Below are positions 1 through 64,000 of a DNA stretch of 64,000 bases, piece by piece (the first letter of the stretch is position 1; each line of letters opens with the position of its first letter). The notes under the pieces were generated by a model. It saw only the letters and a list, made by a program, of their open reading frames with translations, did no database searches and was not told the DNA's origin. The translations under genes were made by a program, and so were the position numbers. The stretch is from Chloroflexota bacterium (GTDB lineage: Bacteria > Chloroflexota > UBA11872 > VXOZ01), in assembly GCA_026710945.1 (NCBI GenBank), contig JAPOQA010000031.1, forward strand, positions 50,611 to 114,610, in the 5' to 3' direction.

Positions 1-62
1 TGTCCACAGATTCACCGGTGTGGTGAGGAATACGATGAATTGGTGTTGAGAGCGTTTATTGG

Positions 63-92
63 TTGACACCCTCCTTAGCCGCCTGCTATCAT
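63..92 (+). promoter_or_regulatory. candidate sigma70-type promoter (TTGACA, 18-nt spacer, TATCAT)
   Basis: TTGACA at 63-68 and TATCAT at 87-92; a transcript would start near 100 and meet the hairpin plus T-run at 265-299. Confidence 0.3.
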
Positions 93-99
93 GCCTCAG

Positions 100-299
100 T
101 ACTTGCGGCGTGCCTAGCACGCTTGGCAGACGACAAAAGGTAATTCGGGTGTTGGTCGCAGTCCACAACTATTATTATCTGTTTACTAAGCCGGAGGGTC
201 CGGCTTAAGCAGGTACGCTTTGTCCCAGTGGACAAAGCGAGGACAGGCGGCACCCTCCGGCGATAGCAGAAAGTGAAAAGCTTTCTGCTTTTTCTTTTA
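100..299 (+). ncRNA. candidate ~200-nt small RNA, or a terminated leader upstream of the DAHP synthase gene
   Basis: No credible ORF (the only listed ORF, 89..391 minus, has no homology features); bounded by promoter-like hexamers and an intrinsic terminator; internal hairpins gccggagggtccggc and ctttgtcccagtggacaaag. Confidence 0.3.
265..299 (+). terminator. intrinsic terminator (9-bp stem agcagaaag/ctttctgct, loop tgaaaag, T-run tttttctttt)
   Basis: GC-containing hairpin immediately followed by a T-rich run on the plus strand. Confidence 0.55.
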
Positions 300-442
300 T
301 TGATAGGAGCGAGTGCCACCGAGAACTCTTCTGATCGTGCACAACCGACAGCTGAATTGGCAAGATCACCGTACAAGAAACGCCGCCTCACTTAACTGAG
401 GCGCAACACACCACAGAGGAAAGGGATCAAGGGTAGAAGGTC

Positions 443-1492
443 ATGATAGTCATAATGCGGACCGACGCCACTCAGGAGCAGATTGACGCCGTGCGACAGC
501 GTATTGAGGATGGCGGCGTGGAGTCGACCATCAGCCAAGGTGTAAACAAGACAGTAATCGGACTCATCGGCAAGCGGCCTCCCGGCATGATGGAGCAGGT
601 GCAAGTGCTGCCGGGTGTCGAAATGGTCATCCCCGTCGACAAGCCGTACAAGTTTGCTGCACGCGGCGAGGGCGGCGGCGATACCCACATTCGCGTCGGC
701 AACGTGACCATCGGCAGCAACGAAATCGGCGTCATCGGCGGTCCCTGCAGCGTGGAGAGCGAGGAGCAGATCATCGCTACCGCGCAGGCCGTGAAAGAAG
801 CAGGCGGACACATTCTGCGCGGCGGCGCCTTCAAACCGCGCACGTCGCCCTACAGCTTCCAGGGCATGGGTGGTGAAGGACTCAAGCTGCTGCGCACTGC
901 CGCAGACGCTACGGGACTGCCTCTTATCACCGAGGTCATGGATCCCCGTCGGGTCTCACTGGTTGCCGAGTACGTCGATATCATGCAGATTGGCGCCCGC
1001 AACATGCAGAACTTCACGCTCTTGCAAGAGGTAGGCAACACCGACAAGCCGGTAATGCTCAAGCGCGGCATGGCGGCAAGCATCGAAGACCTGCTTATGT
1101 CCGCGGAATACATCATGGCCGCCGGCAATATGCGCGTGATCCTGTGCGAGCGGGGCATCCGGACCTTTGAAACGGCTACCCGCAACACGCTCGACCTGAG
1201 CGCAATCCCCGTCCTCAAGGAAGAATCGCACCTGCCCGTCGTCATCGACCCCAGCCACGCCACGGGCAAGTGGGAGTTGGTGAAGCCGATGGCGCTCGCT
1301 GCGGTAGCCGCCGGTGCTGACGGCGTGATGATCGAAGTGCATCCCAATCCTGAACTCGCGCTATCTGACGGTCCGCAGAGCGTCACGCCGGCGCGCTTCT
1401 TCGACATCATGGATGCCATTCGCAAAGTGGCGGCCGCAGTTGGGCGGGAAGTCCCTGCTGCCACAGCCGAGTTGGAAGCCGCCACTACGTAG
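443..1492 (+). CDS. 3-deoxy-7-phosphoheptulonate (DAHP) synthase, type I-beta (KDO8P-synthase-like) with an N-terminal ferredoxin-like regulatory extension
   Basis: 349-aa ORF; TIM-barrel DAHPS/KDOPS motifs ([37 protein letters not shown]); same operon as aroA. Confidence 0.85.
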
Positions 1493-1525
1493 CCAAGACA
1501 TGACTGTTTACATGGGAAGAAATAC

Positions 1526-2074
1526 GTGAATGCCTGGGTGCAGATAATAGCGGAGGACGAGGCGGAGGGTCAGTTACGCGCGGTCTACCAGGAGCTACTC
1601 GGTGAAGGTCGGCGGAGCAGTGTGCCCGATTTCCTGCGCTTGCATAGTCTCGTGCCCCGCGCGATTGTTCCGCTCGCCCAGTTGCACCGGGCCATCGCTT
1701 ACGGGCCAGGCGAGTTGTCGCGGACACAGCGCGAGTTAATTGCCACGGTAGTTTCGGTCATCAACGGCTGCGGCCTTTGCCAAGAGCTGCATAGCCGCCT
1801 GCTGCTCCACCGCACCCGGGATGAAACGCTTGTGAAGCAAGTCCAATGCGATTTCCGCACAGCCCCCCTCACCGCTGTGGACCGCGCGATGCTGGAGTAC
1901 GCAGCGAAACTCACCACCGCTCCTGCTGCCGTTGCGCGTGAGGACATAGAACAATTGCGTCAACTTGGACTGAACGATGCTGCCATCGTCGCAATCGCCA
2001 CGCAAACCGCTCTCTTCAACTATCTGAACCGCGTCATTCAAGGCCTCGGTCTGGGAGAGACCGACGCACTATGA
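1526..2074 (+). CDS. carboxymuconolactone decarboxylase / AhpD-like family protein
   Basis: 182 aa, GTG start; AhpD-core-like CGLCQELH motif; lies between the DAHP synthase gene and aroA; its stop overlaps the aroA start (ATGA). Confidence 0.65.
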   Translation: MNAWVQIIAEDEAEGQLRAVYQELLGEGRRSSVPDFLRLHSLVPRAIVPLAQLHRAIAYGPGELSRTQRELIATVVSVINGCGLCQELHSRLLLHRTRDETLVKQVQCDFRTAPLTAVDRAMLEYAAKLTTAPAAVAREDIEQLRQLGLNDAAIVAIATQTALFNYLNRVIQGLGLGETDAL

Positions 2075-3366
2075 AGCGAATCCAACCCATCAATCACCCC
2101 GTGAACGCCACCGTTACCCTACCGGGATCCAAAAGCTATACCAACCGGGCGCTCATCCTCGCTGCGTTGGCTGACGGCACATCAACGTTACGCCAGGCGC
2201 TGTTTAGTGACGACACCGTGTACATGGCAGATGCGCTCCGGCAGCTTGGAATTCCTGTATGGGCAAACGAATCCGACAGTACGTTCGTGGTCGAAGGGAA
2301 AGGCGGCTCTATTCCCGCCAGCGAAGCGGACCTCTTCGTCGGACTCTCCGGTACGAGCGCGCGCTTTCTAACGGCGTTCGCCGCACTGGGCCACGGCCGT
2401 TACGGTGTGGATGGCGTCCCGCGCATGCGCGAACGCCCTATGCAACCGTTGCTTGACAGTATTCTCCAGCTAGGCGGCAGGATCCGGTCTCAGACCGGGA
2501 ATGGCTGCCTGCCCATCGCCATTGATGGGCGGGGGCTGCGCGGCGGCAGCGCTTCTATGGCCGGCGACCAGAGCAGCCAGTACTTCAGCGCTCTCCTTAT
2601 GGTCGCGCCATACATGGCAGATGGGCTCGACCTCGCCGTGAACGGCCGCCTCGTCCACGGTCAGTATGTCACTATGTCGATGAAGAGCATGGCGGAATTT
2701 GGGGTTGCGGCGACACATGAGGGAGAGCAGCGCTTTCGCGTTGCACCCGGGCAGCACTATCAAGCTCGCACGTACGACATAGAGCCGGACGCCTCCGCCG
2801 CATCCTATTTCTTTGCGGCTGCGGCGCTTTCGGGCGGCACGGTCCGCGTAGAAAATCTCGGCGCCGACTCCGCCCAAGGAGATTTAGACTTCGTTGACGT
2901 GCTCGCTGCCATGGGTTGCGAGGTCGAAAAGAGCGCCGATTACGTGAGCGTCACAGGTCCCAGCAATTTACAGGGCGTTGACGTAGACATGGGTTCCCTG
3001 TCCGACACCTTCATGACTCTGGCCGCCCTTGCGCCATTTGCCGACGGGCCTACCGTCATTCGCGGAATTGCGCACACCCGCTTGCAGGAAACCGACCGTG
3101 TTCACGCCACCGCGCAAGAGTTGCACAAGCTGGGAGTTGCCGTTGAAGAGTTTGACGACGGCTTGCGCATCAAGCCGGGCGCTGTGCACGGCGCCACCAT
3201 AGATCCCCACGACGACCATCGCATTGCGATGAGCTTTGCGCTGGTCGGCCTGCGGCAGCCCGGTGTTATAATCGGCAATCCAGAGTGCGTGGCAAAGACG
3301 TTTCCAGATTATTTCGACTGCCTAGAGGAAGCGGTTCGCCCAGCCCAGCGCTCTGCGCCAATCTGA
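2071..3366 (+). CDS. aroA: 3-phosphoshikimate 1-carboxyvinyltransferase (EPSP synthase)
   Basis: 431 aa; N-terminal LPGSKSYTNRALILAALA, later DHRIAMSFALVGL; ATGA overlap with the upstream gene. Confidence 0.9.
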   Translation: MKRIQPINHPVNATVTLPGSKSYTNRALILAALADGTSTLRQALFSDDTVYMADALRQLGIPVWANESDSTFVVEGKGGSIPASEADLFVGLSGTSARFLTAFAALGHGRYGVDGVPRMRERPMQPLLDSILQLGGRIRSQTGNGCLPIAIDGRGLRGGSASMAGDQSSQYFSALLMVAPYMADGLDLAVNGRLVHGQYVTMSMKSMAEFGVAATHEGEQRFRVAPGQHYQARTYDIEPDASAASYFFAAAALSGGTVRVENLGADSAQGDLDFVDVLAAMGCEVEKSADYVSVTGPSNLQGVDVDMGSLSDTFMTLAALAPFADGPTVIRGIAHTRLQETDRVHATAQELHKLGVAVEEFDDGLRIKPGAVHGATIDPHDDHRIAMSFALVGLRQPGVIIGNPECVAKTFPDYFDCLEEAVRPAQRSAPI

Positions 3367-3740
3367 TCGGCCGCGCCCAGCAATCGCTTGCAGCAAGCCT
3401 GGTTTGCCGCCTATCCCCATCTGGATGGAACGCGAGTGCTCGCTTTCGTTACTATCCCGGCGCCAAAGGCACAGAGTTTGCCCCAAGAATGCTCTACGGC
3501 AAGCTTTGCCCTAGTCCCGGCCAGCCCTTAAGTGGGCTATCGGCCGCAAGGCTCTCATAGATTCCCCGCTCCCGGGTTTCACAGTTGCCTCTCCATGGGG
3601 CTCATCTTGCGTGAGAGCGACACAGCAACGGCATACAGAATCCAACACCGAAAGATTTCACCGCGCCGAGACCATCCAGCCTGCATAGCGGATTCTTGCT
3701 TGGTTGCTACAGCGCTCTACGCCCTGCTACTATCGCTACT

Positions 3741-6017
3741 ATGAGCCGCTTTCTTTCCACCCTTGCGACACCTCTCGCGGGCTTCCAACCGTCCTTGGAA
3801 GACGCACCAAAGCACTCGCCACGCTTGATTGGTGTTATCTTTCTGTTCTTCTTCTTGCTGTACACCCTAACCGGCGGCGGTCATGTTTACAGCGCAGAGG
3901 GGGAACACGCATACGCCATCAGCCACAGCCTCCTCTTGGAGCCGGAACGCGAAGGCCTGCAGCAAGACTATCGCGAACTCGCATCGTGGGAGTTGGGGCT
4001 ACCGGTCTTGATGCAACCCACCTTGCTCCTAGGCGCCATCATCGATCCTTTGCTGCCCCAGAGGGATGCATTTGGGCATCAGGGAGACACATATGTGCTG
4101 GGAGAGTATCCGGTACTTGCACGACGAGGCACGCCCAATACTCGCGATACACTCCATATACCCCTTGAGGACACACGAGCCAAGGCGCTCGTAATCTTTT
4201 CCAATTTGGAATCATCTCAAGAGATCAAGGAAGGTTCGCGTATCGCCACGATTACGTTTGACACCGTCCCCGTAGGTAGATTCTTTGGAGAGGTGAAGGC
4301 CGGGCGAGACACTGCAGAGGCAGCATACGACCTTTCTGTCATTCAAGGAGGAGTGGCGCATGGCAAGGCTGAGACTGTGGCTCGTCGCATCGGCATGCCC
4401 AGGTCCAACATCTACGTCTCAGAGCTGCAGTTTACACAGCGCTTGACCGTTAAGAGCATCACCATCCAGTACCACGCACAAGAAGGCGCGTTGCACATAT
4501 CTTCTCTTAACCTCATAGACGCCGAGACTGACGAACCTATACTGATCGGCTCCACTGGAAGAGTATGGTCCGAGCAGGAAAACAGTGACTATTTCAGGCG
4601 CTTATTTGCGCTCTTTACCAACGCCTGGGTAACCGCCCTCAGTGCGGTGCTCATGTTTCTCATAACGCGACGCCTGGGATACCACAGCCAGGTCGCCCTT
4701 GCCTTGACGTTGCTCTTTGGACTAGCCACGCTTGCGTGGCCGTACGCCAAGTATGACTATACTGAACCGGGAATTGCTCTCGCTCTCTTGGGTACGGTCT
4801 ATTTCCTGCTGCGGGGTGTCCAAGACCGGCAATTGGGTTGGATTCTTGTCAGCGGACTCATCATTGTGTGCGGCATTGCCATTAAGTTTGTTACGGCAAT
4901 CAATCTGGCTGTCCTTGTTCCGCTGCCGGCACTCGTTTCATTCCAGGGCTCCCGCCAATTCCTGCGATCCCTCGCTTGGGCTCTCGTACGCACTCTCGTA
5001 TTCCTGGCCCCGATAGGCCTTGTTGGCCTCGTGGCACTCGTCGCGCTTGTGTCTGCATCGGACCTGGAGTCTTTTGTGCCTACCGACTTGATCGAGAGAC
5101 TTTCCGCCGGGCTCGACCTGCCGACATGGATTGGTCTGTATGGCAACCTGTTAAGTCCGGGGAAGAGCGTCCTGCTCTATGCGCCACCCCTCATTCTTGC
5201 TCTCTTTGGGAGTCTGCCGTTCATATCGCGACACAAGTGGTGGTCGCTTCCATTCGCGTGCATACCCCTGATCTACTTGCTCATCTATAGCAGTGCAGGC
5301 GACTGGTATGGCGGGAGTACCTGGGGACCGCGCTACCTGGTTCCTGCCGTACCTCTGCTGCTGGTGATGGCTGCGCCAATTCTAGAGAAAGCGCTATTTG
5401 ACAATGGCGTGAGAGAATTGCGGGCCGCCGTGGTTCTCGGCGCTGTAGGAATCGGTATGCAACTCCTCGCCGTCGCCAATAACTTCGAGCGGTACTTCAG
5501 CCTGCTGCGTTCCCAGGTCTTGCCGCAGATTCCGGAGAGCGGCGCGTTTCTGGCCGGACGTGTAGGACAAGCATATTACGCCCATCCTGCAAACTTGCCA
5601 GCCGATAAGGAGAGTGTCCTCTATCTTTTTGCGACACCATTTTCGCCCATATTCGCCCACATCTGGATTCTGGCGGCAGACACAGTGGACCTTTTCCTGA
5701 TTTCAAGCCCCGAAATCCTGCGAGCCGTGCTAAGTCGTCCTCCATGGACTTTGCTGGGAGTGGCAATTTGGCCTCAGCACCCCGAAGAGGTGCTGGGTCT
5801 GGACTTCTGGTCGATGACATTGTGGCGGGACTTTACCAACCACGCCATCCTTCTCGCGTTCATCTTAATCTTCGTATTGGCCTGCCAGGCCGCAACCCTC
5901 TACTGCTGGACGTGGCTAAGCCAGCGTTTCGAGCTAAGCATGCGGCTCTATTGGGGTGGAATTATCGGCCTTGCGACGTTCTTTATCCTGTTCGATGTGT
6001 CCCACATTCTTCAATAG
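3741..6017 (+). CDS. large polytopic membrane protein, possible GT-C-type (PMT/ArnT-like) glycosyltransferase
   Basis: ORF 3696..6017; N-terminal TM (VIFLFFFLLYTLTGGG) followed by the acidic AEGEH motif, a ~300-aa loop domain and then >=10 predicted TM helices; start codon uncertain (3696 or 3741). Confidence 0.4.
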   Translation: MSRFLSTLATPLAGFQPSLEDAPKHSPRLIGVIFLFFFLLYTLTGGGHVYSAEGEHAYAISHSLLLEPEREGLQQDYRELASWELGLPVLMQPTLLLGAIIDPLLPQRDAFGHQGDTYVLGEYPVLARRGTPNTRDTLHIPLEDTRAKALVIFSNLESSQEIKEGSRIATITFDTVPVGRFFGEVKAGRDTAEAAYDLSVIQGGVAHGKAETVARRIGMPRSNIYVSELQFTQRLTVKSITIQYHAQEGALHISSLNLIDAETDEPILIGSTGRVWSEQENSDYFRRLFALFTNAWVTALSAVLMFLITRRLGYHSQVALALTLLFGLATLAWPYAKYDYTEPGIALALLGTVYFLLRGVQDRQLGWILVSGLIIVCGIAIKFVTAINLAVLVPLPALVSFQGSRQFLRSLAWALVRTLVFLAPIGLVGLVALVALVSASDLESFVPTDLIERLSAGLDLPTWIGLYGNLLSPGKSVLLYAPPLILALFGSLPFISRHKWWSLPFACIPLIYLLIYSSAGDWYGGSTWGPRYLVPAVPLLLVMAAPILEKALFDNGVRELRAAVVLGAVGIGMQLLAVANNFERYFSLLRSQVLPQIPESGAFLAGRVGQAYYAHPANLPADKESVLYLFATPFSPIFAHIWILAADTVDLFLISSPEILRAVLSRPPWTLLGVAIWPQHPEEVLGLDFWSMTLWRDFTNHAILLAFILIFVLACQAATLYCWTWLSQRFELSMRLYWGGIIGLATFFILFDVSHILQ

Positions 6018-6295
6018 CGCAGCTCGCATGCCGAGAATTCACTTGGTGATTCACGCGGGATTTAGGCGTGCCGCAGGTGTGCCAAAACACGCTACTGCGA
6101 AGCCTGCCGCTTGCCAAAGAAAATACGCAGCTTAGGCACGCCGCGCGCAGGCCTCGAGAACTAGCCTCTTCCCAGATGCCAAGAATCGCAAAGGCTTACT
6201 GGACGTGGGTAAGAAAAGGCCGAGACAACCTGGGTTGAACAAAGTCATCGCCCGGACGGGCAACTCAAGGGAACTGCGTCAACCGAATTGCAGGA

Positions 6296-6700
6296 TTAGG
6301 CGTTGCAGGGTATGACTTGAACAGCCACCGAGCGTCGTGGGCGAGGGCCGTCAAGCTCTACGAAGAAGACGCTCTGCCAGGTTCCCAGGACAAGGCGGCC
6401 TTCATGAACCGGGATCATAAGGTTGCCGCCAATGATACCGGCCGTGAGGTGTGACCGGGCATTATTGTCTACGCAGTCATGCCGATACTGCGCTTGGGGC
6501 AGCAAATCCCGCACGACCGCCTCAAAGTCTCGCTTGAGACCGGGTTCGTTTTCGTTGACAAGCATACATGCGGTTGTATGCAAACAGAAGACGCTGCAGA
6601 CACCTTCTTCAATGCCGGATTCCGTCACGGCATCGTGAAGGTCATTGGTGATATCCAGCAACTCAGTGGGTTGCGCGGACGCAAGAGTTATCGTCTTCAT
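6296..6700 (-). CDS. YjbQ/UPF0047 family protein (secondary thiamine-phosphate synthase-like)
   Basis: ORF 6296..6742; probable start at MKTITL; conserved core SVFCLHTTACMLVNENEPGL...HLTAGIIGG...VFFVELDGPRPR. Confidence 0.7.
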   Translation of the reverse strand: MKTITLASAQPTELLDITNDLHDAVTESGIEEGVCSVFCLHTTACMLVNENEPGLKRDFEAVVRDLLPQAQYRHDCVDNNARSHLTAGIIGGNLMIPVHEGRLVLGTWQSVFFVELDGPRPRRSVAVQVIPCNA

Positions 6701-6986
6701 AGCTTTGATTTCACGATACCACACGACTCTGAAATGAGACAAAGACGCACGGGACAGACAATCTCTGCTTCTCCAGGTCTACAACCACCGGTCTATCGCC
6801 GCCCACTTGCCGTTATTCCACACTTACAAATGCAATCCGGCTGCGCCATTGCTCTACCCACAGAAACGCTACCAACGAGCCTCCACTGCTGTGGTCTTGA
6901 CCTGACCCCTTTTCAAGCGAAAACACACATGTGGCAACTCTTTGGTAACGCTGTGTCACAGCACGCTACGCGTGTGCCCGGCAGAT

Positions 6987-9900
6987 TCAAGGCGGTCCGG
7001 CCCCAGCAGTTTTCAATCCCTCTCCAGAACTCGTGGGTTTCCGGCTAGTAGTGTACACGATGGCGCACAAGGCCGCCGTTAACCAAAACCAGCTCGCCAG
7101 GTCCGGCAAGAAATAGTAATTGTCCAACATGCCGTGGGTTACTGCCGCGAGTTGGCTCCCAGCCAAGCCCACACCAAGAGCGCGTACTTCCTTTTCCCGG
7201 CTGGTATACGCAATGCGATGTGTGAGCATGAAGAAGCGCGCAAGATAGCCAACGATGAAGACGACTCCCACTATCCCGAGGCGCAGCCAGAAGTCAAGGA
7301 AGAGATTGTGCGGGTGCGACAAATTCGGCTCACGCCAGGCAGCCGGGTTCAAGTACTGCGCGTGGACATAGAGGTAGTTATCCAGACCTACACCGGTGAT
7401 CGGGTAGTCCGCGATCATCTGCAGGGATGACTGCCCATTAACGATTCGCATGTGCGTCGTTGTGCCTGGCTCGACACTTAGTACCGACCGCACCCGCTCC
7501 GGGCCAAAGTTGACGCCACCGGCAAACAGCAGCACCGCGACGAGGACTACGCCACCGAAGAAACGTACCCGTAGTCGGCGTTCCGGCAAGAGCACCCAAA
7601 TGAAGAACAGCAGGAGTATAAGCCCGGCTATCCATCCCGCGCGCGAGAAGCTGCCCAGCAACGCCACCGCGAGCACACCTGCGAGCGGCCAAGCCACACG
7701 GGAGGGCCAAAGCTTGAACATGCCGGCAGCGACCACAAACGGCAGCGCCCGTTCGACTATCATCGCAAGGTGATTGGGCGAGGGATAGAATCCCGAGAGC
7801 CGAATCACGCCTTCTGCCTGCACCGCAGCATTGGGGTCGATGATGGGCCCTGCCAGCGCCACTGCCGCCGCCACGGCCGCGCCCGCCACAAACGCCTGTA
7901 TCAACCGCCACGCCTGCTGCCGGTTTTCGAGCAGCCAGCTTGCGACCAAGAACAATAGCACCGGCACAACTATCGTCTGGCGCAACTCGCGCAAACTAAA
8001 GACCCCATAGTGGGAAAACAGGAGCGACACCGCACCGATCACGAGCAAACCGACAGCCCACCAGGTAAAGACGCGCCGTTCAACAACCAAGCGCTGCCTC
8101 ACGAACGTGTGCACCAGCAGCGACCCGACGAGCAGTGCCGCCAGAATCTCATTGACGGGCAGCGCGAGGCGACCGGCGGCGGGTGTCAAAACGGAGAAGG
8201 GCAGTGTTGCTGCCACAACGAACAAGAGTGCACGGGGCCAGACCAGTGCGGCAAGGCCAAGCAGGGCCACGAGCAAATACTGCGCCGCCGCTCCCGGCAC
8301 AATCCACAGCAGACCGGCCACCGGCAGCAACAACCCGAATCGAGCCGTCTCATGCTGCCATATGCCACTGGCAGTCCGTTCCATGATCTTGCCGAGAAGC
8401 TCGCTAAGCTGACGCCGTTGCCGCAGCCATCCGGTAAGAATCCAGCCGATTGCGGCAATGAATCCCGCGTACAGCCCGCCTACAAGTACATAGGGCCACA
8501 AGGGACGTTCCCGCACGACGACTATGGCATCGATGTCTACCCCAATGTCGCTCGACTGTAGGTTGCGCCGGCCTGTGACTTCGATCTCAACAAGGTGCTC
8601 GCGATCCGGGAGTCGATCTGCCAGCAGCACTTCTTCTTGCCAGCGGTCTTCAGGTGCGTAAAGGTCCAGCATGGCCTGACCGCCCGCGTCCTTGTCCAGG
8701 CGGTGGGCAAGAGACTGCGAGCCGTTGATGCGCACCAATGCAATGCCCTTGTCCGGCCCTTTGTGGACTACCAGGGAGACTGCCGTGCCATGAAAGCGAA
8801 AGCGCAGGCGGGCGCCCGCCTGCGGGCTGCCCCGCGCCTGACCCAGCGAGTAGGTTTCATTGGCGATGTCGATCCACTCGCCCTCCCAGGCGAGCGCGGG
8901 ATGGTTCTCCTGATGGTAGCCCGGCCCGAGTACGGGCGGCGCGCCCATCAAATCCCGCATGGCCGCAAGCACCGGGCGCTGTGCGAATTCCTTATCCACA
9001 ATGCCGAAGTATTGCGTGGGGTCATCGGGGTGGGCTTGGGGCCAGTAGAAGTGCCAGAGATTTATCATCGGCAGCCACGGCCACTCGCGTTGCGCGCGCT
9101 GCATGCCCTCCACTGTGTAGCGTGCCTGCGTCGCTTCCGAGACATTGCCCCAAGGCGAAGGACTGCCCTGCCAGTCCGTTGGCAGCGCGACCCACCCGTA
9201 CTCTCCGGCCCAGATGGGTTTGGACGCGTCGCCGTTTCGCACCATCACTTCCCGTACCAACACCGCTCGCGCCATGTTCGTGCGGTGTCGCGCTATGTAG
9301 CGGTCATCCGGGCCGTGCCACAAGCCATAGGACGCCGTGCTGACCACGTCGAAGTACGGCGCGCCGCCGTGCGCATAGATGCCCTCGAGAAAGAGCAGCT
9401 CACTGAGGTTCTTGGGACCGGTCTCAGTCGTCGGCGCCAACACGGCGGCAACGATGATCGCCTTCGGATTCGCCTGCCGGATACGCTGCGAGGCCACTTG
9501 GAGCATCGCCACGTAGGCCGCCGGATCGGGATTGTGCGGCCACCATTCGCCATGGAGATTGGGTTCATTCCAAATTTGGAAGATCTGCACGTCCCCGCGG
9601 TACCGCTGGGCAAACGCATATGCAAAGTCTCCATAGTCCTCAAGCCGTGCCGGTGGGCCCTGTTGACGCCCGTCGTCCGGCGGCTTGTCGTCGGCATACG
9701 CCCAAGGTGGGGGTCGTTCGAGGCGCGCGATGATCGTCAAGTTGTGTTGCTTCGCCAGCGCGACCAGCCGGTCGTACTTCTGCCAGGTACTTTCCTCGGC
9801 AAGGTCGTTCCAGTACCTTCCCTTCCACGGACGCTCGATGTCCTCCCAGGCAAAGACCTGCCGGATGTAGCGAAAGCCTGCTTCTTCCAATAACGCCATG

Positions 9901-10103
9901 CCGCGCTCGATACGATCCCAATCCGGGTCTTGATCGAAGCGCGTATTGATGCCGTAGCGATACACCGCGGCGTGGCGGAGGGGGTGCACGGATTCGCGTC
10001 CGTAGGCGACGCCGGTTTCAAACCAGAAGCGGTAGCCGACCAAGGCCAGCGTCGCGGCGCAGAGCACCAGAAGACAACCAACAAAGAGGAGTAGTCGCAC
10101 CAC
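6987..10103 (-). CDS. fusion membrane protein: N-terminal TM anchor, clan GH-A-like glycoside hydrolase domain, and C-terminal O-antigen-ligase (Wzy_C / WaaL / PglL-like) polytopic domain
   Basis: 1038 aa; the N-terminal 350 aa carry GH5-like motifs (IWNEPNL acid/base, AGEYGW nucleophile); a middle beta-rich domain follows; the C-terminal ~500 aa have >=10 TM helices with Wzy_C hallmarks (FSRAGWIAGLILLLF, SHPHNLFLDFWLRLGIVG). Confidence 0.65.
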   Translation of the reverse strand: MVRLLLFVGCLLVLCAATLALVGYRFWFETGVAYGRESVHPLRHAAVYRYGINTRFDQDPDWDRIERGMALLEEAGFRYIRQVFAWEDIERPWKGRYWNDLAEESTWQKYDRLVALAKQHNLTIIARLERPPPWAYADDKPPDDGRQQGPPARLEDYGDFAYAFAQRYRGDVQIFQIWNEPNLHGEWWPHNPDPAAYVAMLQVASQRIRQANPKAIIVAAVLAPTTETGPKNLSELLFLEGIYAHGGAPYFDVVSTASYGLWHGPDDRYIARHRTNMARAVLVREVMVRNGDASKPIWAGEYGWVALPTDWQGSPSPWGNVSEATQARYTVEGMQRAQREWPWLPMINLWHFYWPQAHPDDPTQYFGIVDKEFAQRPVLAAMRDLMGAPPVLGPGYHQENHPALAWEGEWIDIANETYSLGQARGSPQAGARLRFRFHGTAVSLVVHKGPDKGIALVRINGSQSLAHRLDKDAGGQAMLDLYAPEDRWQEEVLLADRLPDREHLVEIEVTGRRNLQSSDIGVDIDAIVVVRERPLWPYVLVGGLYAGFIAAIGWILTGWLRQRRQLSELLGKIMERTASGIWQHETARFGLLLPVAGLLWIVPGAAAQYLLVALLGLAALVWPRALLFVVAATLPFSVLTPAAGRLALPVNEILAALLVGSLLVHTFVRQRLVVERRVFTWWAVGLLVIGAVSLLFSHYGVFSLRELRQTIVVPVLLFLVASWLLENRQQAWRLIQAFVAGAAVAAAVALAGPIIDPNAAVQAEGVIRLSGFYPSPNHLAMIVERALPFVVAAGMFKLWPSRVAWPLAGVLAVALLGSFSRAGWIAGLILLLFFIWVLLPERRLRVRFFGGVVLVAVLLFAGGVNFGPERVRSVLSVEPGTTTHMRIVNGQSSLQMIADYPITGVGLDNYLYVHAQYLNPAAWREPNLSHPHNLFLDFWLRLGIVGVVFIVGYLARFFMLTHRIAYTSREKEVRALGVGLAGSQLAAVTHGMLDNYYFLPDLASWFWLTAALCAIVYTTSRKPTSSGEGLKTAGAGPP

Positions 10104-10361
10104 TGTAGGAAAAGTCTCTCCAGGGAAGCACTATCTAAGCGCGTGGCGACCAATCGGGATCCCATTTAAGCAGAGTTTAGCAGTAACGCCGCTAACGCGT
10201 ACTCGCTGCCTAGGACTGCCGCAAGTCAGTTGGGACGCTGGGTGGAGTCTCGTGCCCGGGCGGGAAAGCTTCAGGTCAGGCGGAGAAGATGAGGGAGCAG
10301 TTGGCCCGCAGCCGCTTCCAGGCACAAGTCTTGCGGCAGGAAAGTGCCCGAGGGAAGCCTG

Positions 10362-11504
10362 TTACACCACCGCAAGCAGCTCTTCCTGGGCCGGATTGAG
10401 GACACGGTCTATGCGCCCCCCGCCAATCACTTCATCATCTTGATAGAATACCGTCGCCTGGCCGGGAGCAACCGCGCGTATCGGGCGGGCAAACACAACC
10501 TCCGCTGCACCATTACCCGCCGGCTCTACAATTGCTTCCACCTCTTCCATACGGTACCGCGTGCGCACGTTCACACGAATTGGCTCCGTTGGAGGCGAGC
10601 CCGCCACCCAGTGCACGTCAATCGCCTGCAGGGCATGCGCGTAGAGGTCTTCCTCTTCACCGACGAAAACGGTATTTGCCTCCGGGTCCAATGCAATCAC
10701 GTACAACGGGCGCGGCCACGTCAAGCCAAGACCCCGGCGCTGTCCGACCGTATAGTTGACAGTGCCGTCATGTGCGCCTAGTACCTTTCCATCTTTAAAA
10801 CAGATCGGCCCGGAGCGGGCGATGCCTGGCTGCCAAGACTCCAGGAAATCGCGATAGTTGTCGTTGGTCACAAAGCAAATCTCATAGCTATCCGGCTTGT
10901 CCGCCACGTGCAGACCGTACCGCCGCGCCAAGTCGCGAGTCTCTGTCTTTGTCTGGGTCCCCATGGGAAAGAGCGTTCGCGCCAGTTGTTGCTGGCCCAG
11001 CATATAGAGCACGTAGGACTGGTCTTTCTGTGGGTCTAGCGCGCGATGCAGACGATAGCGCCTGGACACGGCATCTCGCTCAATGCGCGCGTAGTGGCCG
11101 GTGGCAAGATAGTCGGCGTCGAGCTCCTGCGCCCGCTTGAGAAAGGCCGCAAATTTGACGAACTGATTGCAGTCGACGCAGGGGTTCGGCGTGCGGCCGC
11201 TGGCGTAAGAAGCGACAAACCGCGCCATGACTTCCTTCGCGAAGATCTCGCGGAAGTTGAGTGAATAGTGCGGGATGCCGATCCGGTCCGCCACGCGCTG
11301 GGCGTCATGGGTGGCGCTCAACGAGCAGCACGCGTGCAGGCGGGTATCCACCATGCCCTTCTGCCAGACATTGAGCGTGATGCCAATCACCTCATGTCCC
11401 TGCTCGGCAAGCATGGCGGCCACCACAGAAGAATCAACGCCGCCGGACATCGCGACGACGATGCGCAGCGGCTCTTTGGTTCGGGAATTCTCGTCAGGAA
11501 ACAT
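10362..11504 (-). CDS. mnmA: tRNA-specific 2-thiouridylase
   Basis: 380 aa; PP-loop RIVVAMSGGVDSSV; conserved cysteines and C-terminal barrel typical of MnmA/TrmU. Confidence 0.9.
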   Translation of the reverse strand: MFPDENSRTKEPLRIVVAMSGGVDSSVVAAMLAEQGHEVIGITLNVWQKGMVDTRLHACCSLSATHDAQRVADRIGIPHYSLNFREIFAKEVMARFVASYASGRTPNPCVDCNQFVKFAAFLKRAQELDADYLATGHYARIERDAVSRRYRLHRALDPQKDQSYVLYMLGQQQLARTLFPMGTQTKTETRDLARRYGLHVADKPDSYEICFVTNDNYRDFLESWQPGIARSGPICFKDGKVLGAHDGTVNYTVGQRRGLGLTWPRPLYVIALDPEANTVFVGEEEDLYAHALQAIDVHWVAGSPPTEPIRVNVRTRYRMEEVEAIVEPAGNGAAEVVFARPIRAVAPGQATVFYQDDEVIGGGRIDRVLNPAQEELLAVV

Positions 11505-11576
11505 AGCCCTCTAAGTTTAGCACAATTCGCTCCCTCCACCTTGGAAATCCCGCAAAATCAGTGCCGCCAAGCAAGG

Positions 11577-11809
11577 GTCTCCCTCTCCCATGGAGACACT
11601 TGCACTACCAAGGCCGACTAGCTAGAGGCCCCCCTCTCCCTAGGAGCTTGTCACAAGAGTTCACTGCTCAAAGTAGACTTACCCTTCGACAAGGCTCAGG
11701 GCGAACGGCAAAGGCAAATCCCGTTCGTGCTGAGCCTGTCGAAGCACAGTTTTGCTTATCGAGTCGACCTATGAGACTGCCTCCTGGGGGAGAGGGTCGG
11801 GGTGAGGGG
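11577..11809. repeat. MITE/REP-like structured element with imperfect terminal inverted repeats (ccctctccc...gggagaggg) and the GGGAGAGGGTCGGGGTGAGGGG end motif
   Basis: Right end tatgagactgcctcctgggggagagggtcggggtgagggg is near-identical to 60137-60171; internal perfect 15-bp stem cttcgacaaggctcag / ctgagcctgtcgaag (11683-11752). Confidence 0.4.
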
Positions 11810-11966
11810 AAGACCACGTCAACCAAGCCTATTGCTAACAGTCAGGCACAGTTGCATAGGGCTCTCATTCGATCGAGGACGGTGTTATTGGTAGCCTGCG
11901 ACGCATACGCTATACTGGGGGCAGCGAGAGCCGCGCACGCATCACACTACTACCAGCACGCAGCGC

Positions 11967-12404
11967 ATGACACTAGACGTCCCGATACGCGTTCGCTATG
12001 CCGAAACCGACGCCATGGGGGTGGCGTACCATGGGCATTATTTCACGTGGTTCGAAGTCGCGAGGGTAGAGCTTATGCGCGCGCTAGGATTGCGCTATCG
12101 AGACCTTGAGGCGGAGGGGATCTACCTGCCGGTTGTGGAATGTCGAGCGCGATTTCTTGCCGCCGCCCGCTACGACGCTCCCTTGCAGGTGCGCACGGCG
12201 CTCATGGCGGCCACGCGCGCCAGGATCGTGTTCGGCTACCTCGTGCGGGAACCGGAAGCGACTGTCCCACTTCTCGCCTGCGGTCAGACTACCCACGCGT
12301 TTACTACGCGCGAGGGCCGCGCCACGCGACTGCCCCAAAGTCATCCGCTGTGGCAAGGCATGCGTAACGTCACTTGTCAGCCTGAATTCGTCTCAATTGC
12401 CTAA
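11967..12404 (+). CDS. acyl-CoA thioesterase, YbgC/4HBT hotdog-fold family
   Basis: 145 aa; RVRYAETDAMGVAYHGHYFTWFEVAR is the typical 4HBT N-terminal signature. Confidence 0.7.
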   Translation: MTLDVPIRVRYAETDAMGVAYHGHYFTWFEVARVELMRALGLRYRDLEAEGIYLPVVECRARFLAAARYDAPLQVRTALMAATRARIVFGYLVREPEATVPLLACGQTTHAFTTREGRATRLPQSHPLWQGMRNVTCQPEFVSIA

Positions 12405-12625
12405 CTGGGAGCTGCAACACCGATGACCAATCGCCCTCAGACGCAAAAACGCTCCGTGTTGCGGCTCGTCCTCTACGCGTTGGTGCTGCTCACGCTCGTC
12501 ATAGCATTCCTCTACGCTTACGAGCTGATTGGCGGACTCGTCGACTCCTTGCTGGAGTTCGTCGGAGACATCATCGGCCAATTCTAGCGTCCCAGTTCGC
12601 GCGCCTCTTCTCCATGCTATGGCCC

Positions 12626-12912
12626 CTGAGAATTGTAAGTGTTGAGTAATTCGTTGACAGAATCCGCTTTCCATTCTGAGGAGTTGACGGTGCATGTCAT
12701 TCCGAGCGGAGCGTCGAACCCTGTTCGCGGAATCTAGGGTCCCTGCTCAACGCACTTTAACGGCTTCAGCACACTAGATTCCGCGCTAAGAGCGACTCTT
12801 CGCTGCGCTTCGTTCGGAATGACATGTGTACTAGTCATGTCTAACACTGCGAAAGGTTGCTTTTGTTCTCAAATCTGTCAACGAATTACCTGACATTTAC
12901 AAGAATGACCGC
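12626..12912 (+). mobile_element. ~290-bp complex palindromic MITE-like element, copy 1
   Basis: Terminal inverted repeats tgttgagtaattcgttgacaga / tctgtcaacgaattacctgaca; long central palindrome gtcattccgagcggagcg...cgcttcgttcggaatgac; near-identical to the reverse complement of 57070-57356. Confidence 0.6.
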
Positions 12913-13050
12913 CGACCGCAGCGCGTCCGGGATTCATTTACTTAAGAACCTGTTGGGGGATTCAAGACATGCTTCGCCCGTCTTCGCCTATTCAGAATTG
13001 CCAAGGTCCGAGCATGTCATTCGCACAAGGCAGCTGAGTGAGAGCCTAGA

Positions 13051-14466
13051 CTACTCCGGCACCGGAGTGGGGGGCGGTTTCGGAGTGAGATACTCCTCGA
13101 TAGCGTCGTGGGCGTTTTGCGCCGCTTCCTCAATGGAAACTTGGCCCCGCGCCACGGGCAGGGTGAGCCGGCTGAAGATCTGCCAACTCAACACGGTTGA
13201 GGTTGCCAGGTGGGAAGGCACACTGTCCACCAGGAGTTCCAGCAATACGTCCCGCGCTATGGGGTCGAGCAGCAAGGACATGTACTTGCCGGCCGGCTTG
13301 TTGATGAATCCCTGCGCTTCCGTAACGGCCGGCACCAAGCGAATCTGGCCGAGGTGATGTCCCAGATGCAGCATGGTCGCGAAGCCCGCGTCGCCATGCT
13401 GGCTGCCGACCGGCATCACCAGCGCCTCCTGCAGGCCGAGTGGTGTCCCGCTGCGGTCTTCTTTGGGTATCACTGCGGGCATGCGGTCCGCCCTCAGCCT
13501 GCCAAAGAATGGATTGAAGACCATCGCTGTCTGCAGGCGCTGGCCGTCAATGGTGCCGCGCAGCGTATTGGAGTCTACATCCGGGCCATGTGGCATAACG
13601 CCATGGATGCGGCCGAGTTCCTGCCAGAAGCGGATGCCGCGCTGCGCCGCCGGTTCGGTGAGCTTGATCTCCCCCGTATCCAAATCTACGGCGTCGCCGC
13701 CCTCTTGGAGCACAAAAGGCAGCCAGCCCGGAATGCTCCACTCCGTATATCCCCAGAAGTCGATCTTCGTATCGCCGTCAACGTCCCGGGTCAGTGACTT
13801 GGCCGCGAAGATGAAGTCCTCGTGGTTCCACGTGTGCGTCGGCGTCGCTACTTTGAATTCCTCAAACTTTGTGCTGTTGTACATCACCATAGCCGGCAGC
13901 ACGGCCAGCGGCACGGCCATGAGCTGGCGCTGGTAGCGCGACAATTGCAGCGCGTTTCCCGCGAAAGACTCAAGCAGGTCGCTGTCCTCCGTCTGGGCGT
14001 AGCGATCCAGCGGCGCGAGGATTTGGTGGGTAAAGGCGCGCGGAAAGTCCAACGCGGAGTGCATCCAGGCGATGTCGAGCGGCGCACCGCTCGCGTCGCG
14101 GGCGACGACGAACTCCCAAAATGCATCACGCCACGACTTACCGCTCGGCCGCAGTATCTCTACGGCTTCTAGCTGAGAGCGCGGCGTGGGGCCGTCAATT
14201 TGCTCCTCGTTCCAGGCGCTGATGGCATTGCTGGCCTCGGTGGGGATGCCGGCGAGGCGCGCCATAAAGGCAAACGTCAGGGTCACCGGCTCGGCTGATT
14301 GGCCGCCGTCGGATGATCGCGGGGCTTCCCGGAATGGCGCATTGCCTTCAAGCTCGGGCCTTGCGCTTGCGCGCCCCGGACCCCCGCCACAGGCCGCGAG
14401 TACTGCAGCACTCCCACACAAAGCAGCCAGCGTCGCCACACACTCTCGTCTCGTCATCTCGTTCAC
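13051..14466 (-). CDS. extracellular solute-binding lipoprotein, ABC-type sugar SBP family 1, with no adjacent permease
   Basis: 471 aa; signal peptide with lipobox LAACGGG; SBP_bac_1-like fold pattern. Confidence 0.7.
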   Translation of the reverse strand: MNEMTRRECVATLAALCGSAAVLAACGGGPGRASARPELEGNAPFREAPRSSDGGQSAEPVTLTFAFMARLAGIPTEASNAISAWNEEQIDGPTPRSQLEAVEILRPSGKSWRDAFWEFVVARDASGAPLDIAWMHSALDFPRAFTHQILAPLDRYAQTEDSDLLESFAGNALQLSRYQRQLMAVPLAVLPAMVMYNSTKFEEFKVATPTHTWNHEDFIFAAKSLTRDVDGDTKIDFWGYTEWSIPGWLPFVLQEGGDAVDLDTGEIKLTEPAAQRGIRFWQELGRIHGVMPHGPDVDSNTLRGTIDGQRLQTAMVFNPFFGRLRADRMPAVIPKEDRSGTPLGLQEALVMPVGSQHGDAGFATMLHLGHHLGQIRLVPAVTEAQGFINKPAGKYMSLLLDPIARDVLLELLVDSVPSHLATSTVLSWQIFSRLTLPVARGQVSIEEAAQNAHDAIEEYLTPKPPPTPVPE

Positions 14467-14505
14467 CCTGATTCGTCAAACGCGTATACTTCTGAATCCT
14501 CGTCA

Positions 14506-15825
14506 CTAACGAGGCGGTGAACCGAGCCATTCACGCACCACGGCGGCACCGTTCTCCAGGGCGGCAGGGGCAGCGAGACTGCCTCTCAGCGCCGGCAAGG
14601 CCATCCGCTCGGTCAAGGTCTTCCCTAATCCACTATACAACGAGAGCGTAGTGCCGACACTATACGAGAGGCTTCGCAAGACCACGTCCGCTCGGTCCAG
14701 CCCCAATGCAAGGTCAGCGTGCATGCGGTTGGGACGACGGATGAACTCAATTGCGTTATTGCGCGGTGGCACCAGCAACTGTGACCCTAGTTGTGCGGCC
14801 AGCGGTTTGGCAACGGCGTAGGCAGCGTCAATATTCGCGCTGTGCGCGGAAACGCCAACCATGTCGGTGACCAACATGGGTAGGGATTGGGACGGCCCGT
14901 TGGGTGTCCCAACAAAGGCGAACGGCAATGAGTAAGGCTCCGTGTTGTGCCAGTTGATGAGTTCGAGGCGCAGCGGCGCTGTGGAAGAACCGTTTCGCCG
15001 CCGCATAACTGCATCCATGGTGACGTGCGGCCCGCCTTCCAGCGCCCGATAGCGGTGTGCAAGTTCCATCCAAAAATGCAGCCCGCGCCGGGCCTCTGAC
15101 TGGTCAAGCGTCGTTCTGCCGGCGCCAAGATCGGCAACCCGCCCGCCTGCGCCAACAATTAGAGGCAACCAAGCGGGAACGGTCGTCGTGCCAAACCCCC
15201 AAACTGTGCCCTTGTCCGCGGTGTGTGTCAGCGCCGCGGCCATCGTGGCAAATTCATCCCACGTCCAACTTGACAGCGGCGACGGCACCTCGCGCGCCGT
15301 GAGAACTTCAGTATCATACCGCACTGAAAGAATGCCCAGCGCCGCCGGGAGCGCCATTTGCTGTCCCCAAAACTCTAGGGCGCGCAATGACTCCGGATGG
15401 TAGCCCTTCAGTGTATTGTTGGTGTCGTTATCGAGAAAAGGGTTTAAGGGACGCAGCAAATCGCCGCGCAAGATCTCCGGGAGGTCATCCTGCAAACTGA
15501 ACCAGACAACGTCAGGAGCCTCGCCTGCCGCAACGCGCTGGCGAATTGCGGTCACAAACGAACGGCCGGGCGTGGCTACGATCCTGTGTACTTCTCTGAT
15601 GGTGGGTATGCCGTCGCGCCCGCCGGGCGCCAACCCGTAGCGCACTGTCGGCAACGCCTTGTCCAATACGGCGTTCACCCGGTCACCGGCTCGCACGGCA
15701 ACGGTGACGGTGACCTCCTCCGGCACTGGCGTCGGCGCATCGGGGGCGCCGCGTTTACCGCAGGCAAGCAACAGACCGCTGCCAAGGCCTGCACTGCCGG
15801 CTCGTAACAATTCTCGTCGCGTCAT
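14506..15825 (-). CDS. extracellular solute-binding lipoprotein, SBP family 1 paralog, with a TAT-like signal
   Basis: ORF 14506..15891; probable start at MTRRELLRAGSAGLGSGLLLACG (TAT-like RR plus lipobox); paralogous to the downstream SBP. Confidence 0.65.
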   Translation of the reverse strand: MTRRELLRAGSAGLGSGLLLACGKRGAPDAPTPVPEEVTVTVAVRAGDRVNAVLDKALPTVRYGLAPGGRDGIPTIREVHRIVATPGRSFVTAIRQRVAAGEAPDVVWFSLQDDLPEILRGDLLRPLNPFLDNDTNNTLKGYHPESLRALEFWGQQMALPAALGILSVRYDTEVLTAREVPSPLSSWTWDEFATMAAALTHTADKGTVWGFGTTTVPAWLPLIVGAGGRVADLGAGRTTLDQSEARRGLHFWMELAHRYRALEGGPHVTMDAVMRRRNGSSTAPLRLELINWHNTEPYSLPFAFVGTPNGPSQSLPMLVTDMVGVSAHSANIDAAYAVAKPLAAQLGSQLLVPPRNNAIEFIRRPNRMHADLALGLDRADVVLRSLSYSVGTTLSLYSGLGKTLTERMALPALRGSLAAPAALENGAAVVREWLGSPPR

Positions 15826-15913
15826 GGGCAAGACCCCCCGCAAAGAACTGTCCTTAGGGTACATACTCCCACTGCGCTTCAAATGTGTCAATCGCCTGGC
15901 GCAATGTTCCGGC

Positions 15914-16576
15914 TCAACTACGGAGCGCGAACTTCACCAGGGTCCACAACGCGTGCGGCCCGTCAATCCAAGGATTGAGCTTGCGCTCTCTGCGTGGCGT
16001 GTAAGATATCGGCACCTCACGAATGCCATAGCCTAGCTTCAGGATTTTCGCCGTGATCTCCGGCTCCAATTCAAAGCCCGAAGACTCGATAGTGAATCGA
16101 TCGACAACCTCCCTGGCCATCATCTTGTAGCACGTCTCCATGTCATGCAGCGAGGCCCGAAACAGGATACGTGTTACGAGGGTAAGGAAAACATTGCCGA
16201 GACGCCGGACGAACTCCTGGTGTTCCAACGATCGCACGCCATAGACCACCTTGGTCTCGCCCCGCGCGATCGGTCCCAGCAACGCCGGAAAGTCCGCCGG
16301 ATCATACTCCAGATCAGCGTCCTGAATGACGATCACGTCTCCCGTCGCCGCCGCCAACGCGGTGCGAATTGCCGCGCCCTTTCCTCTATTCTCCGGGTGA
16401 TAAACTACGTGGTACCGCTCGTCCTGGAGAGACTGTAACACTGCTGTCGTGCCGTCCGATGAGCCATCGTCTACGATGACGATCTCTTTCTCCAAAGAGA
16501 CGTCCGCCACGCGCTCCAGAACTGCGCGCACGGTCTCGCATTCGTTGTAGACCGGAATCAAAACGGAGAGTTTCAT
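15914..16576 (-). CDS. GT2 family glycosyltransferase, polyprenol/dolichol-phosphate mannose (or glucose) synthase-like (DPM1/Ppm1 catalytic domain), no TM segments
   Basis: ORF 15914..16606; start at MKLSVLIPVYNE; motifs VIVDDGSSDGT, QDADLEYDP; ~220 aa soluble domain. Confidence 0.8.
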   Translation of the reverse strand: MKLSVLIPVYNECETVRAVLERVADVSLEKEIVIVDDGSSDGTTAVLQSLQDERYHVVYHPENRGKGAAIRTALAAATGDVIVIQDADLEYDPADFPALLGPIARGETKVVYGVRSLEHQEFVRRLGNVFLTLVTRILFRASLHDMETCYKMMAREVVDRFTIESSGFELEPEITAKILKLGYGIREVPISYTPRRERKLNPWIDGPHALWTLVKFALRS

Positions 16577-16867
16577 AGCAGCTATACCATCGGTTGCAAG
16601 AATCAAACACCCAAACGCACTGGGAGGAGCGAGGCACTCAGGGAATGCCCAACGGGGCTAGGGGTGTCGGCAAATGCGTAGCTCAGAGTAAGTCAGGTCT
16701 AGGTTGGTTTAGGAGCGCCCCTACTATATCATTGGGTCCATAACTGAGTAAACACCTCCCACGATTCGAACTTGCCGGCGCCAAGCTGCACTGCTCTCGA
16801 GACCAGGGCAGGCCGCGACCGCGCTGTGCAGGATCATCTCCCATAATTCAGCGCCAAGGAGCACACA

Positions 16868-18580
16868 ATGGCCACGCCGCCGTACTCCGTACACGTGGAA
16901 CGAAATGTCGCCGTGCCCATGCGGGATGGCGTTGTCTTGCGCGCAGACGTTTACCGACCGGATGCTGCGGGGCCGTTTCCCGTAATCCTCACGCGCACGC
17001 CGTACAACAAGACTGCCTTAGACGGCGGTCCGTCACCTACCTACGAAACCCTGGCTGCGTCAGGGTATCTTATCGTGGCACAAGACGTGCGCGGCCGCTA
17101 TGCCTCGGACGGTGAATTCACGCCGCTCTTTGCCTTTGGCTATCCGGATATCGAAGACGGTTACGATACGGTTGAGTGGTGCGCGCGGCTGCCGGATTCA
17201 ACCGGCGACGTCGGCATCTTCGGCAACTCCTACGGGGGCTTTACTTCGTATTGCGCCGCTTTCAGCCAAGCCCCCAGCCTCCGCTGCGTCTTTGCCGAAG
17301 GTATGACCCAGCGCCTCACGGACTTTGAGCCGCACTTCCGTCCCGGGCGGCGCTTTGCCTGGTCTATGTGCACCATCGCGCCGGACATTCGTCTCAAGCA
17401 GGGCCTCGGTGGGCCGCATCACAAGGAGATTGCCGATCAATTGTGGGAACGTGAACGCCACAAGTGGCTGTGGTTCCTGCCCCGCAAGGACATACCGGAC
17501 GATCACTTTGGCGGGCCTGTGCAGGCCGCCTACTACCGCACGCTCATGACCGAGGCCGGCGTCGACACGTTCCAGTGGCAAGACCGCTACCCGGACGTCC
17601 GCGTACCGGTATTCCACCGCACGGGCTGGTACGACCGCTTCGTGCGCGCGATCGACGGCCATACGCTCATGGCACAGCAGGCCGGCACGCCGGAGGCCCG
17701 CGCCGGGCAGCGCGCCATGATTGGACCCTGGGGACACACAAGCGCCCTTAACGTCTACGAAGGCGAACTGGATTTCGGTCCTGACGGCCTTGTGGAGCAG
17801 ACCGACCTCCTGCTCCGCTGGTTCGATTTCTGGCTCAAAGACCAGGATACCGGCATCATGGACGAGGGGCCGATTAGCCTATATATTCTTGGCGACAATG
17901 CGTGGCGCAACGAGAATGAATGGCCGCTCGCGCGTACACAGTACACCGACTATCACCTACACAGCAACGGCAACGCGCAGACCCCTCACGGCGACGGCGC
18001 CCTTTCGCCAGATCAGTCGGGTGACGAGTCGCCCGACCAGTTTGTCTACGATCCTCGCGATCCGGTGCCCTCTTGCCATCTGATGCACGATCAAGACGGC
18101 GTCTTCGACCAGCGCGTGCTGGATTCTCGCCAGGACGTGCTCGTCTACCAGACCGACACCTTGACTGAGCCATTGGAGGTGACCGGCGAACCGGTCCTGC
18201 ACCTGCATGCCGCTTCCAGCGCCGTTGACACGGACTTCATGGCAAAACTGATCGACGTCCACCCCAATGGCTTTGCGCAAAACCTCAGCTACGGTGTCGT
18301 GCGCGCCCGCTACCGCAATGGCTATGAGTCGTCGCAACTGCTAACGCCCGGACAGGTGTATGAATTCACCATCACGCTCAACCCGATCGCGAATGTCTTT
18401 CAACCCGGCCACCGCCTGCGCCTGGATATCTCCAGCAGCGACTTTCCCAACTGGGACCGCAACCTGAACACCGGCAGCGACGGCTACGCGGATGCCACGA
18501 TGGTCAGCGCCCGCCAGACTGTGCTTCACGATGCCAACCACCCAACGCGCATCACTTTGCCCGTTATTCCGAGAGACTGA
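16868..18580 (+). CDS. CocE/NonD family alpha/beta hydrolase (S15 Xaa-Pro dipeptidyl-peptidase-like)
   Basis: 570 aa; N-terminal VPMRDGVVLRADVYRP...PVILTRTPYNK and nucleophile elbow GNSYGG. Confidence 0.8.
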   Translation: MATPPYSVHVERNVAVPMRDGVVLRADVYRPDAAGPFPVILTRTPYNKTALDGGPSPTYETLAASGYLIVAQDVRGRYASDGEFTPLFAFGYPDIEDGYDTVEWCARLPDSTGDVGIFGNSYGGFTSYCAAFSQAPSLRCVFAEGMTQRLTDFEPHFRPGRRFAWSMCTIAPDIRLKQGLGGPHHKEIADQLWERERHKWLWFLPRKDIPDDHFGGPVQAAYYRTLMTEAGVDTFQWQDRYPDVRVPVFHRTGWYDRFVRAIDGHTLMAQQAGTPEARAGQRAMIGPWGHTSALNVYEGELDFGPDGLVEQTDLLLRWFDFWLKDQDTGIMDEGPISLYILGDNAWRNENEWPLARTQYTDYHLHSNGNAQTPHGDGALSPDQSGDESPDQFVYDPRDPVPSCHLMHDQDGVFDQRVLDSRQDVLVYQTDTLTEPLEVTGEPVLHLHAASSAVDTDFMAKLIDVHPNGFAQNLSYGVVRARYRNGYESSQLLTPGQVYEFTITLNPIANVFQPGHRLRLDISSSDFPNWDRNLNTGSDGYADATMVSARQTVLHDANHPTRITLPVIPRD

Positions 18581-18605
18581 ATCCCGCGGCTGACTGCCTA
18601 AGTGA

Positions 18606-18630
18606 GCACAAGTTTGCAACCTGCGCTACC
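18606..18630. repeat. short palindromic REP-like element (GGTAGCGCAGG-TTTGCAA-CCTGCGCTACC family), half copy
   Basis: caagtttgcaacctgcgctacc lies 26 nt downstream of the hydrolase stop; related copies at 20032, 53600 and 31062. Confidence 0.5.
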
Positions 18631-18712
18631 GTTCGGATGGCGCGTTCGCCGCGCTACTTGGCTTAGGCCGCGTTTCCGTCGGCAAGTCGGCGGGCATTGA
18701 GAGGATCCGGGC

Positions 18713-19996
18713 ATGGCGAGCCAAGCGGTAGGCCTAAGGGAAAAGTTGCTCCTCCTAACTGAAGGCCACCGCCGCCTATATCGCAACTCCTCGTTTGTAT
18801 TGCTCTGGAGCGGTCAGACGGTCTCTGTTTTTGGTGATGCCTTCTTCAATCTCGCCGTCATGTGGGTGGTGTGGTCGGAGACCCAGTCAACCCTGCAGAC
18901 CGCCATCATACAGGCCATCTGGCACCTCCCCGATGTCCTTCTTGCGCCCTTGGCCGGCGTCCTCGCCGACCGCTGGGACCGCAAAGCGATCATGGTAACG
19001 ACCAGCCTCGCCGCGGCAGCAGTGGTGGGAGCGGTGGCCCTGCTGGTGATGCTAATCGGACACCTGCCTCCCATCGTTGCCTTTGTAGCAATCTTCAAGC
19101 TAAACAGCCTGACTACGTTCATGAACCCAGCCCGCGCCTCGGTCATGCCCTCCCTTGTAGGGCGTGACCTGCTGACCACGGCCCAGGGCTTGTTTTCCAC
19201 CGCCAGAGAAACAGCATCTTTGGCTGGCAGCGCGGCTGCCGGGCTGCTGATCGCGGCTGCGAGTGCAGTGTGGGCCTTGGCGGTCGATGCGGCGTCGTTC
19301 CTGTTCGTGGCGCTGTGTATCGCGCTCGCCCGCCTGCCAGGCAGGGCTGCCCCATCCGCCGCCTCGAATGAGGCTCGTCCTCGGCTCTCTCTGGGGTCAG
19401 TCGCCCAAGACCTGCGGGAAGGGTGGCGGACGGCCACCGGGCTGCCGGTGTTGCGGGCGTTGCTGTGGCTCAGCGTCCTTATCAACATCGGCTCCTTCAT
19501 GGGTCCGCTGTGGCCGGCCCTTGTACAGGAGCGTCTTGGCGGCGGGGCGGGCTCTTTCGGCATGCTTTTGGCAGCAGGGACGGCAGGCGGCATGTTTGGC
19601 GGACTTTTGGCCGGGCCGTTAGAACGGCGCCTCGGCGCAGGGCGTGTTCTGGCATCGGGCTGGAGCCTGTCGGGGGCATGCACGTTGGGGATAGCAATCT
19701 CCACCTGGATGACAGCGACCGTGGTCCTGGAGTTCGTAGAGACCGCCTCACTTACCGCCAGCATGGTGGCGAGTGGCGCGATCACGATTACAGCCGTTCC
19801 TGAAGAGTACCGCGGCCGGCTCTTTGGCGTATTCCGCAGCCTGTCCGTCGTCCTCATCCCCGCGAGTGCCCTCGCCGGAGGGTTCATTGCGGAGTTCGTG
19901 GAGATTTGGATCATGTTCGCCGCTGGCGGAGAGATAATCCTCGCCCTCGCGTTGACCGCCTGGGTGAATCCCCACGTTAGAAACGCGCGCATCTGA
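18713..19996 (+). CDS. MFS transporter (EntS/YbdA-like MFS_1)
   Basis: 427 aa; 12 predicted TM helices; motif LAGVLADRWDRK after TM2. Confidence 0.8.
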   Translation: MASQAVGLREKLLLLTEGHRRLYRNSSFVLLWSGQTVSVFGDAFFNLAVMWVVWSETQSTLQTAIIQAIWHLPDVLLAPLAGVLADRWDRKAIMVTTSLAAAAVVGAVALLVMLIGHLPPIVAFVAIFKLNSLTTFMNPARASVMPSLVGRDLLTTAQGLFSTARETASLAGSAAAGLLIAAASAVWALAVDAASFLFVALCIALARLPGRAAPSAASNEARPRLSLGSVAQDLREGWRTATGLPVLRALLWLSVLINIGSFMGPLWPALVQERLGGGAGSFGMLLAAGTAGGMFGGLLAGPLERRLGAGRVLASGWSLSGACTLGIAISTWMTATVVLEFVETASLTASMVASGAITITAVPEEYRGRLFGVFRSLSVVLIPASALAGGFIAEFVEIWIMFAAGGEIILALALTAWVNPHVRNARI

Positions 19997-20031
19997 GAGG
20001 CGCGGGGAGAATTCGAGTCCGGGTAGCGCAG

Positions 20032-20057
20032 GTTTGCAACCTGCGCCGATATGACCA
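20032..20057. repeat. short palindromic REP-like element, same family as 18606 and 53600
   Basis: ggtagcgcaggtttgcaacctgcgcc lies 36 nt downstream of the MFS stop; hairpin stem GCGCAGG/CCTGCGC. Confidence 0.55.
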
Positions 20058-20164
20058 AATTTGATACCCGTGCTACCGCCCGGTCGGGGCGCCGCGACAA
20101 TGCCCACAAACGTCAACCGCCCCGAGCCGCGCGGTAAAGCGGAACCGCACAAACGCTTACTTCT

Positions 20165-20569
20165 TCACGTCGGCACGACTCTGCGAACATCCTCGATCTT
20201 GTCGAAGTCGCTCTCCCAGCTATATATCTCCGTAATCCCACGGGCTTTCATGTGCACAACTGTGTAGGCGTCGGCGAAAGAGATGCGGTGCTGTACAAAC
20301 ACATCGAGCGCTTCCAGGCATAGTCGCTTCTCGGCAAACCGGATTCCAGGCAGGGAGATGATGGCGCCTACCATCGACCCTATCCTCTCTCTGGAAACAC
20401 CGTACGTGCGCTGGAGAGTGAACACGGTTTCGAATACGACCAACGGCGAGGTGACAACCTTTTCCTCCCCCCGCTGAATTATCGCCAGCAGCCGACGCGC
20501 GGATTCTGCCATTTCCAAGTTATCACCCGTGAAGTAGCGTAGAAGGATGTTGGTATCAAGAAAGCGCAT
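20165..20569 (-). CDS. vapC: PIN-domain ribonuclease toxin VapC
   Basis: ORF 20165..20638; start at MRFLDTNILL (first PIN Asp); 14-nt overlap with the upstream antitoxin gene. Confidence 0.8.
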   Translation of the reverse strand: MRFLDTNILLRYFTGDNLEMAESARRLLAIIQRGEEKVVTSPLVVFETVFTLQRTYGVSRERIGSMVGAIISLPGIRFAEKRLCLEALDVFVQHRISFADAYTVVHMKARGITEIYSWESDFDKIEDVRRVVPT

Positions 20570-20837
20570 CGTCTTCACTTTGCCGGTCAGACTCTGCTTC
20601 TTTCGCCACCCCTTCTTCGAACGCAGCGCGTTCTTCACGCCAAGTTAGAGCCTTTTGCGAACTTGCTGCTGCGCCAAAGTAACGATCCACTGGGGACAGG
20701 ACCGGCAGCAGGCGAACTCCGTCTGGTGTCGATTCAAACCGCACGAAGTCCCGCGGCTTGATGCCTAGCTCCTTTCGTATCTCAGCCGGTACCGTTACCT
20801 GGCCCTTCTGCGTTACCCTCGTTTGGTAAACTCGCAC
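20556..20837 (-). CDS. vapB: AbrB/MazE/SpoVT-type antitoxin VapB
   Basis: 93 aa; VTQKGQVTVPAEIRKELGIKPRD swapped-hairpin motif; GTG start preceded by AAGGAG. Confidence 0.75.
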   Translation of the reverse strand: MRVYQTRVTQKGQVTVPAEIRKELGIKPRDFVRFESTPDGVRLLPVLSPVDRYFGAAASSQKALTWREERAAFEEGVAKEAESDRQSEDDALS

Positions 20838-21116
20838 TGTAATACTCCTTAACTTCTTCTCCCTATTTCCTTAAGTAATACTATTCTATAGGTAATACAT
20901 CTGCCAAGGGCACACCAACCTAGAATCTTTCCCGTTACCTGCATTCCCCCACTACCGCACACATGCCTGCCAGGCCTAACACACCCCTTCTCCCTTGACG
21001 GTAAGCGTGATGCTGCAGCCTGCCGAATCTCTCTGCATTCGCTACAATAGATGGTACTACTCGAAATCTACTGCCATTCGGCGAGACCCCTACTGTTTGT
21101 GAGGCAAAGAATTACC

Positions 21117-23774
21117 GTGCGCACTGACGAAATTCGCCAACGCTTTCTCGACTATTTTGCAGAAAAAGAGCATCTTGTCATGCCGGGATCATCGCTCATT
21201 CCACAGAGCGATCCCAGCGTCTTGCTCACCAGTGCCGGCATGCAGCAATTCAAGGACTATTACCTCGGCCTCGCCGATCCGCCGCGGCCGCGCATTGCCA
21301 CCGTCCAGAAGTGCCTGCGCACCGATGATATCGACGAGGTCGGCGACCAGTCGCACCTCACCTTCTTCGAGATGCTGGGGAACTTCGCTTTTGGCGACTA
21401 CTTCAAAGAAGAGGCAATCGCCTTTGCCTGGGAACTCGTGACCGAGCGCTTTCCCTTTGCCAAGGAGCAGGTGTGGGCAACCGTATTCGGCGGTGAAGAT
21501 GACCTCGGCCCCGATGAAGCTGCCGAGCGGGCGTGGCTTGCGGTTGGCGTGCCGCCGGAGCGCATAGTCCGTTACTCAGGCTGGAAAGAGAACTGGTGGG
21601 GCCCTACCGGTGATTCCGGCCCCTGCGGACCGTGTTCGGAGATCCATCTTGAGCTCGCGCCGAATACCGATGGTCACGACTGCCTGGGTCCGGCCTGCCC
21701 CTGCGGCCGCTTTCTTGAAATCTGGAACCTCGTGTTCAATCAGTATTTCTCACGTGCGAGCAACAGCAATCTCAGCGCCGACGCCCTGACACCACTTGAC
21801 AGCGTTGGCGTGGACACAGGGGCCGGTCTGGAACGCTGGGCCGTGGCGCTTCAGGGCGTTGCCACCCCGTACGATACGGACCTCTTCCAGCCGATCGTGC
21901 AGCAGGCGGCGCAGTTGCTCGGCTGCACCTACGGCGACCACACGGAGCAGGACGTCGGCCTCCGCATCATATGCGAGCACGCGCGCGCTGCCGTCTTTCT
22001 GATTGGAGACGGCATCCTGCCGGGCAACGTGGGGCGTAGCTACGTGCTCCGCCGCCTGATCCGGCGCGCCATGCGCCACGCGTACCTGCTGGGCCGTCGG
22101 GAGCCCATGCTGGCCGCACTGTGCCGGACTGTCATCGCGCATATGGGTACAGCGTACCCTGACATACGTGCGCGCGAAGACTTCATTTTGCGCATGATCA
22201 CGCAGGAGGAAGAGCGCTTCTTGCGCAACGTGAACCAGGGTCTGCCAATTCTCTCTGGAATGCTGGAAGACGCGGAGCAAGCAGGCGGCACAATTCTCGG
22301 AGGTGCAGATGCGTTCCTGCTCCATGACTCGTACGGCTTTCCCATTGAGCTCACCCGAGAAGTCGCCGCCAGTCGCGGGATTACGGTGGATGAAGAAGCC
22401 TACCAAGCCGCGCTGCGCGAGCAACAGGAACGCAGCCGCCAGAGCGCGCAATTCGAAATCGTGCAGAACCTGCCAACCGACTTTGCTGGCGTAGACTTCA
22501 CTGGGTACGAAGCAACCACTGATACCGGCACCGTCGTCGGCATACAGCAAGGCGACGAGCGCGCCGGCAGGCTGGAAGCCGGAGAAGAGGGCGTCATTGT
22601 GCTTGACCGCACACCTTTCTATGCGGAAGGCGGCGGCCAGGTGGGTGACACCGGGCGTATTGAGAACACTGACGGTGTCTTCCGCGTGGAAAACACGTAC
22701 TCGCCGCAACCCGGTCTCATCGCTCACCAGGGCCGTGTGACGGAAGGGTCGATCGTGGCTGATCGTTCGGTCACGGCGACCGTCGACCCCGAGAGACGCG
22801 CCAACACGGCGCGCAACCATACGGCGACCCATCTCATGCACGCCGGCCTGCGCAGCGTGCTCGGAGACCACGTCCAGCAATCCGGGTCGCTGGTCGCGCC
22901 GGACCATCTGCGCTTCGACTTTTCCCACCCTGAGGCCCTTTCGCACCAGGAGATTGAGGAAGTCGAGAGACGCGTTAACACCCTCGTACAGTCAAACTTG
23001 CAAACAGAGATCGCACATCTGGAAACGTCGGAGGCGGTGGCCGCCGGTGCGCTGGCGCTCTTTGGCGAGAAATATGGCGAGACCGTGCGCGTTATCACTA
23101 TCGGTGACGTGAGCAAAGAGCTCTGCGGCGGCACCCATGTCCCCGCCACCGGTTCCATTGGACTCTTCGTAATCCAGAGTGAGTCTAGTATTGGCGCGGG
23201 CCTGCGCCGCATTGAGGCGCTTACGGGCCCCGCCGCCGTGCGCCACGTTCAAGAGCAGAATGCTCTACTGCTCGACCTCTCCCACTCCCTCGAAGCACCG
23301 CCGCAAGAGCTCGGCGAGCGCACTGCCGCCTTGCGTGAGGAACTCGCCCAGCAACGGCGAGAGATTGCACGTTTGGAACGCGGGCAGGCAGGCCAACAGG
23401 TGGAGCACCTCATCGCCGCTGCAGAGGTCGTAGATGACATGAAGCTGGTCGTAGGCCGCGTGGACGTTGCCAATGTCGAGAACTTCCGCGAGCTCGGCGA
23501 CAGGGTCAAGGATCGACTCGAGGGCTCCGGGGCATTGCTGCTCGGATCCGTCCTCAACGACCGCCCCCAGTTTCTCATTATGACAACCAAAGGGCTATCC
23601 CAGCGAGGCATCCATGCCGGTAACCTCGTGCGCGCGGTGGGCAAAGTGGCAGGCGGCGGCGGCGGCGGCGGACCCGAAACGGCCCAGGCCGGCGGCCGCG
23701 ACCCTGGAAAACTGGACGAGGCCCTGGCGAGCGGTGCACAGCTCCTCCGGGACGCCATGACCGGCGCTACGTAG
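21117..23774 (+). CDS. alaS: alanine--tRNA ligase
   Basis: ORF 21051..23774; probable GTG start at 21117 (RTDEIRQRFLDYF N-terminus); HxxxH editing motif; C-terminal DHHA1 region with a GGGGGG stretch. Confidence 0.9.
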   Translation: MRTDEIRQRFLDYFAEKEHLVMPGSSLIPQSDPSVLLTSAGMQQFKDYYLGLADPPRPRIATVQKCLRTDDIDEVGDQSHLTFFEMLGNFAFGDYFKEEAIAFAWELVTERFPFAKEQVWATVFGGEDDLGPDEAAERAWLAVGVPPERIVRYSGWKENWWGPTGDSGPCGPCSEIHLELAPNTDGHDCLGPACPCGRFLEIWNLVFNQYFSRASNSNLSADALTPLDSVGVDTGAGLERWAVALQGVATPYDTDLFQPIVQQAAQLLGCTYGDHTEQDVGLRIICEHARAAVFLIGDGILPGNVGRSYVLRRLIRRAMRHAYLLGRREPMLAALCRTVIAHMGTAYPDIRAREDFILRMITQEEERFLRNVNQGLPILSGMLEDAEQAGGTILGGADAFLLHDSYGFPIELTREVAASRGITVDEEAYQAALREQQERSRQSAQFEIVQNLPTDFAGVDFTGYEATTDTGTVVGIQQGDERAGRLEAGEEGVIVLDRTPFYAEGGGQVGDTGRIENTDGVFRVENTYSPQPGLIAHQGRVTEGSIVADRSVTATVDPERRANTARNHTATHLMHAGLRSVLGDHVQQSGSLVAPDHLRFDFSHPEALSHQEIEEVERRVNTLVQSNLQTEIAHLETSEAVAAGALALFGEKYGETVRVITIGDVSKELCGGTHVPATGSIGLFVIQSESSIGAGLRRIEALTGPAAVRHVQEQNALLLDLSHSLEAPPQELGERTAALREELAQQRREIARLERGQAGQQVEHLIAAAEVVDDMKLVVGRVDVANVENFRELGDRVKDRLEGSGALLLGSVLNDRPQFLIMTTKGLSQRGIHAGNLVRAVGKVAGGGGGGGPETAQAGGRDPGKLDEALASGAQLLRDAMTGAT

Positions 23775-23853
23775 CACGGGCTCCATGACGGCGGCAACAC
23801 TCCTTGGCTTTCCCTGCATCAATGGCGGTGCATGTCCATCTTTGTAAAGAACT

Positions 23854-25923
23854 ATGGACTATATCACAAGAAGAGCGCTTGAGTTACTTCGCCTAGGCAC
23901 TGGCATTCCCGCAGCGACTTTTCGCGAGGAGCAGGAAGAAGCCATCCGCCACATTGTCGAAGGCAGAGGCAGGTTGCTTGTTGTCCAGAAAACCGGATGG
24001 GGCAAGAGCAACGTATATTTCATAGCGACCAAGCTGCTCCGTGAGGCCGGGTTTGGCCCAGCCTTGCTCATTTCGCCATTGCTTTCGCTCATGCGCAACC
24101 AGATTGAGGCTGCGGAACGAATGGGTGTGCGGGCGGTAACAATCAATGCAAGCAACAAGGCCGAGTGGGCCAGTGCAGAAGATCAGCTAGAAAACGACGA
24201 CGTGGACATCCTCCTCATTTCCCCCGAGCGGCTTGCCAACGACGACTTTCGCGAACGGATTCTTCCCGACATTGCAGCGCGCTTGGCATTGCTAGTCATA
24301 GATGAGGCCCATTGCATCTCTGACTGGGGACACGATTTCCGTCCCGACTACCGTCGCATCGAAAGAATTGCAAGGACATTGCCAGGGAACATCCGGCTGC
24401 TCGCTACTACCGCTACCGCAAACAACCGTGTAATGGATGACCTAAAGGCGGTGCTCGGCCCCAGTCTGCATGTCTTGCGGGGAGAGCTCAATCGGCCATC
24501 TCTCTTGCTACAAACTATCTCGCTCCCTAGCCGAGAGGAACGGTTAGCCTGGCTTGCCGAACAACTCGCATCCATTCCTGGGTCAGGCATCATCTATGCC
24601 TTGACGATTCGCGACGCTGAGCAGGTAACCTGTTGGCTTCGATCAGAAGGACTGGACGCCCAGTGCTACACAAGCAGATCAAGAAACCGGCAAGAGTTAG
24701 AGCAAGCTCTCTTGAAAAACCGGGTAAAGGCACTAGTCGCCACAACTGCGCTTGGCATGGGCTTCGACAAGCCTGATTTGGCATTTGTCATCCATTACCA
24801 GACTCCAGGCTCGGTTGTGCACTACTATCAGCAAGTCGGACGAGCAGGCCGGGGGTTGGACGCAGCTTACGGCGTGCTGCTCAGCGGCACCGAGGATAAG
24901 GAGATTATCGACTACTTCATAAGAAACGCTTTTCCTACAAAGGATGAGGTCGGCCACGTGCTTGCGGCCTTGGAAAACGAACCGGCTGGCCTCTCCATTC
25001 CGCAGCTTTGTGGGTCGATCAATGTTAGAGAAAACCGCATCAAGCAAACCGTTAAGCTCCTCTCCCTTGAGTCACCGGCGCCTATCGCGCAGCAGGGGTT
25101 CAAGTGGCAGTTGACTGCGGCGCAACTAAGTGACGCATTCTGGGAGCGCGTGGAACGACTCACTGCTTTGCGACGAGAAGAACAGCGCCAGATGCAAGAG
25201 TACGTGACCCTAAAGTCGGGCCATATGAACTTCCTAATTCAAGCACTGGACGGTAAACCGGAAGCAATAGAACCGCCTGACATACCAGCGCTACCCATGA
25301 AGCCACAACAGGAGAAGGTGCGGAGAGTAGTTGAATTCCTGCGTCGTACCTGTCTGCCAATCGAACCACGTAAAAGATGGCCGGATGGTGGCCTACCAAA
25401 GTACGACTTGAGGGGATTCATCCGAAATGAACATCAGGCAGAAACGGGACGGGCGCTTTGCCAATGGGGAGATGCCGGCTGGGGCCGGCTCGTTCGCATT
25501 GGAAAGTACAAACATGAGCGATTTTCAGACGATCTAGTTTCAGACTCTTTCCAACTATTCCTTGAGTGGGACCCACAGCCGACCCCAACTTGGGTAACCT
25601 GCATTCCATCGCGGCGTCAACCCACGCTGGTGAGAGACTTTGCCTCGAGGCTGGCAACTGAATTGGGACTGCCATTTCGGGATGCTCTCGTAAAGGTAGA
25701 CAACCGACCACAGCAAAAGGGCATGGCCAACAGCATTCAACAGGCGCGTAACGTGGATGGCTCACTCGACGTAGTGTCAGATCTCATAATTCCGGGACCC
25801 GCTCTGCTTGTGGATGACATGGTAGACTCGCGGTGGACACTTACGATTGCAACGTGGCTACTACGTACTCATGGTTGCGGGAAAGTATTTCCCTTTGCGC
25901 TTGCTAACACTGCAACGGACTGA
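23854..25923 (+). CDS. RecQ-family SF2 DNA helicase fused to a C-terminal ComFC-like phosphoribosyltransferase-fold domain
   Basis: 689 aa; RecQ motifs TGWGKS, VIDEAHCISDWGHDFRPDY, ATTATA and YYQQVGRAGRG; no RecQ zinc-finger cysteines; the C-terminal ~200 aa have the PRTase signature LLVDDMVDSRWTL, as in ComFC/ComF. Confidence 0.75.
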   Translation: MDYITRRALELLRLGTGIPAATFREEQEEAIRHIVEGRGRLLVVQKTGWGKSNVYFIATKLLREAGFGPALLISPLLSLMRNQIEAAERMGVRAVTINASNKAEWASAEDQLENDDVDILLISPERLANDDFRERILPDIAARLALLVIDEAHCISDWGHDFRPDYRRIERIARTLPGNIRLLATTATANNRVMDDLKAVLGPSLHVLRGELNRPSLLLQTISLPSREERLAWLAEQLASIPGSGIIYALTIRDAEQVTCWLRSEGLDAQCYTSRSRNRQELEQALLKNRVKALVATTALGMGFDKPDLAFVIHYQTPGSVVHYYQQVGRAGRGLDAAYGVLLSGTEDKEIIDYFIRNAFPTKDEVGHVLAALENEPAGLSIPQLCGSINVRENRIKQTVKLLSLESPAPIAQQGFKWQLTAAQLSDAFWERVERLTALRREEQRQMQEYVTLKSGHMNFLIQALDGKPEAIEPPDIPALPMKPQQEKVRRVVEFLRRTCLPIEPRKRWPDGGLPKYDLRGFIRNEHQAETGRALCQWGDAGWGRLVRIGKYKHERFSDDLVSDSFQLFLEWDPQPTPTWVTCIPSRRQPTLVRDFASRLATELGLPFRDALVKVDNRPQQKGMANSIQQARNVDGSLDVVSDLIIPGPALLVDDMVDSRWTLTIATWLLRTHGCGKVFPFALANTATD

Positions 25924-25926
25924 TCT

Positions 25927-27204
25927 ATGATAGATGCAGAGTTATCAGCCAACGCAAAAGCTATACTCTTGTTGACCGCTCCATTGCTTATCGGAAAGAG
26001 CAAGAATTCAGCACGCCCTTTGACCCCATCAGAGTACGACCAACTGGCGCATTGGCTCAGGCAGCACGGCCGCGAGCCGGCCGATTTGCTCGAGCGTCAG
26101 ACAGGGGATGAGTGGGACAAGTCTGAACTCCGACTTGACTACGAACGAATAGGTCAACTAATCCAACGGGGCTTCTTGCTCAGCCAAGCGCTGGAGCACT
26201 GGCAAGCCCGGGCAATTTGGGTGGTTAGCCGAGCGGACCCAGGATATCCAAATCGATTCAAGCGACGGCTCGGCAAGTATGCGCCACCCGTACTGTACGG
26301 CTGCGGAGATGCCGAATTGCTAGACAGCGGTGGTCTGGCCGTGGTGGGATCCCGTGAGGTCCCAAAAGCACTACTAGAATACTCCGAGGGAATTGGTCGG
26401 CTTGCTGCGGCTGCCCGGTGCACCGTTGTCTCCGGTGAGGCGCGGGGAGTTGATCAAGCAGCAATTCAAGGGGCATTGGGGGAAGGCGGAAGAGCCGTTG
26501 GCGTTCTGGCTGGAGGCTTGGAAAACGCTGCGCTGGCCCGCAAGAATCGTGAAGGATTGCTGGATAAGCGGCTTGTCCTAGTTTCCCCGTATGATCCAAG
26601 GGCGCGCTTCAATGTCGGAAACGCCATGCAACGCAATAAGCTAGTGTACGCCTTTGCCGACGCGGGATTGATAGTGGAATCCGATTACAACAAAGGCGGC
26701 ACTTGGACTGGAGCCGTCGAACAACTGAATCGTCTGCGCTTCGTACCAGTTTTTGCTCGCTCCGACGGACAAGCCAGTCAGGGCATCGAGGCTTTGCTAC
26801 GAAAGGGAGTTCACCCATGGCCAAATCCCCAAACGCCCTCAGACTTTCGGCAGGTTCTGGACGGCAGCTTCTTGCCTTCGCAGACTGAGTCTCCAAGACA
26901 AGCGGCGTTGCTGCCAGAAGAAGAGGATGGTATCCCACACAGTGCTGCGGAAGAAGCACAGGAAGTCACGATTCGAGAAGCACAGGCCAAAGACGCCTAC
27001 GTTGCAGCAGAGACCCCTCCCGATCAGCTCTTTACCAAGGTTGAGCAACTACTGACCTCGATCACCACTCCCACGTCAGAATCTGATGTAGCAACATATC
27101 TTCACGTAAACAAGACCCAAGCAAGAGAATGGCTAAAGCGATTAGTCCGTGATGGGAAATACAAGCGGCAGAAGAGGCCAGTTCGCTACGAAAGGATTCT
27201 CTAG
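25927..27204 (+). CDS. DprA/Smf-like (SLOG-fold) DNA-processing protein homolog with a C-terminal winged helix
   Basis: 425 aa; starts 4 nt after the helicase stop; Rossmann core [44 protein letters not shown]...[10 protein letters not shown] matches the DprA consensus (GSR...VSGLAxGID...VLGxGLD) but is divergent; basic C-terminal wHTH. Confidence 0.7.
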
Positions 27205-27345
27205 GAACAACCTTGGTTAAGTCACATTGCCCAATCAATTGAGCCCCGAACCAGCAACACCCACTTTCTTGTCAAAACCTCCCCATTTCAGGCATCGTAG
27301 AGAATGAGTTGAATGAAGAGTACTTGACTTGCAAGGAGTTTCAGC

Positions 27346-28566
27346 ATGTCATTGTCCGCAGAAGAACAAGCGTTATTGAATGGCGAGAAGCGCAACCTGC
27401 CGTTCCTACCGGCGCTGGGCGGCTGGTACAACGAAGAAGAGGTGGAAGCCCTGACCCAAGCGCTCCGCGAGAGCATGGACTGGAGAGTCGGCTTTACCGG
27501 CAACGACATTACGGAGTTTGAACGGGAATTTGCCGAGTATTGCGACGTAAAGTACGCCTATGCTGTGAATTCTTGTGGCACCGGTCTCGATGGGGCGATG
27601 CAGGCACTGAACCTCGGCCCGGAAGATGAAGTGATCGTACCGGCCATTACATACATAGCGACCGCCCAGGCGGCAGTCGGCGTAGGCGCGAAAATCGTGT
27701 TGGCCGAGTGCCACCCGGATACTTTCAACATCGACCCCAACGACGTGGAACGCCGCATGACGGCAAACACCCGCGCCATCATGCCCGTCCACAATAACGG
27801 TCTCTCCGCCGACATGGACGCCCTGGCAGATATTGCCGAACGACATCCCCACCCCACGCACGGCCCGCCCCCCGTGGTCGGCGATGCCGCTCGTGCCGCC
27901 GGCGGCGGCTACAAGGGCACCCGCGTCGGCAAGAAGGGCGCCATGAATATCTTCAGCTTCCAGACCACCAAGAACATGACAACCCTTGGCGAGGGCGGCA
28001 TGGTGACGACGGATGATGACGATTACGCGGCCTACATCAATAGCAGCCGCTCGTTTGGCTGGGGATTGAAGGGCTGGGGTACAAACTACCGCCTCACCAA
28101 GTTGCAGGCCGTCGCCGGTAGAATCCAGCTTGCGCGGCTCGACGAAATGAACGACCTGCGCCGCGACCGTGCGTTGTTACTCTCCGAGTGTCTGGCCGAT
28201 GCGCCCGGTGTCATTATTCCCCAAACCCCAGCAGGTTACGATCACGTGTGGTACGGCTATACGGTCATGCTGGAATCTGAGTGGGCCGGTGAGCCGCGCG
28301 ATAAGGCTTTAGAGCACATGCAGTCCGAATACGGCGTTGGCGGTGGCATTATGAATGCCGCGCTCCCCGATTACGACTCCATTTTGAATAAGATGGGCCA
28401 CAAGCCGGAGGACGTGCCCGTATCGACCGATCTTGGTCGGCGTCTCTTCTGCCCCTCGCTCCATCCGTTGATGAGCGACGACGACGTAGCGTACGTCGCG
28501 GCCTCAATCAAGGCGAGCATGGAGACAGTGGCGGGGACTGTTGGCGCCGCTGCGGTTGCGCGGTAA
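27346..28566 (+). CDS. DegT/DnrJ/EryC1/StrS family PLP-dependent sugar aminotransferase
   Basis: 406 aa; motif FSFQTTKNMTTLGEGGMV (PLP-lysine region). Confidence 0.8.
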   Translation: MSLSAEEQALLNGEKRNLPFLPALGGWYNEEEVEALTQALRESMDWRVGFTGNDITEFEREFAEYCDVKYAYAVNSCGTGLDGAMQALNLGPEDEVIVPAITYIATAQAAVGVGAKIVLAECHPDTFNIDPNDVERRMTANTRAIMPVHNNGLSADMDALADIAERHPHPTHGPPPVVGDAARAAGGGYKGTRVGKKGAMNIFSFQTTKNMTTLGEGGMVTTDDDDYAAYINSSRSFGWGLKGWGTNYRLTKLQAVAGRIQLARLDEMNDLRRDRALLLSECLADAPGVIIPQTPAGYDHVWYGYTVMLESEWAGEPRDKALEHMQSEYGVGGGIMNAALPDYDSILNKMGHKPEDVPVSTDLGRRLFCPSLHPLMSDDDVAYVAASIKASMETVAGTVGAAAVAR

Positions 28567-28860
28567 GGCGCATCTCGTCGCGGTACAAGCAGCGCGTTGA
28601 GAATTAGAACAGAATTGAAGATAGGGAGGGATGAAGATTGCATCGGCGCCCCTCCCTATCTGTTTGCGTGGCACAGAGTGTCGCACGAGACGCCGCACCG
28701 GGCCCGTGCTCTCCGGCGTAGTTGCGTCTGCATACCGATTGCTCTACATTTGGGAAAGAGCCCTTTCCCAAGCCTGTTCACGCGGGTAGCCTTAAAAGCA
28801 ATGCCGGAAACGCCTTGCTCCGCAATCGCAGTATGAAGTGCAAAAGGACGACCTAGCGCA

Positions 28861-29622
28861 GTGATGCTCGTTTTCAATGTCTGGCGCAGAGCGCTGGGCA
28901 TGCACTACTTTGAGTTCTTCACCGTCATCAGAGGCAATATCCTCTGGGCGCTCTTCTGTCTTCCGTACGCGCTCTATAGCTACCTCGCATTCCTGCAGGT
29001 CTCCGCGGACGCCGCGGAAACCGCCCAGGAAACCTCGCCGATCTTTCTGGGTATTTCGTACACTATCGCCTCGCTAGTGCTGCTTGCGCTTGCCGGTCCT
29101 GCTACTGCCGCACTCTACGATTTCGCCGCCAAGTCGCTGGCCGGCGAAACTGTAAACATGCGGATCTACTGGCAGAGCTTCAAGACTCTCTTCGTTAAGG
29201 GCTATCTGTTGGCAGCGATCAATCTCTTGATCCTCGCGGCGCTCGTGCTCAACACCTGGTTTTACCTCACGGCAGACATTCCCCAACTCATGCGTGCTCT
29301 CAGCATCGTCTTCTTCTGGGGCATTGTGTTCTGGGTGGCAATTCAGCCGTACTTGTTCTCGGTAATGATTCGTCTCGAGACCTCAGTGCTGCAGACGTTT
29401 CGCAACGCCGTCTTGTTGGCGCTCGACAACCTCGGCGTCACGATCAGCCTGATCGGTGTGCAAATCGTGATGCTATTCTTTTTCATTCCCCTCTTTGCCA
29501 TTGCGTATCCGGTCCTGGGCGGCTCGATATTTGCCCACACCCACGTGGGAGTCCTGAATGAACTCCTTGACCGGTACGACGCAAAGCAGAGCGGCGGGAA
29601 CGCCGCAAAGAGCGAATCGTGA
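28861..29622 (+). CDS. DUF624/YesL-like integral membrane protein
   Basis: 253 aa; 5-6 TM helices; this family typically sits beside carbohydrate ABC transporter genes. Confidence 0.45.
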   Translation: MMLVFNVWRRALGMHYFEFFTVIRGNILWALFCLPYALYSYLAFLQVSADAAETAQETSPIFLGISYTIASLVLLALAGPATAALYDFAAKSLAGETVNMRIYWQSFKTLFVKGYLLAAINLLILAALVLNTWFYLTADIPQLMRALSIVFFWGIVFWVAIQPYLFSVMIRLETSVLQTFRNAVLLALDNLGVTISLIGVQIVMLFFFIPLFAIAYPVLGGSIFAHTHVGVLNELLDRYDAKQSGGNAAKSES

Positions 29623-29632
29623 GGAGGAAGCA

Positions 29633-30805
29633 ATGTCAAGCCTCACTCTAGAGGGCGCTACCAAGACCTTCAAGCGGCCAAGCCCTTTCTCCTGGAAAGG
29701 CATGATCGGGCGGTTCAGAGGCGGTGAAGCAGACGACGTGGTCCTCCCCGACGCTGATGACACCGAAGACGACCTGATTTACGCGCTCAACGGGATTGAT
29801 CTCCAAATCGACGACGGCGAGTCGCTGAGCGTGCTCGGACCTTCCGGCTGCGGCAAGACGACGCTGCTCCGCGTTTTGGCCGGACTAGATTTGCTGGACG
29901 GCGGCAAGGTGCTCTTCGACGGAGAAGACGTAACCACCGTGGGCCCGCAGGATCGCAACGTTGCCATGGTGTTTCAAGACTACGCCCTGTACCCCCACTG
30001 GCAGTCAGAGGATAACTTGGGCTTCTTCTTTCAAATGCACCAGCGCAAGCACGAGATTCCCGAGCGTATACGCATCACCGCGCGGGTCATGGGACTCGGC
30101 TTCGAAACGCTTCTCAGCCAAAAGCCGCCGAAGCTCTCCGGCGGACAACAGCAACGCGTAGCTATCGCGCGCGCGATCATTCGGGACCCACGGACATTCC
30201 TCTTCGATGAGCCGCTCTCGAACCTGGACGCTACGGTGCGCGCCCGTACCCGCGTCGAGATTCGACGCCTGATACAGCGATTCGGCATAACGTCAGTCTA
30301 CGTTACCCACGACCAATCAGAGGCATTCACGATGGGCGACCGCATTGCTGTAATGCATGAGGGCCGCATCTTGCAGGTTGATACCCGCCACCAACTTATC
30401 GAGCGCCCGCTCAACCTCTTCGTCGCCGACTTCATTACGGTGCCGGCCATGAATCTGCTGCCCGGCGTCGTGTATAGAGAGTACGTGGAGATCCACGACC
30501 GCAAGATTACGCCGCCGCCAATCGTGCTGCAACAATATCAGGCCGAACGGGTCACCATCGGCATTCGGCCAACAGACGTTGTGCTGCGATCCGAAAATGA
30601 GGAGGACACGATTCCGGCCAAGATCGAGACCGTGGAACCGCTCATGAGCGATCGCGCAGTTCTGCTCACGGTGCGGGTGGGGCGGTACACTTACCGCATT
30701 CAACGCCCCCAGACGGAGCATCACGAACCCGATACGCTCATCTTCATGGACGTGCCCCCGCACTGCCAGCACGTCTTCGATAGCAAGGGCCGGCGCGTAA
30801 ACTAG
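29633..30805 (+). CDS. ABC transporter ATP-binding protein, MalK/UgpC/MsmX type with a C-terminal TOBE domain, and no cognate permease
   Basis: ORF 29558..30805; ATG at 29633 preceded by GAGGAGG; Walker [10 protein letters not shown], signature [14 protein letters not shown], Walker [11 protein letters not shown]. Confidence 0.85.
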
Positions 30806-31061
30806 CGTGCCGGGCGGCCAATTCCAGAGCCTATTCCTTCATCGACCCAGCGAATTCCTGGTGCCTACGTCTAACTGAAGCTGGAGCAATCGGTACTCCC
30901 ACCCGACCCCTGGATTCCGGCTTGCGCCGGAATGACGGACTCATTCGATCAACCTTCAGCGGACAAGGCTCATTCTGACTGAGCCAGTCTCAGTAGCTCC
31001 AACCATGGCGTGAATTCACGAGTCTCAGTGGTTCGACACTTTTACATTGATGGGTAGCGCA

Positions 31062-31094
31062 GGGTCGCACGGGACGTGCGCGTAACCTGCGCCA
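31062..31094. repeat. variant REP-like hairpin of the GGTAGCGCAGG...CCTGCGCC family, with an enlarged loop
   Basis: gggtagcgcagggtcgcacgggacgtgcgcgtaacctgcgcc lies just downstream of the convergent dehydrogenase gene. Confidence 0.4.
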
Positions 31095-31146
31095 TCTCCC
31101 CGCGCAGTCGCTTACTCTTACCCATCATTGCAATGCTGTTGGCCAC

Positions 31147-32133
31147 TTAGTCGTATTTCAAGAGGACGCCCAGGAATTCATCCTTGCGGTCGCGCAGGCC
31201 CTCGTAGGCCGTTTGCCCCTCAGTGTACGGCAACACGTGTGTAATGAGGGGCTCCACGTTAATGCGTCCGCTTGCCAGTAGCGACCAGAGAAACGGGATG
31301 TCCTGCTCGCGCGTCGCGGCATCAACCGTGCTGGCATGTGCGCCGATGAGGTGCACGCCCGTGCGATGGATGTCAAAGTAGGGATCGAGTTCCAGCTTAT
31401 CCCGTGGACTCCCTAGCAGCACGACGCGCCCGTGGTTTGCTGCAGCTTTGATTGCTAAGTCGATAGTCGGCCCACTCCCCACGGCTTCTACCACAAAATT
31501 CGCACCACGCGGGCCAAGTTCCGGCAGCCAATCGGCAAGCGGCTTTTCACTCAAGTTGAATGCCAAGTCCACGCCGCACGCCTGCGCTTGCCCCAGGCGA
31601 GACGCCGCAAGGTCCGCGGCGGCGACCTGACCGGCTCCCGCCAACCCGCAAAGCTGCGCACAGAGATTGCCCACCAGACCCATACCGATCACAAGTACGT
31701 TTTCACCAAAGTAGACCGGTGCCTGCCGTATCGCCGACAAAGCAATTTGCAGCATAGATAAGAAGGGCGCGTGAGAATCGTGCACTCCTTCCGGCACGGG
31801 CAGCACGGCATCATGACTGAGAAGCGCGTGCGTGGCGTGGCGGCCCCGATGAAAGACGCGTGCCCCGGGGGCGGGATCGGACACGCCATCGCCTACCGCC
31901 AGCACTTCGCCCACAGCGGCGTAACCCGGCCGAAACGGGTACTTGGCATAAGCAAAATCAGGCTCAGCGAAGCCCCGGTGCGTCTCCGTGAACATGGCGA
32001 GCTCCGTGCCCGCGCTAATCAGCGAGAACCGGTTACGTACCAAGACCTCACTGGTGCCTGGTTCGTCCGGGATGGCCAGAGTCTCTGCGACGCAGGTATC
32101 TCTGCTTGGAAAGACTAGCACCTGAGTTTCCAT
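31147..32133 (-). CDS. zinc-binding medium-chain dehydrogenase/reductase (MDR family)
   Basis: 328 aa; GroES-like N-terminal domain, Rossmann fold GMGLVGNLCAQL. Confidence 0.7.
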   Translation of the reverse strand: METQVLVFPSRDTCVAETLAIPDEPGTSEVLVRNRFSLISAGTELAMFTETHRGFAEPDFAYAKYPFRPGYAAVGEVLAVGDGVSDPAPGARVFHRGRHATHALLSHDAVLPVPEGVHDSHAPFLSMLQIALSAIRQAPVYFGENVLVIGMGLVGNLCAQLCGLAGAGQVAAADLAASRLGQAQACGVDLAFNLSEKPLADWLPELGPRGANFVVEAVGSGPTIDLAIKAAANHGRVVLLGSPRDKLELDPYFDIHRTGVHLIGAHASTVDAATREQDIPFLWSLLASGRINVEPLITHVLPYTEGQTAYEGLRDRKDEFLGVLLKYD

Positions 32134-32343
32134 GTGCGCTCCTTTATTGCTCTTGCCTCATTTTGGATGAAACCACGGTCGGCCCCTCGCGCCAGGTGTC
32201 GAAACACAGACTATGCGGTCGTGATGCCGGCCCGGCCCCGTATAACTCAAGCGTTACCTCATTGCGGTACCCACTTGGCCAAACCGCACGATACTCCGTT
32301 GCCACTGGGATTCGTAGCGCGCATCCTGCATTGCGGCAACAGT

Positions 32344-32673
32344 CTAATGGGCGCGCTCTATGAGCCGTGTGAGATTGGCAAGGTGCTCATGGAGCTTGGC
32401 GCGACCTCGCGCACTCAGAGAATACCAAGTTACCGGCCGGCGGTCGCGGAAGGTCTTCTCGACTGCAACATAGCCACCATCTTCCAGCTTGCGCAGATGC
32501 GTCCCAAGGTTGCCGTCCGTTTCGGCGAGAACTTGCTTGAGACGGCTGAATGACATGAATTCATGCTTAGAGAGCAAAACACAGACTGCGAGTCGCACCC
32601 GATGCTCAAGCAGACCGCCAAGTGACGCCAATTCTTCAAGACTGGCGATGTCTGGATCAGCTCGTCTGGTCAC
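32344..32673 (-). CDS. winged-helix transcriptional regulator
   Basis: 109 aa; wHTH pattern SFSRLKQVL...GNLGTHLRKLEDGGYV...WYSLSARGR. Confidence 0.5.
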   Translation of the reverse strand: MTRRADPDIASLEELASLGGLLEHRVRLAVCVLLSKHEFMSFSRLKQVLAETDGNLGTHLRKLEDGGYVAVEKTFRDRRPVTWYSLSARGRAKLHEHLANLTRLIERAH

Positions 32674-33226
32674 GGGGTGTCACTTCAAGATAGCCCAGCG
32701 TCAATAGCGCCACAGCAAACAAGACCCCGGTAATCGTCCACCCATAGTCAGGTACGAACAGGGTGATGACATAGCCTACCCCCGCCACCAGGCCTACTCC
32801 CAGCAAACGACGGTCCAGGTGCAAACCGGCGAGAGAGTACGTTAATGCCAGCAACAGCAGCCAGATTGAACTATAGCCGGACCACGTTAGCTGTTCCGTT
32901 GCAACCAATACGCTACAAAGCAGACCAACACCTAGAAAAGACAGCCAATGCAGGCCCCACCGGATGCCTTCCCAGCTATCCGTCTGGCCGACACTCCGGC
33001 TATGGCGTATGCCCAACCATGCCGATATGACAACACCAAGCGGCGCCGCTACTGTCCAGTACCATCCAATCCAGCGAGGGTCACTGGCGAAATCTACCAG
33101 GGCAAAACCAATGAGCGCAACGGCCGCCCAAAAGACAAAGGTAGCCGTAGGCTGACCGGGCCCAGATCGCTGTGCCACGGCGCGAACGTACGCTACGTCC
33201 TCTCTAAGCTTATCTGTGTCCGACAT
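32657..33226 (-). CDS. hypothetical polytopic membrane protein, co-transcribed with the wHTH regulator
   Basis: ORF 32657..33289; ATG at 33226 preceded by AAGGAGG; 5-6 TM helices; 17-nt overlap with the downstream regulator. Confidence 0.5.
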   Translation of the reverse strand: MSDTDKLREDVAYVRAVAQRSGPGQPTATFVFWAAVALIGFALVDFASDPRWIGWYWTVAAPLGVVISAWLGIRHSRSVGQTDSWEGIRWGLHWLSFLGVGLLCSVLVATEQLTWSGYSSIWLLLLALTYSLAGLHLDRRLLGVGLVAGVGYVITLFVPDYGWTITGVLFAVALLTLGYLEVTPRDQTS

Positions 33227-33359
33227 GACAACCTCCTTTGAATCAAATATTACTCCTATATACCTTGTACTCTGTGTTATAGAGTACATAGCTCAACGAG
33301 TCAAGGGTGAGTCCGATCCGTGTGCTATGAAATGGGGTATCTATACCCGTGAAAAGCGC

Positions 33360-35165
33360 CTAGTGTTCGACGCTTTCCACGTATTCCAACGACTGGTGCC
33401 GGAAGTAGGTGTCGTAGAGTCCGGCGTAGTGGCCGCCGGCGGCTAAGAGTGTTTGGTGGGTGCCTTCTTCCAATATGCGGCCGCTGTCCAAGACGAGGAT
33501 GCGGTCGGCGTGCTGCACCGTGTACAGGCGGTGCGCAATGACGATGGACGTGCGGTCGCGCATGATAGCCTCTATGCCGTCTTGGATCTGGACTTCGGTA
33601 AATGGGTCCACGCTTGCCGTGGCCTCATCCAAAATGAAGACTGCCGGATCGTGCAGCATGACGCGCGCCAGCGCTACAAGTTGGCGCTGGCCCATGGAAA
33701 GGCGCCCGCCGCGCTCGCCGACGTCCGATTCCAGCCCGTTCGGCAAGTCGGCAAGCCAGTCTCCTCCCGCAATGTGCTCCACCGCGCGCAGCACGTCCGC
33801 CTCATTGGCATCCGGCTTGCCATAGCGGACATTCTCCCCCACGGTACCGCTAAAGAGAAAGGGGGATTGCGGCACGATGCCGATCTGCCGACGATAGGAT
33901 GGCAGGTTGAACGTGCGGATGTCACGCCCGTCAACCAGCAGTTGGCCCTCCTGAAACTCATAGAAACGCGCCACCAGCCGCACAATGCTCGTCTTGCCGG
34001 AGCCGGTGTGACCGACCAAAGCAAGGGACTCGCCCGCGTGTATCGTTAGATTGAAGTCGGGGAGTACAGTCTCAGTTGGCAAGTAACTGAAGTTCACGTT
34101 CCTAAACTCAAACCCGCCCTGCACGTTTTCAGCGGAAATGTCGTCGGTCTGCACCACTCGTGATTCTGCGTCTATCAACCCGAATACTCGCTCACTGGCA
34201 GAAAGCCCATTCTGGAATTGGCTCCAGAACGAAGCGATTTGCGTAAGGGGAAACCAGAAGAACATGAGCGCTTGGATAAAAAGGTACCAATCGCCCACGC
34301 TCATAGTGCCGGAGGCCGTGTTCAAACCGCCGAAGTAGACGATGACTGCTGTGCCGATGCCGGCGGTGGCGTTAAAGACGGGAAAAAAGGTATTCAGCAC
34401 AATTCCCTGACGAAAGTTTACGCGATACGCTTGTTCGTTGATGCGGACAAAGTCATCGTGCACGGCCTTCTCTTGGCGAAAGACCTTAGCAACGGCAATA
34501 CCGCTAATAGACTCCTCGATGTGCGCGTTCACCCGCGCCATAATGCGCCGCGAGTGCAGCGACGTTTCGCGGGCAATGCGCCGGAATAGGAGCGAAATGG
34601 CTGCCACGAACGGCGCCATCGCCAAAGTAATTAACCCCAGCTGAAAGTTGATGAACAGCAGCACACCCCCCATAAGCAACACCAGCATGGCTTGGCTGAT
34701 GAGATTCATCGTCAGGGAGACCGTTTCCGCAAAGCCGTCGGTATCGGATGAAACGCGGCTTACCAGCTTGCCGGTCGGCTGGTCGTCAAAGAATGAGAGA
34801 TCGTGCCCCATGGTTGCATTGAAAGCATCCTCTCGAATCTTGAGCGTCACGTTCCCAATTGCCGTGGCGCCAAGCCACTGCCGGAGGAAATTCAAACCCC
34901 ATGAGACGCTGCTCAAGAGCAGAATGGAAGTGATGAGAAGCACCATTACCTGCGTGGCGGGATTGGCAATGACAAGGTCGATCCCGCGTGAAATGAGGAT
35001 CGGTACCGCGGTATCGGTAAGCGAGCCCACGAATACCGCGAGCGCAACAATCAGCATGGGGCGTGTTTGCGGGCGAAAGTAGTTGATGATGCGGCGCAGC
35101 AGCGCGCGATCGCTATACTCGCGATCGTACGCGTCCGCGTCCAGGCCGTCCATCACAAAGCCCAT
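33360..35165 (-). CDS. ABC exporter, fused permease-ATPase (MdlB/MsbA-like), heterodimer partner
   Basis: 601 aa; 6-TM domain plus NBD with GHTGSGKTS, LSMGQRQLVALARV, ILDEATASVD. Confidence 0.85.
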   Translation of the reverse strand: MGFVMDGLDADAYDREYSDRALLRRIINYFRPQTRPMLIVALAVFVGSLTDTAVPILISRGIDLVIANPATQVMVLLITSILLLSSVSWGLNFLRQWLGATAIGNVTLKIREDAFNATMGHDLSFFDDQPTGKLVSRVSSDTDGFAETVSLTMNLISQAMLVLLMGGVLLFINFQLGLITLAMAPFVAAISLLFRRIARETSLHSRRIMARVNAHIEESISGIAVAKVFRQEKAVHDDFVRINEQAYRVNFRQGIVLNTFFPVFNATAGIGTAVIVYFGGLNTASGTMSVGDWYLFIQALMFFWFPLTQIASFWSQFQNGLSASERVFGLIDAESRVVQTDDISAENVQGGFEFRNVNFSYLPTETVLPDFNLTIHAGESLALVGHTGSGKTSIVRLVARFYEFQEGQLLVDGRDIRTFNLPSYRRQIGIVPQSPFLFSGTVGENVRYGKPDANEADVLRAVEHIAGGDWLADLPNGLESDVGERGGRLSMGQRQLVALARVMLHDPAVFILDEATASVDPFTEVQIQDGIEAIMRDRTSIVIAHRLYTVQHADRILVLDSGRILEEGTHQTLLAAGGHYAGLYDTYFRHQSLEYVESVEH

Positions 35166-35214
35166 TGGCTCATCCTCATCGGAAGTGCGGAATTGAAAGT
35201 GTCAGCGGTCTCAG

Positions 35215-35645
35215 GCTTAGGGTAGCGCGGGGGCTTGTCCCCCGCTCCGGGCGCAACCACGCGAGGAGACGCGGATGGATTCCCGTTTTCGCGGGAATGA
35301 CGGATCGGGGATACACCCTCTCTCATCGCCAAGACGTGTTCGATGCGGCTAAACTTCGCCTTTCCTGTGCGGGACACCCCGGCACGTAGCGCGGGGGCTT
35401 GTCCCCCGCTCTTTGAGTTTCGCACTTGGCTCAGAGTAGATGGATTCCCGCTTTCGCGGGAATGACGGATCGGGGGTGTTCCCTCTCTCATCACCAAGAT
35501 GTGTTCGATGTAGCTAAACTTCGCCTTATCTGTGCGGGACACTCCGGCACGTAGCGCGGGGGCTTGTCCCCCGCTCTTGGCACATCGCACATATCGAAGA
35601 TCGGATAGTTTCCCGTTTTCGCGGGATTGACGGCAATTGGAACGG
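35215..35645. repeat. tandem array (~165-bp unit, ~2.7 copies) built from two hairpin families with variable ~27-bp inter-hairpin segments; not CRISPR
   Basis: Units start at 35221, 35384 and 35553 with ggtagcgcgggggcttgtcccccgctc; second hairpin ggattcccgytttcgcgggaatgacgg at 35275, 35443 and 35608; the conserved ~90-bp tail is absent from the last unit. Confidence 0.7.
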
Positions 35646-35695
35646 CTTCCCTGAGCTACAATGCCGTCACCTTGTGCCGCGATTCTACTCATCTA

Positions 35696-37495
35696 CTAGT
35701 CTCCACTGACTGTGGCAGGCATTGCGGCGACATAGCGCTCGTCCCGATGCGCAAAGATGTCGCGGTACGCGGGACTGCGCGCAATGAGTTCCTCATGCGT
35801 GCCTTGGTCCTCCAATTCTCCGCCCCGCAGCACCAGAATGCGGTCGGCCCACCGGATCTGCGAGAGTCGGTGCGTGATGAGAAACGTCGTCCGCCCGTGC
35901 AGAATATTGCGCAGCGCACGCTGAATCTGATCTTCGGTCGCACTGTCGATCGCGCTCGTCGAGTCATCGAGCACCAGTATGCGCGGGTCGGCCAAGAACG
36001 CGCGAGCAATAGCGATGCGTTGCCGCTGTCCGCCGGAGAGCGTCACGCCGCGCTCGCCCACCACCGTGTCGTATCCATCCGTAAAGCCCATGATAAAATC
36101 ATGCGCCTGAGCCTGTTTCGCCACCGCTTCAATCTCCGCACGGCTAACCGGACGCCGCACGCCAAAGGCAATGTTCTCGGCCAGTGTACGTGAAAAGAGA
36201 AAGACATCCTGGTCGATTGTCGCAATCTGCGAGCGTAGTGATTCCATCGACCACACGCGTACGTCGACGCCGTCAATCATCACTTGTCCATCCGAAACCT
36301 CGTAGATACGATTGATGAGCCGGGTGAGGGTGGACTTGCCGGACCCCGTCTGCCCGACGATTGCAACCGTCTCGCCCGGCTTGGCTTTGAAGCTAATGCC
36401 TTTGAGCATATTGGAATCGTGGTATGAGAATGAGACATTGTTGAACACCACCTCGCCTTCCATCTGCCTCTCGATTCCTGCGCGATTCTCGTCTATCTCC
36501 GTCTCCGCATTCAGGATGGCGAGAATGCGGTCCGCCCCGGCCGTGCCGAGCTTGACGAGAGAGAACGCAAAAATGGAAACAAACGTTGGGAATCGAAGCA
36601 TGCCTAGAAAACCCATGAATGTAATGACCTGGCCGAGAGTCAATCCGCCGTTGCTGTAGAGATAGAGTGCGTGGGCAAGGCCGAGCGCTAACGCAAAAGA
36701 AAACATGAGCAGCGGCAGGTAGAGCGCCTGAATCTTGCCCTGTTTTATGAAGAGATCACGGTAGTTTGCCGCCTTGACCCGAAAACGGTTGAATTCCTGC
36801 TGCTCCTGCGCGTTCGACTTAACGACTTCAATGCCCGCAATCGATTCGGTCAGGTTGGCGTTGAGCACGCCGAATTGCGCGCGGAGCGCTCCTGCTACCG
36901 GGCCCAATCGACGCAAGTATCCCCGCAATGCAATGAGAAAGCCGATGAGGAAAAGCACCGGTATCGGCAGCAGCGCCGCATTCAAGAACGCAATGGCGAT
37001 GATGGGTGCCACCATGTTGACGAGCCACTCCGAGAGCAGCAGCAAGCCGGGGTTGACCATGTAGTTGAGCTGCTTTACGTCATTGGTGGCACGCGCCATG
37101 ATGTCGCCAACGCGTTGCTGACCGTGATAAGTCTGGCTCTTACCTAGCAGATTTACGTAAAGTTCGTCGCGCACGTCGCGCTCCATGCGCAGCGCCACAA
37201 TCTCAGCCGTGTAGTTCGCGAGAAGCTGCATTACGCCTCTGAGCACGCTTATGCCGAGAATTGCCAGAGCAAAACCCAGGAGCACGGACACCACGGCGTT
37301 TGCATCTTCGACGGCGTCAAAGGCATCCCCCAGTATCCTCGGTACTTGCACCGCGGCCACCACGACACCGGCTCGAAAGAGGGTGCCAACCACCACGTGG
37401 ACCGGGTAGCGCATCGCATGACTGACCAGCCACCGCGTGACGGAAGAGCGATCATACGTATGTTCGATATCCGGCGTAAACTCGCGGTTTCTCAA
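35696..37495 (-). CDS. ABC exporter, fused permease-ATPase (MdlA-like), heterodimer partner
   Basis: 599 aa; NBD motifs GQTGSGKST, LSGGQRQRIAIARA, LVLDDSTSAID. Confidence 0.85.
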   Translation of the reverse strand: MRNREFTPDIEHTYDRSSVTRWLVSHAMRYPVHVVVGTLFRAGVVVAAVQVPRILGDAFDAVEDANAVVSVLLGFALAILGISVLRGVMQLLANYTAEIVALRMERDVRDELYVNLLGKSQTYHGQQRVGDIMARATNDVKQLNYMVNPGLLLLSEWLVNMVAPIIAIAFLNAALLPIPVLFLIGFLIALRGYLRRLGPVAGALRAQFGVLNANLTESIAGIEVVKSNAQEQQEFNRFRVKAANYRDLFIKQGKIQALYLPLLMFSFALALGLAHALYLYSNGGLTLGQVITFMGFLGMLRFPTFVSIFAFSLVKLGTAGADRILAILNAETEIDENRAGIERQMEGEVVFNNVSFSYHDSNMLKGISFKAKPGETVAIVGQTGSGKSTLTRLINRIYEVSDGQVMIDGVDVRVWSMESLRSQIATIDQDVFLFSRTLAENIAFGVRRPVSRAEIEAVAKQAQAHDFIMGFTDGYDTVVGERGVTLSGGQRQRIAIARAFLADPRILVLDDSTSAIDSATEDQIQRALRNILHGRTTFLITHRLSQIRWADRILVLRGGELEDQGTHEELIARSPAYRDIFAHRDERYVAAMPATVSGD

Positions 37496-37703
37496 CGGAG
37501 TCTCCAGGAAGCATGAACCGTTGCCATCAATTCACTATAACATCCTACAAAAGCTATAAAATCTCCTCAGCTACCGAAATACTCTGCACCGCCCATGCAG
37601 AAGAGCGGCGTCTAAAGGTGAATTGAAGCTTGGCGGCACTTGTTCATTTGCACAGATACTAGGTACATTAGAATGAAGAGCCAGGAGACCTCAGTTATTA
37701 AGA

Positions 37704-38291
37704 GTGGAGCGTGATGTGAAGAGTTTGGACGCGCAACGCCATTGGTGGCAGGTTGGGCGGGTAGTTCTGGGCGTGATGGCGTTTGCCATTTTGCTGGGTG
37801 GTTGTATTGCACAGCCCCAGGGCGTTGTCATCAATACCAAACCTACGCCCACACCGACGCCAGTTGTAGGCAACCCCAATAACGCAACGATCATCGAAGT
37901 CACGGTTGTGGACAACACGGTGCCGCCATCAGGCGTCGGCATTATCTGGATCAATCGCAGCGTAGGCTGGGCACCGTACGAGAGTCCCGGCGACGGTAGG
38001 TTGCCTCCCGATGAGTACGGCGTGCTGGTGTACATAGATGAAGAGCGCATCGGTGTCGTCTGGCCCGACGAAACCGGCGGAATGGGGCCGCGCCCCCTTG
38101 CAATTCCACAGAACGTATGGGGATTTGAGCTCGGCCAGCACACGCTCAAATTCGTCCAGCAAGGTCCTGAGGTGTGGCGAGAGTCTGCACCGATCATACT
38201 TGTGGTAACGGAAGACTTTAAGCCTACCCCCACAGTCCCGCCCAGTCCCACGCCGAAGCCAGTGCCGACACCGTCGCCGAGGCCGTCGTAG
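37704..38291 (+). CDS. secreted lipoprotein with Pro/Thr-rich linkers (hypothetical)
   Basis: 195 aa; GTG start; signal peptide with lipobox LLGGC; PTPTPTP and PSPTPKPVPTPSPRPS linkers flank a ~130-aa domain. Confidence 0.5.
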   Translation: MERDVKSLDAQRHWWQVGRVVLGVMAFAILLGGCIAQPQGVVINTKPTPTPTPVVGNPNNATIIEVTVVDNTVPPSGVGIIWINRSVGWAPYESPGDGRLPPDEYGVLVYIDEERIGVVWPDETGGMGPRPLAIPQNVWGFELGQHTLKFVQQGPEVWRESAPIILVVTEDFKPTPTVPPSPTPKPVPTPSPRPS

Positions 38292-38294
38292 TTA

Positions 38295-39551
38295 ATGTCT
38301 GAATCTCCTAATGGCGGTGTCGGCATCGTGCTGTTGGCCGCGGGGGAGTCCCAGCGGATGGCGGCCTCGTCAACGTCGTCATTGCCGAAAGCGCTGTTGC
38401 CCTGGTTCCGCAGACCGCTGATCCAGTACCAGCTTGAGCAAATTGCAGCGGTCGCCCCGGCGCACGTCGTTGTCGTTACCGGGTTTCATGCCGAGCGCTT
38501 AGCGCCCTACGTTGACGCTGTGGCGGGCATCCATGTAGTGAAAAACCCGAATCCGGAGCGGGGCAGAGCTTCCTCCATTGTGCACGGAGTGCGGGCGCTG
38601 CCCGAGACTCTGTCTGCCATCGCAGCAATCAACGTAGACCAGCCTTGTGCTGCGCCAATTCTCGCAAAACTCATTGCCGCAAGGGCCACAGGCAACCATC
38701 TCATTGCGATCCCGCGGTATCAGGGCGTGCGAGGACATCCTCCACTCTTCGCCAACGCTTTGCGCAGTGAATTGCTGCAGGTTCACGAGAATTCCCAGGG
38801 CCTGAAAGCGGTCACCCGGTCCCATCGCGCAGCAACGGCGTTTGTAGACATCGATGATCCCAGCGTGGTGTGGAATCTCAATACACCGGCTGACTATTAT
38901 CAAGCGCAGCAACAACACATTCTGCTTGCTACAACGAATAGCGCCAAGACCGAGCACCTCGCATGGCTGCTCGAAGGTGTGCCGCTTCGGCGCGTTACGT
39001 TGGCAGAGGCGGGACTACAAAGTGAGTCGCCCCCTTCGGAAGACCAACCAACACTACAAGCAATTGCCGCAAGCAAAGCGATTGCGTGGTCGCGGTCATT
39101 TGGCGGATTGGCGCTTGCATCAGACGGCGGCATTTCTATACCAGCGTTAGGCGACTCTTGGGAAGAGCGCTTAACGGCCCGCTTTGCAGGCAGCCAAGCC
39201 ACAGACAAGCAGCGCGTAGAAGCGCTGTTGGCACTGCTTCGACCCTACCGCTCAGAGGAACGGCTCGCGTACTTTCGTGAGTGCGTAGCACTTGCGAACA
39301 ACGGAACCCTCTTGCAGTCGTGGAGCGCCGAGAGTGCGCCCGGCTTGATCGCCGAGACCTATCGCCCGGACCAGCTCGTCTCCGGTTTTTGGCTGCTGAC
39401 ACTGTGGTGCGACCCGCAATCCGGCAAGCGTCTCGGCGTATTCACACCTGATGACCCTGCGTATCCGGACGGGGCTTGGGCAAGCCTAAAACCCAGCGTG
39501 CGGCAGTTCTTGCTGGGCTATCTTGAGCGCTACCTCAATCCGGCAACGTAA
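38295..39551 (+). CDS. fusion protein: MobA-like nucleotidyltransferase N-terminal domain plus Ham1/RdgB-like (non-canonical NTP pyrophosphatase) C-terminal domain
   Basis: 418 aa; the N-terminus (VLLAAGESQRM...KALLP) matches MobA/MocA-type NTP transferases; the C-terminus has Ham1 motifs (ILLATTNSAKTEHL resembles ATGNxGKxxE; ALASDGGISIPALGD; GFWLL resembles GFGYDPIF). Confidence 0.55.
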   Translation: MSESPNGGVGIVLLAAGESQRMAASSTSSLPKALLPWFRRPLIQYQLEQIAAVAPAHVVVVTGFHAERLAPYVDAVAGIHVVKNPNPERGRASSIVHGVRALPETLSAIAAINVDQPCAAPILAKLIAARATGNHLIAIPRYQGVRGHPPLFANALRSELLQVHENSQGLKAVTRSHRAATAFVDIDDPSVVWNLNTPADYYQAQQQHILLATTNSAKTEHLAWLLEGVPLRRVTLAEAGLQSESPPSEDQPTLQAIAASKAIAWSRSFGGLALASDGGISIPALGDSWEERLTARFAGSQATDKQRVEALLALLRPYRSEERLAYFRECVALANNGTLLQSWSAESAPGLIAETYRPDQLVSGFWLLTLWCDPQSGKRLGVFTPDDPAYPDGAWASLKPSVRQFLLGYLERYLNPAT

Positions 39552-40548
39552 GCGTTGCTTCGGATTGCTTGTCCCGGTCTCCTTCTATCACCACCAACCC
39601 ATCGCCCTCCAGGTCTTGTGCCAGCTCCCACAACCAAGCCGCCTGCGGCCTTACAGGGCCTAGTTCGTGGAGGTGACTTACTATTGCAGCAAAGTTGAGC
39701 GTGTTGCCCGGCGAGCAATCGCGCAGAGCAGCAATGATTCGCCCCCGATAATAACGCCGCGAGCCCGCAAATGTTCCCTGGCTCTTAGGGCGCAGTGAAG
39801 GTAGGTCATAAGTATCTGTCGTCCGCCACGCCTGGCACCACATGGCGAGAGGACAGTGCGGGCAGTCCGGCTTGCGCGACGTGCAGACCGTCGAACCAAG
39901 GTCCATGAGCGCCTGGTTCCAGCGCGCAGATTGTCTCTTGGGTACGAGGCTATCCGCCAAGGCCTGAAGCTGCCGCTCCGTTGGACCTGCGACCCCAAGT
40001 AACTTCTGGAGATCGCCACGCAATACCCTGCCCAGCACGCGCCGCACATTGGTATCCACTACCGCTACCTGTGTGTTACCTAGAAAGCTTAGCAGCGCTC
40101 GTGCGGTATACGGCCCGATTCCGGGCAGACGCAAGAGCGACTGCAAACACATGGGGAATTTGCCGTCATGCTCCTGAACGACAGCCTGTGCCGCGCGATG
40201 AAGATGCACGGCGCGGCGGTTGTAGCCAAGCCCAGCCCACAGGCGAATGACTTCTGCCGTCGGTGCAGCCGCTAGCCGTCGCATGGTCGGGAATCGTTCG
40301 ATGAAGGCATTGTACTTCGGTATCACGCGCTCGACTTGGGTCTGTTGCAGCATCATTTCAGCCAGGAATTTGCGATACGGACTCTTCGTTTGTCGCCAGG
40401 GCAATTCCCTGCGATTAAGGCGGTACCAGCCTAACAACGCGTCCTGGAAGTGCCGCACGACTTCAGCCCGCGTCAACTGCAGCGTGCCGTTGGTCGTCAG
40501 CGAACAATACTCGCCCCTGTCGTGCTTTCTTTCACGTTTGGTTAGCAT
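39535..40548 (-). CDS. mutY: A/G-specific adenine DNA glycosylase
   Basis: ORF 39535..40674; probable start at MLTKRE (40548); HhH-GPD motif (LPGIGPYTARALLSF), 4Fe-4S cluster loop CTSRKPDCPHCPLAMWC, and C-terminal NUDIX-like domain. Confidence 0.8.
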   Translation of the reverse strand: MLTKRERKHDRGEYCSLTTNGTLQLTRAEVVRHFQDALLGWYRLNRRELPWRQTKSPYRKFLAEMMLQQTQVERVIPKYNAFIERFPTMRRLAAAPTAEVIRLWAGLGYNRRAVHLHRAAQAVVQEHDGKFPMCLQSLLRLPGIGPYTARALLSFLGNTQVAVVDTNVRRVLGRVLRGDLQKLLGVAGPTERQLQALADSLVPKRQSARWNQALMDLGSTVCTSRKPDCPHCPLAMWCQAWRTTDTYDLPSLRPKSQGTFAGSRRYYRGRIIAALRDCSPGNTLNFAAIVSHLHELGPVRPQAAWLWELAQDLEGDGLVVIEGDRDKQSEATLTLPD

Positions 40549-40667
40549 GCGCCGAATGAATTCTTCTCTTGTATAAGTACTTTCACGTACGGAGACTGAC
40601 TCGACGTTGCCGCTCCTCAACAAGCCCTCTATGGAATTGAAGAGGTGGCGGATCACTAGGAACGAGT

Positions 40668-41564
40668 ATGCCACAGGCGCTCTACGAAGAAGTGCAGTGC
40701 AAGACTGCGCTCACGCGCGTACGAGGCATGGCTTTCGGCTGGAGTCTCAATCCCTACCGGGGATGTACCCATGGCTGCCACTACTGCTTCGCTCGCAGCA
40801 CACACTTTTTCTATGATCTCAATGCTGATGAAGAGTTTTCTTCAATAGTCTTCGTCAAAGCGAATATAGCGGATGTGCTGCGCCTGGAACTCTCCGCACC
40901 AAGCTGGCGGCGTCACCGCGTCGTTATCGGTACGGCTACTGATCCGTACCAGCCGATCGAAGGCAAGTACCGGTTGACTCACGACGCATTGGAAGCCTTC
41001 CTCGCCTTCCGCACGCCGGTGTCCATCATTACTAAGTCCTCGCTTGTCGTCCGTGACGCGGATATTCTCGCTGAATTAGCGATGAGTCTGGGGTGTACGG
41101 TGAATTTCAGCATTACGACATTGGAGCGGACACTGTGGCGAGAACTTGAACCCGGCACGGCGCCGCCGGAACAGCGGCTACGTGCAATGCAGCGGCTCGC
41201 GGCACTCGGTGTCCACACCGGCGTTCTGCTTGCCCCCATCATACCGGGCCTCACAGCAACAAAAGAGAACCTGGAGTCCGTTGCCCGCGCGGCCGCAGAA
41301 CACAACGCCTGCTTTCTGGCGGCGAACGTGCTCAACCTAGGTGTCGGCGTCAAGGAGCACTTCTTGCAGTATCTTCGGACCGAACACCCGGGGCTCCTCG
41401 GCACCTATCGACAGCTCTATCCCGGTCGCTATGCGGCTGATCGCTATACCGAACCGCTATACGATTATGTCACCCTACTGCAACAGCGCTACGCGCTAGA
41501 CAAGCGAGAACTCACCCACTCTCCAAGACCGGAACCTGAGCAGTTACCCCTCGGCATAATGTAA
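40668..41564 (+). CDS. radical SAM protein, spore-photoproduct-lyase-like / Rv2578c-type 'DNA repair photolyase' family
   Basis: 298 aa; CxxxCxxC motif NPYRGCTHGCHYCFA near the N-terminus; divergent from mutY. Confidence 0.7.
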   Translation: MPQALYEEVQCKTALTRVRGMAFGWSLNPYRGCTHGCHYCFARSTHFFYDLNADEEFSSIVFVKANIADVLRLELSAPSWRRHRVVIGTATDPYQPIEGKYRLTHDALEAFLAFRTPVSIITKSSLVVRDADILAELAMSLGCTVNFSITTLERTLWRELEPGTAPPEQRLRAMQRLAALGVHTGVLLAPIIPGLTATKENLESVARAAAEHNACFLAANVLNLGVGVKEHFLQYLRTEHPGLLGTYRQLYPGRYAADRYTEPLYDYVTLLQQRYALDKRELTHSPRPEPEQLPLGIM

Positions 41565-42167
41565 GCTCTTCGCGATAGTCGATCGCACTCGGCTAGTCAA
41601 GTGTTGCATTCTGGAGTAGCAATTGCCGGTTTAGAGACTTAAGAGTCTTGTGCACGCAAACATCCTTCGCCGGCCTTGCTCTTTTCTTTGAAAACCCAGT
41701 GAAGCCTGCACCGGAGCTAGTGCTGGTGAATTCGGTATCGGATAGTCGTCAATCCTAATACTGACAACTCGGCACATACGGCGCCATCTAGGTTCATGAT
41801 TTGTGTGCAAACAGTTTACGCAGTTTGGAGGCGCTAACATGAGTTAGCATGGCGATCTTGACAATCACGCAAGCCAACTGAATCCGAACAACGACGCCTA
41901 CAGGGATCAGCGCGCGTGGCTCGACCATCTAGACGGTTGGGAACATCAGCTAGAAAACGAATTCACACGTTTGGATGCAGATGATGTAAGCAATAGGAGC
42001 AGCCTCAGCAGCTATCGAGGGCCAATCAAAGCTTGTACCACTTGGCCGGAACTGATATAATTCTTCTATCCTTCCCTTTGTACTCTTGTTCCCTCATACG
42101 TTCGATCTGAGACCTTTGATTCCTGTTTTCCGTCCCTCAGACCCAATGATGAAAGAAGCATCCATCC

Positions 42168-43130
42168 TTGAAAGGTCGAGACCTCCTTACGCTCGCTGAC
42201 CTCTCAGCATCTGAAATTCACCAGATACTTGACACCGCAAAGTCTCTGAAGTCTGCCAAGCACGCGCAGGCGGGCTCCGTACCCGCAGCCGACGATCGTC
42301 CGCTCGTGGGACATACGCTCGCCATGATCTTTGAAAAACCCTCCCTGCGCACACGCGCCACCTTTGCCATTGGTATGCAGCAGTTGGGTGGACAAGTAGT
42401 GGACCTGGCCGCCGAGCATCTGCAAATGGGCGTGCGCGAGACCGTTCCGGACGTTGCCCAGAATTTGGAACGCTGGGTAGACGTCATCATGGCGCGGGTA
42501 TTTGCGCATTCCACGCTGGAGGTCCTGGCAGAGCATGCCAGCATCCCTATTATCAACGGTCTTTCCGATTACACACACCCCTGCCAGATACTGGCTGATG
42601 TCCTCACGATGCAAGAGCACAAAGGGGAACTTTCCTCACGCAAGATCGCCTATATTGGCGACGGCTACAATGTTGCCAACTCCCTTCTCTTCGGCGCCGG
42701 CAAACTTGGCTATCACCTTGCGGTCGGATGCCCGGAGGGCTATTTGCCTCCAGACGACATCATTGCGCGAGCTCACGGCCTTGCCAAACAGTCGGGCGCG
42801 ACACTGGAACTCTGTTCTGATCCGATAGCTGCGGTAAGAGACGCTGACGTTCTCTACACAGATTCCTGGGTGAGCATGGGATTGGAGGCGGAGGCAGCCG
42901 AGCGCGAACGTGTCTTTCCACCATTTCAGGTGAACACAGAACTGCTTAGTTATGCACGATCGGACGCAATCGTAATGCACTGCCTTCCAGCGCACCGCGG
43001 CATGGAAATCACTGATGAAGTGATGGACGGGCCCCAATCGGTGGTGTTCGATCAGGCAGAGAATCGGCTCCACGCCCAGAAGGCGGTGTTACTGGAGCTC
43101 TTAGTCGGTGGGGTCCCTCAGTCTCACTGA
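42168..43130 (+). CDS. argF: ornithine carbamoyltransferase
   Basis: 320 aa; TTG start in the ORF track; carbamoyl-phosphate motif SLRTR, HPCQ, HCLP. Confidence 0.85.
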   Translation: MKGRDLLTLADLSASEIHQILDTAKSLKSAKHAQAGSVPAADDRPLVGHTLAMIFEKPSLRTRATFAIGMQQLGGQVVDLAAEHLQMGVRETVPDVAQNLERWVDVIMARVFAHSTLEVLAEHASIPIINGLSDYTHPCQILADVLTMQEHKGELSSRKIAYIGDGYNVANSLLFGAGKLGYHLAVGCPEGYLPPDDIIARAHGLAKQSGATLELCSDPIAAVRDADVLYTDSWVSMGLEAEAAERERVFPPFQVNTELLSYARSDAIVMHCLPAHRGMEITDEVMDGPQSVVFDQAENRLHAQKAVLLELLVGGVPQSH

Positions 43131-43216
43131 GTGCCGTCTCCAGGCACCGCGGCCGACACTACTCCCAAGGGGCAGAGGGATCACATAAGATAGAGGCCCA
43201 GTCTTAGAGGTGACGC

Positions 43217-44074
43217 GTGGTAGAAGACCTTCTTTGGCTCCAATCTCGCTTAGACATTAGTGCGGCGTTCGACATCCTTCTCGTCGCCGTCATCATTCAC
43301 ATCGTCTTTACGATCGTTCGCGGGACAATCGCGGACCAGTTGGTGCGCGGAATCGTCGTTCTGCTCGTCATTGCCTTCATCATAGGCAATATCCTACAAC
43401 TGCTGGTATTCGATTGGCTCTTGCGAAGCATGTTATCCGCACTTGTCATAGCGATTCCCATCATTTTTCAGCCGGAGCTCCGCCGATTCTTGGAGCGAGT
43501 CGGTCGACGAGGCACCCACCCGCTCGCTCGCTACATTCCCAATAGTGAAGACGTCTCCACCGCCCTCGACGTGCTTTCTCGTGTAGCAGGTCGGCTCTCT
43601 GAGAAGCGCTGGGGCGGCCTCATCGCGATTGAACGCGATACCGGCTTGGAGGACCTGGTAGAGACAGGCCACCGCATCGAAGGCGAGGTAAGCGAAGATC
43701 TGTTGTTGACGATTTTCTATCCGAACTCGGCACTGCACGACAAAGCCGTCATCATTCGCGGCGATCGCATTGTGGCGGCATCTTGCATGCTGCCTCTCTC
43801 AGAGAACGTGCCGCAAGGAGAAGGGCTAGGCACACGCCATGCGGCAGCTATTGGCGTAAGCGAAGTGACCGACGCCATCGCCATTGCCGTCTCAGAGGAG
43901 AGCGGCGTAATTTCGGTGGCCCACGGCGGCACGCTCCTGCGGAACTTAGACGAGGAAAAGCTGCAAACATACCTCCAAGGTCTCTTTCGCGAGGAGCGAA
44001 GTGCGACGACACTGCCATGGCTGCCGTTCCGCTCCCTGTCGCGAAGCCAACGCGAGCGCAAAGTCCTAAAGTAA
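43217..44074 (+). CDS. cdaA: diadenylate cyclase (c-di-AMP synthase) CdaA, with N-terminal TM helices and a DAC domain
   Basis: 285 aa; GTG start; three N-terminal TM helices; DAC motifs GALI (GGLIAIER), DGA-like, RHRAA-like (GTRHAAAIG). Confidence 0.85.
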   Translation: MVEDLLWLQSRLDISAAFDILLVAVIIHIVFTIVRGTIADQLVRGIVVLLVIAFIIGNILQLLVFDWLLRSMLSALVIAIPIIFQPELRRFLERVGRRGTHPLARYIPNSEDVSTALDVLSRVAGRLSEKRWGGLIAIERDTGLEDLVETGHRIEGEVSEDLLLTIFYPNSALHDKAVIIRGDRIVAASCMLPLSENVPQGEGLGTRHAAAIGVSEVTDAIAIAVSEESGVISVAHGGTLLRNLDEEKLQTYLQGLFREERSATTLPWLPFRSLSRSQRERKVLK

Positions 44075-44083
44075 CCATTACGC

Positions 44084-45427
44084 ATGACCAGAATACGCTC
44101 TCTCTTGCCCCTCCTAGTTCGCTTCACTACCCACACTCTAGGTGTGCGGTTTCTGCTTGCCTTGGCGATCTCAATTACATTGTGGATCTTGTTCACCGGA
44201 GAGCAGAATCCCGTGCGTGAGGGCTTCTTTAGCGCGGAGATCCCAGTTGAAACAAGCCGCCTAGGCGATGGCTTGGTAGTGAGCCGTACCGCGCCGAGCA
44301 CGGTACGCTTGCGCATAGCAGCCCCGCGTGACATTTGGGAGTCCCTGACCGCCGACAAGTTCAGCGCCGTGGTGGATCTCTTTGCGGTTGGTGTCGGCCT
44401 GCACGAGATACCTATCGAAGTTGCTAGTTCTGACGGACGCATTAGCATCATCGCAACTGACCCGGAGACCATAACGGTTTCATTAGAGGAGCGAAGAGAA
44501 AAAGAGGTGCCGGTGCGCGTAGACCTCGTGGGTGACCCACCGGAGGGCTACAGATTTCAACTCCCAGAGTTGCTGCCAGACCTCGTTAGCATAATAGGAC
44601 CGTCCTCTCGGGTGGACTTAGTCGATGCGGTTTGGGTCAGTGTGGAGATGGATGAAGTGCGCAGTACCGTCAATCTCACAAAGCGAGCAATACCGCGCGA
44701 CGCCCAAGGAGAAGACGTAACCGGAGTGCAGCTTGATCCACCTGTGGTTCAGGTGACGGTACCGGTAGAGCTAGCAATAACAAACAAAGACGTCCCCGTT
44801 CGTGTCAATATTGTGGGCCAGCCTGCGCCAGGCTACTTGCTCTCACGCTATCTCACCACACCGGCCACGGCGACACTCATTGGCTCGCCTGAAGTGCTTA
44901 ATGGCCTGCTCTATCTGTCTACCGAGACCATTAGCGTCGAGGGAGCCACAGGAACGGTTACACAAACACTTGAGTTGGTGCAACCGCCGGGTGTAGCAGT
45001 CGCAGGCTCCAATGAAGTAGTGGTCACCATATATGTTGTGCCTATTGTGGCAAGCGTGCAGACCCAGGTCGCCGTAACCGCCTTGAATCTGCGGCCAGGT
45101 TTGGAAATAGAGGTGTTCCCTCCCACTGCGTCGGTAACGCTCGGCGGTCTGGCGCCCTTGCTCCGAGAACTTCAGCACGGCAGCGTGATCGTGTCTTTGA
45201 ACCTCAGTGGTCTGGGCCCCGGCTCCTACGCGTTGTCGCCTGACACGAACGCGCCCACCGATGTGAAGGTTGAGAGTATCAATCCATCGCAATTTATCGT
45301 GGTCGTGCGTGACCAGACGACGTCTGCACCAGCCCCAGTGCCTGCTGAATCTCCAACTCCGACAGAAGAGCCGCCGCCTGCTACGCCGACACCGGCCCCT
45401 GATGCGTCCGCCACTTTGCGCCGCTGA
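44084..45427 (+). CDS. cdaR: CdaA regulatory protein CdaR (YbbR-like repeat protein)
   Basis: 447 aa; N-terminal TM helix followed by four YbbR-like repeats; Pro-rich C-terminal tail; 9 nt downstream of cdaA. Confidence 0.8.
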   Translation: MTRIRSLLPLLVRFTTHTLGVRFLLALAISITLWILFTGEQNPVREGFFSAEIPVETSRLGDGLVVSRTAPSTVRLRIAAPRDIWESLTADKFSAVVDLFAVGVGLHEIPIEVASSDGRISIIATDPETITVSLEERREKEVPVRVDLVGDPPEGYRFQLPELLPDLVSIIGPSSRVDLVDAVWVSVEMDEVRSTVNLTKRAIPRDAQGEDVTGVQLDPPVVQVTVPVELAITNKDVPVRVNIVGQPAPGYLLSRYLTTPATATLIGSPEVLNGLLYLSTETISVEGATGTVTQTLELVQPPGVAVAGSNEVVVTIYVVPIVASVQTQVAVTALNLRPGLEIEVFPPTASVTLGGLAPLLRELQHGSVIVSLNLSGLGPGSYALSPDTNAPTDVKVESINPSQFIVVVRDQTTSAPAPVPAESPTPTEEPPPATPTPAPDASATLRR

Positions 45428-45724
45428 CGTTGGGATGCCGGCCCACACTGCGCATCACGATGCGCGGACTCTTCGCAAGACAGAGCGCTTGTCACACGTC
45501 GCGACACGTTTTTCTCTCTTGGTCGTTTCCTGCTATAGGGCAGTCTATCGTCTCCATTTCGAGGCTTGAATCCCTCGGGCCATCTTTGGGTGAGTGCCGC
45601 AGGATGCTATACTGAACGGACGCTTGGAGAGAGGCAAGACGGTTGTTTCTTGCGCCCCTCCTTGTATGGTTTTCCATGGCTTCCCCTGCCTGAACTACGT
45701 ACCTTAGAGAGATAAGCCGACATC

Positions 45725-47200
45725 GTGGTCAAGTGGTCGTACACGCCCCGCGTGCAAATTGTCGGGCGGGCGGCAAGAAGCCCTGAAGCTATCACGGCCG
45801 GCATGGCGCGCATCAGTCGTGACCCGACGCCTGTGCCCCAACTCATCAAAGAAGCGCGCGACAACACAGCCATGGCCCGTCTGCGCAACCAGCGAGTTGT
45901 GTACGAATACGGGCACAATAGCGTCGCGGAACATGGTTGTTTCAGCGCCGCCATTTGGGACATCCCCCGTCTGCTTTCGCTGGAAATCGTGCAGCACCGG
46001 CTGGCGGCGTACACGCAGCACAGCGGACGGTATATCCCCTTTGAGGAAGTGCCGCGCCAATTCTATTTGCCTAGGGAATACCGTCGCGGCAAGTCGCGGC
46101 GCCTCTTCGAACAGGCAGTAGCCCAGAGCTACACAGCCTATCGCAAGCTCTATGCCGGCTGCACCGCCTATCTTCTGGAAAAGTATCCCCGCATGCGCGC
46201 TTCCTCGGCTGAACGCCGTGCCACGGAGGACGCGCGCTACGTCTTGCCCCTGGCGCAGACAACCCAAGTGGGGGTAACGACGAACGCGCGTGAATTCGCC
46301 CTTATGATCACGCGGCTGCTCTCATCACCGCTCCCTGAATTCCGTGAAACCGGTGAGAAGCTCTTTGCCAGCCTCCATCCGATTGCACCCTCGCTCTTTC
46401 CGGAAAAGTATATCCGTGCACTGCCTTACCCTCAGAGTGGACGCGATGCCATTCGGAAAGCGGCAGCGGCGCTTGGCATTGCCCCGGCGCCGAATGTCCG
46501 CAATTCTCCCAGGGCCGACCGGCCCGCACAACCGACAGCCAAAGACCCGGTGCGGCTCGTAGGCTATGATCCGGACGGTGAGCGGCACGTAGCCGCGGCG
46601 CTGTTGTTTCACAATTCACAAACGACTCTTGCCGACGCGCAGCAGGCGATAGCACGCCTTGATGCCGACCAAGTGGGCCAATTCATCCGGTCTGCCTACC
46701 GCGGACTGCATGCCCACGACACTGTGCTACGCGAATTCGAATTCCTTCGCTACCAGTTTGAATTGGTGATGTCGGAAGCCGCGTATCACCAGTTCATTCG
46801 CCACCGCATGAAAACTGAGATCTCTCAGTCCCACAGCCCCACGCATGGGCGCACGCTTCCGCCGCTTATTCGGAATGCCGGCTTTGCAGACGAGTACAAT
46901 CGCACGCTCGATCTCTTGGAAGAGACGTACCACGCTCTTGGCGCCGACAAGCGTGCTGAAATCGTACTTGCCAACGGGCACAACCTCCGCATCCTGGCAG
47001 ACCTCAACGCGCGCGAAGTCGTGGAAATATCCCGTATTCGCAGCGACCGCCACGCGCAGTGGGACATTCGCAACATCTCCGATGCGATTGCCGCCGCCGT
47101 GTCGCGCGTTCATCCGCACGTGGGATTGGCTTGCGGCGGGCGTGACTCATTCAAGGACGGTACTGCCGCCGTACTGCCGGATACTTCCATCTTGACGTAG
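45725..47200 (+). CDS. tandem-duplicated flavin-dependent thymidylate synthase (ThyX-ThyX fusion) with complementary motif degeneration
   Basis: 491 aa; GTG start; the N-half has EYGHNSVAEHGCFSAAIWDIP...QHRLAAYTQHSGRY...ARYVLPLAQTT; the C-half has FEFLRY...IRHRMKTEISQS...RSDRHAQWDI; each half aligns to a full-length canonical ThyX. Confidence 0.65.
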   Translation: MVKWSYTPRVQIVGRAARSPEAITAGMARISRDPTPVPQLIKEARDNTAMARLRNQRVVYEYGHNSVAEHGCFSAAIWDIPRLLSLEIVQHRLAAYTQHSGRYIPFEEVPRQFYLPREYRRGKSRRLFEQAVAQSYTAYRKLYAGCTAYLLEKYPRMRASSAERRATEDARYVLPLAQTTQVGVTTNAREFALMITRLLSSPLPEFRETGEKLFASLHPIAPSLFPEKYIRALPYPQSGRDAIRKAAAALGIAPAPNVRNSPRADRPAQPTAKDPVRLVGYDPDGERHVAAALLFHNSQTTLADAQQAIARLDADQVGQFIRSAYRGLHAHDTVLREFEFLRYQFELVMSEAAYHQFIRHRMKTEISQSHSPTHGRTLPPLIRNAGFADEYNRTLDLLEETYHALGADKRAEIVLANGHNLRILADLNAREVVEISRIRSDRHAQWDIRNISDAIAAAVSRVHPHVGLACGGRDSFKDGTAAVLPDTSILT

Positions 47201-47289
47201 GAATTGCGCCAACCTCGAAGTCAGCGTGCCCGCTTTCAAGCCTGAAGGCTAACCGGCCTTCCGCGCGTGCTCTTCGTTCCTTCCAATTG

Positions 47290-47319
47290 GGCTTCACTAC
47301 GGAAATTGCCTATAATGGA
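47290..47319 (+). promoter_or_regulatory. candidate recA promoter (TTGGGC, 18-nt spacer, TATAAT)
   Basis: A perfect -10 hexamer TATAAT lies ~70 nt upstream of the recA ATG; AAGGAG RBS 14 nt upstream of the start. Confidence 0.35.
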
Positions 47320-47387
47320 GAATGCTGAATTTAACTTACACGATAGAATAATCGGAATCCCACAGATCAAGGAGTGGGTGCATTACC

Positions 47388-48473
47388 ATGGCTAGGCGAA
47401 CGAAGACTACTGAAGAAAATGGCGTGGAGGGACGTACCCAGGCTCTGCAGGCCGCGATCAGCCAGATTGAGCGTCGTTACGGCAAAGGCTCGATCATGCG
47501 CATGGGCGAAGAGGCAGGTGTGCCTGTTGCTGTCGTTCCTACCGGCTCACTATCGCTGGACCTGGCGCTGGGAGTAGGCGGCTTGCCCCGGGGCCGCGTC
47601 GTCGAGATTTACGGCAATGAGGGCAGCGGCAAGACTACCCTGGCCCAGCACGTCGTGGCTGAAGCGCAGAAACTCGGTGGCACTGCTGCTTTTGTGGATG
47701 CCGAGCACGCGTTCGATCCCACCTATGCCGCTAAGTGCGGCGTTGGCATTGAAGAGCTACTTGTTTCCCAGCCGGACAATGGCGAACAAGCTTTGGAAAT
47801 CGCCGAGATGCTGGTGCGCAGCAATGCCGTCGATGTAATAGTGGTCGACTCTGTAGCGGCCTTGGTACCGAAAGCCGAAATAGAAGGCGAAATGGGCGAC
47901 GCCCACATGGGCTTGCAAGCGCGGCTGATGTCCCAGGCGCTCCGCAAGCTTACGGCCGCAATCAGCCGTTCGCGCACAGTGGTCATCTTCATCAATCAAG
48001 TGCGCGAGAAGATCGGCGTGATGTTCGGCAACCCGGAGACCACGCCGGGAGGGCGCGCGCTCCGCTTCTACTCGTCGGTGCGCGTAGACGTTCGTCGTGT
48101 TGACTACGTGAAGAGCGGACAGGAGCAGGTAGGCATCCGCGTGCGCGCCAAGGTCGTGAAAAACAAGGTGGCGCCGCCGTTCCGAACGTGCGAATTCGAC
48201 ATTTTGTTCGACGAAGGGATTTCCAAGCTGGGCGATCTCATCGACCTCTCGACCGAGTATGGCATCGTGCGCAAGGCAGGGGCGCACTACTCGCATGGTG
48301 ACACGCGCCTCGGCCTCGGGCGTGAAAACGTCCGCAATTTCCTCAAAGAGAATACCGACATCGCAGAAGCAATTGAACTGGCAGTGCGCACACAAGCACA
48401 GGCATCCCTCGCCGACACTCCCGCGGACGAGGTTGTCGAGGCGATGGCAGACACCGAGACTGCAGCGCAATGA
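47388..48473 (+). CDS. recA: recombinase RecA
   Basis: 361 aa; Walker [10 protein letters not shown]; L1/L2 loops; typical RecA N-terminus ([22 protein letters not shown]). Confidence 0.95.
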
Positions 48474-49855
48474 ACCGACGCTTTTACATTACCCTGGCAT
48501 TCATTGTCGTATTCGTCTCGCTGGCAAGCTATGTCAATTGGCCCGGCAATCCAGGTCTCAACCTCGGTATCGGCAATTCGCGCCTTGTGCGCGACCTCCG
48601 CTATCACTTAGGCCTCGACCTGCAGGGCGGTCTCCATGTAGTGTTGCGAGCCACTCCCGCGGAAGATCAGAACATCACGTCCGACCACATGGAAGCCACA
48701 CGGGGTATCATTGCCGAACGCGTGAATGCCTTGGGTGTCTCGGAGCCCATCGTGCAATTGGAGGGCACCGACCGCATCATCGTCGAACTACCCGGCGTAG
48801 CTAACCCGGATGAAGCCATCGCACTCTTCCGCGAAACCGGCGAACTTGCCTTCGTTGACCTTGGCAGAAGTTCAGTCCCACCCATTCAGGTAGGCGGGCT
48901 CGTTGAAGGTGAGCAGTATCGGAGGCTCTTCACCGGGGCTATGGTTGAGTCTGCGGAAGTCGGCTTCGATGAGCGCAGCCTGCCGCAGATCAACTTTGAA
49001 CTCAAAGATGAAGGCGCGGTAATCTTCGAAGAGTTTACGTCTCAAAACGTCTGTGTACGCTCAGGCGGCTCACCGTGCACCTGGCTGGGCATTACGCTCG
49101 ACAACTACCTAATCTCTGCTGCTACGATCTCGAGTACCATCTCAAACCGCGGTCGCATTACGGGGAACTTCACCCTGGAAGAAGCGCGTGATATTGTCAT
49201 CAAACTGAAGTACGGCGCCCTGCCGGTACCGCTGGAAATAGCACAGAACCGAACCGTTGGCCCTACGTTGGGCCAAGACTCGGTTGACCGCAGCCTCCGG
49301 GCCGGAATTATCGGCTTGGCGCTTGTTGCCACCTTCATGTTGATCTACTATCGTATGCCCGGCCTGGTAGCAGTTGTCGCCCTGCTGATCTACGCGCTCT
49401 TAGTGCTTGGTATCTTCCGGCTGTGGCCGGTCGTGCTCACGCTCGCAGGTATCGCCGGATTCATCCTCTCCGTTGGTATGGCTGTGGATGCCAATATCCT
49501 GATTTTCGAGCGTCTGAAGGAAGAGCTGCGCCGGGGCAGATCCTTGCGCTCCGCCCTTGACGTCGGCTTCGATCGTGCTTGGACGTCGATCCGAGACTCC
49601 AATATTTCCACGTTGATTACGTGCGCCGTGCTCTTCTATTTTGGTACGGGCATCGTGCGTGGTTTCGCCGTCACACTTGCGATCGGCGTAATCATAAGCA
49701 TGTTTACGGCGATTACGATAACGCGCACGTTTCTTTACGTCGTGGTACGCCTCCCGCAACTGCGCGACCATCCGTGGCTCTATGGTGTTGGTCAGGAAGA
49801 AGAGCCATCTCCCGAGCCTCGCCAAACACCGCCGCAGCAAGCAACGGAACCATAA
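48470..49855 (+). CDS. secD: protein translocase subunit SecD
   Basis: 461 aa; GLDLQGG motif; periplasmic domain followed by a 6-TM RND-like C-terminus; ATGA overlap with recA. Confidence 0.9.
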
Positions 49856-49869
49856 GTAGTGAATCCTCG

Positions 49870-51357
49870 ATGTCGCTAGAATCTCGCCCCATAGACTCTG
49901 TTCGTGGGATGCTGGACCTCGACTCCCAGCAGACCCACGTGCAAGCTCAACTGCGGCAATCTCTGCTCGATGCCTTCCAACTCGCAAGCTATGTCCCCAT
50001 CGAAGTGCCGCTGGTGGAGCAGGCTGATCTCTACTTGCGCAAGTCCGGCGCCGAGACAATCTCCAAGATGTACACCTTTGAAGACTTCGGCGGACGTCGC
50101 TTGGCGTTGCGCCCGGAACTCACCGCCTCAATCGTTCGCTACTACCTGGGAAACGATCAGAACTCCACTTTCCCGCTGCGATATGCCTACTCTGGGCCGG
50201 TGTTCCGCTACGAAAAACCGCAACGCGGGCGTTTTCGCCAGTTCTCGATGGCAGGCGTAGAGCTACTTGGTAGTGACGGGCCGTCCGCCGATGCCGAGGT
50301 GATAGCGTTAGCGTGTTGGACGCTCAAAAGACTTGGCATCGCACAATACCGGCTCGTTATCGGTCACGTTGGCATTCTCTTGGAATTACTTGGCAGCTTG
50401 GGACTTTCGACCCGTTTGCGGCACTTTCTCCTCGACAGCATGGAAGACGTGGGGAGGCCCGGGCGGGGCCTGGGCTACGTGCGCAAGCGCCTGGAAGAGA
50501 TCCACCCTAACCGGCGGGCCGCAGCAACGACACAAGAGTCCTTTACCGGCTCCGAGGAGCAGGCACAAGCCACGCTGCGCGCATCGTTGCAGGAGATGGG
50601 AATCGAGCTCGACGGCAGCCGACCGGCAGAGGCAATACTCGGCCGGATGTTTCGCAAACAACGCGCTTCCGATGAAGATGAGCGGCTGGAACGCGCATTT
50701 GAGTTTATCCAAGGCTTGCACGACCTTTCGGGAGCACCAGGGGAAGTGCTGGAACGCGCACGAAAGTTTCTGGAGTCATTTGGCTTAGGCGACCAGCCCC
50801 TTAGCCGCCTTACTGATGTGGTGGCGGCGCTCCATGCCTATGGCATTGAGGATTCTCACGTGCAAGTGCAACTCGCTCTCGGGCGCGGCCTCCATTACTA
50901 CACCGATGTGGTGTTCGAGCTGTACGACTCAACAGGCCAGAGCCAGTTGTGTGGCGGCGGCCGCTACAACGAACTTGTGCAATCCCTTGGCGGGCGCAAG
51001 TCCGTTCCGGCGGTGGGATTCGCGTTTGGCCTGGAGCGCCTCCGGCTGGCTTTGGACGAGCAAGGCGCTGCGCCGCCGGCTCCGCCGCCAACGCAGGTGC
51101 TTGTGGCTGCAGCCAGCACAGGCGCCACACACGCCAGCATGCAAACAGCGCAGCGGCTCCGGGAACAGGGCATCAGCGCGGAACACGACCTGCGGCAACG
51201 CGCCGAGCGTGCGCGCATTGGCTACGCCAATCGGAGGGGAATCCCTTTTGTCCTCTTAGTAGAGGACAAAAATGACACCGCAATCCTGCGTAATCTATCC
51301 GAAGCCACCGAACAAGCGCTTTCATTGGGTGAAGTGGTGCAGGTGCTCAATGGCTGA
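49870..51357 (+). CDS. histidine--tRNA ligase family protein (HisS, or HisZ-type regulatory paralog)
   Basis: ORF 49579..51357; start at ATG 49870 after the secD stop; class-II aaRS motif 2 (LRPELTASIVRYY, FRYEKPQRGRFRQF) and motif 3 (CGGGRYNELV); C-terminal anticodon-binding-like domain; stop overlaps the hisG start. Confidence 0.7.
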   Translation: MSLESRPIDSVRGMLDLDSQQTHVQAQLRQSLLDAFQLASYVPIEVPLVEQADLYLRKSGAETISKMYTFEDFGGRRLALRPELTASIVRYYLGNDQNSTFPLRYAYSGPVFRYEKPQRGRFRQFSMAGVELLGSDGPSADAEVIALACWTLKRLGIAQYRLVIGHVGILLELLGSLGLSTRLRHFLLDSMEDVGRPGRGLGYVRKRLEEIHPNRRAAATTQESFTGSEEQAQATLRASLQEMGIELDGSRPAEAILGRMFRKQRASDEDERLERAFEFIQGLHDLSGAPGEVLERARKFLESFGLGDQPLSRLTDVVAALHAYGIEDSHVQVQLALGRGLHYYTDVVFELYDSTGQSQLCGGGRYNELVQSLGGRKSVPAVGFAFGLERLRLALDEQGAAPPAPPPTQVLVAAASTGATHASMQTAQRLREQGISAEHDLRQRAERARIGYANRRGIPFVLLVEDKNDTAILRNLSEATEQALSLGEVVQVLNG

Positions 51358-52366
51358 AGCGCTGCGTCTGCTCGTGCCAAGCAAGGGCCGCATTGGGGAG
51401 CAAACACTGGATTTCTTCGCCAGGTGCGGCCTTGACGTCGTGCGTCCAAATTCGCGCGCATATGAAGCGACGTTCCCGACAGTTCCCAACGTGGCGATCC
51501 TCTTTCAGCGCGCGTGGCAAATGGTCGAGCAAATTCGCAACGGTGACGCCGACGCCGGCATTACCGGCTTTGACATTCTGTCTGAAATGCGGCAAGAAGG
51601 CGACAATCTCGTGGTCGTCGCGGAAGACCTGGGGTACTCCCAGGGGAGACTCGCCATTGCGGTACCGGAGGAATGGATAGACGTTCGTACCTTGACCGAC
51701 CTTGCCGAAGTGGCGCTAGAGTTTCGCGAAAGAGGCCGGGTACTGCGCATTGCCACGACCTTTCCTTCCCAGACTCGCCAGTTTCTCTTCCAGCAGGGCA
51801 TCACGTACTTCCAGGTTGTGCAGGCCGAGGGCGGTCTGGAGGCGGCGCCGACTCTCGGCTATGCCGATATCATCGTTGACTTGGTTTCCACGGGCGCAAC
51901 GCTCAAAGACAACCGGCTCAAGATGATCGAACATGGGGTCATTTTGGAAACGCAGGCATGTCTTGTCGGAAATCGAGAACGACTGCGCGCGAGCGCTGCC
52001 AAGCGGGAGGCGCTGCGGCAGATCCTGGAACACATAGAAGCTTCGCAAAGCGCCGAACCATACTCGACGCTTACCGCAAACATGCAAGGAGACTCTGCAG
52101 AGGCAATCGCGGCCAAGCTAGCGGCATTTCCGGAAGTCGGCGGTCTGCTCGGCCCAACAATTGCTCGAGTATTTGCCAGAGATGAGCAGGACGATTCGTG
52201 GTTCGCGGTAACCGTCCAGGTAAAGTCCAAGGACTTGCTCTCTGCTGTGGCAAGCTTGCGGCAAGCGGATTGTATGAGCGTCTCCGTTACCTCTCCGCAC
52301 TACATCTTTGCGCGGGAGAGTTCCCTTTACCGCGGCCTTCTCCAGACACTGAAATTGGAAGAATGA
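51350..52366 (+). CDS. hisG: ATP phosphoribosyltransferase, long form with C-terminal regulatory domain
   Basis: ORF 51272..52366; start at MAEALRLLVPSKGR; motifs DAGITGFD and DLVSTGATLKDN; C-terminal HisG_C-like ~90 aa. Confidence 0.85.
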   Translation: MAEALRLLVPSKGRIGEQTLDFFARCGLDVVRPNSRAYEATFPTVPNVAILFQRAWQMVEQIRNGDADAGITGFDILSEMRQEGDNLVVVAEDLGYSQGRLAIAVPEEWIDVRTLTDLAEVALEFRERGRVLRIATTFPSQTRQFLFQQGITYFQVVQAEGGLEAAPTLGYADIIVDLVSTGATLKDNRLKMIEHGVILETQACLVGNRERLRASAAKREALRQILEHIEASQSAEPYSTLTANMQGDSAEAIAAKLAAFPEVGGLLGPTIARVFARDEQDDSWFAVTVQVKSKDLLSAVASLRQADCMSVSVTSPHYIFARESSLYRGLLQTLKLEE

Positions 52367-52510
52367 GCAGCAGCGCTATCGCTGCGGGAAACGTCCGTGA
52401 GCATAAGGCCGAATTGGACAAGAGCCGTGGCTGTGAAACAAGCAGTAATCAAGCGTCGCAGATTTGGGATATAGTGTACGGTATTGCAATGAAGATGCGT
52501 AAAACGCAAA

Positions 52511-52540
52511 CCGTCATTCCCGCTTCCGCGGGAATCCATC
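52511..52540. repeat. REP-like hairpin (gtcattcccgcttccgcgggaatcc family), inverted relative to the copies in the 35.2-35.6 kb array
   Basis: ccgtcattcccgcttccgcgggaatccatc; it generates the spurious '...VIPASAGIH...' reading frame of ORF 52198..52680. Confidence 0.5.
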
Positions 52541-52672
52541 GTGTCTCTTTGCAAGACACTAGTCCCGCTGGAGCGATGGCGACAAACCAATCAACCTCTC
52601 TGGCCGTTGCAAACCGGCCGGCGCGGGACAGACCTAAAACCACGCACATGAAAGACAGGGTAGCTGCATCAA

Positions 52673-53566
52673 ATGTTTGACATTGTCGGCCGCAGGAAGT
52701 GGGCTTACGTTGTATCAGCGGTAATAATCGTTCCGAGTATTCTTTCGCTCATCTTCTTCCGCTTGCAACCAGGTATCGACTTTTCTGGCGGTACTATCTA
52801 TGAACTACGCTTCGACGCCACACCAACTACCGAGGAAATCAAGCGCGTCTACCTGAGCCTCAATCTTGGCGAGCCACTTGTGCAGGCGACAGGTGAGGGC
52901 ACGGTCATTATCCGTTCAAAGGAACTTGGGCTGGAGGATAAGCAAGCCGTGCGCGGCGCTCTGGAAGAGGTAAACGGCCAAGCTGAGGAGCTGCGCTTCG
53001 AAGCTGTGGGACCCGTGATCGCCCGGGAACTCACCCAGAGAGCCATTCTCGCGGTGCTGGTAGCATCAGTGGGTATTCTTGTGTACATCACGTGGGCGTT
53101 TCGCCACGTACCCCAACCTTTCCGCTATGGCGTCTGCGCGATCTGCGCGCTTGTCCACGATGTATTGATCGTGTTGGGCGTATTCTCCGTGCTGGGTTTC
53201 CTGGTCAATAAAGAGATCGACTCTATGTTCATTACGGCCATTCTCACCGCCATCGGCTATTCGGTGCACGATACGATCGTGGTCTTCGACCGTGTGCGTG
53301 AGAATCGCTCCAAATATGCCTATGCGCCCCTTCCCACCGTCGTGAACTTCAGTGTCAATCAGACGATCGACCGCTCGTTGAACACGTCCATCACGTTGCT
53401 CATTACACTCTTTGCGCTTTACCTCTTTGGGGGTCTGGCCATCAAGGACTTCGTCCTGGCGCTCCTGATCGGCACGGCAACAGGTACCTATTCCTCGATC
53501 TTCATTGCCGCGAGCCTGCTGGTGGATTGGGACGTCTTCTCTCGGCGTCAGGTTGAGGCGTCGTAG
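52673..53566 (+). CDS. secF: protein translocase subunit SecF
   Basis: 297 aa; GIDFSGGT motif followed by a 6-TM domain. Confidence 0.9.
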   Translation: MFDIVGRRKWAYVVSAVIIVPSILSLIFFRLQPGIDFSGGTIYELRFDATPTTEEIKRVYLSLNLGEPLVQATGEGTVIIRSKELGLEDKQAVRGALEEVNGQAEELRFEAVGPVIARELTQRAILAVLVASVGILVYITWAFRHVPQPFRYGVCAICALVHDVLIVLGVFSVLGFLVNKEIDSMFITAILTAIGYSVHDTIVVFDRVRENRSKYAYAPLPTVVNFSVNQTIDRSLNTSITLLITLFALYLFGGLAIKDFVLALLIGTATGTYSSIFIAASLLVDWDVFSRRQVEAS

Positions 53567-53599
53567 ACCGCTTAGTGGTTCTACAACATTGCAACCACC

Positions 53600-53625
53600 G
53601 GTAGCGCAGGTTTGCAACCTGCGCC
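53600..53625. repeat. short palindromic REP-like element, same family as 18606 and 20032
   Basis: ggtagcgcaggtttgcaacctgcgcc lies 34 nt downstream of the secF stop. Confidence 0.55.
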
Positions 53626-53691
53626 GTTGCCCCGCGTTATCGGACAACAGCACCATGCGCAACTGCTCGCCAATACGACATTCTTGTTCTA

Positions 53692-54840
53692 CTAAGGCAC
53701 TGCAATGCGCGGCAGAGCCGGGTTGATGCGACTCACAATCTCGTAGTTGATCGTCCCAACGTGTGTCGCAATGTGTTCTGCCGGGATCTCCGTCCCCAGC
53801 AGCGTTACCTCATCGCCAACCTGGACCCCTGGAATGTCGGTTACGTCAATGAGTGTCATGTTCATCATGACGCGACCGACAACGGCTGCGAGCCTGCGGC
53901 GCACGGCAACTTTTCCCACATTCGACAGCTTGCGGTCATAGCCGTCAGAGTATCCCACAGGGATGACTGCTATGTTTGAATCGCGCCGCGTGCGATACGT
54001 GCGCCCATACCCCACGGTCTCGCCACGCGCCACGTTCTGTATGTGCACGATACGCGTCTTCCATTGCATGACGGGACGTAGCGTCAGGGGTTGCGCAGAG
54101 CGCTCTGTCATAGCGATCTTCGTGTCCAGCGACGGCCACAAGCCGTAGAGACCAATGCCGATGCGCGCCAACCTGCCGTGCGCGGCCGGCGCCACCACTG
54201 TCGCCGCCGTTGCCGCCATGTGCTGATATGTTACGCCCATCCCGGCGCGTGCCAAGGCCGCCTGCGCCTCCGCAAAACGGCTGATCTGCAATTGGAGATA
54301 GGAGTCATCAGCCGTATCTTCCGCCGTCGCAAAGTGGGTGTAGATGCCCTCGACCGTGAGATGAGGCAAGGACTGCAACTGCCGCAGAAACGGGAGCGCC
54401 TCCTGGAACCCAACGCCCAGCCGGTACGTGCCCGTCTCGATCTTCACGTGCACGGCGGCGGTCACGTTCTGCGCCACCGCGGCCTGTGCCAGACACGCGG
54501 CGGCGGCTTGATCGAAGACAACCTGCCGAAACCCGAGCCGCACGACCTCCGCGGCGCGGCTATGGGGGGTAAAGCCCATGATCAAGACCCGCAGCGGCCC
54601 GGCTCCGTGGCGCGTCGTAATCCCGTCGTTGTGCAACGCCAACGCTTCATCAAGTGTATTGACGCCGAGCCAATCGACATGAGCGGCGATGCTCCGAGCC
54701 ACAACGCGCAGTCCGTGGCCGTAGGCGTTGGCCTTGACAACAGCCAACAGAGAAGCCCCTGGGCTTAGCCGTTGTCTGAACGCGGTGATATTGTGCCACA
54801 GCGCGCCGCGGCTGATCTCTATCCAGGTAAGGGGTTCCAT
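53692..54840 (-). CDS. alr: alanine racemase
   Basis: 382 aa; PLP-lysine motif AVVKANAYGHG; C-terminal beta domain. Confidence 0.85.
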   Translation of the reverse strand: MEPLTWIEISRGALWHNITAFRQRLSPGASLLAVVKANAYGHGLRVVARSIAAHVDWLGVNTLDEALALHNDGITTRHGAGPLRVLIMGFTPHSRAAEVVRLGFRQVVFDQAAAACLAQAAVAQNVTAAVHVKIETGTYRLGVGFQEALPFLRQLQSLPHLTVEGIYTHFATAEDTADDSYLQLQISRFAEAQAALARAGMGVTYQHMAATAATVVAPAAHGRLARIGIGLYGLWPSLDTKIAMTERSAQPLTLRPVMQWKTRIVHIQNVARGETVGYGRTYRTRRDSNIAVIPVGYSDGYDRKLSNVGKVAVRRRLAAVVGRVMMNMTLIDVTDIPGVQVGDEVTLLGTEIPAEHIATHVGTINYEIVSRINPALPRIAVP

Positions 54841-54904
54841 AGTCTAAGCATCCAGACTCGGTTGATGTACTCTTGCCAGTGCCGGCTCAAGCCTCGCCAA
54901 CAAG

Positions 54905-54945
54905 CTGTAGCGCGGGGACTTGTCCCCCGCTTCTTGGCGCATAAG
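54905..54945. repeat. solitary copy of the array hairpin, gtagcgcggggacttgtcccccgcttcttggcgcat
   Basis: Matches the first ~40 bp of the repeat unit at 35553 (gtagcgcgggggcttgtcccccgctcttggcacat); located between alr and the methyltransferase gene. Confidence 0.5.
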
Positions 54946-54987
54946 GTAAGGGCTGCCTCGGGCAAGGGGATTAGGGGAGACGCGATC

Positions 54988-55776
54988 CTAGGCTCTCACG
55001 CCGCTGAGGACGATCTCGTGTCGAGTCAAGAGAAGGTCTTCACCAACGCGCTGTGGCGAGAGACCAGCCAGGTCACCTTCCAGCCCGTCCCAGAGCATTT
55101 TCCTCGCAATTTCGCGGTTCTCATCAGTGGTGTTGGCGGTCTCGAACCATTCACTGGCCAGCATTTCCCGCTTCAGCAGGCGCGCGTCTCGCACCGGGCA
55201 GCCAACGTCCGCCATCATCCGGCTCAATTGACTCTCGCTGAACGCCTGTACGTGGGAGTGCCCACGCAAGCGCTCCATGCGGTTGAAGTACGCCGCTTTC
55301 TGCGGGTCTTCCGGCATGCCGAACTCGCCAATAACCAGCCGGCCTCCCGGCGCGAGCACACGCGCCATTTCTTGCATAGCCGGTATGGCATGCGTAAAGT
55401 GATGAACGCTAAAGCGGCATGTCACAACGCTGAACATCCCATCGGCAAACGGTAAGCGCGTCGCATCAGCCGCCGCAAAAGATATTTGCCCGTCACTTGC
55501 CACCGCGCCGTCCGTCTCTTGTTGCTCCGCGGCGCGGGCAAGCATGGCGGCCGTGAAGTCCACGCCAATGACTGAGCCGCTTCCCGTGATTTCCGCGGCA
55601 AGCGCAAACGCGACCAAGCCAGTGCCGGTTGCCACGTCAAGCGCGGTCGTGTCGGCTCCGGGCGTGGCCAAGGCGACCATCACCTCCACCGTGTCGCCCT
55701 GCCCGCCCGTATAGGATGCCGCCCGCTCCGTAAAGTGCTGTCGTACGTCCTGATCCGATGGTGCCTGTTCGCTCAT
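54988..55776 (-). CDS. class I SAM-dependent methyltransferase (UbiE/COQ5-like, type 11)
   Basis: 262 aa; motif I LDVATGTGLVAFALA; acidic loop and motif II/III in order. Confidence 0.7.
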   Translation of the reverse strand: MSEQAPSDQDVRQHFTERAASYTGGQGDTVEVMVALATPGADTTALDVATGTGLVAFALAAEITGSGSVIGVDFTAAMLARAAEQQETDGAVASDGQISFAAADATRLPFADGMFSVVTCRFSVHHFTHAIPAMQEMARVLAPGGRLVIGEFGMPEDPQKAAYFNRMERLRGHSHVQAFSESQLSRMMADVGCPVRDARLLKREMLASEWFETANTTDENREIARKMLWDGLEGDLAGLSPQRVGEDLLLTRHEIVLSGVRA

Positions 55777-56001
55777 GTGCGATCTCCCAGATTCTATCGT
55801 TATGTCAACAGCAGTGGCGCGGCAATTTGCTTCGGCTCACCTACCTCGCAACAACTGCCACCTCACCGCCGCAAGGACGCCGAAATCTTGCCGGAGACTT
55901 CCACTGCTGGCTCTAGCCTATCACGGCTCCACAGTCACGTCAGCTGACCCATTTTGTTCCCAACAAACCACTATGCAGCGCACGACGCAGGAACGGATTG
56001 G

Positions 56002-56880
56002 TTACGGCGCCTCAGCGAGTTTCCTCTGCTCATCGGCAAGAAACGGCGGTTCGGCTGCGCCCACGTTTGCCTCAAGTTCCTCCGTGTTCATCATGCCGGT
56101 GATGCACGCCGCCACGTGCGGATAGGAGAGCACGAACTTGATCGCGGCTGCGTGCAGGGACTCAACCGGCGGCTTGACGAGCGCCGCCGTCAGGCGTTCC
56201 ACAGTTGCCGCGTCCTGAAAAAGCCGCCCGGAAGCAAAAGGCGACCGCGCCAACACGCCAACCCCTTTCTCCGCGCAGAGCGGAAAGAGCTCTGCCGCCG
56301 CCTCTTGCAGCGCCACGCTATACGAGACCTCAACCACGTCTGCGTAGCCCTGCCGCACGGCCTCCAGGCAGGCCGCTACGGAAGACGAAAGCCCAATGCT
56401 GCGCACCTTGCCGGCCTGTTTCAGTTCGCGCAGCGTCTCCCAGGGTTCTTCGCGTTTGACTACGTCCACCGGCGGATCGTGCAGGAGATACGCGTCAATG
56501 TAGTCGGTCTGCAAGCGGCGCAGGCTCAGTTCACATTCGTGGCGAATGTACCACGGCTCATAGCATTGCGGCTGGGGCACGCCCCGCTGTTGAAAGAGCG
56601 CCTGCGCTCCATCTATGCCCACCAGGTAGCCCGCCTTCGTGATGAGCACCGTGTCTGCGCGCCGCCCGCGCAATGCTTCGCCCAGAATTACTTCCGAGCG
56701 ACCGTTGCCGTAAGCGTCGGAGGCGTCATAGGTGGTGACACCGAGATCCAGGGCGCGATGCAGGATTTCGACGCTATCTTCGGCATCTATCGGTCCCCAC
56801 CAGAGCCCGCCGAGTTCCCAGGTTCCCAACGCGAAGGCTGAGACATCGATGCCGGTTGTGCCTAGTTTGCGCGTTTCCAT
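56002..56880 (-). CDS. aldo/keto reductase
   Basis: 292 aa; LGTWELGG, DASDAYGNGRSEVILGEAL, IGLSS AKR signatures. Confidence 0.8.
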   Translation of the reverse strand: METRKLGTTGIDVSAFALGTWELGGLWWGPIDAEDSVEILHRALDLGVTTYDASDAYGNGRSEVILGEALRGRRADTVLITKAGYLVGIDGAQALFQQRGVPQPQCYEPWYIRHECELSLRRLQTDYIDAYLLHDPPVDVVKREEPWETLRELKQAGKVRSIGLSSSVAACLEAVRQGYADVVEVSYSVALQEAAAELFPLCAEKGVGVLARSPFASGRLFQDAATVERLTAALVKPPVESLHAAAIKFVLSYPHVAACITGMMNTEELEANVGAAEPPFLADEQRKLAEAP

Positions 56881-57069
56881 TGGCGCTCTCCTCTATTCCA
56901 TTAGGAGCCAACCTACGACTAGCCATTGCCACCTCACTGCGAGTAGTATACGCGAGACCACCAACAAGAGTGTCCAATCCCAAACTCACCGCTTCTTAAA
57001 TTCCTATGAGTAGACTTGAGCCTGGAATATAGAGATATGATTGTCAACCATGCAAGGCTATTCCCGGCA

Positions 57070-57356
57070 TGTCATTCTTGTAAATGTCAGGTAATTCGTT
57101 GACAGATTTGGCACAAGAAACATGGGAGTAGAACTCTGTGCTCACCTACACACATGTCATTCCGAACGGAGCGTAGCGGAGTGTCGCTCTTAGCGCGGAA
57201 TCTAGAGTGCTGAGGCCGTGAAAGTGTGTTGAGCAGGGACCCTAGATTCCGCGAACCCTGTTCGACGCTACGCTCGGAATGACAAGGCCTTGTAGCGCTT
57301 TCTTCGGGAAAGCAAATTCTGTCAACGAATTACTCAACACTTACAATTCTGAGGAG
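57070..57356 (-). mobile_element. ~290-bp complex palindromic MITE-like element, copy 2 (inverted relative to copy 1)
   Basis: The reverse complement aligns end-to-end with 12626-12912, including TIRs and the central gtcattccg...cggaatgac palindrome; located in the divergent AKR/GMC intergenic region. Confidence 0.6.
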
Positions 57357-57628
57357 CGCAGCGACGAAGAATTTCGTGTGCGGGATGCTTAGATTCCACG
57401 AACCCAGTTTGAAGCTGCGTTTGGAATAACTAGAGATGCGGCCCAGCGGGGATATCAAATCCTTATCTACTCATTCCGACCGCAGAGACCATTTCTTAGT
57501 TCTATGGATTCTGTTACACTTGCACCACTTGTGGTACGAGACGGGACTGATAGTTTGGTTTTATGCCCGATAGTTAAGGCAAGACACCAGCCTCAATCTA
57601 AGCGCACAATCTGCAAAGGAACGCTCGC

Positions 57629-59245
57629 GTGGCGCAATCGCATGACGTTGCAGATGTCCTAATCATCGGTGCCGGCGCGTCCGGCGCGGCGGCAGCGTGG
57701 TCATTGGCGTCGGGTGGACTTGACGTGGTCTGCCTGGAGCAAGGCGACTGGGTCGATCCTGCGGACTACCCTCATAGCAGTGTCGATTGGGAATTGCACC
57801 GGCAGACTGACTTCGCCAAAGATCCCAACGCGCGGCAGCGTCCGGAGGACTACCCCCTCAACAACGATGACACCCCCATTACGCCGCTCATGTTCAATGC
57901 CGTTGGCGGCAGCACCATCCACTGGAGCGGTCACTTTCCGCGCTTCCGGCCCTCTGATTTCCGCGTAAAGACGCTGGACGGCGTTGCCGACGACTGGCCT
58001 GTGACGTATGGGGACCTCGCGCCGTATTACGAGCAGAACGATGCCAACATCGGCGTTTCGGGTCTGAACGGTGACCCCGCCAATCCGGAGCGCACGCCCC
58101 GCCAAACGCCGCCACTCGGTCTCGATGCCGCTACCAAGGCTTATGTTCGCGGCTTGGAAAAGCTGGGCTGGCACTGGTGGCCGACTGACAACGCCCTCAT
58201 TACTGCGCCCTTTGGCGAAGGGCGGCAGGAGTGCAATTACTGCGGGCCGTGCGACATGGGGTGTCCGCGCGGCGCCATGTCCAGTGCCCACGTGACGTAC
58301 TGGCCGATGGCTCTGGCGAAGGGAGTGCGCCTCATCACTCGCGCGCGGGTGCGGGAGATCACCGTGGACCGGCGTGGCCGTGCCAGCGGCGCCGTGTACT
58401 ACACGGCAGATGGCGGCATTGCTCAACAACGCGCGCGGGTCGTCATCGTCGCGTGCAACGGGGTGGGCACGCCGCGGCTGCTGCTCAACTCAGTGTCCAG
58501 TCTCTTCCCACACGGCCTCGCCAACTCAAGCGGTCTCGTCGGCACGCACCTCATGTTCCATCCCGTGACATTTGTGACTGGCGTTTTTGCCGAACCGTTG
58601 AACGGTTACGTGGGCCCACTCGGCATGGTTCTTCACTGTCAGGAATTCTATGAGACTGATACAAGCAGAGGCTATGTGCGTGGATTTCAACTCCAGATGG
58701 GTCGAGAGAGCGGCCCTCTCTCCACAGCTCTTGGCAACTTTCCCGGTGAAAAGATCCCGTGGGGCTCGGAACACCATCGCGTACAACGCGAGCGCAGCGC
58801 TCACACGCTTACGATCGGCGTCATGATCGAAGACCTGCCCGAGGCGCAAAATCGTGTTGAAATTGATGCCACCCTGACGGACAGCAATGGCATTCCGGCA
58901 CCGAGGATTGTGTACAAAGTGAGTGAGAACAGCAGAAGGAGTCTGGATTACGCCATTGCGCGGGCGCGGGACCTTGTGGACGCCGCGGGCGCCACACAGG
59001 TATTGAACCAACCGCTTACGCGGGAAACGGGGTGGCACTTGATGGGCACCGCGCGCATGGGCAATGATCCCGCCAATTCGGTTGTAGACCGATACGGACG
59101 CGCCCACGACGTGCCCAATCTCTTCATCGTGGACGGGAGTCTTTTTGTCACGTCCGCTGCGGTCAACCCGACCAGTACAATCCAGGCCCTGGCGCTCCAC
59201 GTCTCCGACTGGTTGAAGCATAACTTCCGGGAAGTGGCATCATGA
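57629..59245 (+). CDS. GMC-family FAD-dependent oxidoreductase (large subunit of gluconate/sorbitol 2-dehydrogenase type)
   Basis: 538 aa; GTG start; N-terminal FAD motif VLIIGAGASGAAAAWSLA; C-terminal GMC_oxred_C-like region. Confidence 0.8.
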   Translation: MAQSHDVADVLIIGAGASGAAAAWSLASGGLDVVCLEQGDWVDPADYPHSSVDWELHRQTDFAKDPNARQRPEDYPLNNDDTPITPLMFNAVGGSTIHWSGHFPRFRPSDFRVKTLDGVADDWPVTYGDLAPYYEQNDANIGVSGLNGDPANPERTPRQTPPLGLDAATKAYVRGLEKLGWHWWPTDNALITAPFGEGRQECNYCGPCDMGCPRGAMSSAHVTYWPMALAKGVRLITRARVREITVDRRGRASGAVYYTADGGIAQQRARVVIVACNGVGTPRLLLNSVSSLFPHGLANSSGLVGTHLMFHPVTFVTGVFAEPLNGYVGPLGMVLHCQEFYETDTSRGYVRGFQLQMGRESGPLSTALGNFPGEKIPWGSEHHRVQRERSAHTLTIGVMIEDLPEAQNRVEIDATLTDSNGIPAPRIVYKVSENSRRSLDYAIARARDLVDAAGATQVLNQPLTRETGWHLMGTARMGNDPANSVVDRYGRAHDVPNLFIVDGSLFVTSAAVNPTSTIQALALHVSDWLKHNFREVAS

Positions 59246-59745
59246 GCAAACAACACGTTGATGGTGAGATTCTCACTAAGGAACAGCTAGCGCTCCTGGC
59301 AGCGATTCAAAACCGGTTGATACCCGCGCAGGACGAGATGCCGGGGGCAGGCGACGCAGGATGCGCCAGCATGCTCGATCGCTTTCTCAGCGAGCGCGCT
59401 GCACTGCGCCGTCCCATACTTGCCGCGCTGAACGCTATCGAGGCGGCAGCCGGCGAGCGACGGCAGGCATCCGCTGTAGACGATGCCGCATCCACGTATG
59501 TTGCATTCCTAGCGCTTTCCAATGCTGAACGTGACGAGGTGCTCCGTGCCGTTGAATTGGCGCACGAGGACCTCTTTTCTACCTTGTTGAATCAAACGTA
59601 CACCGCCTACTACACAAATCCCGCCGTGCTGCTCGTTCTCGGCTGGAATCCACCGCAGCCGGAAGGGTTTCCCACCCCACCGCCCTTCGACGAAGCGCTC
59701 CTGGCCAACGTGAAGCAACGCGGCAAGATTTGGCGGGACGCGTGA
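59242..59745 (+). CDS. gluconate 2-dehydrogenase subunit 3-family small subunit
   Basis: 167 aa; ATGA overlap with the GMC gene; the small partner typical of this GMC subfamily; no TAT motif seen. Confidence 0.55.
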   Translation: MSKQHVDGEILTKEQLALLAAIQNRLIPAQDEMPGAGDAGCASMLDRFLSERAALRRPILAALNAIEAAAGERRQASAVDDAASTYVAFLALSNAERDEVLRAVELAHEDLFSTLLNQTYTAYYTNPAVLLVLGWNPPQPEGFPTPPPFDEALLANVKQRGKIWRDA

Positions 59746-59920
59746 CGGCACATCTGGTTGGGAAGACCGCGGACCATGCCGTCAACACGACCGCACTTGG
59801 GCAGTACTCGGCGACCAAACGTAGTCTATTCGTGCTGGCGCCGCGACCTTCGATTGGGACCAGCCTCTATAGATTCGGCCCCAGGCTTTAGGAGAGTCGG
59901 CCACAGGCTTTAGATTTACT

Positions 59921-60171
59921 CCCTCTCCTTGGGAGGCCGTCTCATAATTCCGCTACAGAGCACGGTAGGTAAAATGAGGAACGCAACCAAGTGGCGGATC
60001 GTATTGACAGAGTGGTAACAGTGATGGAACCGGTAGCTTGAAAGCTTGATGCGACGCCCAGAAAGCAACAAACGTCTATCTCAAGACCTCGCTTAGCCTC
60101 TCTGCACGGCAGGATACTTCGGTAAGGCCAATTATGAGACAGCCTCTTGGGGAGAGGGTCGGGGTGAGGGG
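59921..60171. repeat. MITE/REP-like element, second member of the GGGAGAGGGTCGGGGTGAGGGG-ended family
   Basis: Left end ccctctccttgggaggccgtctcataatt is the imperfect inverted repeat of the right end aattatgagacagcctcttggggagaggg; the right 40 bp are ~95% identical to 11771-11809. Confidence 0.45.
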
Positions 60172-60315
60172 TTCCCGGCCTTTCCAGTCTTCCATGCCCG
60201 GCAATGGATACGTAAGTACTCCCAGATGGATATTCCTGTGGAGAGAGCCCCAAGAAGTGGCCGGCTTCTGCCCGCTCTGCATGGCACCCGCCAACTGTCT
60301 TCGCCGCCACCAACT

Positions 60316-62022
60316 TTAAGGGCCTTCCCAATGCCGGTAGAAGGCGGAGCGACGCTCACCGACAAGCTGCTCCAGTTCCTCTCCATGTATCTCGAACTTC
60401 TGAAAGACGTGCTGGATCACTTCAACGCCAGCCTCGAACTCCGGCTGCACTACGTCTGAGGCTCCGGCTTCACGCAATCTTTGGATTGCCTCCCGGCTGC
60501 TCGCCCGGGCAATAATGTCGAGCCCCGGGTTCAGAATGCGCGCGTGGCGCACGGCAACTTCCGCCGCCACGTCATCGTGAACGAGCACTGCCAAGAGTGA
60601 CGCGTCTTCTAGCTTGGCGTGCGCAAGGACCGCAGGACTGCCCGCGTCGCCAAACACCACCGGCACGCCCTTGTCGCGGAGTTCGCTTACCGTCAGCGGA
60701 TTGTATTCCACAATTACGTAGTGGATGTTCTGTAAGTCAAGCGCCTCGGCGAGCTCCCGCCCGACCCGTCCGAAACCGCAGATCACCGCATGGCCGCGGA
60801 ACAGGCCCTCCCAATAGGGCGCGATATCCGGTTCCGCAAACCTCCCGCCAATGACCGGTAAAGCCCGCAGCAAGCGAAGAAGCGGCGGCTCGAGCAGCAA
60901 GAGAAACGGCGTCAAGAAAATGCTAATGAGCGCCGTGCTGATGACAAGGTTGAAGATGCCGCTGGGCAACGCTCCCGCTCCAACACTGATCTGTGCCAAC
61001 ACAAAGGAAAACTCGCCAACCTGCCCCAAGCTCAGCGCGGCGCAAACGGCAGCATGCGCCGGTACGCGCAGCAGAAGGAGCAGTATCATCAAGATAACCA
61101 CTTTGCCCAGAACGGCTCCGGCAACCGTAAGACCGACCGCTCCCAAATTGCCGATGAGCCACACAGGGTCAAACAGCATTCCAATTGAAACGAAGAAGAG
61201 CGACGCGAATAGATCCCGCAGCGGTACAATCTCAGCCACTACTTGGGTGCGAAATTCTGATTCCGCGACGACAAGCCCGGCCAGGAAAGCGCCGAATGCC
61301 AGCGAAAGACCGACGAATTGAGCTAAGAACGCCGTGCCAAGCGCGATCGCCACAACGGAGAGGATGAGGAGCTCACGCGACTCGCCGTGGGCAATGTGGG
61401 TGAGCAGCCAATGTGCCACGCGCGCGCCGATGAAGTACGCCCCAATGCAGACTGCGGCCGCCTTGCCGGCAAGTAAGAGCAAGTCAAAGACCACGTCCTC
61501 GCCACCCGCTGCAAATGCCGGGAGAATTACGACCATTGGTACAACCGCAATGTCTTGAAGAATGAGAATGCCAAGCGCAATGCGGCCGTGAAGCGATTGC
61601 AACTCCCCGCGGGTCATGAGAACTTTGATGACTACCACGGTGCTGGAGAGGGCGACAAGGGCGCCCAACAGAATTCCCTGCGCAAGAGTAAGACCAAGAA
61701 AGCTTCCGACAAAGGGTCCAATGGCCATCGTCAGAGCAATCTGCCCAATGCCCCCAAGCACAACAATGCGTCCCAGGTGGCGCAGCTCACGCAGCGAGAA
61801 CTCCGCGCCGACAGCAAAGAGGAGGAACATCACGCCTATCTCTGCCAGCACCTGGACGTCGTGCTGATCGGCATGCAGTACAGGGTTAAACGGCCCAATG
61901 GCGATCCCCGCAACCAAGTACCCCAAAATTACGGGCAACCCCATACGCTGCGCGACGAGACCCAGCAAGAAGGCCGCGAGCACGGCGAGGGAAAGACTCA
62001 ATACTAATGAAACGTCAGGCAC
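60316..62022 (-). CDS. Kef-type monovalent cation:proton antiporter (CPA2) with a C-terminal RCK/TrkA-N domain
   Basis: 568 aa; ~12 TM helices; C-terminal Rossmann motif ICGFGRVGRELAEAL. Confidence 0.85.
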   Translation of the reverse strand: MPDVSLVLSLSLAVLAAFLLGLVAQRMGLPVILGYLVAGIAIGPFNPVLHADQHDVQVLAEIGVMFLLFAVGAEFSLRELRHLGRIVVLGGIGQIALTMAIGPFVGSFLGLTLAQGILLGALVALSSTVVVIKVLMTRGELQSLHGRIALGILILQDIAVVPMVVILPAFAAGGEDVVFDLLLLAGKAAAVCIGAYFIGARVAHWLLTHIAHGESRELLILSVVAIALGTAFLAQFVGLSLAFGAFLAGLVVAESEFRTQVVAEIVPLRDLFASLFFVSIGMLFDPVWLIGNLGAVGLTVAGAVLGKVVILMILLLLLRVPAHAAVCAALSLGQVGEFSFVLAQISVGAGALPSGIFNLVISTALISIFLTPFLLLLEPPLLRLLRALPVIGGRFAEPDIAPYWEGLFRGHAVICGFGRVGRELAEALDLQNIHYVIVEYNPLTVSELRDKGVPVVFGDAGSPAVLAHAKLEDASLLAVLVHDDVAAEVAVRHARILNPGLDIIARASSREAIQRLREAGASDVVQPEFEAGVEVIQHVFQKFEIHGEELEQLVGERRSAFYRHWEGP

Positions 62023-62247
62023 GGCAGTGCTCCTGCACTACTCAAAGACTGTGCTCGCTCTCAGCACAATTCAGAGCCGTTGCTTAGGGAGAATTGCGGC
62101 AGAGCACACGATGCGGTTCCTCGTCATCATGGTACCAGACGGTCACTCTCACCAATGGCTCGCGGCGCGTCACTCGCATATACTCTTCGGTCTCCACCGA
62201 TTGACGCATTGGGGGATGGTCAGTGCTTTATTGCTGATCGGCAAACC

Positions 62248-62279
62248 AGCATTGCCAACCCAATGAGAAGCTGCTATAC
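62248..62279 (+). promoter_or_regulatory. candidate promoter of the LysM gene (TTGCCA, 17-nt spacer, TATACT)
   Basis: Hexamers sit 60-90 nt upstream of the ATG at 62338. Confidence 0.35.
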
Positions 62280-62337
62280 TCTCTTGCGGAAGTTGAAGTC
62301 TGGGGCTAGGCATTCTCAGCAAAGATTGGAGTGAGCG

Positions 62338-62562
62338 ATGGGCTTCCTGGATGCGTTGTTTGGCAAGAAGAAGTCTGGTGGCGGGGTCCGCACGACAATC
62401 AAAGTCGGCCCGGGGGAATCCCTTCAAGACATCGCACAACGCGAGTACGGCGATGCCGCCAAGTGGGACGTGATTTTCCAAAAGAATAAGTGGCGCTTCG
62501 ATGGCGAAGACCCGAAAACTATCTATCCCGGCATGGATCTAGACATTCCCGAGATTGACTAG
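62338..62562 (+). CDS. small LysM-domain protein
   Basis: 74 aa; LysM core IKVGPGESLQDIAQREYGDAAKWDVIFQKN; followed by a strong intrinsic terminator. Confidence 0.6.
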   Translation: MGFLDALFGKKKSGGGVRTTIKVGPGESLQDIAQREYGDAAKWDVIFQKNKWRFDGEDPKTIYPGMDLDIPEID

Positions 62563-62598
62563 GATCAGCCGCTCACAATTCGTATAAACTTAGCTTTA

Positions 62599-62637
62599 GG
62601 AAGGGCATTGGCGTTGCGCCAATGCCCTTCCTTTTTT
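62599..62637. terminator. bidirectional intrinsic terminator (15-bp stem ggaagggcattggcg/cgccaatgcccttcc plus T6)
   Basis: Perfect GC-rich hairpin followed by tttttt on the plus strand; an A/T-rich tract flanks it on the other side (the minus-strand CDS stop lies at 62636-62638). Confidence 0.7.
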
Positions 62638-63484
62638 ACGCGCTCGCCGCCGTCAGCATCTCCCGCAACGCCTTGGCAGATTCTATTGCCGCTGCTTCCG
62701 GCGGCCCGCCTGCCACTTGATAGTGCATCTCCAACGTGTAGACGCCGTCGTAGCCGTCCTTTGCCAGCGCGCGGAACTGGCCTTCGTAGTCGGTCTCGCC
62801 CTTGCCCACCCGGCAGGCCTCTATCTCGCCGTTTACCCAACGAGCATCCTTCACGTGCATGTGTGCCAGATGGGGCTGTATTGCCGCGTAATGCTTGGGA
62901 TACGGGTCTTCCTCCGCCCAAAGGCAGTTTCCCGGATCCCAGATTGCCTTCAAATGTGGCGAACCGACTGCCTCGATTAGCCGCTGCGACTCTTCGCCCA
63001 CACCCGCGTAGCACGTCGGCTCATTCTCCATGCACAGGTCGAACCCATGCTTGGCGGCCATGTCGAGCGCCGGCCCAAACCGCTCCACAACCTTGGGGAA
63101 TACCTCCTCCGGATCCTCGTCTCGCCAGAAAGAGAAGCAGCGTACCACACGCGTACCGAAGCGCTCGGCCAGCGCAAAGCAGTGCGGCAAGAGCGCCAGA
63201 TGCTCTTCATACGTCATTTCCTGCGCGCCGAAGGTATCACCTTCAATCTTGCGCTCCCGGCCCTCCAACGGGCACTTGAATATCGGTGTACCGAGTGCGC
63301 TGACCTGGATGCCATTCTGCTTCAGGAGGCGTTGCACGTCATCCAGTCCATCCGGTGAAAGGTCCATCAGGTTCGTGCCGTTGATCGTGCGCAGTTCCGC
63401 ATACATGATGCCGTGCTCGCGCATCACGCCCAGCCCAGTGGCAAAGTCCGGATGCACCTCGTCAGTGAATATCCCAATTTTCAT
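62636..63484 (-). CDS. sugar phosphate isomerase/epimerase (xylose isomerase-like TIM barrel)
   Basis: 282 aa; AP_endonuc_2/XylA-like TIM-barrel pattern with conserved metal-binding E/D/H positions (ENEP, HMHVKD, EMH). Confidence 0.8.
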   Translation of the reverse strand: MKIGIFTDEVHPDFATGLGVMREHGIMYAELRTINGTNLMDLSPDGLDDVQRLLKQNGIQVSALGTPIFKCPLEGRERKIEGDTFGAQEMTYEEHLALLPHCFALAERFGTRVVRCFSFWRDEDPEEVFPKVVERFGPALDMAAKHGFDLCMENEPTCYAGVGEESQRLIEAVGSPHLKAIWDPGNCLWAEEDPYPKHYAAIQPHLAHMHVKDARWVNGEIEACRVGKGETDYEGQFRALAKDGYDGVYTLEMHYQVAGGPPEAAAIESAKALREMLTAASA

Positions 63485-63686
63485 CGTCGTACCCTTCTCT
63501 AATTAGTCAAATTATCCCTGCGTATTATACAAGAAGCTATTGTCCCACGGCGCGGACGATCCAGGAGGTTGCCCTTGCACATATGTGCCGCGCTCATTGC
63601 TACAGGGAATCTTGCCCGTGAGCTCGGTCGGCCTTCCGCCGCTACGCGCTTTCCGCATCAGGCGTCACTACCGTCTTGGCGTGCTC

Positions 63687-64000
63687 CTAGAGAGGCCGGG
63701 CGAATCGACGAAGCGCAGCTATTGCGAGGATGATTGAAGCAAGCGCAACCACCCCGGCCACGCCAAATAGGGCCTCGAAGGACACGAGATCAGCAAGAAG
63801 TCCTCCCACCGGAGTGAGGAACAACAAGATGCCGACCAGGGTATTCGTGAAACCCAAGTAGATGATGCGATCTTCCACAGGGGAAACCTCTATTGCCAAA
63901 ACGGAGAATGTGACTTCCTGCCCACCTGTTGTAGTGCCGAGGAAGACAAAGAGGACAAGAAAGAGCCAACCTATCAGAGTAGTCGAGACATGAGCATCGG
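63687..64000 (-). CDS. MFS transporter, C-terminal fragment (truncated by the window edge)
   Basis: The reading frame is open to position 64000; the ORF track shows only the internal TTG-started tail; hydrophobic TM segments (LIGWLFLVLFVFLG..., LVGILLFLTPVGGLLADL). Confidence 0.5.
   Translation of the reverse strand, partial: DAHVSTTLIGWLFLVLFVFLGTTTGGQEVTFSVLAIEVSPVEDRIIYLGFTNTLVGILLFLTPVGGLLADLVSFEALFGVAGVVALASIILAIAALRRFARPL

Follow-up and report, generated by a model that had tools for sequence, protein, structure and literature searches.

Several units or one system? A hydrolase–Wzy_C fusion, two glycosyltransferases and paired solute-binding lipoproteins in a syntenic stretch of an uncultured Chloroflexota lineage

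Positions 3741 to 16576 of the Chloroflexota DNA analyzed here (the window, 64 kb in all, to which all coordinates refer) encode two glycosyltransferases, a glycosidase joined to a polytopic membrane domain, and two solute-binding lipoproteins. A preliminary description proposed that these form one functional envelope-glycosylation set, and the question is whether they do. All of the genes it named are present, at the positions given or within a few codons of them, and its family assignments are upheld: a GT-C-fold protein, a GH::Wzy_C fusion, a GT2 of the DPM1/AglJ class with no transmembrane (TM) segment, and a pair of family-1 solute-binding proteins (SBPs). The proteins are already deposited under generic names (MCY4436952/954/959/960, from a 128,883-bp Chloroflexi MAG contig). 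All the named genes are under purifying selection (dN/dS 0.04-0.18, with alaS in the same range), and the genes of the interval are ordinary components. On balance, the evidence tips toward an interval of several units and not one system, in a mostly housekeeping syntenic stretch of an uncultured Chloroflexota lineage. Three units (the GT-C protein with the fusion, the GT2, and the SBP pair) would then share this stretch by chance.

Only 16 species, all close relatives (72-97% identity), were found to have the order GT2-SBP2-SBP1 ... fusion ... GT-C. Since alaS, PepX, mnmA, and DegT are equally syntenic in the same 16, synteny of the glycan and SBP genes carries no functional signal. Beyond this clade the linkage is not conserved: homologues of the fusion at 39-46% identity lack all the other locus genes within 10 kb, and distant fusion and GT-C homologues sit elsewhere, some of them within genuine polysaccharide clusters. 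SBP genes are absent from both of the distant polysaccharide clusters examined. With gene order limited to one clade and distant homologues lacking shared neighbors, a single glycosylation set is unsupported. Within the interval, a UPF0047/YjbQ gene (6296..6742, reverse strand; PF01894, 5.7e-37) lies between the GT-C and fusion genes; it is outside any glycan function, and is missing or substituted at the same position in relatives.

The most interesting element of the interval is the fusion (6987..10103, reverse strand; 1038 aa). By Pfam, PDB sequence matching, AF2 modeling, and Foldseek, it consists of an N-terminal TM anchor, a PslG-like (beta/alpha)8 glycosidase, a beta-sandwich, and a membrane domain of Wzy_C/WaaL fold. 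Its Pfam matches are to Wzy_C (5.8e-23; 81.8 bits, against a threshold of 31.7) and Cellulase (7.6e-8). For the AF2 model (pLDDT 84.6), the top Foldseek match is PslG (E 2.6e-17, TMt 0.65), which the PDB sequence search also found, while WaaL (7tpg; E 2e-8, TMt 0.69) matches the membrane half. The TIM barrel (residues ~40-390; 8934..9986) carries the catalytic pair E180 (in WNEPN) and E301 (in GEYGW). Among 41 homologues of 31-86% identity, W178, E180, P181, and N182 are invariant and E301 nearly so, and judged by these residues the glycosidase is catalytically intact. The beta-sandwich (residues ~395-530; 8514..8921) is delimited by the secondary structure of the AF2 model; PF17996 occurs in some homologues. 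In the polytopic domain (residues ~536-1020; 7044..8498), with Wzy_C at residues 810-950, R708, R768, R785, R886, E925, H930, and H932 are invariant in the 41 homologues. The hydrolase module occurs elsewhere as a stand-alone protein (~580 aa) or joined to a PMT_2 GT-C, the latter fusion being clustered with Wzy_C, GT4, GT2, and Bac_transf genes. The protein most likely polymerizes or ligates a polyprenyl-diphosphate-linked surface glycan at the external face of the membrane, and the role of its hydrolase half would be to trim or free misdirected chains; polymerase, ligase, and O-oligosaccharyltransferase may all be entertained for the Wzy_C domain, as each fits the present data.

A neighboring gene, convergent with that of the fusion, encodes the GT-C-fold membrane glycosyltransferase (3741..6017, forward strand; 758 aa), modeled with moderate confidence (pLDDT 64.7). 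A beta-sandwich of ~170 residues, CBM-like, is inserted in its first outer loop (residues ~105-270). The acidic residue of this loop is Glu here, and Gln in two in-clade orthologues. In profile comparisons the match to PMT is below threshold, and ALG12, AglB, and ArnT score equally well. A homologue of 37% identity sits among GT4, YfhO, and methyltransferase genes. The GT-C protein and the fusion are envelope-polysaccharide enzymes, whose substrates, like those of the other proteins here, are inferred.

The GT2 (15914..16576, reverse strand; 220 aa; PF00535, Glycos_transf_2, 2.3e-34) is of the polyprenyl-phosphate sugar synthase class (DPM1/AglJ/ArnC-like). Its best NCBIfam scores are to AglJ (8e-36), Dol-P-hexose transferase, ArnC, and PpgS, all far below the equivalog cut-offs, and its best PDB match is P. 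furiosus DPMS, over residues 1-194 with the DAD motif aligned. TM prediction finds zero segments, in agreement with the earlier view that this is not a GtrB-type enzyme with a C-terminal TM domain; the window ORFs scanned include neither a GtrA-type flippase nor a membrane anchor for it. At the cytoplasmic face, the enzyme probably transfers a hexose to polyprenyl phosphate. Its product would supply GT-C enzymes, for example the 3741..6017 protein, a donor relationship put forward in the preliminary description and biochemically reasonable as far as family membership goes. A promoter-like site (16723..16752, reverse strand; TTTACT-18-TATAGT with TG), identified by its match to the consensus, lies 5' of the gene.

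Downstream on the same strand are SBP2 (14506..15825; 439 aa; SBP_bac_1, 5.2e-10) and SBP1 (13051..14466; 471 aa), both family-1 (CUT1) solute-binding lipoproteins. Each translation has a twin-arginine-like leader (MTRRELL...LLAC in SBP2) and a lipobox Cys. The two are paralogues (27% identity over 363 aa, E = 9e-35), under purifying selection (dN/dS 0.08-0.16 for SBP1, 0.10-0.18 for SBP2). SBP1 is divergent: searched alone, its sequence gave no Pfam match, and it was placed by its paralogy with SBP2 and by a family profile against the PDB, which found arabino-oligosaccharide, trehalose/maltose, and other sugar SBPs (best 3e-17). The PDB relatives of SBP2 are likewise sugar SBPs, and the solved relatives of both are all oligosaccharide-binding proteins of ABC importers. 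A word-indexed search found only 18 close homologues of SBP2 (at least 71% identity), and only 6 proteins fall below 1e-30 among 1.8 billion representatives; so narrow and divergent a family would also suit a specialized non-transport role. On the 3' side of SBP1 are a convergent thioesterase gene and a gene for a 54-aa peptide.

These SBPs had been described as lacking any permease or ATPase partner. The first half of this stands, since a scan of ORFs down to ~150 aa in length over the 64 kb found no BPD_transp_1 permease, but a stand-alone UgpC/MalK-type ABC ATPase 13 kb away was overlooked. It is encoded with a DUF624 membrane protein (28861..30805, forward strand; PF04854, PF00005, OB_MalK; UgpC 3.3e-102, MalK 3.9e-79), a pair that is kept in relatives and has no accompanying permease or SBP. 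This ATPase may be a shared energizer of CUT1 importers, including one the orphan SBPs may serve. Most likely, the two lipoproteins are extracellular oligosaccharide receptors of an ABC importer with its permeases elsewhere in the genome. Orphan SBPs encoded apart from their transporter have been described as common in bacteria (PMC3223731).

The SBP pair would also be under its own control, apart from the GT2. An alignment of the GT2-SBP2 spacer (15826..15913, reverse strand) from the 16 species has conserved TTGACA (15891-15886) and TATAAT-like (15865-15860) motifs at a non-canonical distance of 20-23 nt, in spacers of 88 to ~280 bp. Conserved motifs in a spacer of variable length argue for separate SBP regulation, and the spacer is probably, by its sequence, a separate promoter or operator of the pair, although an automatic scan of it reported no promoter-like or terminator-like site. 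Because the three genes form an uninterrupted same-strand block in 16/16 species, with no terminator-like site between GT2 and SBP2, they may nevertheless be co-transcribed.

Other roles for these proteins can be imagined. The SBPs were suggested to resemble LpqW, as extracytoplasmic assembly factors handling lipid-linked or nascent glycan together with the GT2, GT-C protein, and fusion. The unbroken GT2-SBP2-SBP1 block, whose flanks have small insertions, the lack of a permease among the scanned window ORFs, and the narrowness of the family could be read this way. The synteny, however, extends across the clade and takes in housekeeping genes; distant fusion homologues lack these neighbors, and the two distant clusters lack SBPs; and the spacer, variable in length, has conserved promoter-like motifs. 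Both SBPs fall in Pfam family 1, with solved relatives that are all importer receptors, and LpqW was not among their PDB matches up to E 1. The LpqW-like role is thus unsupported, and very improbable. Also against it is the context of L024, a 37%-identity relative of SBP1 and the only distant one with readable neighbors: its gene comes immediately after those for an OmpR-type response regulator and a HAMP histidine kinase, rather than after a GT2 gene. This arrangement, along with a weak, sub-threshold zf-HC2 anti-sigma match at the N-terminus of one tandem-SBP relative scanned, would fit SBPs that are ligand-sensing co-receptors of a sensor in the membrane, be it a histidine kinase or an anti-sigma factor, instead of or besides an importer. 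Ordinary sugar-uptake operons are also often flanked by two-component systems, though, no sensor kinase adjoins the SBPs in the window or the 16 relatives, and L024, on a truncated contig of 3.2 kb, is one case only, so that a sensory role is rather unlikely. SBP genes adjoining the sensor kinases they activate are documented (PMC11113362), which favors it.

The lipoproteins might instead be substrates, and not partners, of the glycosyltransferases, if the GT2 and GT-C protein constituted an actinobacterial-type Ppm1/Pmt pathway of protein O-glycosylation. Many Streptomyces SBP lipoproteins are glycosylated by Ppm1/Pmt (PMC6593405; PMC5882110), the GT2 is of the Ppm1/DPM1 class, and there are Pro/Thr-rich segments in SBP2 (PDAPTPVPE, after the lipobox) and at the C-terminal end of SBP1 (TPKPPPTPVPE), as well as secreted proteins with long PT repeats adjoining SBP1 in some relatives. 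Against this, the GT-C protein matches PMT no better than it does ALG12, AglB, or ArnT; its loop-1 motif is EG (Q in two orthologues) and not DE; its large beta-sandwich insert is foreign to Pmt; and its 37% homologue is within a polysaccharide cluster. Such a pathway is unlikely. It is doubtful, too, that the GT2 is a soluble-acceptor enzyme unrelated to any GT-C, such as a GpgS-like compatible-solute synthase. The absence of a TM segment and of a nearby partner membrane protein or flippase, the low equivalog scores, and matches to GpgS structures (~1e-10 to 1e-8) would allow it, but the GpgS matches span only the first ~108 residues, while AglJ and DPMS align near full length, including the C-terminal EVPISY..R..K segment, and the top five hits in bit score (AglJ, haloarchaeal Dol-P-hexose transferase, ArnC, and PpgS; DPMS in the PDB) are polyprenyl-P enzymes without exception.

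Compared with known systems, the SBPs resemble LpqW in idea only, as SBP-fold lipoproteins with no adjoining transporter. LpqW is a family-5-type SBP, another family altogether; SBP1 and SBP2 give no sequence match to it, and their link to glycolipid or glycan genes is confined to one narrow clade. With CUT1 SBPs (AbnE, 6RJY; TMBP, 1EU8; GacH; GL-BP), which include their best solved relatives, they share a Pfam family, a lipoprotein anchor, and a DxDxD loop of the kind usual in such proteins. They differ in very divergent sequences (SBP1 failing the Pfam model), in tandem paralogy, and in having no adjacent permease genes; the stand-alone ATPase in the genome neighborhood recalls CUT1 importers with a shared ATPase, for which MsmX/MsiK is the precedent. 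Like the polyprenyl-P synthases (AglJ/DPMS, DPM1, Ppm1, PpgS, ArnC, GtrB), the GT2 has a GT-A GT2 domain with aligned DAD, and it aligns with AglJ and P. furiosus DPMS over its full length. Unlike them it is under every equivalog cut-off, with no anchor subunit (DPM3, Ppm2/Lnt-like) or GtrA found in the window; the C-terminal TM helices of GtrB/ArnC-type enzymes are missing, although a TM anchor is likewise absent from human DPM1 and from the catalytic domain of Ppm1. The GT-C protein resembles polyprenyl-P-sugar GT-Cs (PMT/GT39, ArnT/GT83, ALG12/ALG9, AftA/B) in opening its first outer loop with an acidic residue and then an amphipathic helix motif, but this residue is Glu rather than Asp, and we know of no characterized GT-C with a 170-residue loop-1 beta-sandwich.

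The fusion is like WaaL (PDB 7TPG) and Wzy_C (PF04932) proteins in its Pfam match, its TM-score on the target, and its conserved loop Arg/His, and unlike them in a 530-residue extracytoplasmic hydrolase extension and in NCBIfam RfaL and IctB scores far under the cut-offs; to our knowledge, a lipid A-core acceptor is not to be expected in Chloroflexota. In the Psl pathway of Pseudomonas aeruginosa, PslJ is the Wzy polymerase and PslG a periplasmic endoglycosidase with a proposed failsafe function (PMC13434223). The region around the fusion gene is unlike psl: it has no such operon, and PCP/OPX (PslE/PslD) genes are absent from the vicinity. The protein also shares only ~17-18% identity with PslG. 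PslG is nonetheless the nearest solved protein to the soluble half in both sequence and fold (TIM barrel, beta-sandwich, N-terminal anchor), and the membrane half is a polytopic Wzy_C-family domain, of the broad class of Wzy polymerases and WaaL: a putative polymerase like PslJ, or a ligase. The Chloroflexota protein would thus correspond to PslJ plus PslG, with both activities in one polypeptide.

The genes and coordinates of the preliminary description agree with the ORF listing and profile searches from which the gene order between 0.4 and 24 kb was drawn. In sequence, these are DAHP synthase (443–1492, +), a CMD-family protein (1526–2074, +), EPSP synthase (2071–3366, +), a GT-C-like membrane protein (3741–6017, +), YjbQ/UPF0047 (6296–6742, –), a hydrolase::Wzy_C fusion (6987–10103, –), mnmA (10362–11504, –), a 4HBT thioesterase (11967–12404, +), a 54-aa membrane peptide designated p54 (12423–12587, +), two solute-binding proteins (SBPs), SBP1 (13051–14466, –) and SBP2 (14506–15825, –), a family 2 glycosyltransferase (GT2; 15914–16576, –), a PepX peptidase (16868–18580, +), an MFS transporter (18713–19996, +), a PIN toxin (20165–20638, –), and alaS (21051–23774, +). 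The window has a G+C content of ~59%, and tRNA and Rfam scans of its entire length gave no match. These proteins already have NCBI entries, from a Chloroflexi MAG contig of 128,883 bp, under the names “phospholipid carrier-dependent glycosyltransferase,” “O-antigen ligase family protein,” “extracellular solute-binding protein,” and “glycosyltransferase family 2 protein.”

Degraded permeases were considered as a possible content of the 1.5-kb “gap” that separates mnmA from SBP1, but this was rejected, the interval being occupied by the thioesterase and p54. The mnmA–thioesterase interval (11505–11966, ~460 bp) has neither a convincing gene nor an Rfam match, and a 182-aa ORF at 11561–12109 has an Arg/Pro-rich translation that is not protein-like. 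The PepX–alaS region is variable among relatives, with the MFS gene present or absent; at the position of the PIN-domain toxin gene, relatives carry a MazE-like antitoxin and PIN pair, or a lone MazE-like gene. Farther along (45725–47200, +) is a 491-aa protein carrying a pair of Thy1 (ThyX) domains, apparently a tandem-domain flavin-dependent thymidylate synthase.

SBP1 and SBP2 each begin with an M-T-R-R leader (RR) followed by a lipobox cysteine, as read from the sequence, and are paralogs (27% identity, E = 9e-35). SBP2 passes the SBP_bac_1 threshold (40.3 vs. a cut-off of 26 bits); SBP1 matched no Pfam model at E 0.01, and its family profile matches sugar SBPs in the PDB at 3e-17. Homology to SBP_bac_1 together with an export/lipoprotein signal identifies CUT1 family-1 SBPs, and the solved relatives are all oligosaccharide-binding proteins of ABC importers: AbnE, a trehalose/maltose-binding protein, GacH, GNB/LNB-BP, and MalE3. 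No chain of LpqW, the mycobacterial lipoglycan-assembly lipoprotein to which the pair had been likened, is found among the PDB matches, taken to E = 1 with SBP2 and to 0.01 with the SBP1 family profile; with Pfam placing the SBPs in family 1 and no LpqW match, homology to LpqW was rejected. The ratio dN/dS for SBP1 and SBP2 against eight relatives is 0.08–0.18, like those of alaS and the fusion, indicating that both genes are functional.

Close relatives of these proteins are few. A word-indexed search with SBP2 returned only 18 clusters, all of at least 71% identity. An exhaustive HMMER search with SBP1 gave 1857 matches below 1e-3, only six of them below 1e-30, including four full-length lipoproteins at 35–36% identity. 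Many of the weaker matches are proteins of ~840–980 aa with two matched stretches. All six of these that were scanned (P0273, P0277, P0279, P0281, P0282, and P0284) have two family-1 SBP domains in tandem, one of them with a weak, sub-threshold zf-HC2 anti-sigma match; this domain layout suggests that SBP domains, when paired, can cooperate or serve as sensor modules.

The view of SBP1 and SBP2 as orphans, with no permease alongside, holds within the 64-kb window and the 16 related loci: searches of the former turned up no BPD_transp_1 permease, and those of the latter no permease. Insertions of 1.4–3.6 kb following SBP1 at four of the related loci (L008, L011, L016, and L017) likewise include no permeases, encoding instead secreted PT-repeat proteins or unrelated ORFs. 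Orphan SBPs apart from their transporter have been described as common (PMC3223731); a literature search on such SBPs in Chloroflexi was without result. The window does encode a DUF624 (YesL-like) membrane protein paired with a stand-alone ATPase (28861–30805, +; the ATPase itself 29558–30805), without an adjoining permease or SBP, and the pair is kept in most related loci. With profile scores of 3.3e-102 for UgpC and 3.9e-79 for MalK, this ATPase may be a shared energizer of several sugar importers. Shared CUT1 ATPases are known, for example MsmX and MsiK.

GT2 (220 aa in the NCBI-deposited copy, and 220–222 aa in the called genes of two relatives) matches PF00535 at 2.3e-34. Its strongest NCBIfam match is AglJ (8e-36, profile positions 2–218 of 293), with further strong matches to a haloarchaeal Dol-P-hexose transferase, ArnC, and PpgS; every one of these scores falls far under its equivalog cut-off (at best 123.9 vs. 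325 bits, for AglJ). The closest solved relative is the Dol-P-Man synthase of P. furiosus (DPMS 5mlz), which aligns over residues 1–194 including the DAD motif; ArnC is second. A GT-A GT2 domain, a DxD motif, and full-length similarity to polyprenyl-P glycosyltransferases are thus all present, and from this family membership we infer that GT2 is best read as a polyprenyl-P-hexose synthase. The possibility that it is instead a GtrB/ArnC-type enzyme with C-terminal transmembrane helices, which would have told against the preliminary description, was tested and rejected, as no hydrophobic or transmembrane segment was found. Nor did the scanned ORFs of the 64 kb include a GtrA flippase or an anchor subunit for GT2. 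GT2 and the GT-C protein are encoded on opposite strands, 10 kb from each other, and mnmA, the thioesterase, and the SBPs lie in between; a three-component Gtr-type system (GtrA, GT2, and GT-C) was rejected on the grounds that the genes are unclustered and no GtrA was seen among the scanned ORFs.

The spacer between GT2 and SBP2 varies in length from 88 to ~280 bp, and in most species retains an ATTGACA sequence and a TATAAT-like box, 20–23 nt apart. An automatic scan found no promoter-like or terminator-like site in this spacer, and a promoter-like site upstream of GT2. Both the spacing and the failure of the scan to call them weaken the case for TTGACA and the TATAAT-like box as a canonical sigma-70 promoter, and they are kept here only as conserved non-coding motifs.

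The GT-C protein (758 aa) is polytopic, with ~12 hydrophobic segments and the conserved helical module of the GT-C superfamily. Its match to Pfam PMT (PF02366) is sub-threshold, at 21.9 vs. a gathering cut-off of 22.7 bits, although PF02366 or PF13231 is present in several of its 157 homologs. An AF2 model built from 45 sequences (pLDDT 64.7) has a confident membrane core and a beta-sandwich at residues ~105–270; its best Foldseek matches are GT-C enzymes, with low TM-scores. The acidic position that opens loop 1 (column 53) carries D in 36 of 45 homologs; the window protein has E there, as do three orthologs, and two orthologs within the clade have Q, and the loop-1 motif is S-A-E-G rather than D-E. 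Assignment to PMT/GT39 was rejected given the sub-threshold Pfam score and the finding that structures of ALG12, AglB, and ArnT match as well as those of Pmt; since no single GT-C family stands out, the protein is placed at superfamily level only. It is the fastest-evolving of the genes studied, at 62–73% identity to most relatives within the clade. A homolog at 37% identity has GT4, methyltransferase, and YfhO genes as neighbors.

A profile scan of genome contigs with the SBP2 alignment found only 16 species, all close relatives and all uncultured Chloroflexota MAGs; some isolate names (SB0662_bin_44, Plut_88905) hint at sponge or coral hosts. Gene order in nearly all 16 is that of the window: MalK–DUF624–DegT–alaS–(MFS)–PepX, GT2–SBP2–SBP1, p54–4HBT, and mnmA–(epimerase)–fusion–(YjbQ)–GT-C. 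The housekeeping genes are equally syntenic, however, so that shared order is no proof of functional linkage. The mnmA–fusion interval, 259 bp in the window, has ~1.3–1.6 kb of extra DNA in L004, where a gene for an NAD-dependent sugar epimerase/dehydratase is present (15496–16461), and at equivalent positions in L013–L016, L018, L019, and L023. Outside the clade, distant homologs of the fusion (39–46% identity) have no GT-C, GT2, or SBP gene within 10 kb, and do have a stand-alone GH paralog nearby; two distant clusters bearing GT-C or GH-module homologs include no SBP. When metagenome contigs were scanned with the alignment of the SBP1 family, just one locus, on a truncated contig, was obtained.

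Several lines of evidence point to SBP1 and SBP2 being ordinary sugar receptors under separate control. The one distant SBP1 relative with genomic context (L024, 37% identity) is preceded by an OmpR-type regulator and a HAMP histidine kinase; a role for the SBPs as sensor co-receptors is a less probable alternative. Directly after SBP1, some relatives encode secreted proteins that have long linkers of Pro/Thr repeats (TPTPTP…; L008 13040–13942; L011 13200–14120; L017 12869–14692 and 15228–16034), and in other monoderm bacteria linkers of this kind are characteristic targets of O-glycosylation. L017 also has, 2 kb downstream of its intact SBP1, a 69-residue fragment (14761–14967) with 65% identity to the SBP1 C-terminus, probably a duplication remnant. 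Another less probable alternative is that the SBPs are themselves substrates of a Ppm1/Pmt-like O-glycosylation pathway (cf. PMC6593405).

Of the preliminary description, the family calls stand and the idea of GT2 supplying a donor to the GT-C protein is plausible. Its proposal of the SBPs as LpqW-like glycan-assembly factors within a coherent gene set would, if true, have extended such a role to family-1 SBPs outside Actinobacteria, but it finds no support: the proteins belong to family 1 with no LpqW match, and their association with glycan-assembly genes does not extend across lineages, being confined to one globally syntenic clade. A broader version can be framed in which GT2 and the two divergent, permease-less SBPs would form an extracytoplasmic glycan-handling module feeding or regulating a “self-editing” Wzy_C fusion, the SBPs having independently evolved an LpqW-like role from a family-1 SBP in a symbiont-associated clade; taken jointly, fusion part included, we consider this very improbable. 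The outcome is instead a clear annotation of envelope-glycan genes in an uncultured Chloroflexota lineage, and a worked example of why adjacency within a globally syntenic clade is not to be taken as a sign that genes are functionally linked. The components belong to known families, with the fusion standing out as an architectural variant.

This fusion (1038 aa), uncharacterized yet already annotated in databases, is the most interesting element of the interval. Pfam identifies Cellulase (residues 65–218) and Wzy_C (PF04932; residues 810–950, 81.8 vs. a cut-off of 31.7 bits) domains, and the best PDB sequence match is PslG (1.4e-7). A confident AF2 model (pLDDT 84.6, pTM 0.77) has an N-terminal transmembrane helix, a TIM barrel (50–390), a beta-sandwich (395–530), and a helical membrane domain (536–1020). 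By Foldseek, PslG is the top match (E 2.6e-17, TMt 0.65), with GH39 xylosidases next, and the membrane half matches WaaL 7tpg (E 2e-8, TMt 0.69). Among 41 homologs (31–86% identity), WNEPN including E180 is invariant and the nucleophile E301 nearly so; in the Wzy_C part, R708, R768, R785, R886, E925, H930, and H932 are all invariant. The barrel, NEP acid/base Glu, nucleophile Glu, and beta-sandwich are those of a PslG-like clan GH-A glycosidase (GH39/GH5-like), and the Pfam domain, WaaL-like fold, and loop Arg/His residues those of the Wzy_C/O-antigen ligase family; equivalog scores are low (~37–38 bits for RfaL and IctB vs. cut-offs of 277–366). Given the conserved residues in each, both halves look catalytically competent.

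Chloroflexota widely share this architecture, with 411 matches, many full-length at 35–46% identity. The hydrolase module also occurs on its own (~580 aa), and once fused to a PMT_2 GT-C membrane domain (P0094, 1264 aa; L026 10001–13795), in a textbook polysaccharide cluster with three more PMT_2 proteins, a stand-alone Wzy_C, two GT4, two GT2, and a Bac_transf initiating transferase. In distant relatives, a 384–385-aa paralog of the hydrolase domain (35–38% identity) is encoded by a gene of its own, immediately upstream of the fusion in L006 (8824–9978) and ~6 kb upstream in L007 (2428–3585). Literature searches (Chloroflexi with O-antigen ligase; Wzy_C with PslG) found no paper. In this phylum, a PslG-type hydrolase is thus joined repeatedly to Wzy_C, and once to a membrane enzyme of the GT-C type; the catalytic residues of both halves are conserved. 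Such fusions offer a tractable model for the coupling of glycan polymerization and trimming. The Wzy_C fusion is reasonably likely to be a Chloroflexota-wide “self-editing” surface-glycan polymerase or ligase. In the Psl pathway of Pseudomonas, PslJ is the Wzy polymerase, whereas PslG, an endoglycosidase of the periplasm, has been proposed to remove polymer that is misdirected (PMC13434223); by these roles and its own domains, the fusion would most plausibly couple a Wzy_C-type polymerase or ligase step to a trimming hydrolase.

Follow-up and report, generated by a model that had tools for sequence, protein, structure and literature searches.

A PslG-like glycoside hydrolase fused to a WaaL/Wzy-type membrane domain in Chloroflexota: a candidate enzyme for coupled glycan transfer and cleavage

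Known relatives of the two halves

Among described systems, the extracytoplasmic half of the protein considered here most resembles PslG, a glycoside hydrolase (GH) of Pseudomonas aeruginosa (CAZy GH39; PDB 5bx9, 4zn2, 9g17). PslG belongs to a Wzx/Wzy-type pathway in which its membrane association and activity both matter for synthesis (PMC6813494, PMC13434223). Its hydrolytic activity and its association with the inner membrane are needed to make Psl, and it is part of the machinery (PMC6813494); the Wzy-type polymerase is PslJ, and cleavage by PslG falls between repeat units (PMC13434223). PslG shares with the fusion a transmembrane (TM) anchor at the N-terminus, a barrel of the (beta/alpha)8 type and a beta-sandwich, and its acid/base (WNEPN) and nucleophile (ExGW) motifs can be aligned with those of the fusion, although identity over the fold alignment is only ~18%. 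PslG stands alone as a 442-aa protein and has one anchor, whereas the fusion has a second TM helix and a covalently attached Wzy_C enzyme. The setting also differs from that of PslG, in that the fusion's host belongs to a monoderm-type phylum and no PslD/PslE-like export proteins are seen near the gene. Chloroflexota envelopes are multilayered and lack LPS.

For the membrane half, the Pfam family Wzy_C takes in WaaL, Wzy proteins such as PslJ, and PglL, TacL and IctB. The WaaL O-antigen ligase of Cupriavidus metallidurans (PDB 7tpg/7tpj) is ~15% identical to the fusion and has 12 helices, whereas the corresponding domain of the fusion has ~14 and follows a 560-residue N-terminal extension. The acceptor used by WaaL, lipid A-core, is implausible in Chloroflexota, which are without LPS biosynthesis genes (PMC13319060).

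Two further comparisons concern the pairing of hydrolase and transferase. BcsZ, PelA, AlgL and PgaB share with the fusion the logic of a degrading enzyme that is encoded with, and needed by, a synthesis machine. All four are periplasmic proteins in their own right that serve synthase-dependent systems, and none is known to be covalently joined to its glycan transferase. In Anaerolineae, GH proteins paired with PMT_2 genes, together with the protein P0076, carry a GH module that is 36-45% identical to ours and has both anchors and both catalytic Glu residues, but the partner is a PMT_2-type GT-C enzyme, for which polyprenyl-monophosphate sugars are the typical donor, rather than a Wzy_C enzyme. 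We found no description of the GH-Wzy_C architecture in the literature searched, and public annotation names the fused proteins only as 'O-antigen ligase family protein', missing the hydrolase half.

Architecture and active sites of the fused protein

The gene (Table 1) lies in a 64-kb window, by which we mean the whole stretch of DNA analyzed. The open reading frame list and translation give an intact frame of 1038 aa, with a GTG start at 10103 and a stop at 6987-6989. The fusion of a GH domain to a Wzy_C membrane domain, as proposed in the initial annotation, is real: the frame is intact, both halves have Pfam matches above GA, and all four motifs that had been quoted (IWNEPNL, AGEYGW, FSRAGW and SHPHNLFLDFWLRLGIVG) are found in the protein. 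As orthologues P0001-P0017 have the same length at 73-97% identity, we reject the idea that the fusion arose through a frameshift or an assembly artefact; the many full-length orthologues come from independent assemblies. The AF2 model has a mean pLDDT of 87.2 and a pTM of 0.79. A promoter and terminator scan around the gene returned nothing above shuffled expectation.

Table 1. Features of the fusion gene and its product, with positions in the window
Feature	Residues	Position	Strand	Basis
Whole gene, 1038-aa fusion protein		6987..10103	(-)	ORF list and translation, full-length orthologues, AF2 model
TM1, N-terminal anchor, N-terminus inside	4-22	10038..10094	(-)	Hydropathy peak 2.9; model helix 2-29
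Extracytoplasmic (beta/alpha)8 GH domain, clan GH-A, PslG/GH39-like	41-389	8937..9983	(-)	Pfam, PDB sequence match, Foldseek, HMM
IWNEPNL, predicted acid/base E180 (N179-E180-P181)	177-183	9555..9575	(-)	Aligns to PslG WNEPN
AGEYGW, predicted nucleophile E301	299-304	9192..9209	(-)	Aligns to PslG STEWGW
Beta-sandwich domain, as in PslG/GH39 enzymes	392-532	8508..8930	(-)	Model, CE2_N, HMM, Foldseek
TM2, returning the chain to the cytoplasm	~536-561	8421..8498	(-)	Hydropathy, model helices
WaaL/Wzy-type polytopic domain, ~14 helices, GT-C fold of WaaL/SEDS kind	580-1021	7041..8366	(-)	
FSRAGW, R821 aligned to C. metallidurans WaaL R191	819-824	7632..7649	(-)	Profile alignment
HMRIV, R886 aligned to WaaL R265		7440..7454	(-)	Profile alignment
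SHPHNLFLDFWLRLGIVG, H930/H932 aligned to WaaL H311/H313	929-946	7266..7319	(-)	Profile alignment

The N-terminal half had been described as a retaining hydrolase of clan GH-A, and this placement stands, with both catalytic Glu residues present; the family is revised to PslG/GH39-like rather than typical GH5. A Pfam family is matched above GA, namely PF00150 (Cellulase/GH5; 32.6 bits versus a GA of 23.5, E 7.6e-8, residues 65-218), but the match spans only profile positions 23-164 of 272 rather than the whole catalytic domain, and the Pfam tags on GH homologues vary among PF00150, PF01229 (GH39) and PF02449 (GH42). In solved structures, phmmer gives E 4.8e-8 for PslG and 8e-5 for GH39 xylosidases, while Foldseek places PslG (5bx9) first at E 5.8e-18, in an alignment of 476 columns against a 414-residue target, followed by GH39 xylosidases, with all of the top 10 being PslG or GH39. 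We therefore dropped Cellulase/GH5 as the family label, PslG/GH39 ranking first in both sequence and fold searches of solved structures. In the AF2 model, strands and helices alternate over residues 50-350 and the barrel is followed by a C-terminal beta-sandwich; NEP and E301 align to PslG. Because the Pfam GH39 profile scores 11.9 bits against a GA of 26, the GH half would be at best a distant GH39 subfamily or a sister family. Its own family HMM gives 541 bits. The beta-sandwich, which was absent from the earlier description, follows the barrel and precedes the second TM helix; it is all-beta in the model, with a weak CE2_N match and 186 bits against its own HMM.

The NEP motif and the nucleophile Glu persist in aligned homologues, with E180 kept in 60/60 and E301 in 59/60. 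One distant, deep-branching fused clade is without one catalytic Glu in 10 of its 11 members (E301 replaced by N or Q in seven proteins, E180 by Q in three) and retains the aromatic cleft residues W178, W187, Y243, W304, W341 and W343. Given this loss, hydrolysis is not the universally conserved role of the GH module. The protein here and its whole clade retain N179-E180 and E301, and this retention argues for catalysis in the present case.

The N-terminal anchor was correctly recognized, but it is not the only one, as the second TM helix flanks the ectodomain on its far side. The predicted order is thus TM1, a 512-residue ectodomain, TM2 and a K/R-rich cytoplasmic linker (residues 558-588, 6 K/R), and most unfused GH homologues have a matching C-terminal TM helix with a basic tail. 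In the Wzy_C half, every invariant polar residue falls at predicted outer ends or in loops. An outside location for both halves, the point that the suggested topology check was to confirm, fits the AF2 model as well as hydropathy and the distribution of positive charges (positive-inside).

The C-terminal polytopic domain belongs to Wzy_C as first proposed, with PF04932 far above GA (81.8 bits versus 31.7, E 5.8e-23, residues 810-950) and a WaaL-type site in the alignment. The PDB match to WaaL came from a 9-sequence profile of this half; a single-sequence search of PDB sequences gave no match. The domain has the features of a WaaL-type fold, being polytopic with a large outside loop (867-943) that carries the predicted catalytic His, and R821, R886, H930 and H932 are aligned and conserved in fused proteins. 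In work of Ashraf et al. 2022, R191, R265 and H311/H313 of the C. metallidurans enzyme reportedly bind the Und-PP donor. At the position of R821, 28 fused proteins show R (21 proteins), K (6) or V (1); R886 is R in all 28 and in 17/17 stand-alone relatives; and H930 and H932, both within the large outside loop, are kept in 28/28. The additional invariant residues E652, R708, R768, R785, D908, E925, D937, H990 and D994 define a distinct subfamily. A WaaL in the strict sense, acting on lipid A-core in a genome that makes LPS, is not indicated, as the NCBIfam RfaL match reaches 36.8 bits where the cutoff is 277, and Chloroflexota are without LPS biosynthesis genes (PMC13319060). Fused and stand-alone Wzy_C paralogues are similarly conserved (41% versus 39% identity) and both have the Arg/His site, so conservation does not discriminate between polymerase and ligase; the stand-alone paralogue matches IctB and PEP_O_lig_1.

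Recurrence and genomic context

The fusion is widespread in Chloroflexota. Its description as unusual holds for the literature but not within the phylum, where the GH-Wzy_C arrangement is common and ancient: of 80 species-level loci, 22 have the fusion and 3 have both halves as neighboring genes, the GH module is present in 66 of the 150 representatives closest to the Wzy_C half, and fused forms sit on deep branches of the GH tree. The PMT_2 (GT-C) genes of Anaerolineae are paired with unfused GH-beta-sandwich proteins, and in the GH tree these PMT_2-paired modules group in a clade of their own. P0076 is a GH-PMT_2 fusion and not a GH-Wzy_C one, an assignment made with a Wzy_C HMM whose seed excluded P0076. 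Unfused relatives carry the NCBI name 'cellulase family glycosylhydrolase'.

The rest of the window is housekeeping (mnmA, yjbQ, aroA, alaS, recA). Neither a flippase nor an initiating transferase nor a GT4 lies near the fusion gene, and pathway membership is therefore borrowed from distant relatives. The initial annotation had also pointed to glycan-related neighbors, which lend weak support. The GT-C-like gene at 3696-6017 lies below the Pfam PMT threshold, with only sub-threshold PMT and LA_3751 matches, and both it and the GT2 gene at 15914-16606 accompany the fusion in the close relative L001 but not in relatives at 39-45% identity. We rejected the GT-C-like gene as a conserved partner, since it has no PMT_2-family match and the adjacency is gone in distant relatives. 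There, the gene order is a GH paralogue, the fused gene, an NAD-dependent sugar epimerase/dehydratase and a second Wzy_C gene, in clusters that also hold GT4s, a Wzx-type flippase and a Bac_transf initiating transferase. Wzx/Wzy pathway genes flank the distant fused homologues L089, L090 and L004, but not the gene here, which also has no pslA-L-like cluster with a PslE PCP and PslD OPX around it. In the four relatives' cluster contexts examined, we find no member of the PCP/Wzz/Wzc or OPX/Wza families. The second Wzy_C paralogue of these clusters could equally be the polymerase.

Coupled synthesis and cleavage versus other readings

Beside these observations, coupled trimming and transfer of a surface glycan, as originally suggested, is the best reading. 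We infer that both halves act on one glycan, and likewise the identity of that substrate and the outcome of the cut; the gene would then encode a bifunctional envelope-glycan assembly enzyme whose GH half cuts the same polymer that the Wzy_C half transfers (probability roughly 0.6). The Wzy_C half would take up a polyprenyl-diphosphate-borne glycan on the outside of the cytoplasmic membrane and pass it either to the next lipid-linked repeat unit, as a polymerase, or to a final acceptor, as a ligase. The PslG-like retaining endo-glycanase, pinned at both ends by TM helices and hence beside the transfer site, would cut that polymer for trimming, release or quality control. In this way the fusion may hard-wire an association that membrane-bound PslG is known to have with the Wzx/Wzy machinery of Psl. 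A polymerase combined with release or trimming is the leading version, though we would give it somewhat less than an even chance.

A ligase would fit some of the same data. Here a WaaL/TacL-like Wzy_C half would move a finished polyprenyl-PP-linked glycan onto an acceptor other than lipid A, such as a glycolipid or wall polysaccharide, whose glycan the GH-like cleft would bind and might cut or transglycosylate to make the attachment site, leaving polymerization to the stand-alone Wzy_C protein. Retaining GH-A enzymes are indeed able to transglycosylate, the nearest solved relative is the WaaL ligase, the RfaL match points weakly the same way, and the two conserved Wzy_C paralogues per cluster in relatives suggest one polymerase and one ligase. 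The family is also conserved across the phylum, unlike the usually hypervariable Wzy polymerases. However, the stand-alone paralogue is equally ligase-like and equally conserved, neither Pfam Wzy_C nor the WaaL fold separates ligases from polymerases, and without LPS genes (PMC13319060) the classical acceptor is absent from Chloroflexota. We regard this reading as tentative and rather unlikely.

The deep clade that has lost a catalytic Glu while keeping its aromatic cleft, together with the four contexts devoid of PCP/Wzz and OPX genes, would suit a mainly glycan-binding module that holds the chain as a built-in co-polymerase or ruler in place of Wzz-type proteins, with hydrolysis dispensable. 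The intact N179-E180 and E301 of this protein and its clade, invariant or nearly so over 60 homologues, make such a role improbable here. Lower still is the chance that the halves are functionally unlinked, the GH half being a nutritional cellulase or hemicellulase or the Wzy_C half a PglL-like protein O-oligosaccharyltransferase. Pfam's top family and the NCBI naming of unfused relatives do say cellulase, and PglL-type enzymes fall within the Wzy_C definition, but the nearest characterized relative is the biosynthesis-associated PslG and no cellulase, and an ectodomain stapled to the membrane at both ends, in unfused relatives too, would be odd for an insoluble external substrate. Moreover, fusion or adjacency of the module to lipid-donor glycosyltransferases recurs with two different families (Wzy_C and PMT_2), and the module lies in biosynthetic clusters, a pattern that is not expected by chance. 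More speculatively, and with a low likelihood that still exceeds that of a purely chain-holding module, the doubly anchored PslG-like module could be a phylum-wide partner of Wzy_C and PMT_2 transferases that replaces the missing Wzz/Wzc co-polymerases. With transglycosylase or 'cut-and-insert' activity, it would set chain length and stitch new glycan into the polysaccharide layers of the Chloroflexota envelope, and the nucleophile-less clade, with D-E in place of N-E, might have switched mechanism, for example to substrate-assisted catalysis, or become a pure chain-holder.

In practical terms, the hydrolase half is invisible under the 'O-antigen ligase family protein' label. If the two halves share one glycan, as the bifunctional reading holds, the fusion would be 'Rosetta-stone' evidence that PslG-type hydrolases are integral to Wzx/Wzy machines and not just clean-up enzymes, an idea so far argued from Pseudomonas genetics only, and it would offer a single-polypeptide system for studying how glycan synthesis and cleavage are coordinated. 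For Chloroflexota, the fusion family marks a conserved, probably housekeeping glycan pathway.

Architecture of the fusion protein

Independent assemblies yield same-length orthologues of the fusion protein (73–97% identity), and the locus of a close relative (L001) is syntenic, which rules out a sequencing artefact as the origin of the fusion. The initial annotation had read the product as a glycoside hydrolase (GH) joined to a Wzy_C membrane domain, and both calls hold. All four of its quoted motifs are present (residues 177–183, 299–304, 819–824 and 929–946), the N-terminal half matches Pfam Cellulase/GH5 over residues 65–218 (32.6 bits versus a gathering threshold, GA, of 23.5), and the C-terminal half matches Pfam Wzy_C over residues 810–950 (81.8 bits versus 31.7).

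By sequence, the only solved relatives of the GH half are PslG (E = 4.8e-8) and GH39 β-xylosidases, and a fold search places PslG (5bx9) first (E = 5.8e-18), with GH39 enzymes next. The fold alignment with PslG spans 476 columns against a 414-residue target, so both the barrel and the β-sandwich are covered. The sequence alignment pairs QIWNEPNL with QVWNEPNL and IWAGEYGW with IWSTEWGW, and converting chain to protein numbering by one constant offset of 26 places both aligned glutamates at E165 and E276, the catalytic residues of PslG. Among aligned homologues, E180 is invariant (60/60) and E301 is kept in 59/60. Since the Pfam GH39 model scores below threshold on this half (11.9 bits), it is at best a distant GH39 subfamily; it is a PslG/GH39-like, probably active retaining glycanase of clan GH-A.

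The membrane half matches WaaL (7tpg, E = 1.1e-11) when searched with a nine-sequence profile, whose alignment equates R821, R886, H930 and H932 with WaaL R191, R265, H311 and H313. Within the fused family, R886, H930 and H932 are each conserved in 28/28, while the R821 position is R or K in 27/28. NCBIfam returns only IctB and RfaL, both far below threshold. The WaaL match, the Arg/His conservation and these scores do not separate a polymerase, a ligase and a protein O-oligosaccharyltransferase.

Hydropathy places TM1 at residues 4–22, followed by a hydrophilic stretch of 512 residues, TM2 at ~539–557, a linker (558–588) holding six K/R, and then the polytopic region. An AF2 model derived from 60 aligned sequences is confident (mean pLDDT 87.2, pTM 0.79) and contains a β/α barrel (~50–390), an all-β domain (~392–532), a long helix at 536–561, and then another ~14 membrane helices, with residues 867–943 forming a large loop. 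From the model helices and the positive-inside pattern, the ectodomain is predicted to lie outside, as are all invariant polar residues of the membrane half (E652, R708, R768, R821, R886, D908, E925, H930, H932, D937, H990 and D994). A hydrophobic peak at both ends, with a basic tail after the C-terminal one, is found in 38 of 63 scored unfused GH-β-sandwich ORFs. The ectodomain was therefore already membrane-stapled at both ends before fusion, and joining an N-in polytopic partner thus required no new topology.

Genomic surroundings

In the window and around an 81%-identical orthologue, the neighbours of the fusion gene are mnmA, yjbQ, a polytopic GT-C-like protein and aro genes, with a GT2-SBP-lipoprotein trio 6 kb away. 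In relatives at 39–45% identity, it is flanked instead by NYN, AP endonuclease, a GH paralogue and mnmE; the GT-C-like protein and DPM1-like GT2 cited in the initial annotation are therefore not conserved partners. The remainder of the window is a housekeeping stretch (DAHP synthase, aroA, mnmA, alaS, recA, hisS, secD, thyX, alr) of a chromosome with ~59% G+C, in which a sugar aminotransferase is the sole other clearly glycan-related gene.

The GT-C-like gene adjoins yjbQ in L001 too. We rejected its product as a PMT_2 partner of the GH module, as it lies outside the PMT_2 family and below the Pfam PMT threshold (21.9 bits versus GA 22.7); its similarity to LA_3751/LA_3752 glycosyltransferase is also sub-threshold. 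Within the trio, the GT2 (230 aa) is closest to polyprenyl-phosphate hexose synthases (AglJ/DPM1-like), below threshold, the second gene encodes an SBP_bac_1 solute-binding protein, and the 471-aa protein has no family match and a lipoprotein-like N-terminus (LAACGGG).

Features in the window and at homologous loci
Feature	Location	Strand	Remark
Fusion gene	6987-10103	minus	intact ORF, GTG start, 1038 aa
GT-C-like protein, 773 aa, polytopic	3696-6017	plus	~12 hydrophobic segments, ~180-aa loop after second
GT2 / SBP_bac_1 / lipoprotein-like row	13051-16606	minus	kept in L001
DegT/DnrJ/EryC1-type sugar aminotransferase	27346-28566	plus	17 kb from fusion gene
Conserved-order clusters, distant Chloroflexota	L089 7900-23000; L090 8400-18500; L091 1800-12000		
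Paired GH paralogues	L002 8824-9978; L009 9914-11062; L089 7902-10001; L090 8391-9977		also L010, L011, L012, L015, L024, L026, L054, L057
Unfused GH + PMT_2 pairs	L005 10001-13715; L007 10001-14300		also L020, L022, L029, L032, L035
GH-β-sandwich-PMT_2 fusion (P0076)	L004 10001-13795		
Clade with WDEPN or WDQPN	L016, L025, L027, L028, L030, L033, L036, L060, L063, L077, L084		

Partners of the GH module across Chloroflexota

All close and distant homologues of the fusion protein are from Chloroflexota. When each species was represented by a single genome, a scan with the GH module gave at least 581 relatives, nearly all of them from this phylum. Two relatives labelled otherwise, from a Solirubrobacteraceae MAG (L069) and an Acidobacteriota MAG (L080), sit on short contigs of metagenome bins and may reflect mis-binning or rare transfer.

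We scanned 80 loci of these relatives with HMMs from our own alignments. The GH-Wzy_C fusion occurs at 22/80, and the same two halves are adjacent genes at 3/80. At 20/80, an unfused GH-β-sandwich gene directly precedes a PMT_2-type GT-C gene (650–870 aa), often with overlapping stop and start; at the other 35/80, the module is alone, before something else, or cut by the contig end. The cluster of P0076, in which GH and PMT_2 are fused, holds a Wzy_C gene, three further PMT_2 genes, GT4s, GT2s and a Bac_transf initiating transferase. In a rough neighbour-joining GH tree without bootstrap, Wzy_C-fused forms lie on several deep branches, and those linked to PMT_2 group apart in a large clade of their own. 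The Wzy_C half alone, searched against 1.84 billion cluster representatives, gave 251 matches at E ≤ 1e-30; among the best 150, 66 have an N-terminal GH and/or β-sandwich; the other 84 consist of Wzy_C alone, and some of these are fragments.

Among more remote lineages, the fusion gene lies inside a recognisable Wzx/Wzy-type cluster, in the conserved order GH paralogue, fused gene, NAD-dependent sugar epimerase/dehydratase and second, stand-alone Wzy_C. These clusters also hold LPG_synthase_TM, GT4s, a Polysacc_synt (Wzx-type) flippase and a Bac_transf initiating transferase; Wzz/Wzc and Wza families are absent from the four clusters read. Within 10 kb of the 22 fused loci, an extra GH gene is found in 9 and an extra Wzy_C gene in 7. 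Immediately before many of the fused genes lies another GH gene, a paralogue from the same family, setting two GH modules side by side; these paralogues (382–750 aa) have K instead of R81, a WFNEYGWN motif and usually both catalytic glutamates.

Proposed coupling of glycan transfer and cleavage

The precedent is from Pseudomonas, where the endoglycosidase PslG cleaves Psl between its repeat units and the Wzy-type polymerase is PslJ (PMC13434223). Psl synthesis needs both PslG's hydrolytic activity and its association with the inner membrane, and PslG is regarded as belonging to the machinery (PMC6813494). In the best-supported reading of the fusion (probability about 0.6), the Wzy_C half would act at the outer face of the membrane, transferring a glycan linked to polyprenyl-PP, and the tethered PslG-like half would cut the same polymer alongside for release, trimming or quality control. 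We lean tentatively towards a polymerase with release, at somewhat under even odds, over a ligase with acceptor processing, which seems rather unlikely. Both Wzy_C paralogues, fused and stand-alone, keep the Arg/His site and are equally conserved (mean identity 41% versus 39% over 45 genome pairs), so the data do not separate polymerase from ligase.

Hydrolysis may not be what the GH module does in every protein. In a deep fused clade of 11 loci, WDEPN or WDQPN replaces WNEPN, and 10/11 have lost one catalytic glutamate (E301 to N in five, E301 to Q in two, E180 to Q in three), with aromatic cleft residues kept in all members. In this clade the module may have become an inactive binding domain or changed to a substrate-assisted mechanism of the D-E type. 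The window protein sits in the clade keeping both glutamates.

Each half is a member or distant member of a known family, and the PslG-plus-Wzy logic is already known from Pseudomonas. What is new is the covalent GH-Wzy_C fusion, the double membrane anchoring of the GH module, and its phylum-wide pairing with two classes of lipid-donor glycosyltransferases. Full-text literature searches found no description of the GH-Wzy_C architecture, and public names of family proteins are "O-antigen ligase family protein", "cellulase family glycosylhydrolase" or "PslG". Genes for LPS and BAM are missing from Chloroflexota, whose envelope layers are regarded as polysaccharide or protein (PMC13319060). Although not unexpected in principle, the GH-Wzy_C fusion offers this phylum's clean and widespread example, open to testing, of a putative hard-wired link between synthesis and cleavage.

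Follow-up and report, generated by a model that had tools for sequence, protein, structure and literature searches.

The window, by which we mean the whole 64-kb stretch of DNA analysed here, contains two inverted copies of a 268-bp non-coding element. It is very probably a MITE, a mobile element that has no transposase of its own, and over 28 nt at either end it carries the terminal inverted repeats (TIRs) of a 1.05-kb IS481-like insertion sequence (IS). An earlier note on this DNA had suggested either such an element or a family of structured RNA genes. The first suggestion is favoured by further copies elsewhere, 5-bp target-site duplications (TSDs), the absence of any larger duplication and an autonomous partner whose ends match. 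A conspicuous repeat is in this way explained as selfish DNA, of a real but ordinary kind. Since it is selfish DNA and not a gene, ORFs or RNAs should not be annotated on it.

The two inverted copies, A and B, are real and represent one element of 267/268 bp (Table 1). The extents first given for them, 12626-12912 and 57070-57356, can be aligned, but the true boundaries lie further inside; the surplus conserved bases are the 5-bp TSD (AGAAT) and the GAC of a target motif. The TIRs are longer than had been noted, 28-29 nt, with the arms 83-86% complementary within each copy, and the internal palindrome GTCATTCCGAGCG...CGTTCGGAATGAC was found as described. The element carries no gene: there are only short ORFs that cross its ends, none of them confined to it or conserved. 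Both copies are indeed intergenic, A lying between the 3' ends of convergent genes (12587 and 13051) and B between the 5' ends of divergent genes (56880 and 57629), so that there is no consistent gene context. A sensitive blastn search with both copies as query gave no third copy in the 64-kb window.

Table 1. Coordinates of the two MITE copies and their parts in the window.
Feature	Position	Strand	Remarks
MITE copy A, element proper	12634..12901	+	268 bp, TGTTGAG-type end first; bounded by TGTAAGTG...CATTTACA
Copy A, left TSD, AGAAT	12629..12633	.	same 5 nt on both sides of the element
Copy A, right TSD, AGAAT, then GAC of target motif	12902..12906	.	
Copy A TIR, left arm TGTAAGTGTTGAGTAATTCGTTGACAGA	12634..12661	+	96% identical to nt 1-28 of the 1060-bp IS
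Copy A TIR, right arm TGTAAATGTCAGGTAATTCGTTGACAGA (- strand)	12874..12901	-	97% identical to the other 32 terminal nt of the IS
Copy A core, REPIN-like doublet	12695..12829	.	inverted REP-like units GTCATTCCGAGCGGAGCG... / ...CGTTCGGAATGAC, ~30-nt centre, two small side hairpins
MITE copy B, element proper	57079..57345	-	267 bp, inverted relative to A
Copy B TSD, ATTCT, GTC before it	57074..57078	.	
Copy B second TSD, ATTCT	57346..57350	.	
Copy B TIR, TGTAAATGTCAGG-type arm	57079..57106	+	inverted-repeat search, comparison with IS ends
Copy B TIR, TGTAAGTGTTGAG-type arm	57318..57345	-	inverted-repeat search, comparison with IS ends
Copy B core, REPIN-like doublet	57150..57284	.	91% identical to core of A
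Rest of degenerate solo REPIN-like sequence, landing site of copy B (GTC|ATTCT end)	57351..57430	+	

The likeness between A and the reverse complement of B is distributed unevenly. It is 92-95% over 44-51 nt at the left end, 91% over the 135-nt core (blastn E 2e-45) and 100% over 40 nt at the right end, while the two linkers that separate the blocks, ~22 and ~40 nt long, are unalignable. Across the entire element blastn gives 79% identity, and the longest perfect run common to both copies is 37 nt. Such a pattern is explained by the structure of the family. In a full-length alignment of 33 copies the ends and REP units are conserved, linkers and centre are variable, and the linkers belong to a few discrete types that are combined differently among copies. 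The 33 copies are thus mosaics, and hence A and B are alike in ends and core and unlike in linkers. Their linkers come from different subfamilies, the A type being present at loci L106, L017a and L053 and the B type at L027 and L074; copy A is 91% identical to the paralogue at L106 (692-947) in the closest relative.

The search for further copies that the earlier note proposed found many in relatives. A 22-nt end pattern matched more than 120 DNA stretches of the genome collection, mostly from Chloroflexota/Dehalococcoidia MAGs. There are 49 MITE-sized elements in 120 loci and the window together, and the closest relative (OZ219801/OZ219802) has at least 13 copies in the 11 loci listed. Besides Chloroflexota, the 22-nt ends are found in Nitrospirales, Gammaproteobacteria and Balneolaceae MAGs, some with sponge- or coral-derived names. 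MITEs of Nitrospirales and Gammaproteobacteria have the ends in common and different interiors, meaning that the ends, not the core, define the mobile unit.

The autonomous partner is an IS of 1046-1061 bp in related Chloroflexota/Dehalococcoidia genomes that shares the ends of the MITE and contains a single ORF of ~323-343 aa. It is common in sponge-associated Chloroflexota, and at locus L078 an IS and a MITE are 1.8 kb apart. At both of its ends the MITE matches 1060-bp IS copies with 93-97% identity over the terminal 28-34 nt; the rest is unshared and the two interiors are unrelated. An origin of the MITE by internal deletion of the IS was rejected because the match is confined to these terminal nucleotides. 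The stop codon of the transposase sits in the IS end that matches the left arm of copy A, NLSTN* being encoded in the terminal repeat.

The transposase matches the Pfam families rve_3 (5.8e-21), rve (8.6e-11) and rve_2 (8e-10). Among NCBIfam models it fits the IS481 family transposase best (E 7e-61), with IS3 at only 81.5 bits, and the IS481 score of 206.2 bits is under the curated cut-off of 224. The plasmid sequences that match it best over the full length, at 29-34% identity, are annotated as IS481 family transposases. Judged by its transposase, the partner is an IS481-like, divergent member: the score falls below the cut-off, yet IS481 is by far the best family. According to ISfinder, members of the IS481 family are about 1-1.3 kb long, start with TGT at their ends and make a short TSD. 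The partner fits this description with its 1046-1061 bp, TGTA... ends and 5-bp TSD. A tblastn search with the IS transposase gave no transposase gene in the 64-kb window. No full-length IS was present among the 11 closest-relative loci listed, so that the source genome may at present be without such a partner.

Direct repeats flanking the element, another expectation of the earlier note, are present as exact 5-bp TSDs (AGAAT/ATTCT) at both window copies. The 120 fetched loci gave 80 scorable paired elements; the TSD was exact in 45 of these and had at most one mismatch in 53, about 40% being without an exact TSD. The 45 reconstructed targets have G (45), T (44) and C (44) at positions -3 to -1, and in 34 of them the TSD is ATTCC. 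As read from these junctions, insertion is strongly directed to a near-invariant GTC|ATTCC (= GGAAT|GAC), which proves, on comparison, to be the motif that ends a REP-like palindrome abundant in these genomes. Both window copies occupy the variant GTC|ATTCT.

Sharing this unusual TSD variant (AGAAT, not GGAAT) together with the same three flanking bases is what one might expect if A and B were remnants of one segmental duplication or inversion and not separate insertions. However, the common flank is the general target motif of 45 other insertions, and the linkers of A and B are of different subfamilies, each with members elsewhere. Similarity also ends at the element boundaries, that is, with the TSD and GAC, hence the copies are not parts of a larger duplication, which the earlier note had named as evidence against a mobile element. 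We give a common origin by duplication or inversion almost no credence.

The interior of the MITE is a doublet, REPIN-like in form, of the palindrome into which the element inserts. Sequences that resemble the core but lack TIRs are found as well (~68-72% identity), also at locus L048 (688-933) and at 57351-57430 in the window. In the case of copy B, the empty site reconstructed as 57071-57078 plus 57351-57430 can be aligned with each arm of the core. Other REP-like hairpins are plentiful in the genome, and a BIME-like array is present too. The doublet of inverted REP-like units in the 135-nt core, the solo core-like sequences and this genomic background could all be accommodated if the whole unit were of REP/REPIN type, moved by a RAYT (Y1/HUH) as single-stranded hairpin DNA, its likeness to IS ends being incidental. 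Against such a scenario, the element begins and ends at 28-nt repeats that match both ends of a DDE-transposase IS with 93-97% identity, the Nitrospirales and Gammaproteobacteria MITEs keep the ends and differ inside, and the elements are flanked by 5-bp duplications. HUH/Y1 transposition, as in IS200/IS605-type elements, makes no such target duplications. As an account of the whole unit it is very unlikely; it may be right for the core alone.

The other suggestion of the earlier note, a structured non-coding RNA gene family, would make the long hairpin the product and the variable linkers its specificity or loop regions. Both copies do fold at -119 kcal/mol (z about -8.3 and -8.5 versus shuffled), and one terminal repeat per copy has a weak outward sigma-70-like match. 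However, the element is a DNA palindrome, so that its two strands fold equally well. A whole-window scan found no Rfam family at gathering score. The covariation term across 33 copies amounts to 0.02 kcal/mol, and of 44 predicted pairs only 2 show any double change; what keeps the pairing is conservation of the sequences themselves, not compensatory change. Conserved pairing is absent from linkers and centre, and A and B are in opposite contexts relative to neighbouring genes. The TSDs, target motif and same-ended IS account fully for the anatomy. With no Rfam match and no base-pair covariation, an RNA gene is not supported and we consider it highly improbable. A tRNA/tmRNA scan was empty, and promoter and terminator scans gave weak consensus matches only. 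A related idea, that the linkers are guide-like RNA segments in the style of bridge RNA or omega-RNA, was rejected in view of the discrete shared linker types, the lack of covariation, the TSDs and the DDE partner.

Mobility of the family of IS and MITEs, as distinct from that of the two window copies, is read from two alignments. Locus L048 has an empty site at 688-933 and, at 3749-4796, the same sequence split by the IS with ATTCC duplicated. At locus L003 a MITE (4623-4908) with a GGAAT duplication lies inside the core of another MITE (4451-4994), and when the nested MITE is removed the restored sequence aligns across the junction with intact copies. For the window copies the situation is different. 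Copy B has an ortholog at the same site in a 96.6%-identical relative (L027), and no empty orthologous site of A or B was found in the loci of comparable relatives. Since B is filled in that relative and neither copy has been seen absent from a relative, the two could be ancient insertions that no longer move. In a 78-79% relative the sequence upstream of the GMC oxidoreductase gene is unalignable (L117), and the surroundings of copy A are rearranged (L098, L078). This oxidoreductase, which adjoins copy B, has no exact database record, probably owing to a different start being called; for the aldo-keto reductase the only record was a 1.7-kb contig from a sponge metagenome, which ends short of the element. 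Reads joining GTCATTCT directly to flank, if found, would mean recent mobility of the window copies. Inversion of the 44-kb segment between the copies, which the earlier note had considered, is only a possibility: none was seen in the one comparable relative (96.6% identical, L027), which is colinear across copy B.

The following sequence of events can be suggested. The DDE (rve-type) transposase of the IS481-like IS, supplied in trans, would bind both MITE ends, and the bound element would be cut and pasted or copied to a new site, generating the 5-bp duplication. Insertion is directed to GTC|ATTCC at the end of a REP-like palindrome. As the interior is a doublet of the targeted palindrome, each MITE brings two fresh target sites, and nested insertions do occur. 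Copies within one genome may exchange segments and become mosaics. Host function is unnecessary to this explanation.

A broader suggestion is more tentative, and we would call it somewhat doubtful: the IS481-like IS and its MITEs may form a lineage specialised on the REP-type motif GTCATTCC, self-reinforcing and moving between phyla. Targeting, cargo and nesting are seen in the lineage. Its self-reinforcing dynamics and its cross-phylum transfer in the holobiont are what we infer. If correct, each insertion of the Chloroflexota MITE, with its doublet of this repeat as cargo, plants two landing sites and so drives nested arrays and mosaic copies, and the element crosses phyla within animal-associated microbial communities. 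Whatever the fate of this suggestion, the 28-nt ends, the 5-bp duplication and the GTC|ATTCC target are features by which the family can be annotated in sponge-associated Chloroflexota, and its copies are potential rearrangement breakpoints and useful strain markers. The general understanding of MITEs is unchanged; an example is added of a MITE that carries the repeat it targets as cargo.

We know other bacterial elements with which this one can be compared. Like the MITEs derived from DDE ISs, such as RUP of Streptococcus pneumoniae with IS630-Spn1 and Nezha of cyanobacteria, it is small, non-coding and multi-copy. As with the IS982-related MITE of Cardinium (PMC9769881) and other bacterial MITEs, its TIRs are common with an autonomous IS; fixed-length TSDs, intergenic position and strong hairpin potential are further likenesses. 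In contrast to these MITEs, the partner is IS481-like, and the interior is not an internally deleted IS but a REPIN-like doublet of the repeat that the element itself targets. No published description of this element, or of any IS481-derived MITE, was found in the open-access papers searched. The partner itself resembles the IS481 family in its length of ~1.05 kb, its single rve-type DDE ORF running into the terminal repeat, its TGT ends and its short TSD. It differs from annotated IS481 transposases in sequence (29-34% identity) and in its target, GTCATTCC with a 5-bp TSD. IS481 itself duplicates 6 bp at NCTAGN.

Insertion into repetitive extragenic palindromes is known from other ISs, which the IS481-like lineage now joins. 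IS1397 inserts in the loop of its palindrome, whereas here the cut is at the palindrome outer end (GTC|ATTCC). Being directed into extragenic palindromes, our element stays in intergenic DNA. Known REP-targeting ISs are IS1397 and ISKpn1 (IS3), IS621, ISPpu9, ISPpu10 and ISPa11 (IS110) and ISRm22 (IS4); the survey that lists them covers the IS3, IS110, IS4, IS256 and IS5 families and leaves IS481 unmentioned (Tobes and Pareja 2006, PMC1525189). Unlike the surveyed ISs, the one described here has a MITE derivative that uses the same target too. Finally, inverted REP-like units around a spacer, forming a long hairpin, are what REPINs and BIMEs consist of (Bertels and Rainey 2011, PMC3116915; Ton-Hoang et al. 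2012, PMC3333891), and core-like solo sequences are seen here too. The difference is that in the window elements the doublet is the cargo of a TIR-bounded, TSD-flanked unit.

The repeat is real: 12526-13012 aligns with the reverse strand of 56970-57456. The earlier note had claimed two inverted copies, both intergenic, and so they are, as the modular alignment of the two regions and the flanking ORFs bear out. A sensitive blastn search found no third copy within the window. It had also been considered that the two copies, A and B, might be parts of a larger duplicated region; the similarity stops a few bases beyond the terminal repeats, so they are not pieces of one. The element proper starts TGTAAGTG and finishes CATTTACA. 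Flanking direct repeats were sought, and an exact 5-bp target-site duplication (TSD) borders each copy, that of copy B being that of copy A read on the opposite strand. The 538-aa ORF beside copy B is presumably a GMC-type oxidoreductase.

Coordinates and composition of the two window copies, with the mosaic patterns of two further copies from related genomes
Feature	Position or length	Detail
Copy A, element proper (+)	12634-12901	TSD AGAAT on both sides
Copy B, element proper (-)	57079-57345	TSD ATTCT on both sides
Copy A neighbours	12587; 13051	54-aa ORF stop; stop of opposite-strand 471-aa ORF
Copy B neighbours	56880; 57629	Starts of divergent aldo-keto reductase and 538-aa ORF
Left end, A vs B	44-51 nt	92-95% identity
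Linker 1, A vs B	~22 nt	Unalignable
Core, A vs B	135 nt (12695-12829 vs 57150-57284)	91% identity, E 2e-45
Linker 2, A vs B	~40 nt	Unalignable
Right end, A vs B	40 nt	100% identity
Copy A mosaic		Left type 1, centre a, right type 1
Copy B mosaic		Left type 3, centre a, right type 3
L036 mosaic		Left type 2, centre b, right type 1
L053 mosaic		Left type 1, centre b, right type 2

Further copies elsewhere were sought with the 22-nt end pattern TGTNNNGTAATTCGTTGACAGA in one genome per species, and at least 120 stretches matched. The loci among the matches listed are titled in their records Chloroflexota (55), Dehalococcoidia (43), Nitrospirales (8), Balneolaceae (7), Gammaproteobacteria (4), Bacilli (1) and unclassified (2). 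When elements were delimited by pairing opposed end matches, two size classes emerged, of ~240-270 bp and 1046-1061 bp. The longer carries a single ORF of ~323-343 aa that terminates within the terminal repeat (...NLSTN, then stop). This ORF matches rve_3, rve and rve_2 in Pfam; in NCBIfam it scores highest against the IS481 family transposase model (E 7e-61), reaching 206 bits where the curated cut-off demands 224, and IS3 follows at 81 bits; the best full-length tblastn matches of the transposase in plasmids are annotated IS481 family transposases of 29-34% identity. On these grounds we label the partner insertion sequence (IS) divergent and IS481-like. The window element has only the terminal 28-34 nt in common with it (93-97% identity), each end matching the corresponding IS end; the IS ends differ slightly. 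No transposase gene is encoded in the 64-kb window.

Empty sites were searched for in all loci after removal of the element and one TSD copy, and two of the junction-spanning matches obtained are clear. In one locus (L048) the sequence ...CATTTGATGTCATTCCGAGCGCAGCGAGGAATCTAAG... is intact at 688-933, and at 3749-4796 it is split by a 1048-bp IS with ATTCC duplicated. In another (L003) a 286-bp MITE (4623-4908, TSD GGAAT) is nested in the core of a second (4451-4994), inserted at the ...CGTTCGGAAT/GAC end of the host core. This pair of sites and this nesting show, for these members of the family, that IS and MITE alike have inserted as discrete units. With the TSDs, the further copies, an IS with the same ends and the mobility of the family, the suggestion of a non-autonomous mobile element holds: the window repeat is a MITE in the ordinary sense, with all the testable features that define one.

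Insertion shows a strong target preference. An exact 5-bp TSD flanks 45 of the 80 scorable elements in the loci listed (53 with at most one mismatch), the chance expectation being about 1 in 1000 (4^-5). The 45 reconstructed targets are near-invariant, with G at -3 in 45, T at -2 in 44 and C at -1 in 44, and 34 of them have ATTCC as the TSD. The octamer GTCATTCC is the outer end of the REP-like palindrome GTCATTCCGAGCGCAGCGAGGAATCT and also ends related hairpins, e.g. CCGTCATTCCCGC...GCGGGAATCC. It occurs eight times in the window (1.85 expected), four times within the two MITEs and four in unoccupied REP-like hairpins. When the site of copy B is restored to its empty state, it too proves to be REPIN-like, a degenerate sequence of 88 nt alignable with both arms of the MITE core.

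Other repeats occur in the window. Between two genes at 35222-35633 is a BIME-like cluster, a 2.5-copy tandem array whose 165-nt unit consists of two REP-like hairpins, GTAGCGCGGGGGCTTGTCCCCCGC and GGATTCCCGTTTTCGCGGGAATGACGG; it holds unoccupied target motifs GGAATGAC, and an ORF of 179 aa predicted over the array is probably an artefact. The short palindrome GGTAGCGCAGGTTTGCAACCTGCGCCG (18602-18631, 20022-20048, 53599-53626) represents another REP-like family, at gene ends. Two inverted repeats of 29 nt, CCCTCTCCTTGGGAGGCCGTCTCATAATT and AATTATGAGACAGCCTCTTGGGGAGAGGG, stand 180 nt apart at 59921-60158 and adjoin the repeat CTTGGGGAGAGGGTCGGGGTGAGGGG, of which there is another copy at 11784-11809; they may belong to a different MITE-like element with no relation to the first.

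Over their full length, 33 Chloroflexota MITE copies can be aligned. Conservation covers both ends and two internal units, the left one being TGTCATTCCGAGCGCAGCGAGGAATCTAG and the right one TAGATTCC...GCGCTGCGCTCCGTTCGGAATGACATG; between them the two units make the core a doublet of the target palindrome in inverted arrangement. The linkers on both sides differ from copy to copy, and so does the centre of ~30 nt. Some core-like sequences lack terminal repeats (e.g. L048 688-933). Since MITEs of Nitrospirales and Gammaproteobacteria have the same ends and a different interior, it is the ends and not the core that define the mobile unit. Every linker and centre belongs to one of a small number of discrete types, variously combined among copies. 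The best explanation is that copies recombine or undergo gene conversion with one another, and such mosaicism accounts for A and B being alike in ends and core and unlike in linkers.

The earlier note had also proposed a structured RNA gene family. Both copies do fold very stably (~-119 kcal/mol, z ~-8.3 and -8.5), as any nested DNA palindrome is expected to. There is no match among Rfam families; the 33-copy alignment yields a covariation term of 0.02 kcal/mol, with double changes of any kind at no more than 2 of the 44 predicted pairs. The arms are conserved at the level of sequence, as would be expected of REP units and of ends that a transposase binds. In each copy, one end contains a weak outward promoter-like match (CTGTCA-17-TACAAT), and the directions of the two are unrelated relative to the adjoining genes. 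An RNA family is thus very improbable, and we keep to the MITE.

The copies had further been put forward as substrates for inversion. They are indeed inverted and 44 kb apart; at 79% identity overall, with longest perfect runs of 37 and 35 nt, they could recombine, though only with low efficiency. The sole comparable relative among the matches listed, and the closest, is L027 (OZ219801.1, a Chloroflexota MAG; 96.6% identity to 55556-59246). In a comparison of the copy B region, L027 and the window run colinear across the whole copy, share its TSD and show no inversion with a breakpoint there.

The copy B orthologues (57079-57345 vs L027 1521-1761) are ~99% identical; what sets them apart is a symmetric pair of replacements by which the core loses its two side hairpins of 12-14 nt, CGTCGAAC-NNN-GTT in one arm and GCGCT-NNN-AGCGAC in the other. 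Across the 33 copies the presence of one side hairpin does not depend on that of the other, and the loop of CGAAC-NNN-GTTCG is CCT in copy A and, inverted, AGG in copy B. Short-patch gene conversion between copies is our guess. Immediately downstream, L027 has a second, 83%-identical copy of a region (3925-6195 vs window 57643-59913) that includes the 538-aa ORF (57629-59245). The window has one, which implies local gene duplication or loss between strains. L078 and L098 (OZ242329.1), from a relative, are 80-83% identical to 8271-15761; there 40 kb separates the genes that flank copy A, and a MITE (L078 3585-3851) directly follows the orthologue of window 11567, so MITE-rich intergenic spots coincide with synteny breaks.

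A 1739-bp MKWU01 contig is 100% identical to window 55190-56928, and MKWU01 is cited in two papers on Mediterranean sponge microbiomes (PMC5649159, PMC5099237); the source of the window is therefore most likely a sponge-associated Chloroflexota bacterium. The same 22-nt IS end is found in Nitrospirales (L018, L041, L046, L055), Gammaproteobacteria (L068, L070), Balneolaceae (L022, L072, L093, L107) and Bacilli (L033, sheep colon). Short derivatives peculiar to each group accompany it (205-345 bp, but 500-750 bp for Balneolaceae), and the targets are related (GGGAT/GAC, GTC/ATCCC); this suggests that the IS lineage has spread across phyla. Some MAG names among these loci indicate sponge or coral hosts.

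The literature library searched contains no description that we could find of an IS481-derived MITE or of the window element. REP-directed insertion has precedents in the IS3, IS110, IS4, IS256 and IS5 families (PMC1525189). IS481 is absent from that survey. The partner described here is IS481-like and targets the REP end. This is a modest extension of known REP-directed insertion. That the MITE carries its own target repeat as cargo, and so permits nesting, is neat and no surprise.

Follow-up and report, generated by a model that had tools for sequence, protein, structure and literature searches.

A probable PsyrTA (RqlHI) toxin-antitoxin and anti-phage gene pair of known architecture on a Chloroflexi MAG chromosome

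The gene pair and its parts

The window, that is, the whole 64,000-nucleotide stretch of Chloroflexi MAG DNA analysed here, contains two adjacent genes with the following parts.

23854..25923, + strand: psyrT (rqlH-type) gene, encoding a 689-aa RecQ-like SF2 helicase with a PRTase-like, predicted toxin domain (ATG start; PADLOC PsyrT)
23854..24888, + strand: helicase core, residues 1-345 (Pfam DEAD and Helicase_C; TIGR00614; PDB 4q47)
24889..25188, + strand: RqlH-specific linker, residues ~346-445 (full-length AlphaFold model)
25189..25293, + strand: vestigial zinc-binding module, residues ~446-480, all four cysteines lost (no Cys; alignment)
25294..25920, + strand: C-terminal ComF/PurF/ShosT-like type-I PRTase domain, residues 481-689, predicted toxic effector (profile, AF2, Foldseek)
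25927..27204, + strand: psyrA (rqlI-type) gene, encoding a 425-aa DprA-like, predicted antitoxin (ATG start; PADLOC PsyrA)
26200..26808, + strand: DprA/SLOG Rossmann-fold domain, PsyrA residues 92-294 (Pfam and PDB matches)
27022..27201, + strand: putative C-terminal basic helix-turn-helix (HTH) or winged-helix region, PsyrA residues ~366-425 (sub-threshold Pfam)

Both open reading frames (689 and 425 aa, on the same strand) and all the motifs quoted in an earlier note on this DNA are present as described. The intergenic gap is 3 nt: the psyrT stop codon (TGA, 25921-25923) is followed by TCT and then by the ATG of psyrA. The promoter and terminator scan yielded nothing above shuffled expectation, an Rfam scan of the whole window gave no matches, and the tRNA scan detected none.

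The N-terminal part of PsyrT belongs to a RecQ-family helicase, as had been proposed. Residues 6-337 match the D. radiodurans RecQ (PDB 4q47, E 3.3e-53), and the protein matches Pfam DEAD (84.3 bits) and Helicase_C (51.2 bits) and scores above cutoff with the NCBIfam subfamily model recQ_fam (TIGR00614, 228.8 bits, cutoff 219.8). The SF2 ATPase motifs are intact and align with those of the E. coli homologue: motif I (GWGK51S), motif II (D150EAH, within D150EAHCISDWGHDFRPDY, residues 150-166), motif III (TATA 186-189, within ATTATA 184-189) and motif VI (QQVGRAGR 326-333, within YYQQVGRAGRG 324-334), K51 and D150 being the counterparts of K49 and D148 of RqlH. The protein is, however, not a canonical RecQ: it reaches 261.3 with TIGR01389 (cutoff 640.2) and 188.6 with PRK11057 (cutoff 1015), and HMMs detect neither a zinc module nor an RQC winged helix nor HRDC, the last two searched with Pfam. 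Cysteine is absent from residues 445-500, and with it all four cysteines of the C-x16-C-x2-C-x2-C module, in agreement with the earlier claim that the RecQ zinc finger is missing. No second recQ or dprA copy was detected in the window by tblastn.

The linker has no match in Pfam or NCBIfam and corresponds to the 90-aa spacer reported for RqlH of M. smegmatis. In the AlphaFold model, its residues 363-420 (pLDDT 81-91) are predicted to form a winged-helix-like, helix-helix-helix-strand-strand unit (helices 363-375, 382-388 and 393-404; strands 411-414 and 417-420) followed by a long helix.

The C-terminal domain of PsyrT has, judging from profile and modelled structure, a type-I PRTase fold. The earlier identification of this domain as a PRTase fails with Pfam PF00156 (16.4 bits, gathering score 26.3) and holds at the levels of profile and fold. 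The family profile of the domain matches PRPP synthetase in the PDB (E 1.3e-6) on the PRPP-binding loop, and the best Foldseek matches of the AlphaFold (AF2) model (pLDDT 81.9) are all type-I PRTases, with PurF (1.9e-4), H. pylori ComF (7p0h, E 2.3e-4, TMq 0.51 over 170 columns) and ShosT (8zvd, 3.4e-4, TMq 0.53) on a par. To call the domain characteristic of ComFC was thus an overstatement: there is no ComF model among its NCBIfam matches at E up to 10, and membership in ComF is rejected, the fold resemblance being shared by PurF and ShosT. The PRTase signature LLVDDMVDSRWTL spans residues 651-663. In the PRPP loop (LLVD654D655MVDSRWT), which has the non-canonical form DD-x-V-D-S-x-W-T, LLVD654D655MVD aligns with LLVDDIVD of the E. 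coli homologue, placing D655 opposite the first Asp of the DIVD motif.

PsyrA carries the motifs GSREVP (141-146) and VLAGGLEN (193-200), with a 13-residue motif between them at 167-179, and is clearly DprA-like, as claimed. It matches Pfam DNA_processg_A (PF02481) at 122 bits (gathering score 29.6), SLOG cluster4 at 30.2 bits, and the PDB structures of DprA (3uqz, E 2e-7) and ShosA (9vzo, E 1.2e-6). With the dprA equivalog TIGR00732 it scores 87.8 bits, under the cutoff of 191.15 for canonical DprA. The winged helix that had been assigned to its C-terminus is matched below threshold, by FaeA-like (18.1 bits at 376-415, gathering score 20.7), TBPIP WH and HTH_23 models; the region aligns with the C-terminus of the E. 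coli homologue and corresponds to the HTH described for RqlI, which is dispensable for antitoxin activity (PMC4670107).

Relationship to PsyrTA and other systems

PsyrT matches the PADLOC PsyrT profile PDLC03928 over residues 5-688 (profile positions 5-686 of 689; E 1.2e-267, 887.8 bits), and PsyrA matches the PsyrA profile PDLC03927 over residues 6-422 (E 1.3e-131, 437.5 bits), so that both full-length components by which PADLOC and DefenseFinder define PsyrTA are present. The genes are adjacent and co-directional, with the toxin/helicase gene first and the DprA-like gene second, the arrangement of RqlHI. We therefore consider the gene pair at 23854-27204 to be a clear copy of PsyrTA (RqlHI), a two-gene toxin-antitoxin and anti-phage module (probability about 0.8). 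PsyrTA and RqlHI are one system under two names, and the combination of a RecQ-like helicase carrying a toxic PRTase domain with a DprA-like antitoxin is already published; the C-terminal domain has been called ComF-like since 2012 (PMC3378886). The earlier note, which took the architecture to be unnamed, had thus found something real but not new.

The window pair shares with P. syringae psyrTA and E. coli F11 rqlHI the gene order and tight coupling, the lengths (689 versus 690 aa for the toxin, 425 versus ~400-460 aa for the antitoxin), the domain order (RecQ-like helicase, linker and PRTase; N-terminal domain, DprA and HTH) and the functional residues K51, D150 and D655. PsyrT is 63% identical to an ICE-borne E. 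coli homologue and 48% identical to one of the gntU-yhgN type, the respective values for PsyrA being 48% and 35%; PsyrT also has a 100%-identical counterpart among NCBI proteins, from a Chloroflexi MAG. The window copy differs in its Chloroflexi MAG host, in the loss of the tetracysteine zinc module, a subclade trait, and in its position between alaS and degT, as opposed to an ICE or the gntU-yhgN hotspot in E. coli.

Several lines of published work bear on the homologues. In 2012, M. smegmatis RqlH (MSMEG_5935) was reported to be a RecQ-like 3'-5' helicase whose C-terminal domain is ComF/PRTase-like (PMC3378886, Ordonez et al.). It shares with the window protein the ATPase-core motifs, the family-specific linker, the C-terminal module and the absence of HRDC but has a tetracysteine zinc-binding domain (residues 435-499) and, unlike the window locus, no RqlI partner; where both genes occur, rqlH is always upstream of rqlI. 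In E. coli, genetic analysis of rqlHI in 2015 mapped the toxicity of F11 RqlH to the PRPP-binding loop of the PRTase domain, with D663 required, and not to the helicase, and demonstrated that RqlI neutralises and binds RqlH, the two proteins co-precipitating (PMC4670107). D663 is probably the first Asp of the DIVD motif, and the toxicity-linked acidic residues of the loop (cf. D663) are present in the window PsyrT. In 2022, PsyrTA homologues were reported to confer phage protection on E. coli or B. subtilis, and a psyrA deletion could not be transformed (10.1101/2022.05.11.491447).

An analogue is ShosTA, which likewise combines a PRTase-domain toxin with a DprA-like antitoxin, acts via PRPP binding and ssDNA/RecA binding (PMC11961720, PMC12961424) and, like PsyrTA, causes DNA damage and filamentation. 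The PsyrT C-terminal domain and PsyrA match the structures of ShosT and ShosA, respectively. In ShosT, however, the PRTase is fused to a pyrophosphatase-fold N-terminal domain, in PsyrT to a helicase, and ShosT and ShosA lack strong mutual binding (type IV), in contrast to RqlH and RqlI. Identity with ShosTA is rejected: no ShosT model is among the best 25 PADLOC matches of PsyrT, and PsyrA scores 87.2 bits with the ShosA model, far below its PsyrA score.

The next best PADLOC matches of PsyrT, after PsyrT itself, are to DpdF (up to 292.9 bits; 149.7 bits with NCBIfam DpdF), the helicase of the Dpd 7-deazaguanine DNA-modification and restriction cluster. That the gene encodes DpdF is extremely unlikely and is rejected on score hierarchy and gene context: these scores fall far below that of PsyrT and do not reach the DpdF equivalog cutoff of 550, the matches cover only the shared RecQ-like core, and no other dpd genes lie nearby.

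The reading favoured by the earlier note was a competence-type module for uptake and processing of ssDNA, with a RecQ motor taking the place of ComFA, joined to ComFC in one protein and coupled to a DprA paralogue. The parts do resemble the ComFA-ComFC-DprA set, both combining an SF2 helicase with a PRTase of ComF-type fold and a DprA-fold protein; the structural match to H. pylori ComF, the ComF-like label of Ordonez et al. and the genuine DprA domain of the partner all point that way. Nevertheless, ComFA is a DEAD-box and not a RecQ-type helicase, the C-terminal domain of PsyrT lacks the N-terminal zinc finger of ComFC and has a DSxWT in place of a TTGxT PRPP loop, no ComF HMM matches it, PurF and ShosT equal ComF in the fold comparison, PsyrA stays under the dprA equivalog cutoff, the flanks contain no com genes, and the system occurs in 1636 E. 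coli genomes and in many taxa not known as competent. The published genetics speaks of a neutralised toxin, PRPP-loop toxicity and phage defence, phenotypes unlike those of competence proteins, not of transformation. A role in competence is thus very unlikely, and it is the alternative mentioned in the same note, a conflict or defence system, that agrees with the published view of PsyrTA.

The chief value of the assignment to PsyrTA is the correct annotation of the two genes. In NCBI they are labelled 'RecQ family helicase' and 'DprA', which is suggestive of repair and competence; as components of a PsyrTA toxin-antitoxin and defence module, they should not be used to argue that Chloroflexi have RecQ repair or natural transformation.

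Genomic neighbourhood and inheritance

In ~73 of the 77 assessable loci, the gene immediately after the PsyrT homologue, on the same strand, encodes a PsyrA homologue; the neighbour conservation that the earlier note had proposed to check is thus borne out. These loci span Nitrospirae, Proteobacteria, Acidobacteria, Verrucomicrobia, Cyanobacteria, Chloroflexi, Actinobacteria and others, and the same order is found in E. coli. Of the outcomes that the note had named as counting against it (a C-terminal domain failing PRTase models, a partner outside the DprA family, a pair not conserved as neighbours), none was fully obtained: the domain fails in Pfam but passes by profile and fold, the partner does resemble DprA, and the two genes stay neighbours in related loci. 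The homologues retain 60-69% identity across unrelated phyla, which indicates horizontal spread of the pair, and a match in 1636 of 5426 E. coli genomes indicates that it is an accessory gene set there. In the window, the GC3 of the pair (0.57 and 0.535; range 0.54-0.57) is atypical compared with that of the flanking alaS and degT (0.72 and 0.73), indicating a horizontal origin. Compared with an 86%-identical orthologue, the two genes have dN/dS of 0.16 and 0.19, that is, they evolve under purifying selection. The position is syntenic in this relative, so that the pair is inherited stably and shows no visible mobility; it is located beside alaS in two lineages. Only short, chance-level matches were detected in a search for direct or inverted repeats flanking the pair as marks of insertion, and when metagenome contigs were searched with the DegT protein for an empty site, the only matches were fragments belonging to the same population and remote DegT loci that lack alaS. 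What is established for the window locus is its membership in the family, the integrity of its motifs, its operon structure, the conservation of the two genes as a pair, and the purifying selection acting on them.

The flanks consist of alaS, degT, transporters and one VapBC-like pair, and none of the ten neighbours of the pair has a PADLOC match, so that the co-occurrence with defence islands for which the earlier note had proposed a test is not seen here. This location outside any defence island, the conserved site by alaS and the purifying selection would suit a housekeeping role in which a helicase of DNA repair or recombination, a RecQ substitute, acts on host DNA with a DprA-like accessory, toxicity being a by-product of imbalance. 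Such a role is also in keeping with M. smegmatis RqlH, a genuine 3'-5' helicase in a species without RecQ (PMC3378886), with the proposal of Russell & Mulvey that RqlH and RqlI jointly serve some beneficial, undefined function on DNA, and with the promotion of RecA-dependent repair by ShosA. It is improbable all the same, in view of the strongly atypical GC3, the horizontal spread across phyla, the accessory status in E. coli, the phage defence by homologues, the failure to delete psyrA, and the mapping of toxicity to the PRTase domain rather than the helicase.

The pair could, alternatively, be a purely selfish addiction module that stabilises itself by post-segregational killing and has no part in phage defence. 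The system was first discovered as a toxin-antitoxin pair through shotgun-cloning bias (Sberro 2013); the neighbouring VapBC-like pair implies that the region tolerates toxin-antitoxin modules; and one E. coli PsyrTA, overexpressed in K-12 MG1655, gave no detectable protection against the phages tested. Pure addiction seems unlikely nonetheless, as homologues do defend E. coli or B. subtilis against phages, the related ShosTA has identified phage triggers, and the large conserved helicase domain would be hard to explain.

Proposed mechanism and the lost zinc module

For homologues of the window pair, helicase activity, genotoxicity dependent on the PRTase loop, neutralisation and physical binding by the partner, and phage defence have all been demonstrated. 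By analogy, toxicity of PsyrT, its neutralisation and binding by PsyrA, and phage resistance are predicted for the pair as a PsyrTA module. PsyrT would be a RecQ-like 3'-5' DNA helicase with the PRTase-like domain as its toxic effector, and PsyrA, produced from the same operon, would bind PsyrT and silence the effector, leaving the complex inert in uninfected cells. We infer along the following lines what triggers the module, which chemistry the PRTase domain performs and how the pair acts in the Chloroflexi host. A phage-linked cue would strip away or titrate PsyrA; this cue might be ssDNA or replication intermediates, which the helicase and its DprA-like partner would sense, competition for RecA, or host shut-off combined with antitoxin turnover. 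The freed PRPP-binding PRTase domain might then disturb nucleotide or DNA metabolism, and the resulting DNA damage, SOS induction, filamentation and growth arrest would abort the infection.

A mild novelty of the window PsyrT is its membership in a subclade without the four zinc-binding cysteines of the prototype RqlH. Ordonez et al. 2012 characterized the RqlH clade by a zinc-binding domain with four cysteines that follows the linker and precedes the C-terminal domain; the window protein has retained the helix that precedes this module (FLIQALDG) and lacks the module itself. Where the gntU-yhgN-type homologue from E. coli carries KEC...CGKCSSC, it has a vestigial stretch, of which residues 447-477 have pLDDT <50 in the full-length AlphaFold model. 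The Cys4 motif is present in 0 of 139 homologues with at least 65% identity versus 69 of 74 with <55% identity. The zinc-less subclade includes the window protein, the ICE-borne E. coli copy and homologues from many phyla. Counting against the PsyrTA reading are this lost module, whose removal rendered M. smegmatis RqlH insoluble (PMC3378886), the non-canonical PRPP loop, the location outside a defence island, the syntenic position and the lack of protection by one E. coli PsyrTA.

It is conceivable, if rather doubtful, that the zinc-less PsyrT is functionally distinct, with altered engagement of DNA or PsyrA by the helicase, or, more broadly, that PsyrTA is an immune machine built from the ssDNA-handling toolkit of competence. 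The helicase might then track phage ssDNA and bring the ComF-like PRTase to act on DNA or nucleotides, and transformation proteins would, if so, be linked to immunity. Both ideas concern the PsyrTA family as a whole and not the window locus in particular.

PDB searches yielded no solved structure of PsyrT or PsyrA, the matches being to RecQ cores, DprA and ShosA only. A compact, zinc-free and well-conserved PsyrT variant could therefore suit structural work, a modest point that applies at the level of the family.

Identity of the gene pair

The pair consists of two adjacent open reading frames (ORFs):

psyrT, 23854..25923, plus strand, 689 aa ORF (protein 1)
psyrA, 25927..27204, plus strand, 425 aa ORF (protein 2)

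The psyrT stop codon TGA is followed by TCT and then by the psyrA start ATG. The earlier note placed both ORFs exactly, and every motif it quoted is located in the proteins. Protein 1 contains GWGK51S, D150EAHCISDWGHDFRPDY, ATTATA (184-189), YYQQVGRAGRG (324-334) and the C-terminal motif LLVDDMVDSRWTL (residues 651-663), and protein 2 contains GSREVP, a 13-letter stretch and VLAGGLEN. Identical proteins are already present in NCBI, from a Chloroflexi MAG, as ‘RecQ family ATP-dependent DNA helicase’ and ‘DNA-processing protein DprA’, respectively. The NCBI PsyrA (P0121, 424 aa) starts with MDAELS and the window ORF with MIDAELS (425 aa, ATG 25927), a one-codon difference (25927-25932).

The Pfam and NCBIfam domain matches confirm the pairing of a RecQ-family helicase gene with a DprA-like gene. 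Protein 1 matches DEAD (84.3 bits) and Helicase_C (51.2 bits) in Pfam and, in NCBIfam, passes the recQ_fam subfamily cutoff (228.8 vs 219.8) while falling far under the RecQ equivalog cutoff. Protein 2 matches DNA_processg_A (122 bits) and SLOG cluster4 (30.2 bits) and is under the dprA equivalog cutoff (87.8 vs 191.15). The PADLOC models for PsyrT (E 1.2e-267, 887.8 bits, residues 5-688 of 689) and PsyrA (E 1.3e-131, 437.5 bits, residues 6-422) match full-length. The locus is PsyrTA, the same, already known system as RqlHI, and PADLOC or DefenseFinder would call it automatically. The runner-up PADLOC models have one domain in common with each protein, namely, DpdF, the helicase of the Dpd DNA-modification system, for protein 1 (292.9 bits) and ShosA, the DprA-like antitoxin of ShosTA, for protein 2 (87.2 bits); given the DpdF score against that of PsyrT, there is next to no chance that protein 1 is DpdF.

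Homologues and the proposed mechanism

The M. smegmatis RqlH is a 691-aa RecQ-like 3'-5' helicase with a C-domain described as ComF-like (Ordonez et al. 2012, PMC3378886), and psyrTA was reported as a toxin-antitoxin pair by Sberro et al. 2013. In E. coli F11, cells with the 690-aa RqlH but no RqlI induce the SOS response and filament, and this toxicity requires the PRPP-loop Asp (D663A; DIVD to EVME); RqlI, a DprA-like protein of ~400 aa with a C-terminal HTH, binds RqlH, its N-terminus is needed for antitoxin activity and the HTH is dispensable, and rqlH is always upstream of rqlI (Russell & Mulvey 2015, PMC4670107). Phage defence was demonstrated by Millman et al. 2022, where a psyrA deletion was not obtainable. 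In the analogous ShosTA, triggered by T7 Gp0.7 via host shut-off, ShosT is a PRPP-binding protein that upsets purine metabolism, and ShosA binds ssDNA and RecA. K51, D150 and D654/D655 of the window PsyrT align with experimentally studied residues.

The best-supported reading is that of a helicase-PRTase toxin held by a DprA-like antitoxin: PsyrA would bind PsyrT directly and keep it in check, phage infection would free PsyrT, and the freed toxin would damage DNA or nucleotide metabolism and thereby stop growth. Helicase activity, genotoxicity that depends on the PRPP loop, a partner that binds and neutralises the toxin, and defence have been shown only for homologues and would extend to this pair by analogy; the trigger and the PRTase chemistry of PsyrTA we infer, in part from ShosTA.

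Domain anatomy and the lost zinc module

The two proteins comprise the following regions:

PsyrT residues 1-345, helicase core, matching RecQ structures along residues 6-337 (best E 3.3e-53)
PsyrT residues ~346-445, linker (AlphaFold)
PsyrT residues ~446-480 (25189-25293, plus strand), position of the RecQ/RqlH zinc module, four cysteines absent
PsyrT residues 481-689, PRTase-like C-domain (profile and fold)
PsyrA, N-terminal domain upstream of the DprA/SLOG domain
PsyrA residues 92-294, DprA/SLOG Rossmann domain
PsyrA C-terminus, low-complexity linker, then basic HTH

No solved structure of PsyrT or PsyrA is among the PDB matches. The linker has no Pfam or NCBIfam HMM match; in the full-length AlphaFold model (pLDDT 73.7), residues 363-420 are confidently helix-helix-helix-strand-strand and look like a winged helix. 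The pLDDT is <50 over helicase motifs V-VI (298-352; 24746-24909), although these are nearly invariant in the alignment, probably reflecting its shallow, closely related sequences rather than real disorder.

The missing zinc finger, already noticed from the sequence, coincides with a low-confidence region of the model (~446-480). The motif C-x(10-25)-C-x2-C-x2-C is found in 0/139 homologues at least 65% identical to the window PsyrT, in contrast to 69 of the 74 that are <55% identical. Judging from this split, the loss is a clade feature marking a zinc-less PsyrT subclade that includes the ICE-borne E. coli copy. We know of no earlier description of this subclade, the only mildly new point of the locus.

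In the C-domain, Pfam PRTase is sub-threshold (16.4 bits), and a 44-sequence profile retrieves the PRPP-binding loops of PRPP synthetases (E 1.3e-6). The PRPP loop is family-specific, DD-[MILV]-[VI]-D-S-[RGK]-W-T vs the usual DD-x-x-T-T-G-x-T. The C-domain model (pLDDT 81.9) has roughly equal fold matches to PurF (E 1.9e-4), H. pylori ComF (7p0h, E 2.3e-4, TMq 0.51) and ShosT (8zvd, E 3.4e-4, TMq 0.53), and no ComF HMM matches. The competence-like ssDNA module put forward in the earlier note has these shared folds as its sole basis; with HMM, context and phenotype support all absent, it is very improbable. The note's interpretation is thus supported in part: its domain calls and its alternative of a conflict or defence system fit PsyrTA.

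Two short PADLOC ‘DpdF’ models, PDLC02866 (255 positions, 68.7 bits) and PDLC02869 (74 positions, 73.6 bits), match only this C-domain (residues 496-687; 25339-25914) and may represent PsyrT-like proteins that are split or present as fragments, not DpdF. Many 200-330-aa cluster representatives that look like gene fragments also match the C-domain alone.

Conservation, selection and genomic context

The window PsyrT and PsyrA are 63% and 48% identical to the ICE-borne E. coli pair and 48% and 35% to the pair at the gntU-yhgN site; 1636/5426 complete E. coli genomes have a match. Among one-genome-per-species contigs, PsyrT relatives at 47-69% identity occur in 80 loci from Nitrospirae, Proteobacteria, Bipolaricaulota, Acidobacteria, Verrucomicrobia, Cyanobacteria, Chloroflexi, Actinobacteria and others. 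As the neighbourhood check proposed earlier bears out, the pair is kept together: a PsyrA homologue lies downstream on the same strand in ~73 of the 77 loci with sufficient downstream sequence, mostly within a few tens of bases (100-400 nt in a handful), and was not found at the other four (L031, L048, L072, L074). In Mycobacterium colombiense (L028, 111-3487), a zinc-less PsyrT (61% identity) directly precedes a PsyrA homologue (48%), an actinobacterial genome with both partners, whereas in the 2015 survey Gram-positive bacteria nearly always had RqlH without RqlI (PMC4670107).

An 86%-identical relative (L003) has the same order, alaS-psyrT-psyrA-degT, and dN/dS against it is 0.16 (psyrT) and 0.19 (psyrA), a sign that purifying selection acts on both. 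The dS values are 0.48 and 0.37, those of the flanking alaS (1.15) and degT (0.92) being about twofold higher (21051-28566); exchange or acquisition of the pair since the two lineages diverged could account for this, as could its different codon composition. GC3 is 0.57 in psyrT and 0.535 in psyrA vs 0.72 in alaS and 0.73 in degT, and this atypical composition and the 60-69% identity between phyla together suggest that the pair was acquired horizontally.

The neighbours are a peptidase, an MFS transporter, a VapBC-like pair, alaS, degT and ABC transporters; none of ten neighbouring genes has a PADLOC match, and the window holds no second DprA-like or RecQ-like gene. The copy here sits on the chromosome in a syntenic position and not in a defence island, which, together with the absent zinc module and one E. 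coli PsyrTA for which protection was not detectable, weighs against the defence reading. A housekeeping repair helicase with a partner seems unlikely, and a pure addiction module equally so.

Just upstream of alaS lies the VapBC-like pair (20165-20837), kept in L003 and without a PADLOC match:

20165-20638, minus strand, PIN-domain protein, overlapping the antitoxin gene
20556-20837, minus strand, MazE/AbrB-type antitoxin gene

The mechanical alaS ORF is 907 aa vs 885 aa called in relatives (21051-21116); translation probably begins at the GTG codon at 21117 (VRTDEIRQ...), identical in L003.
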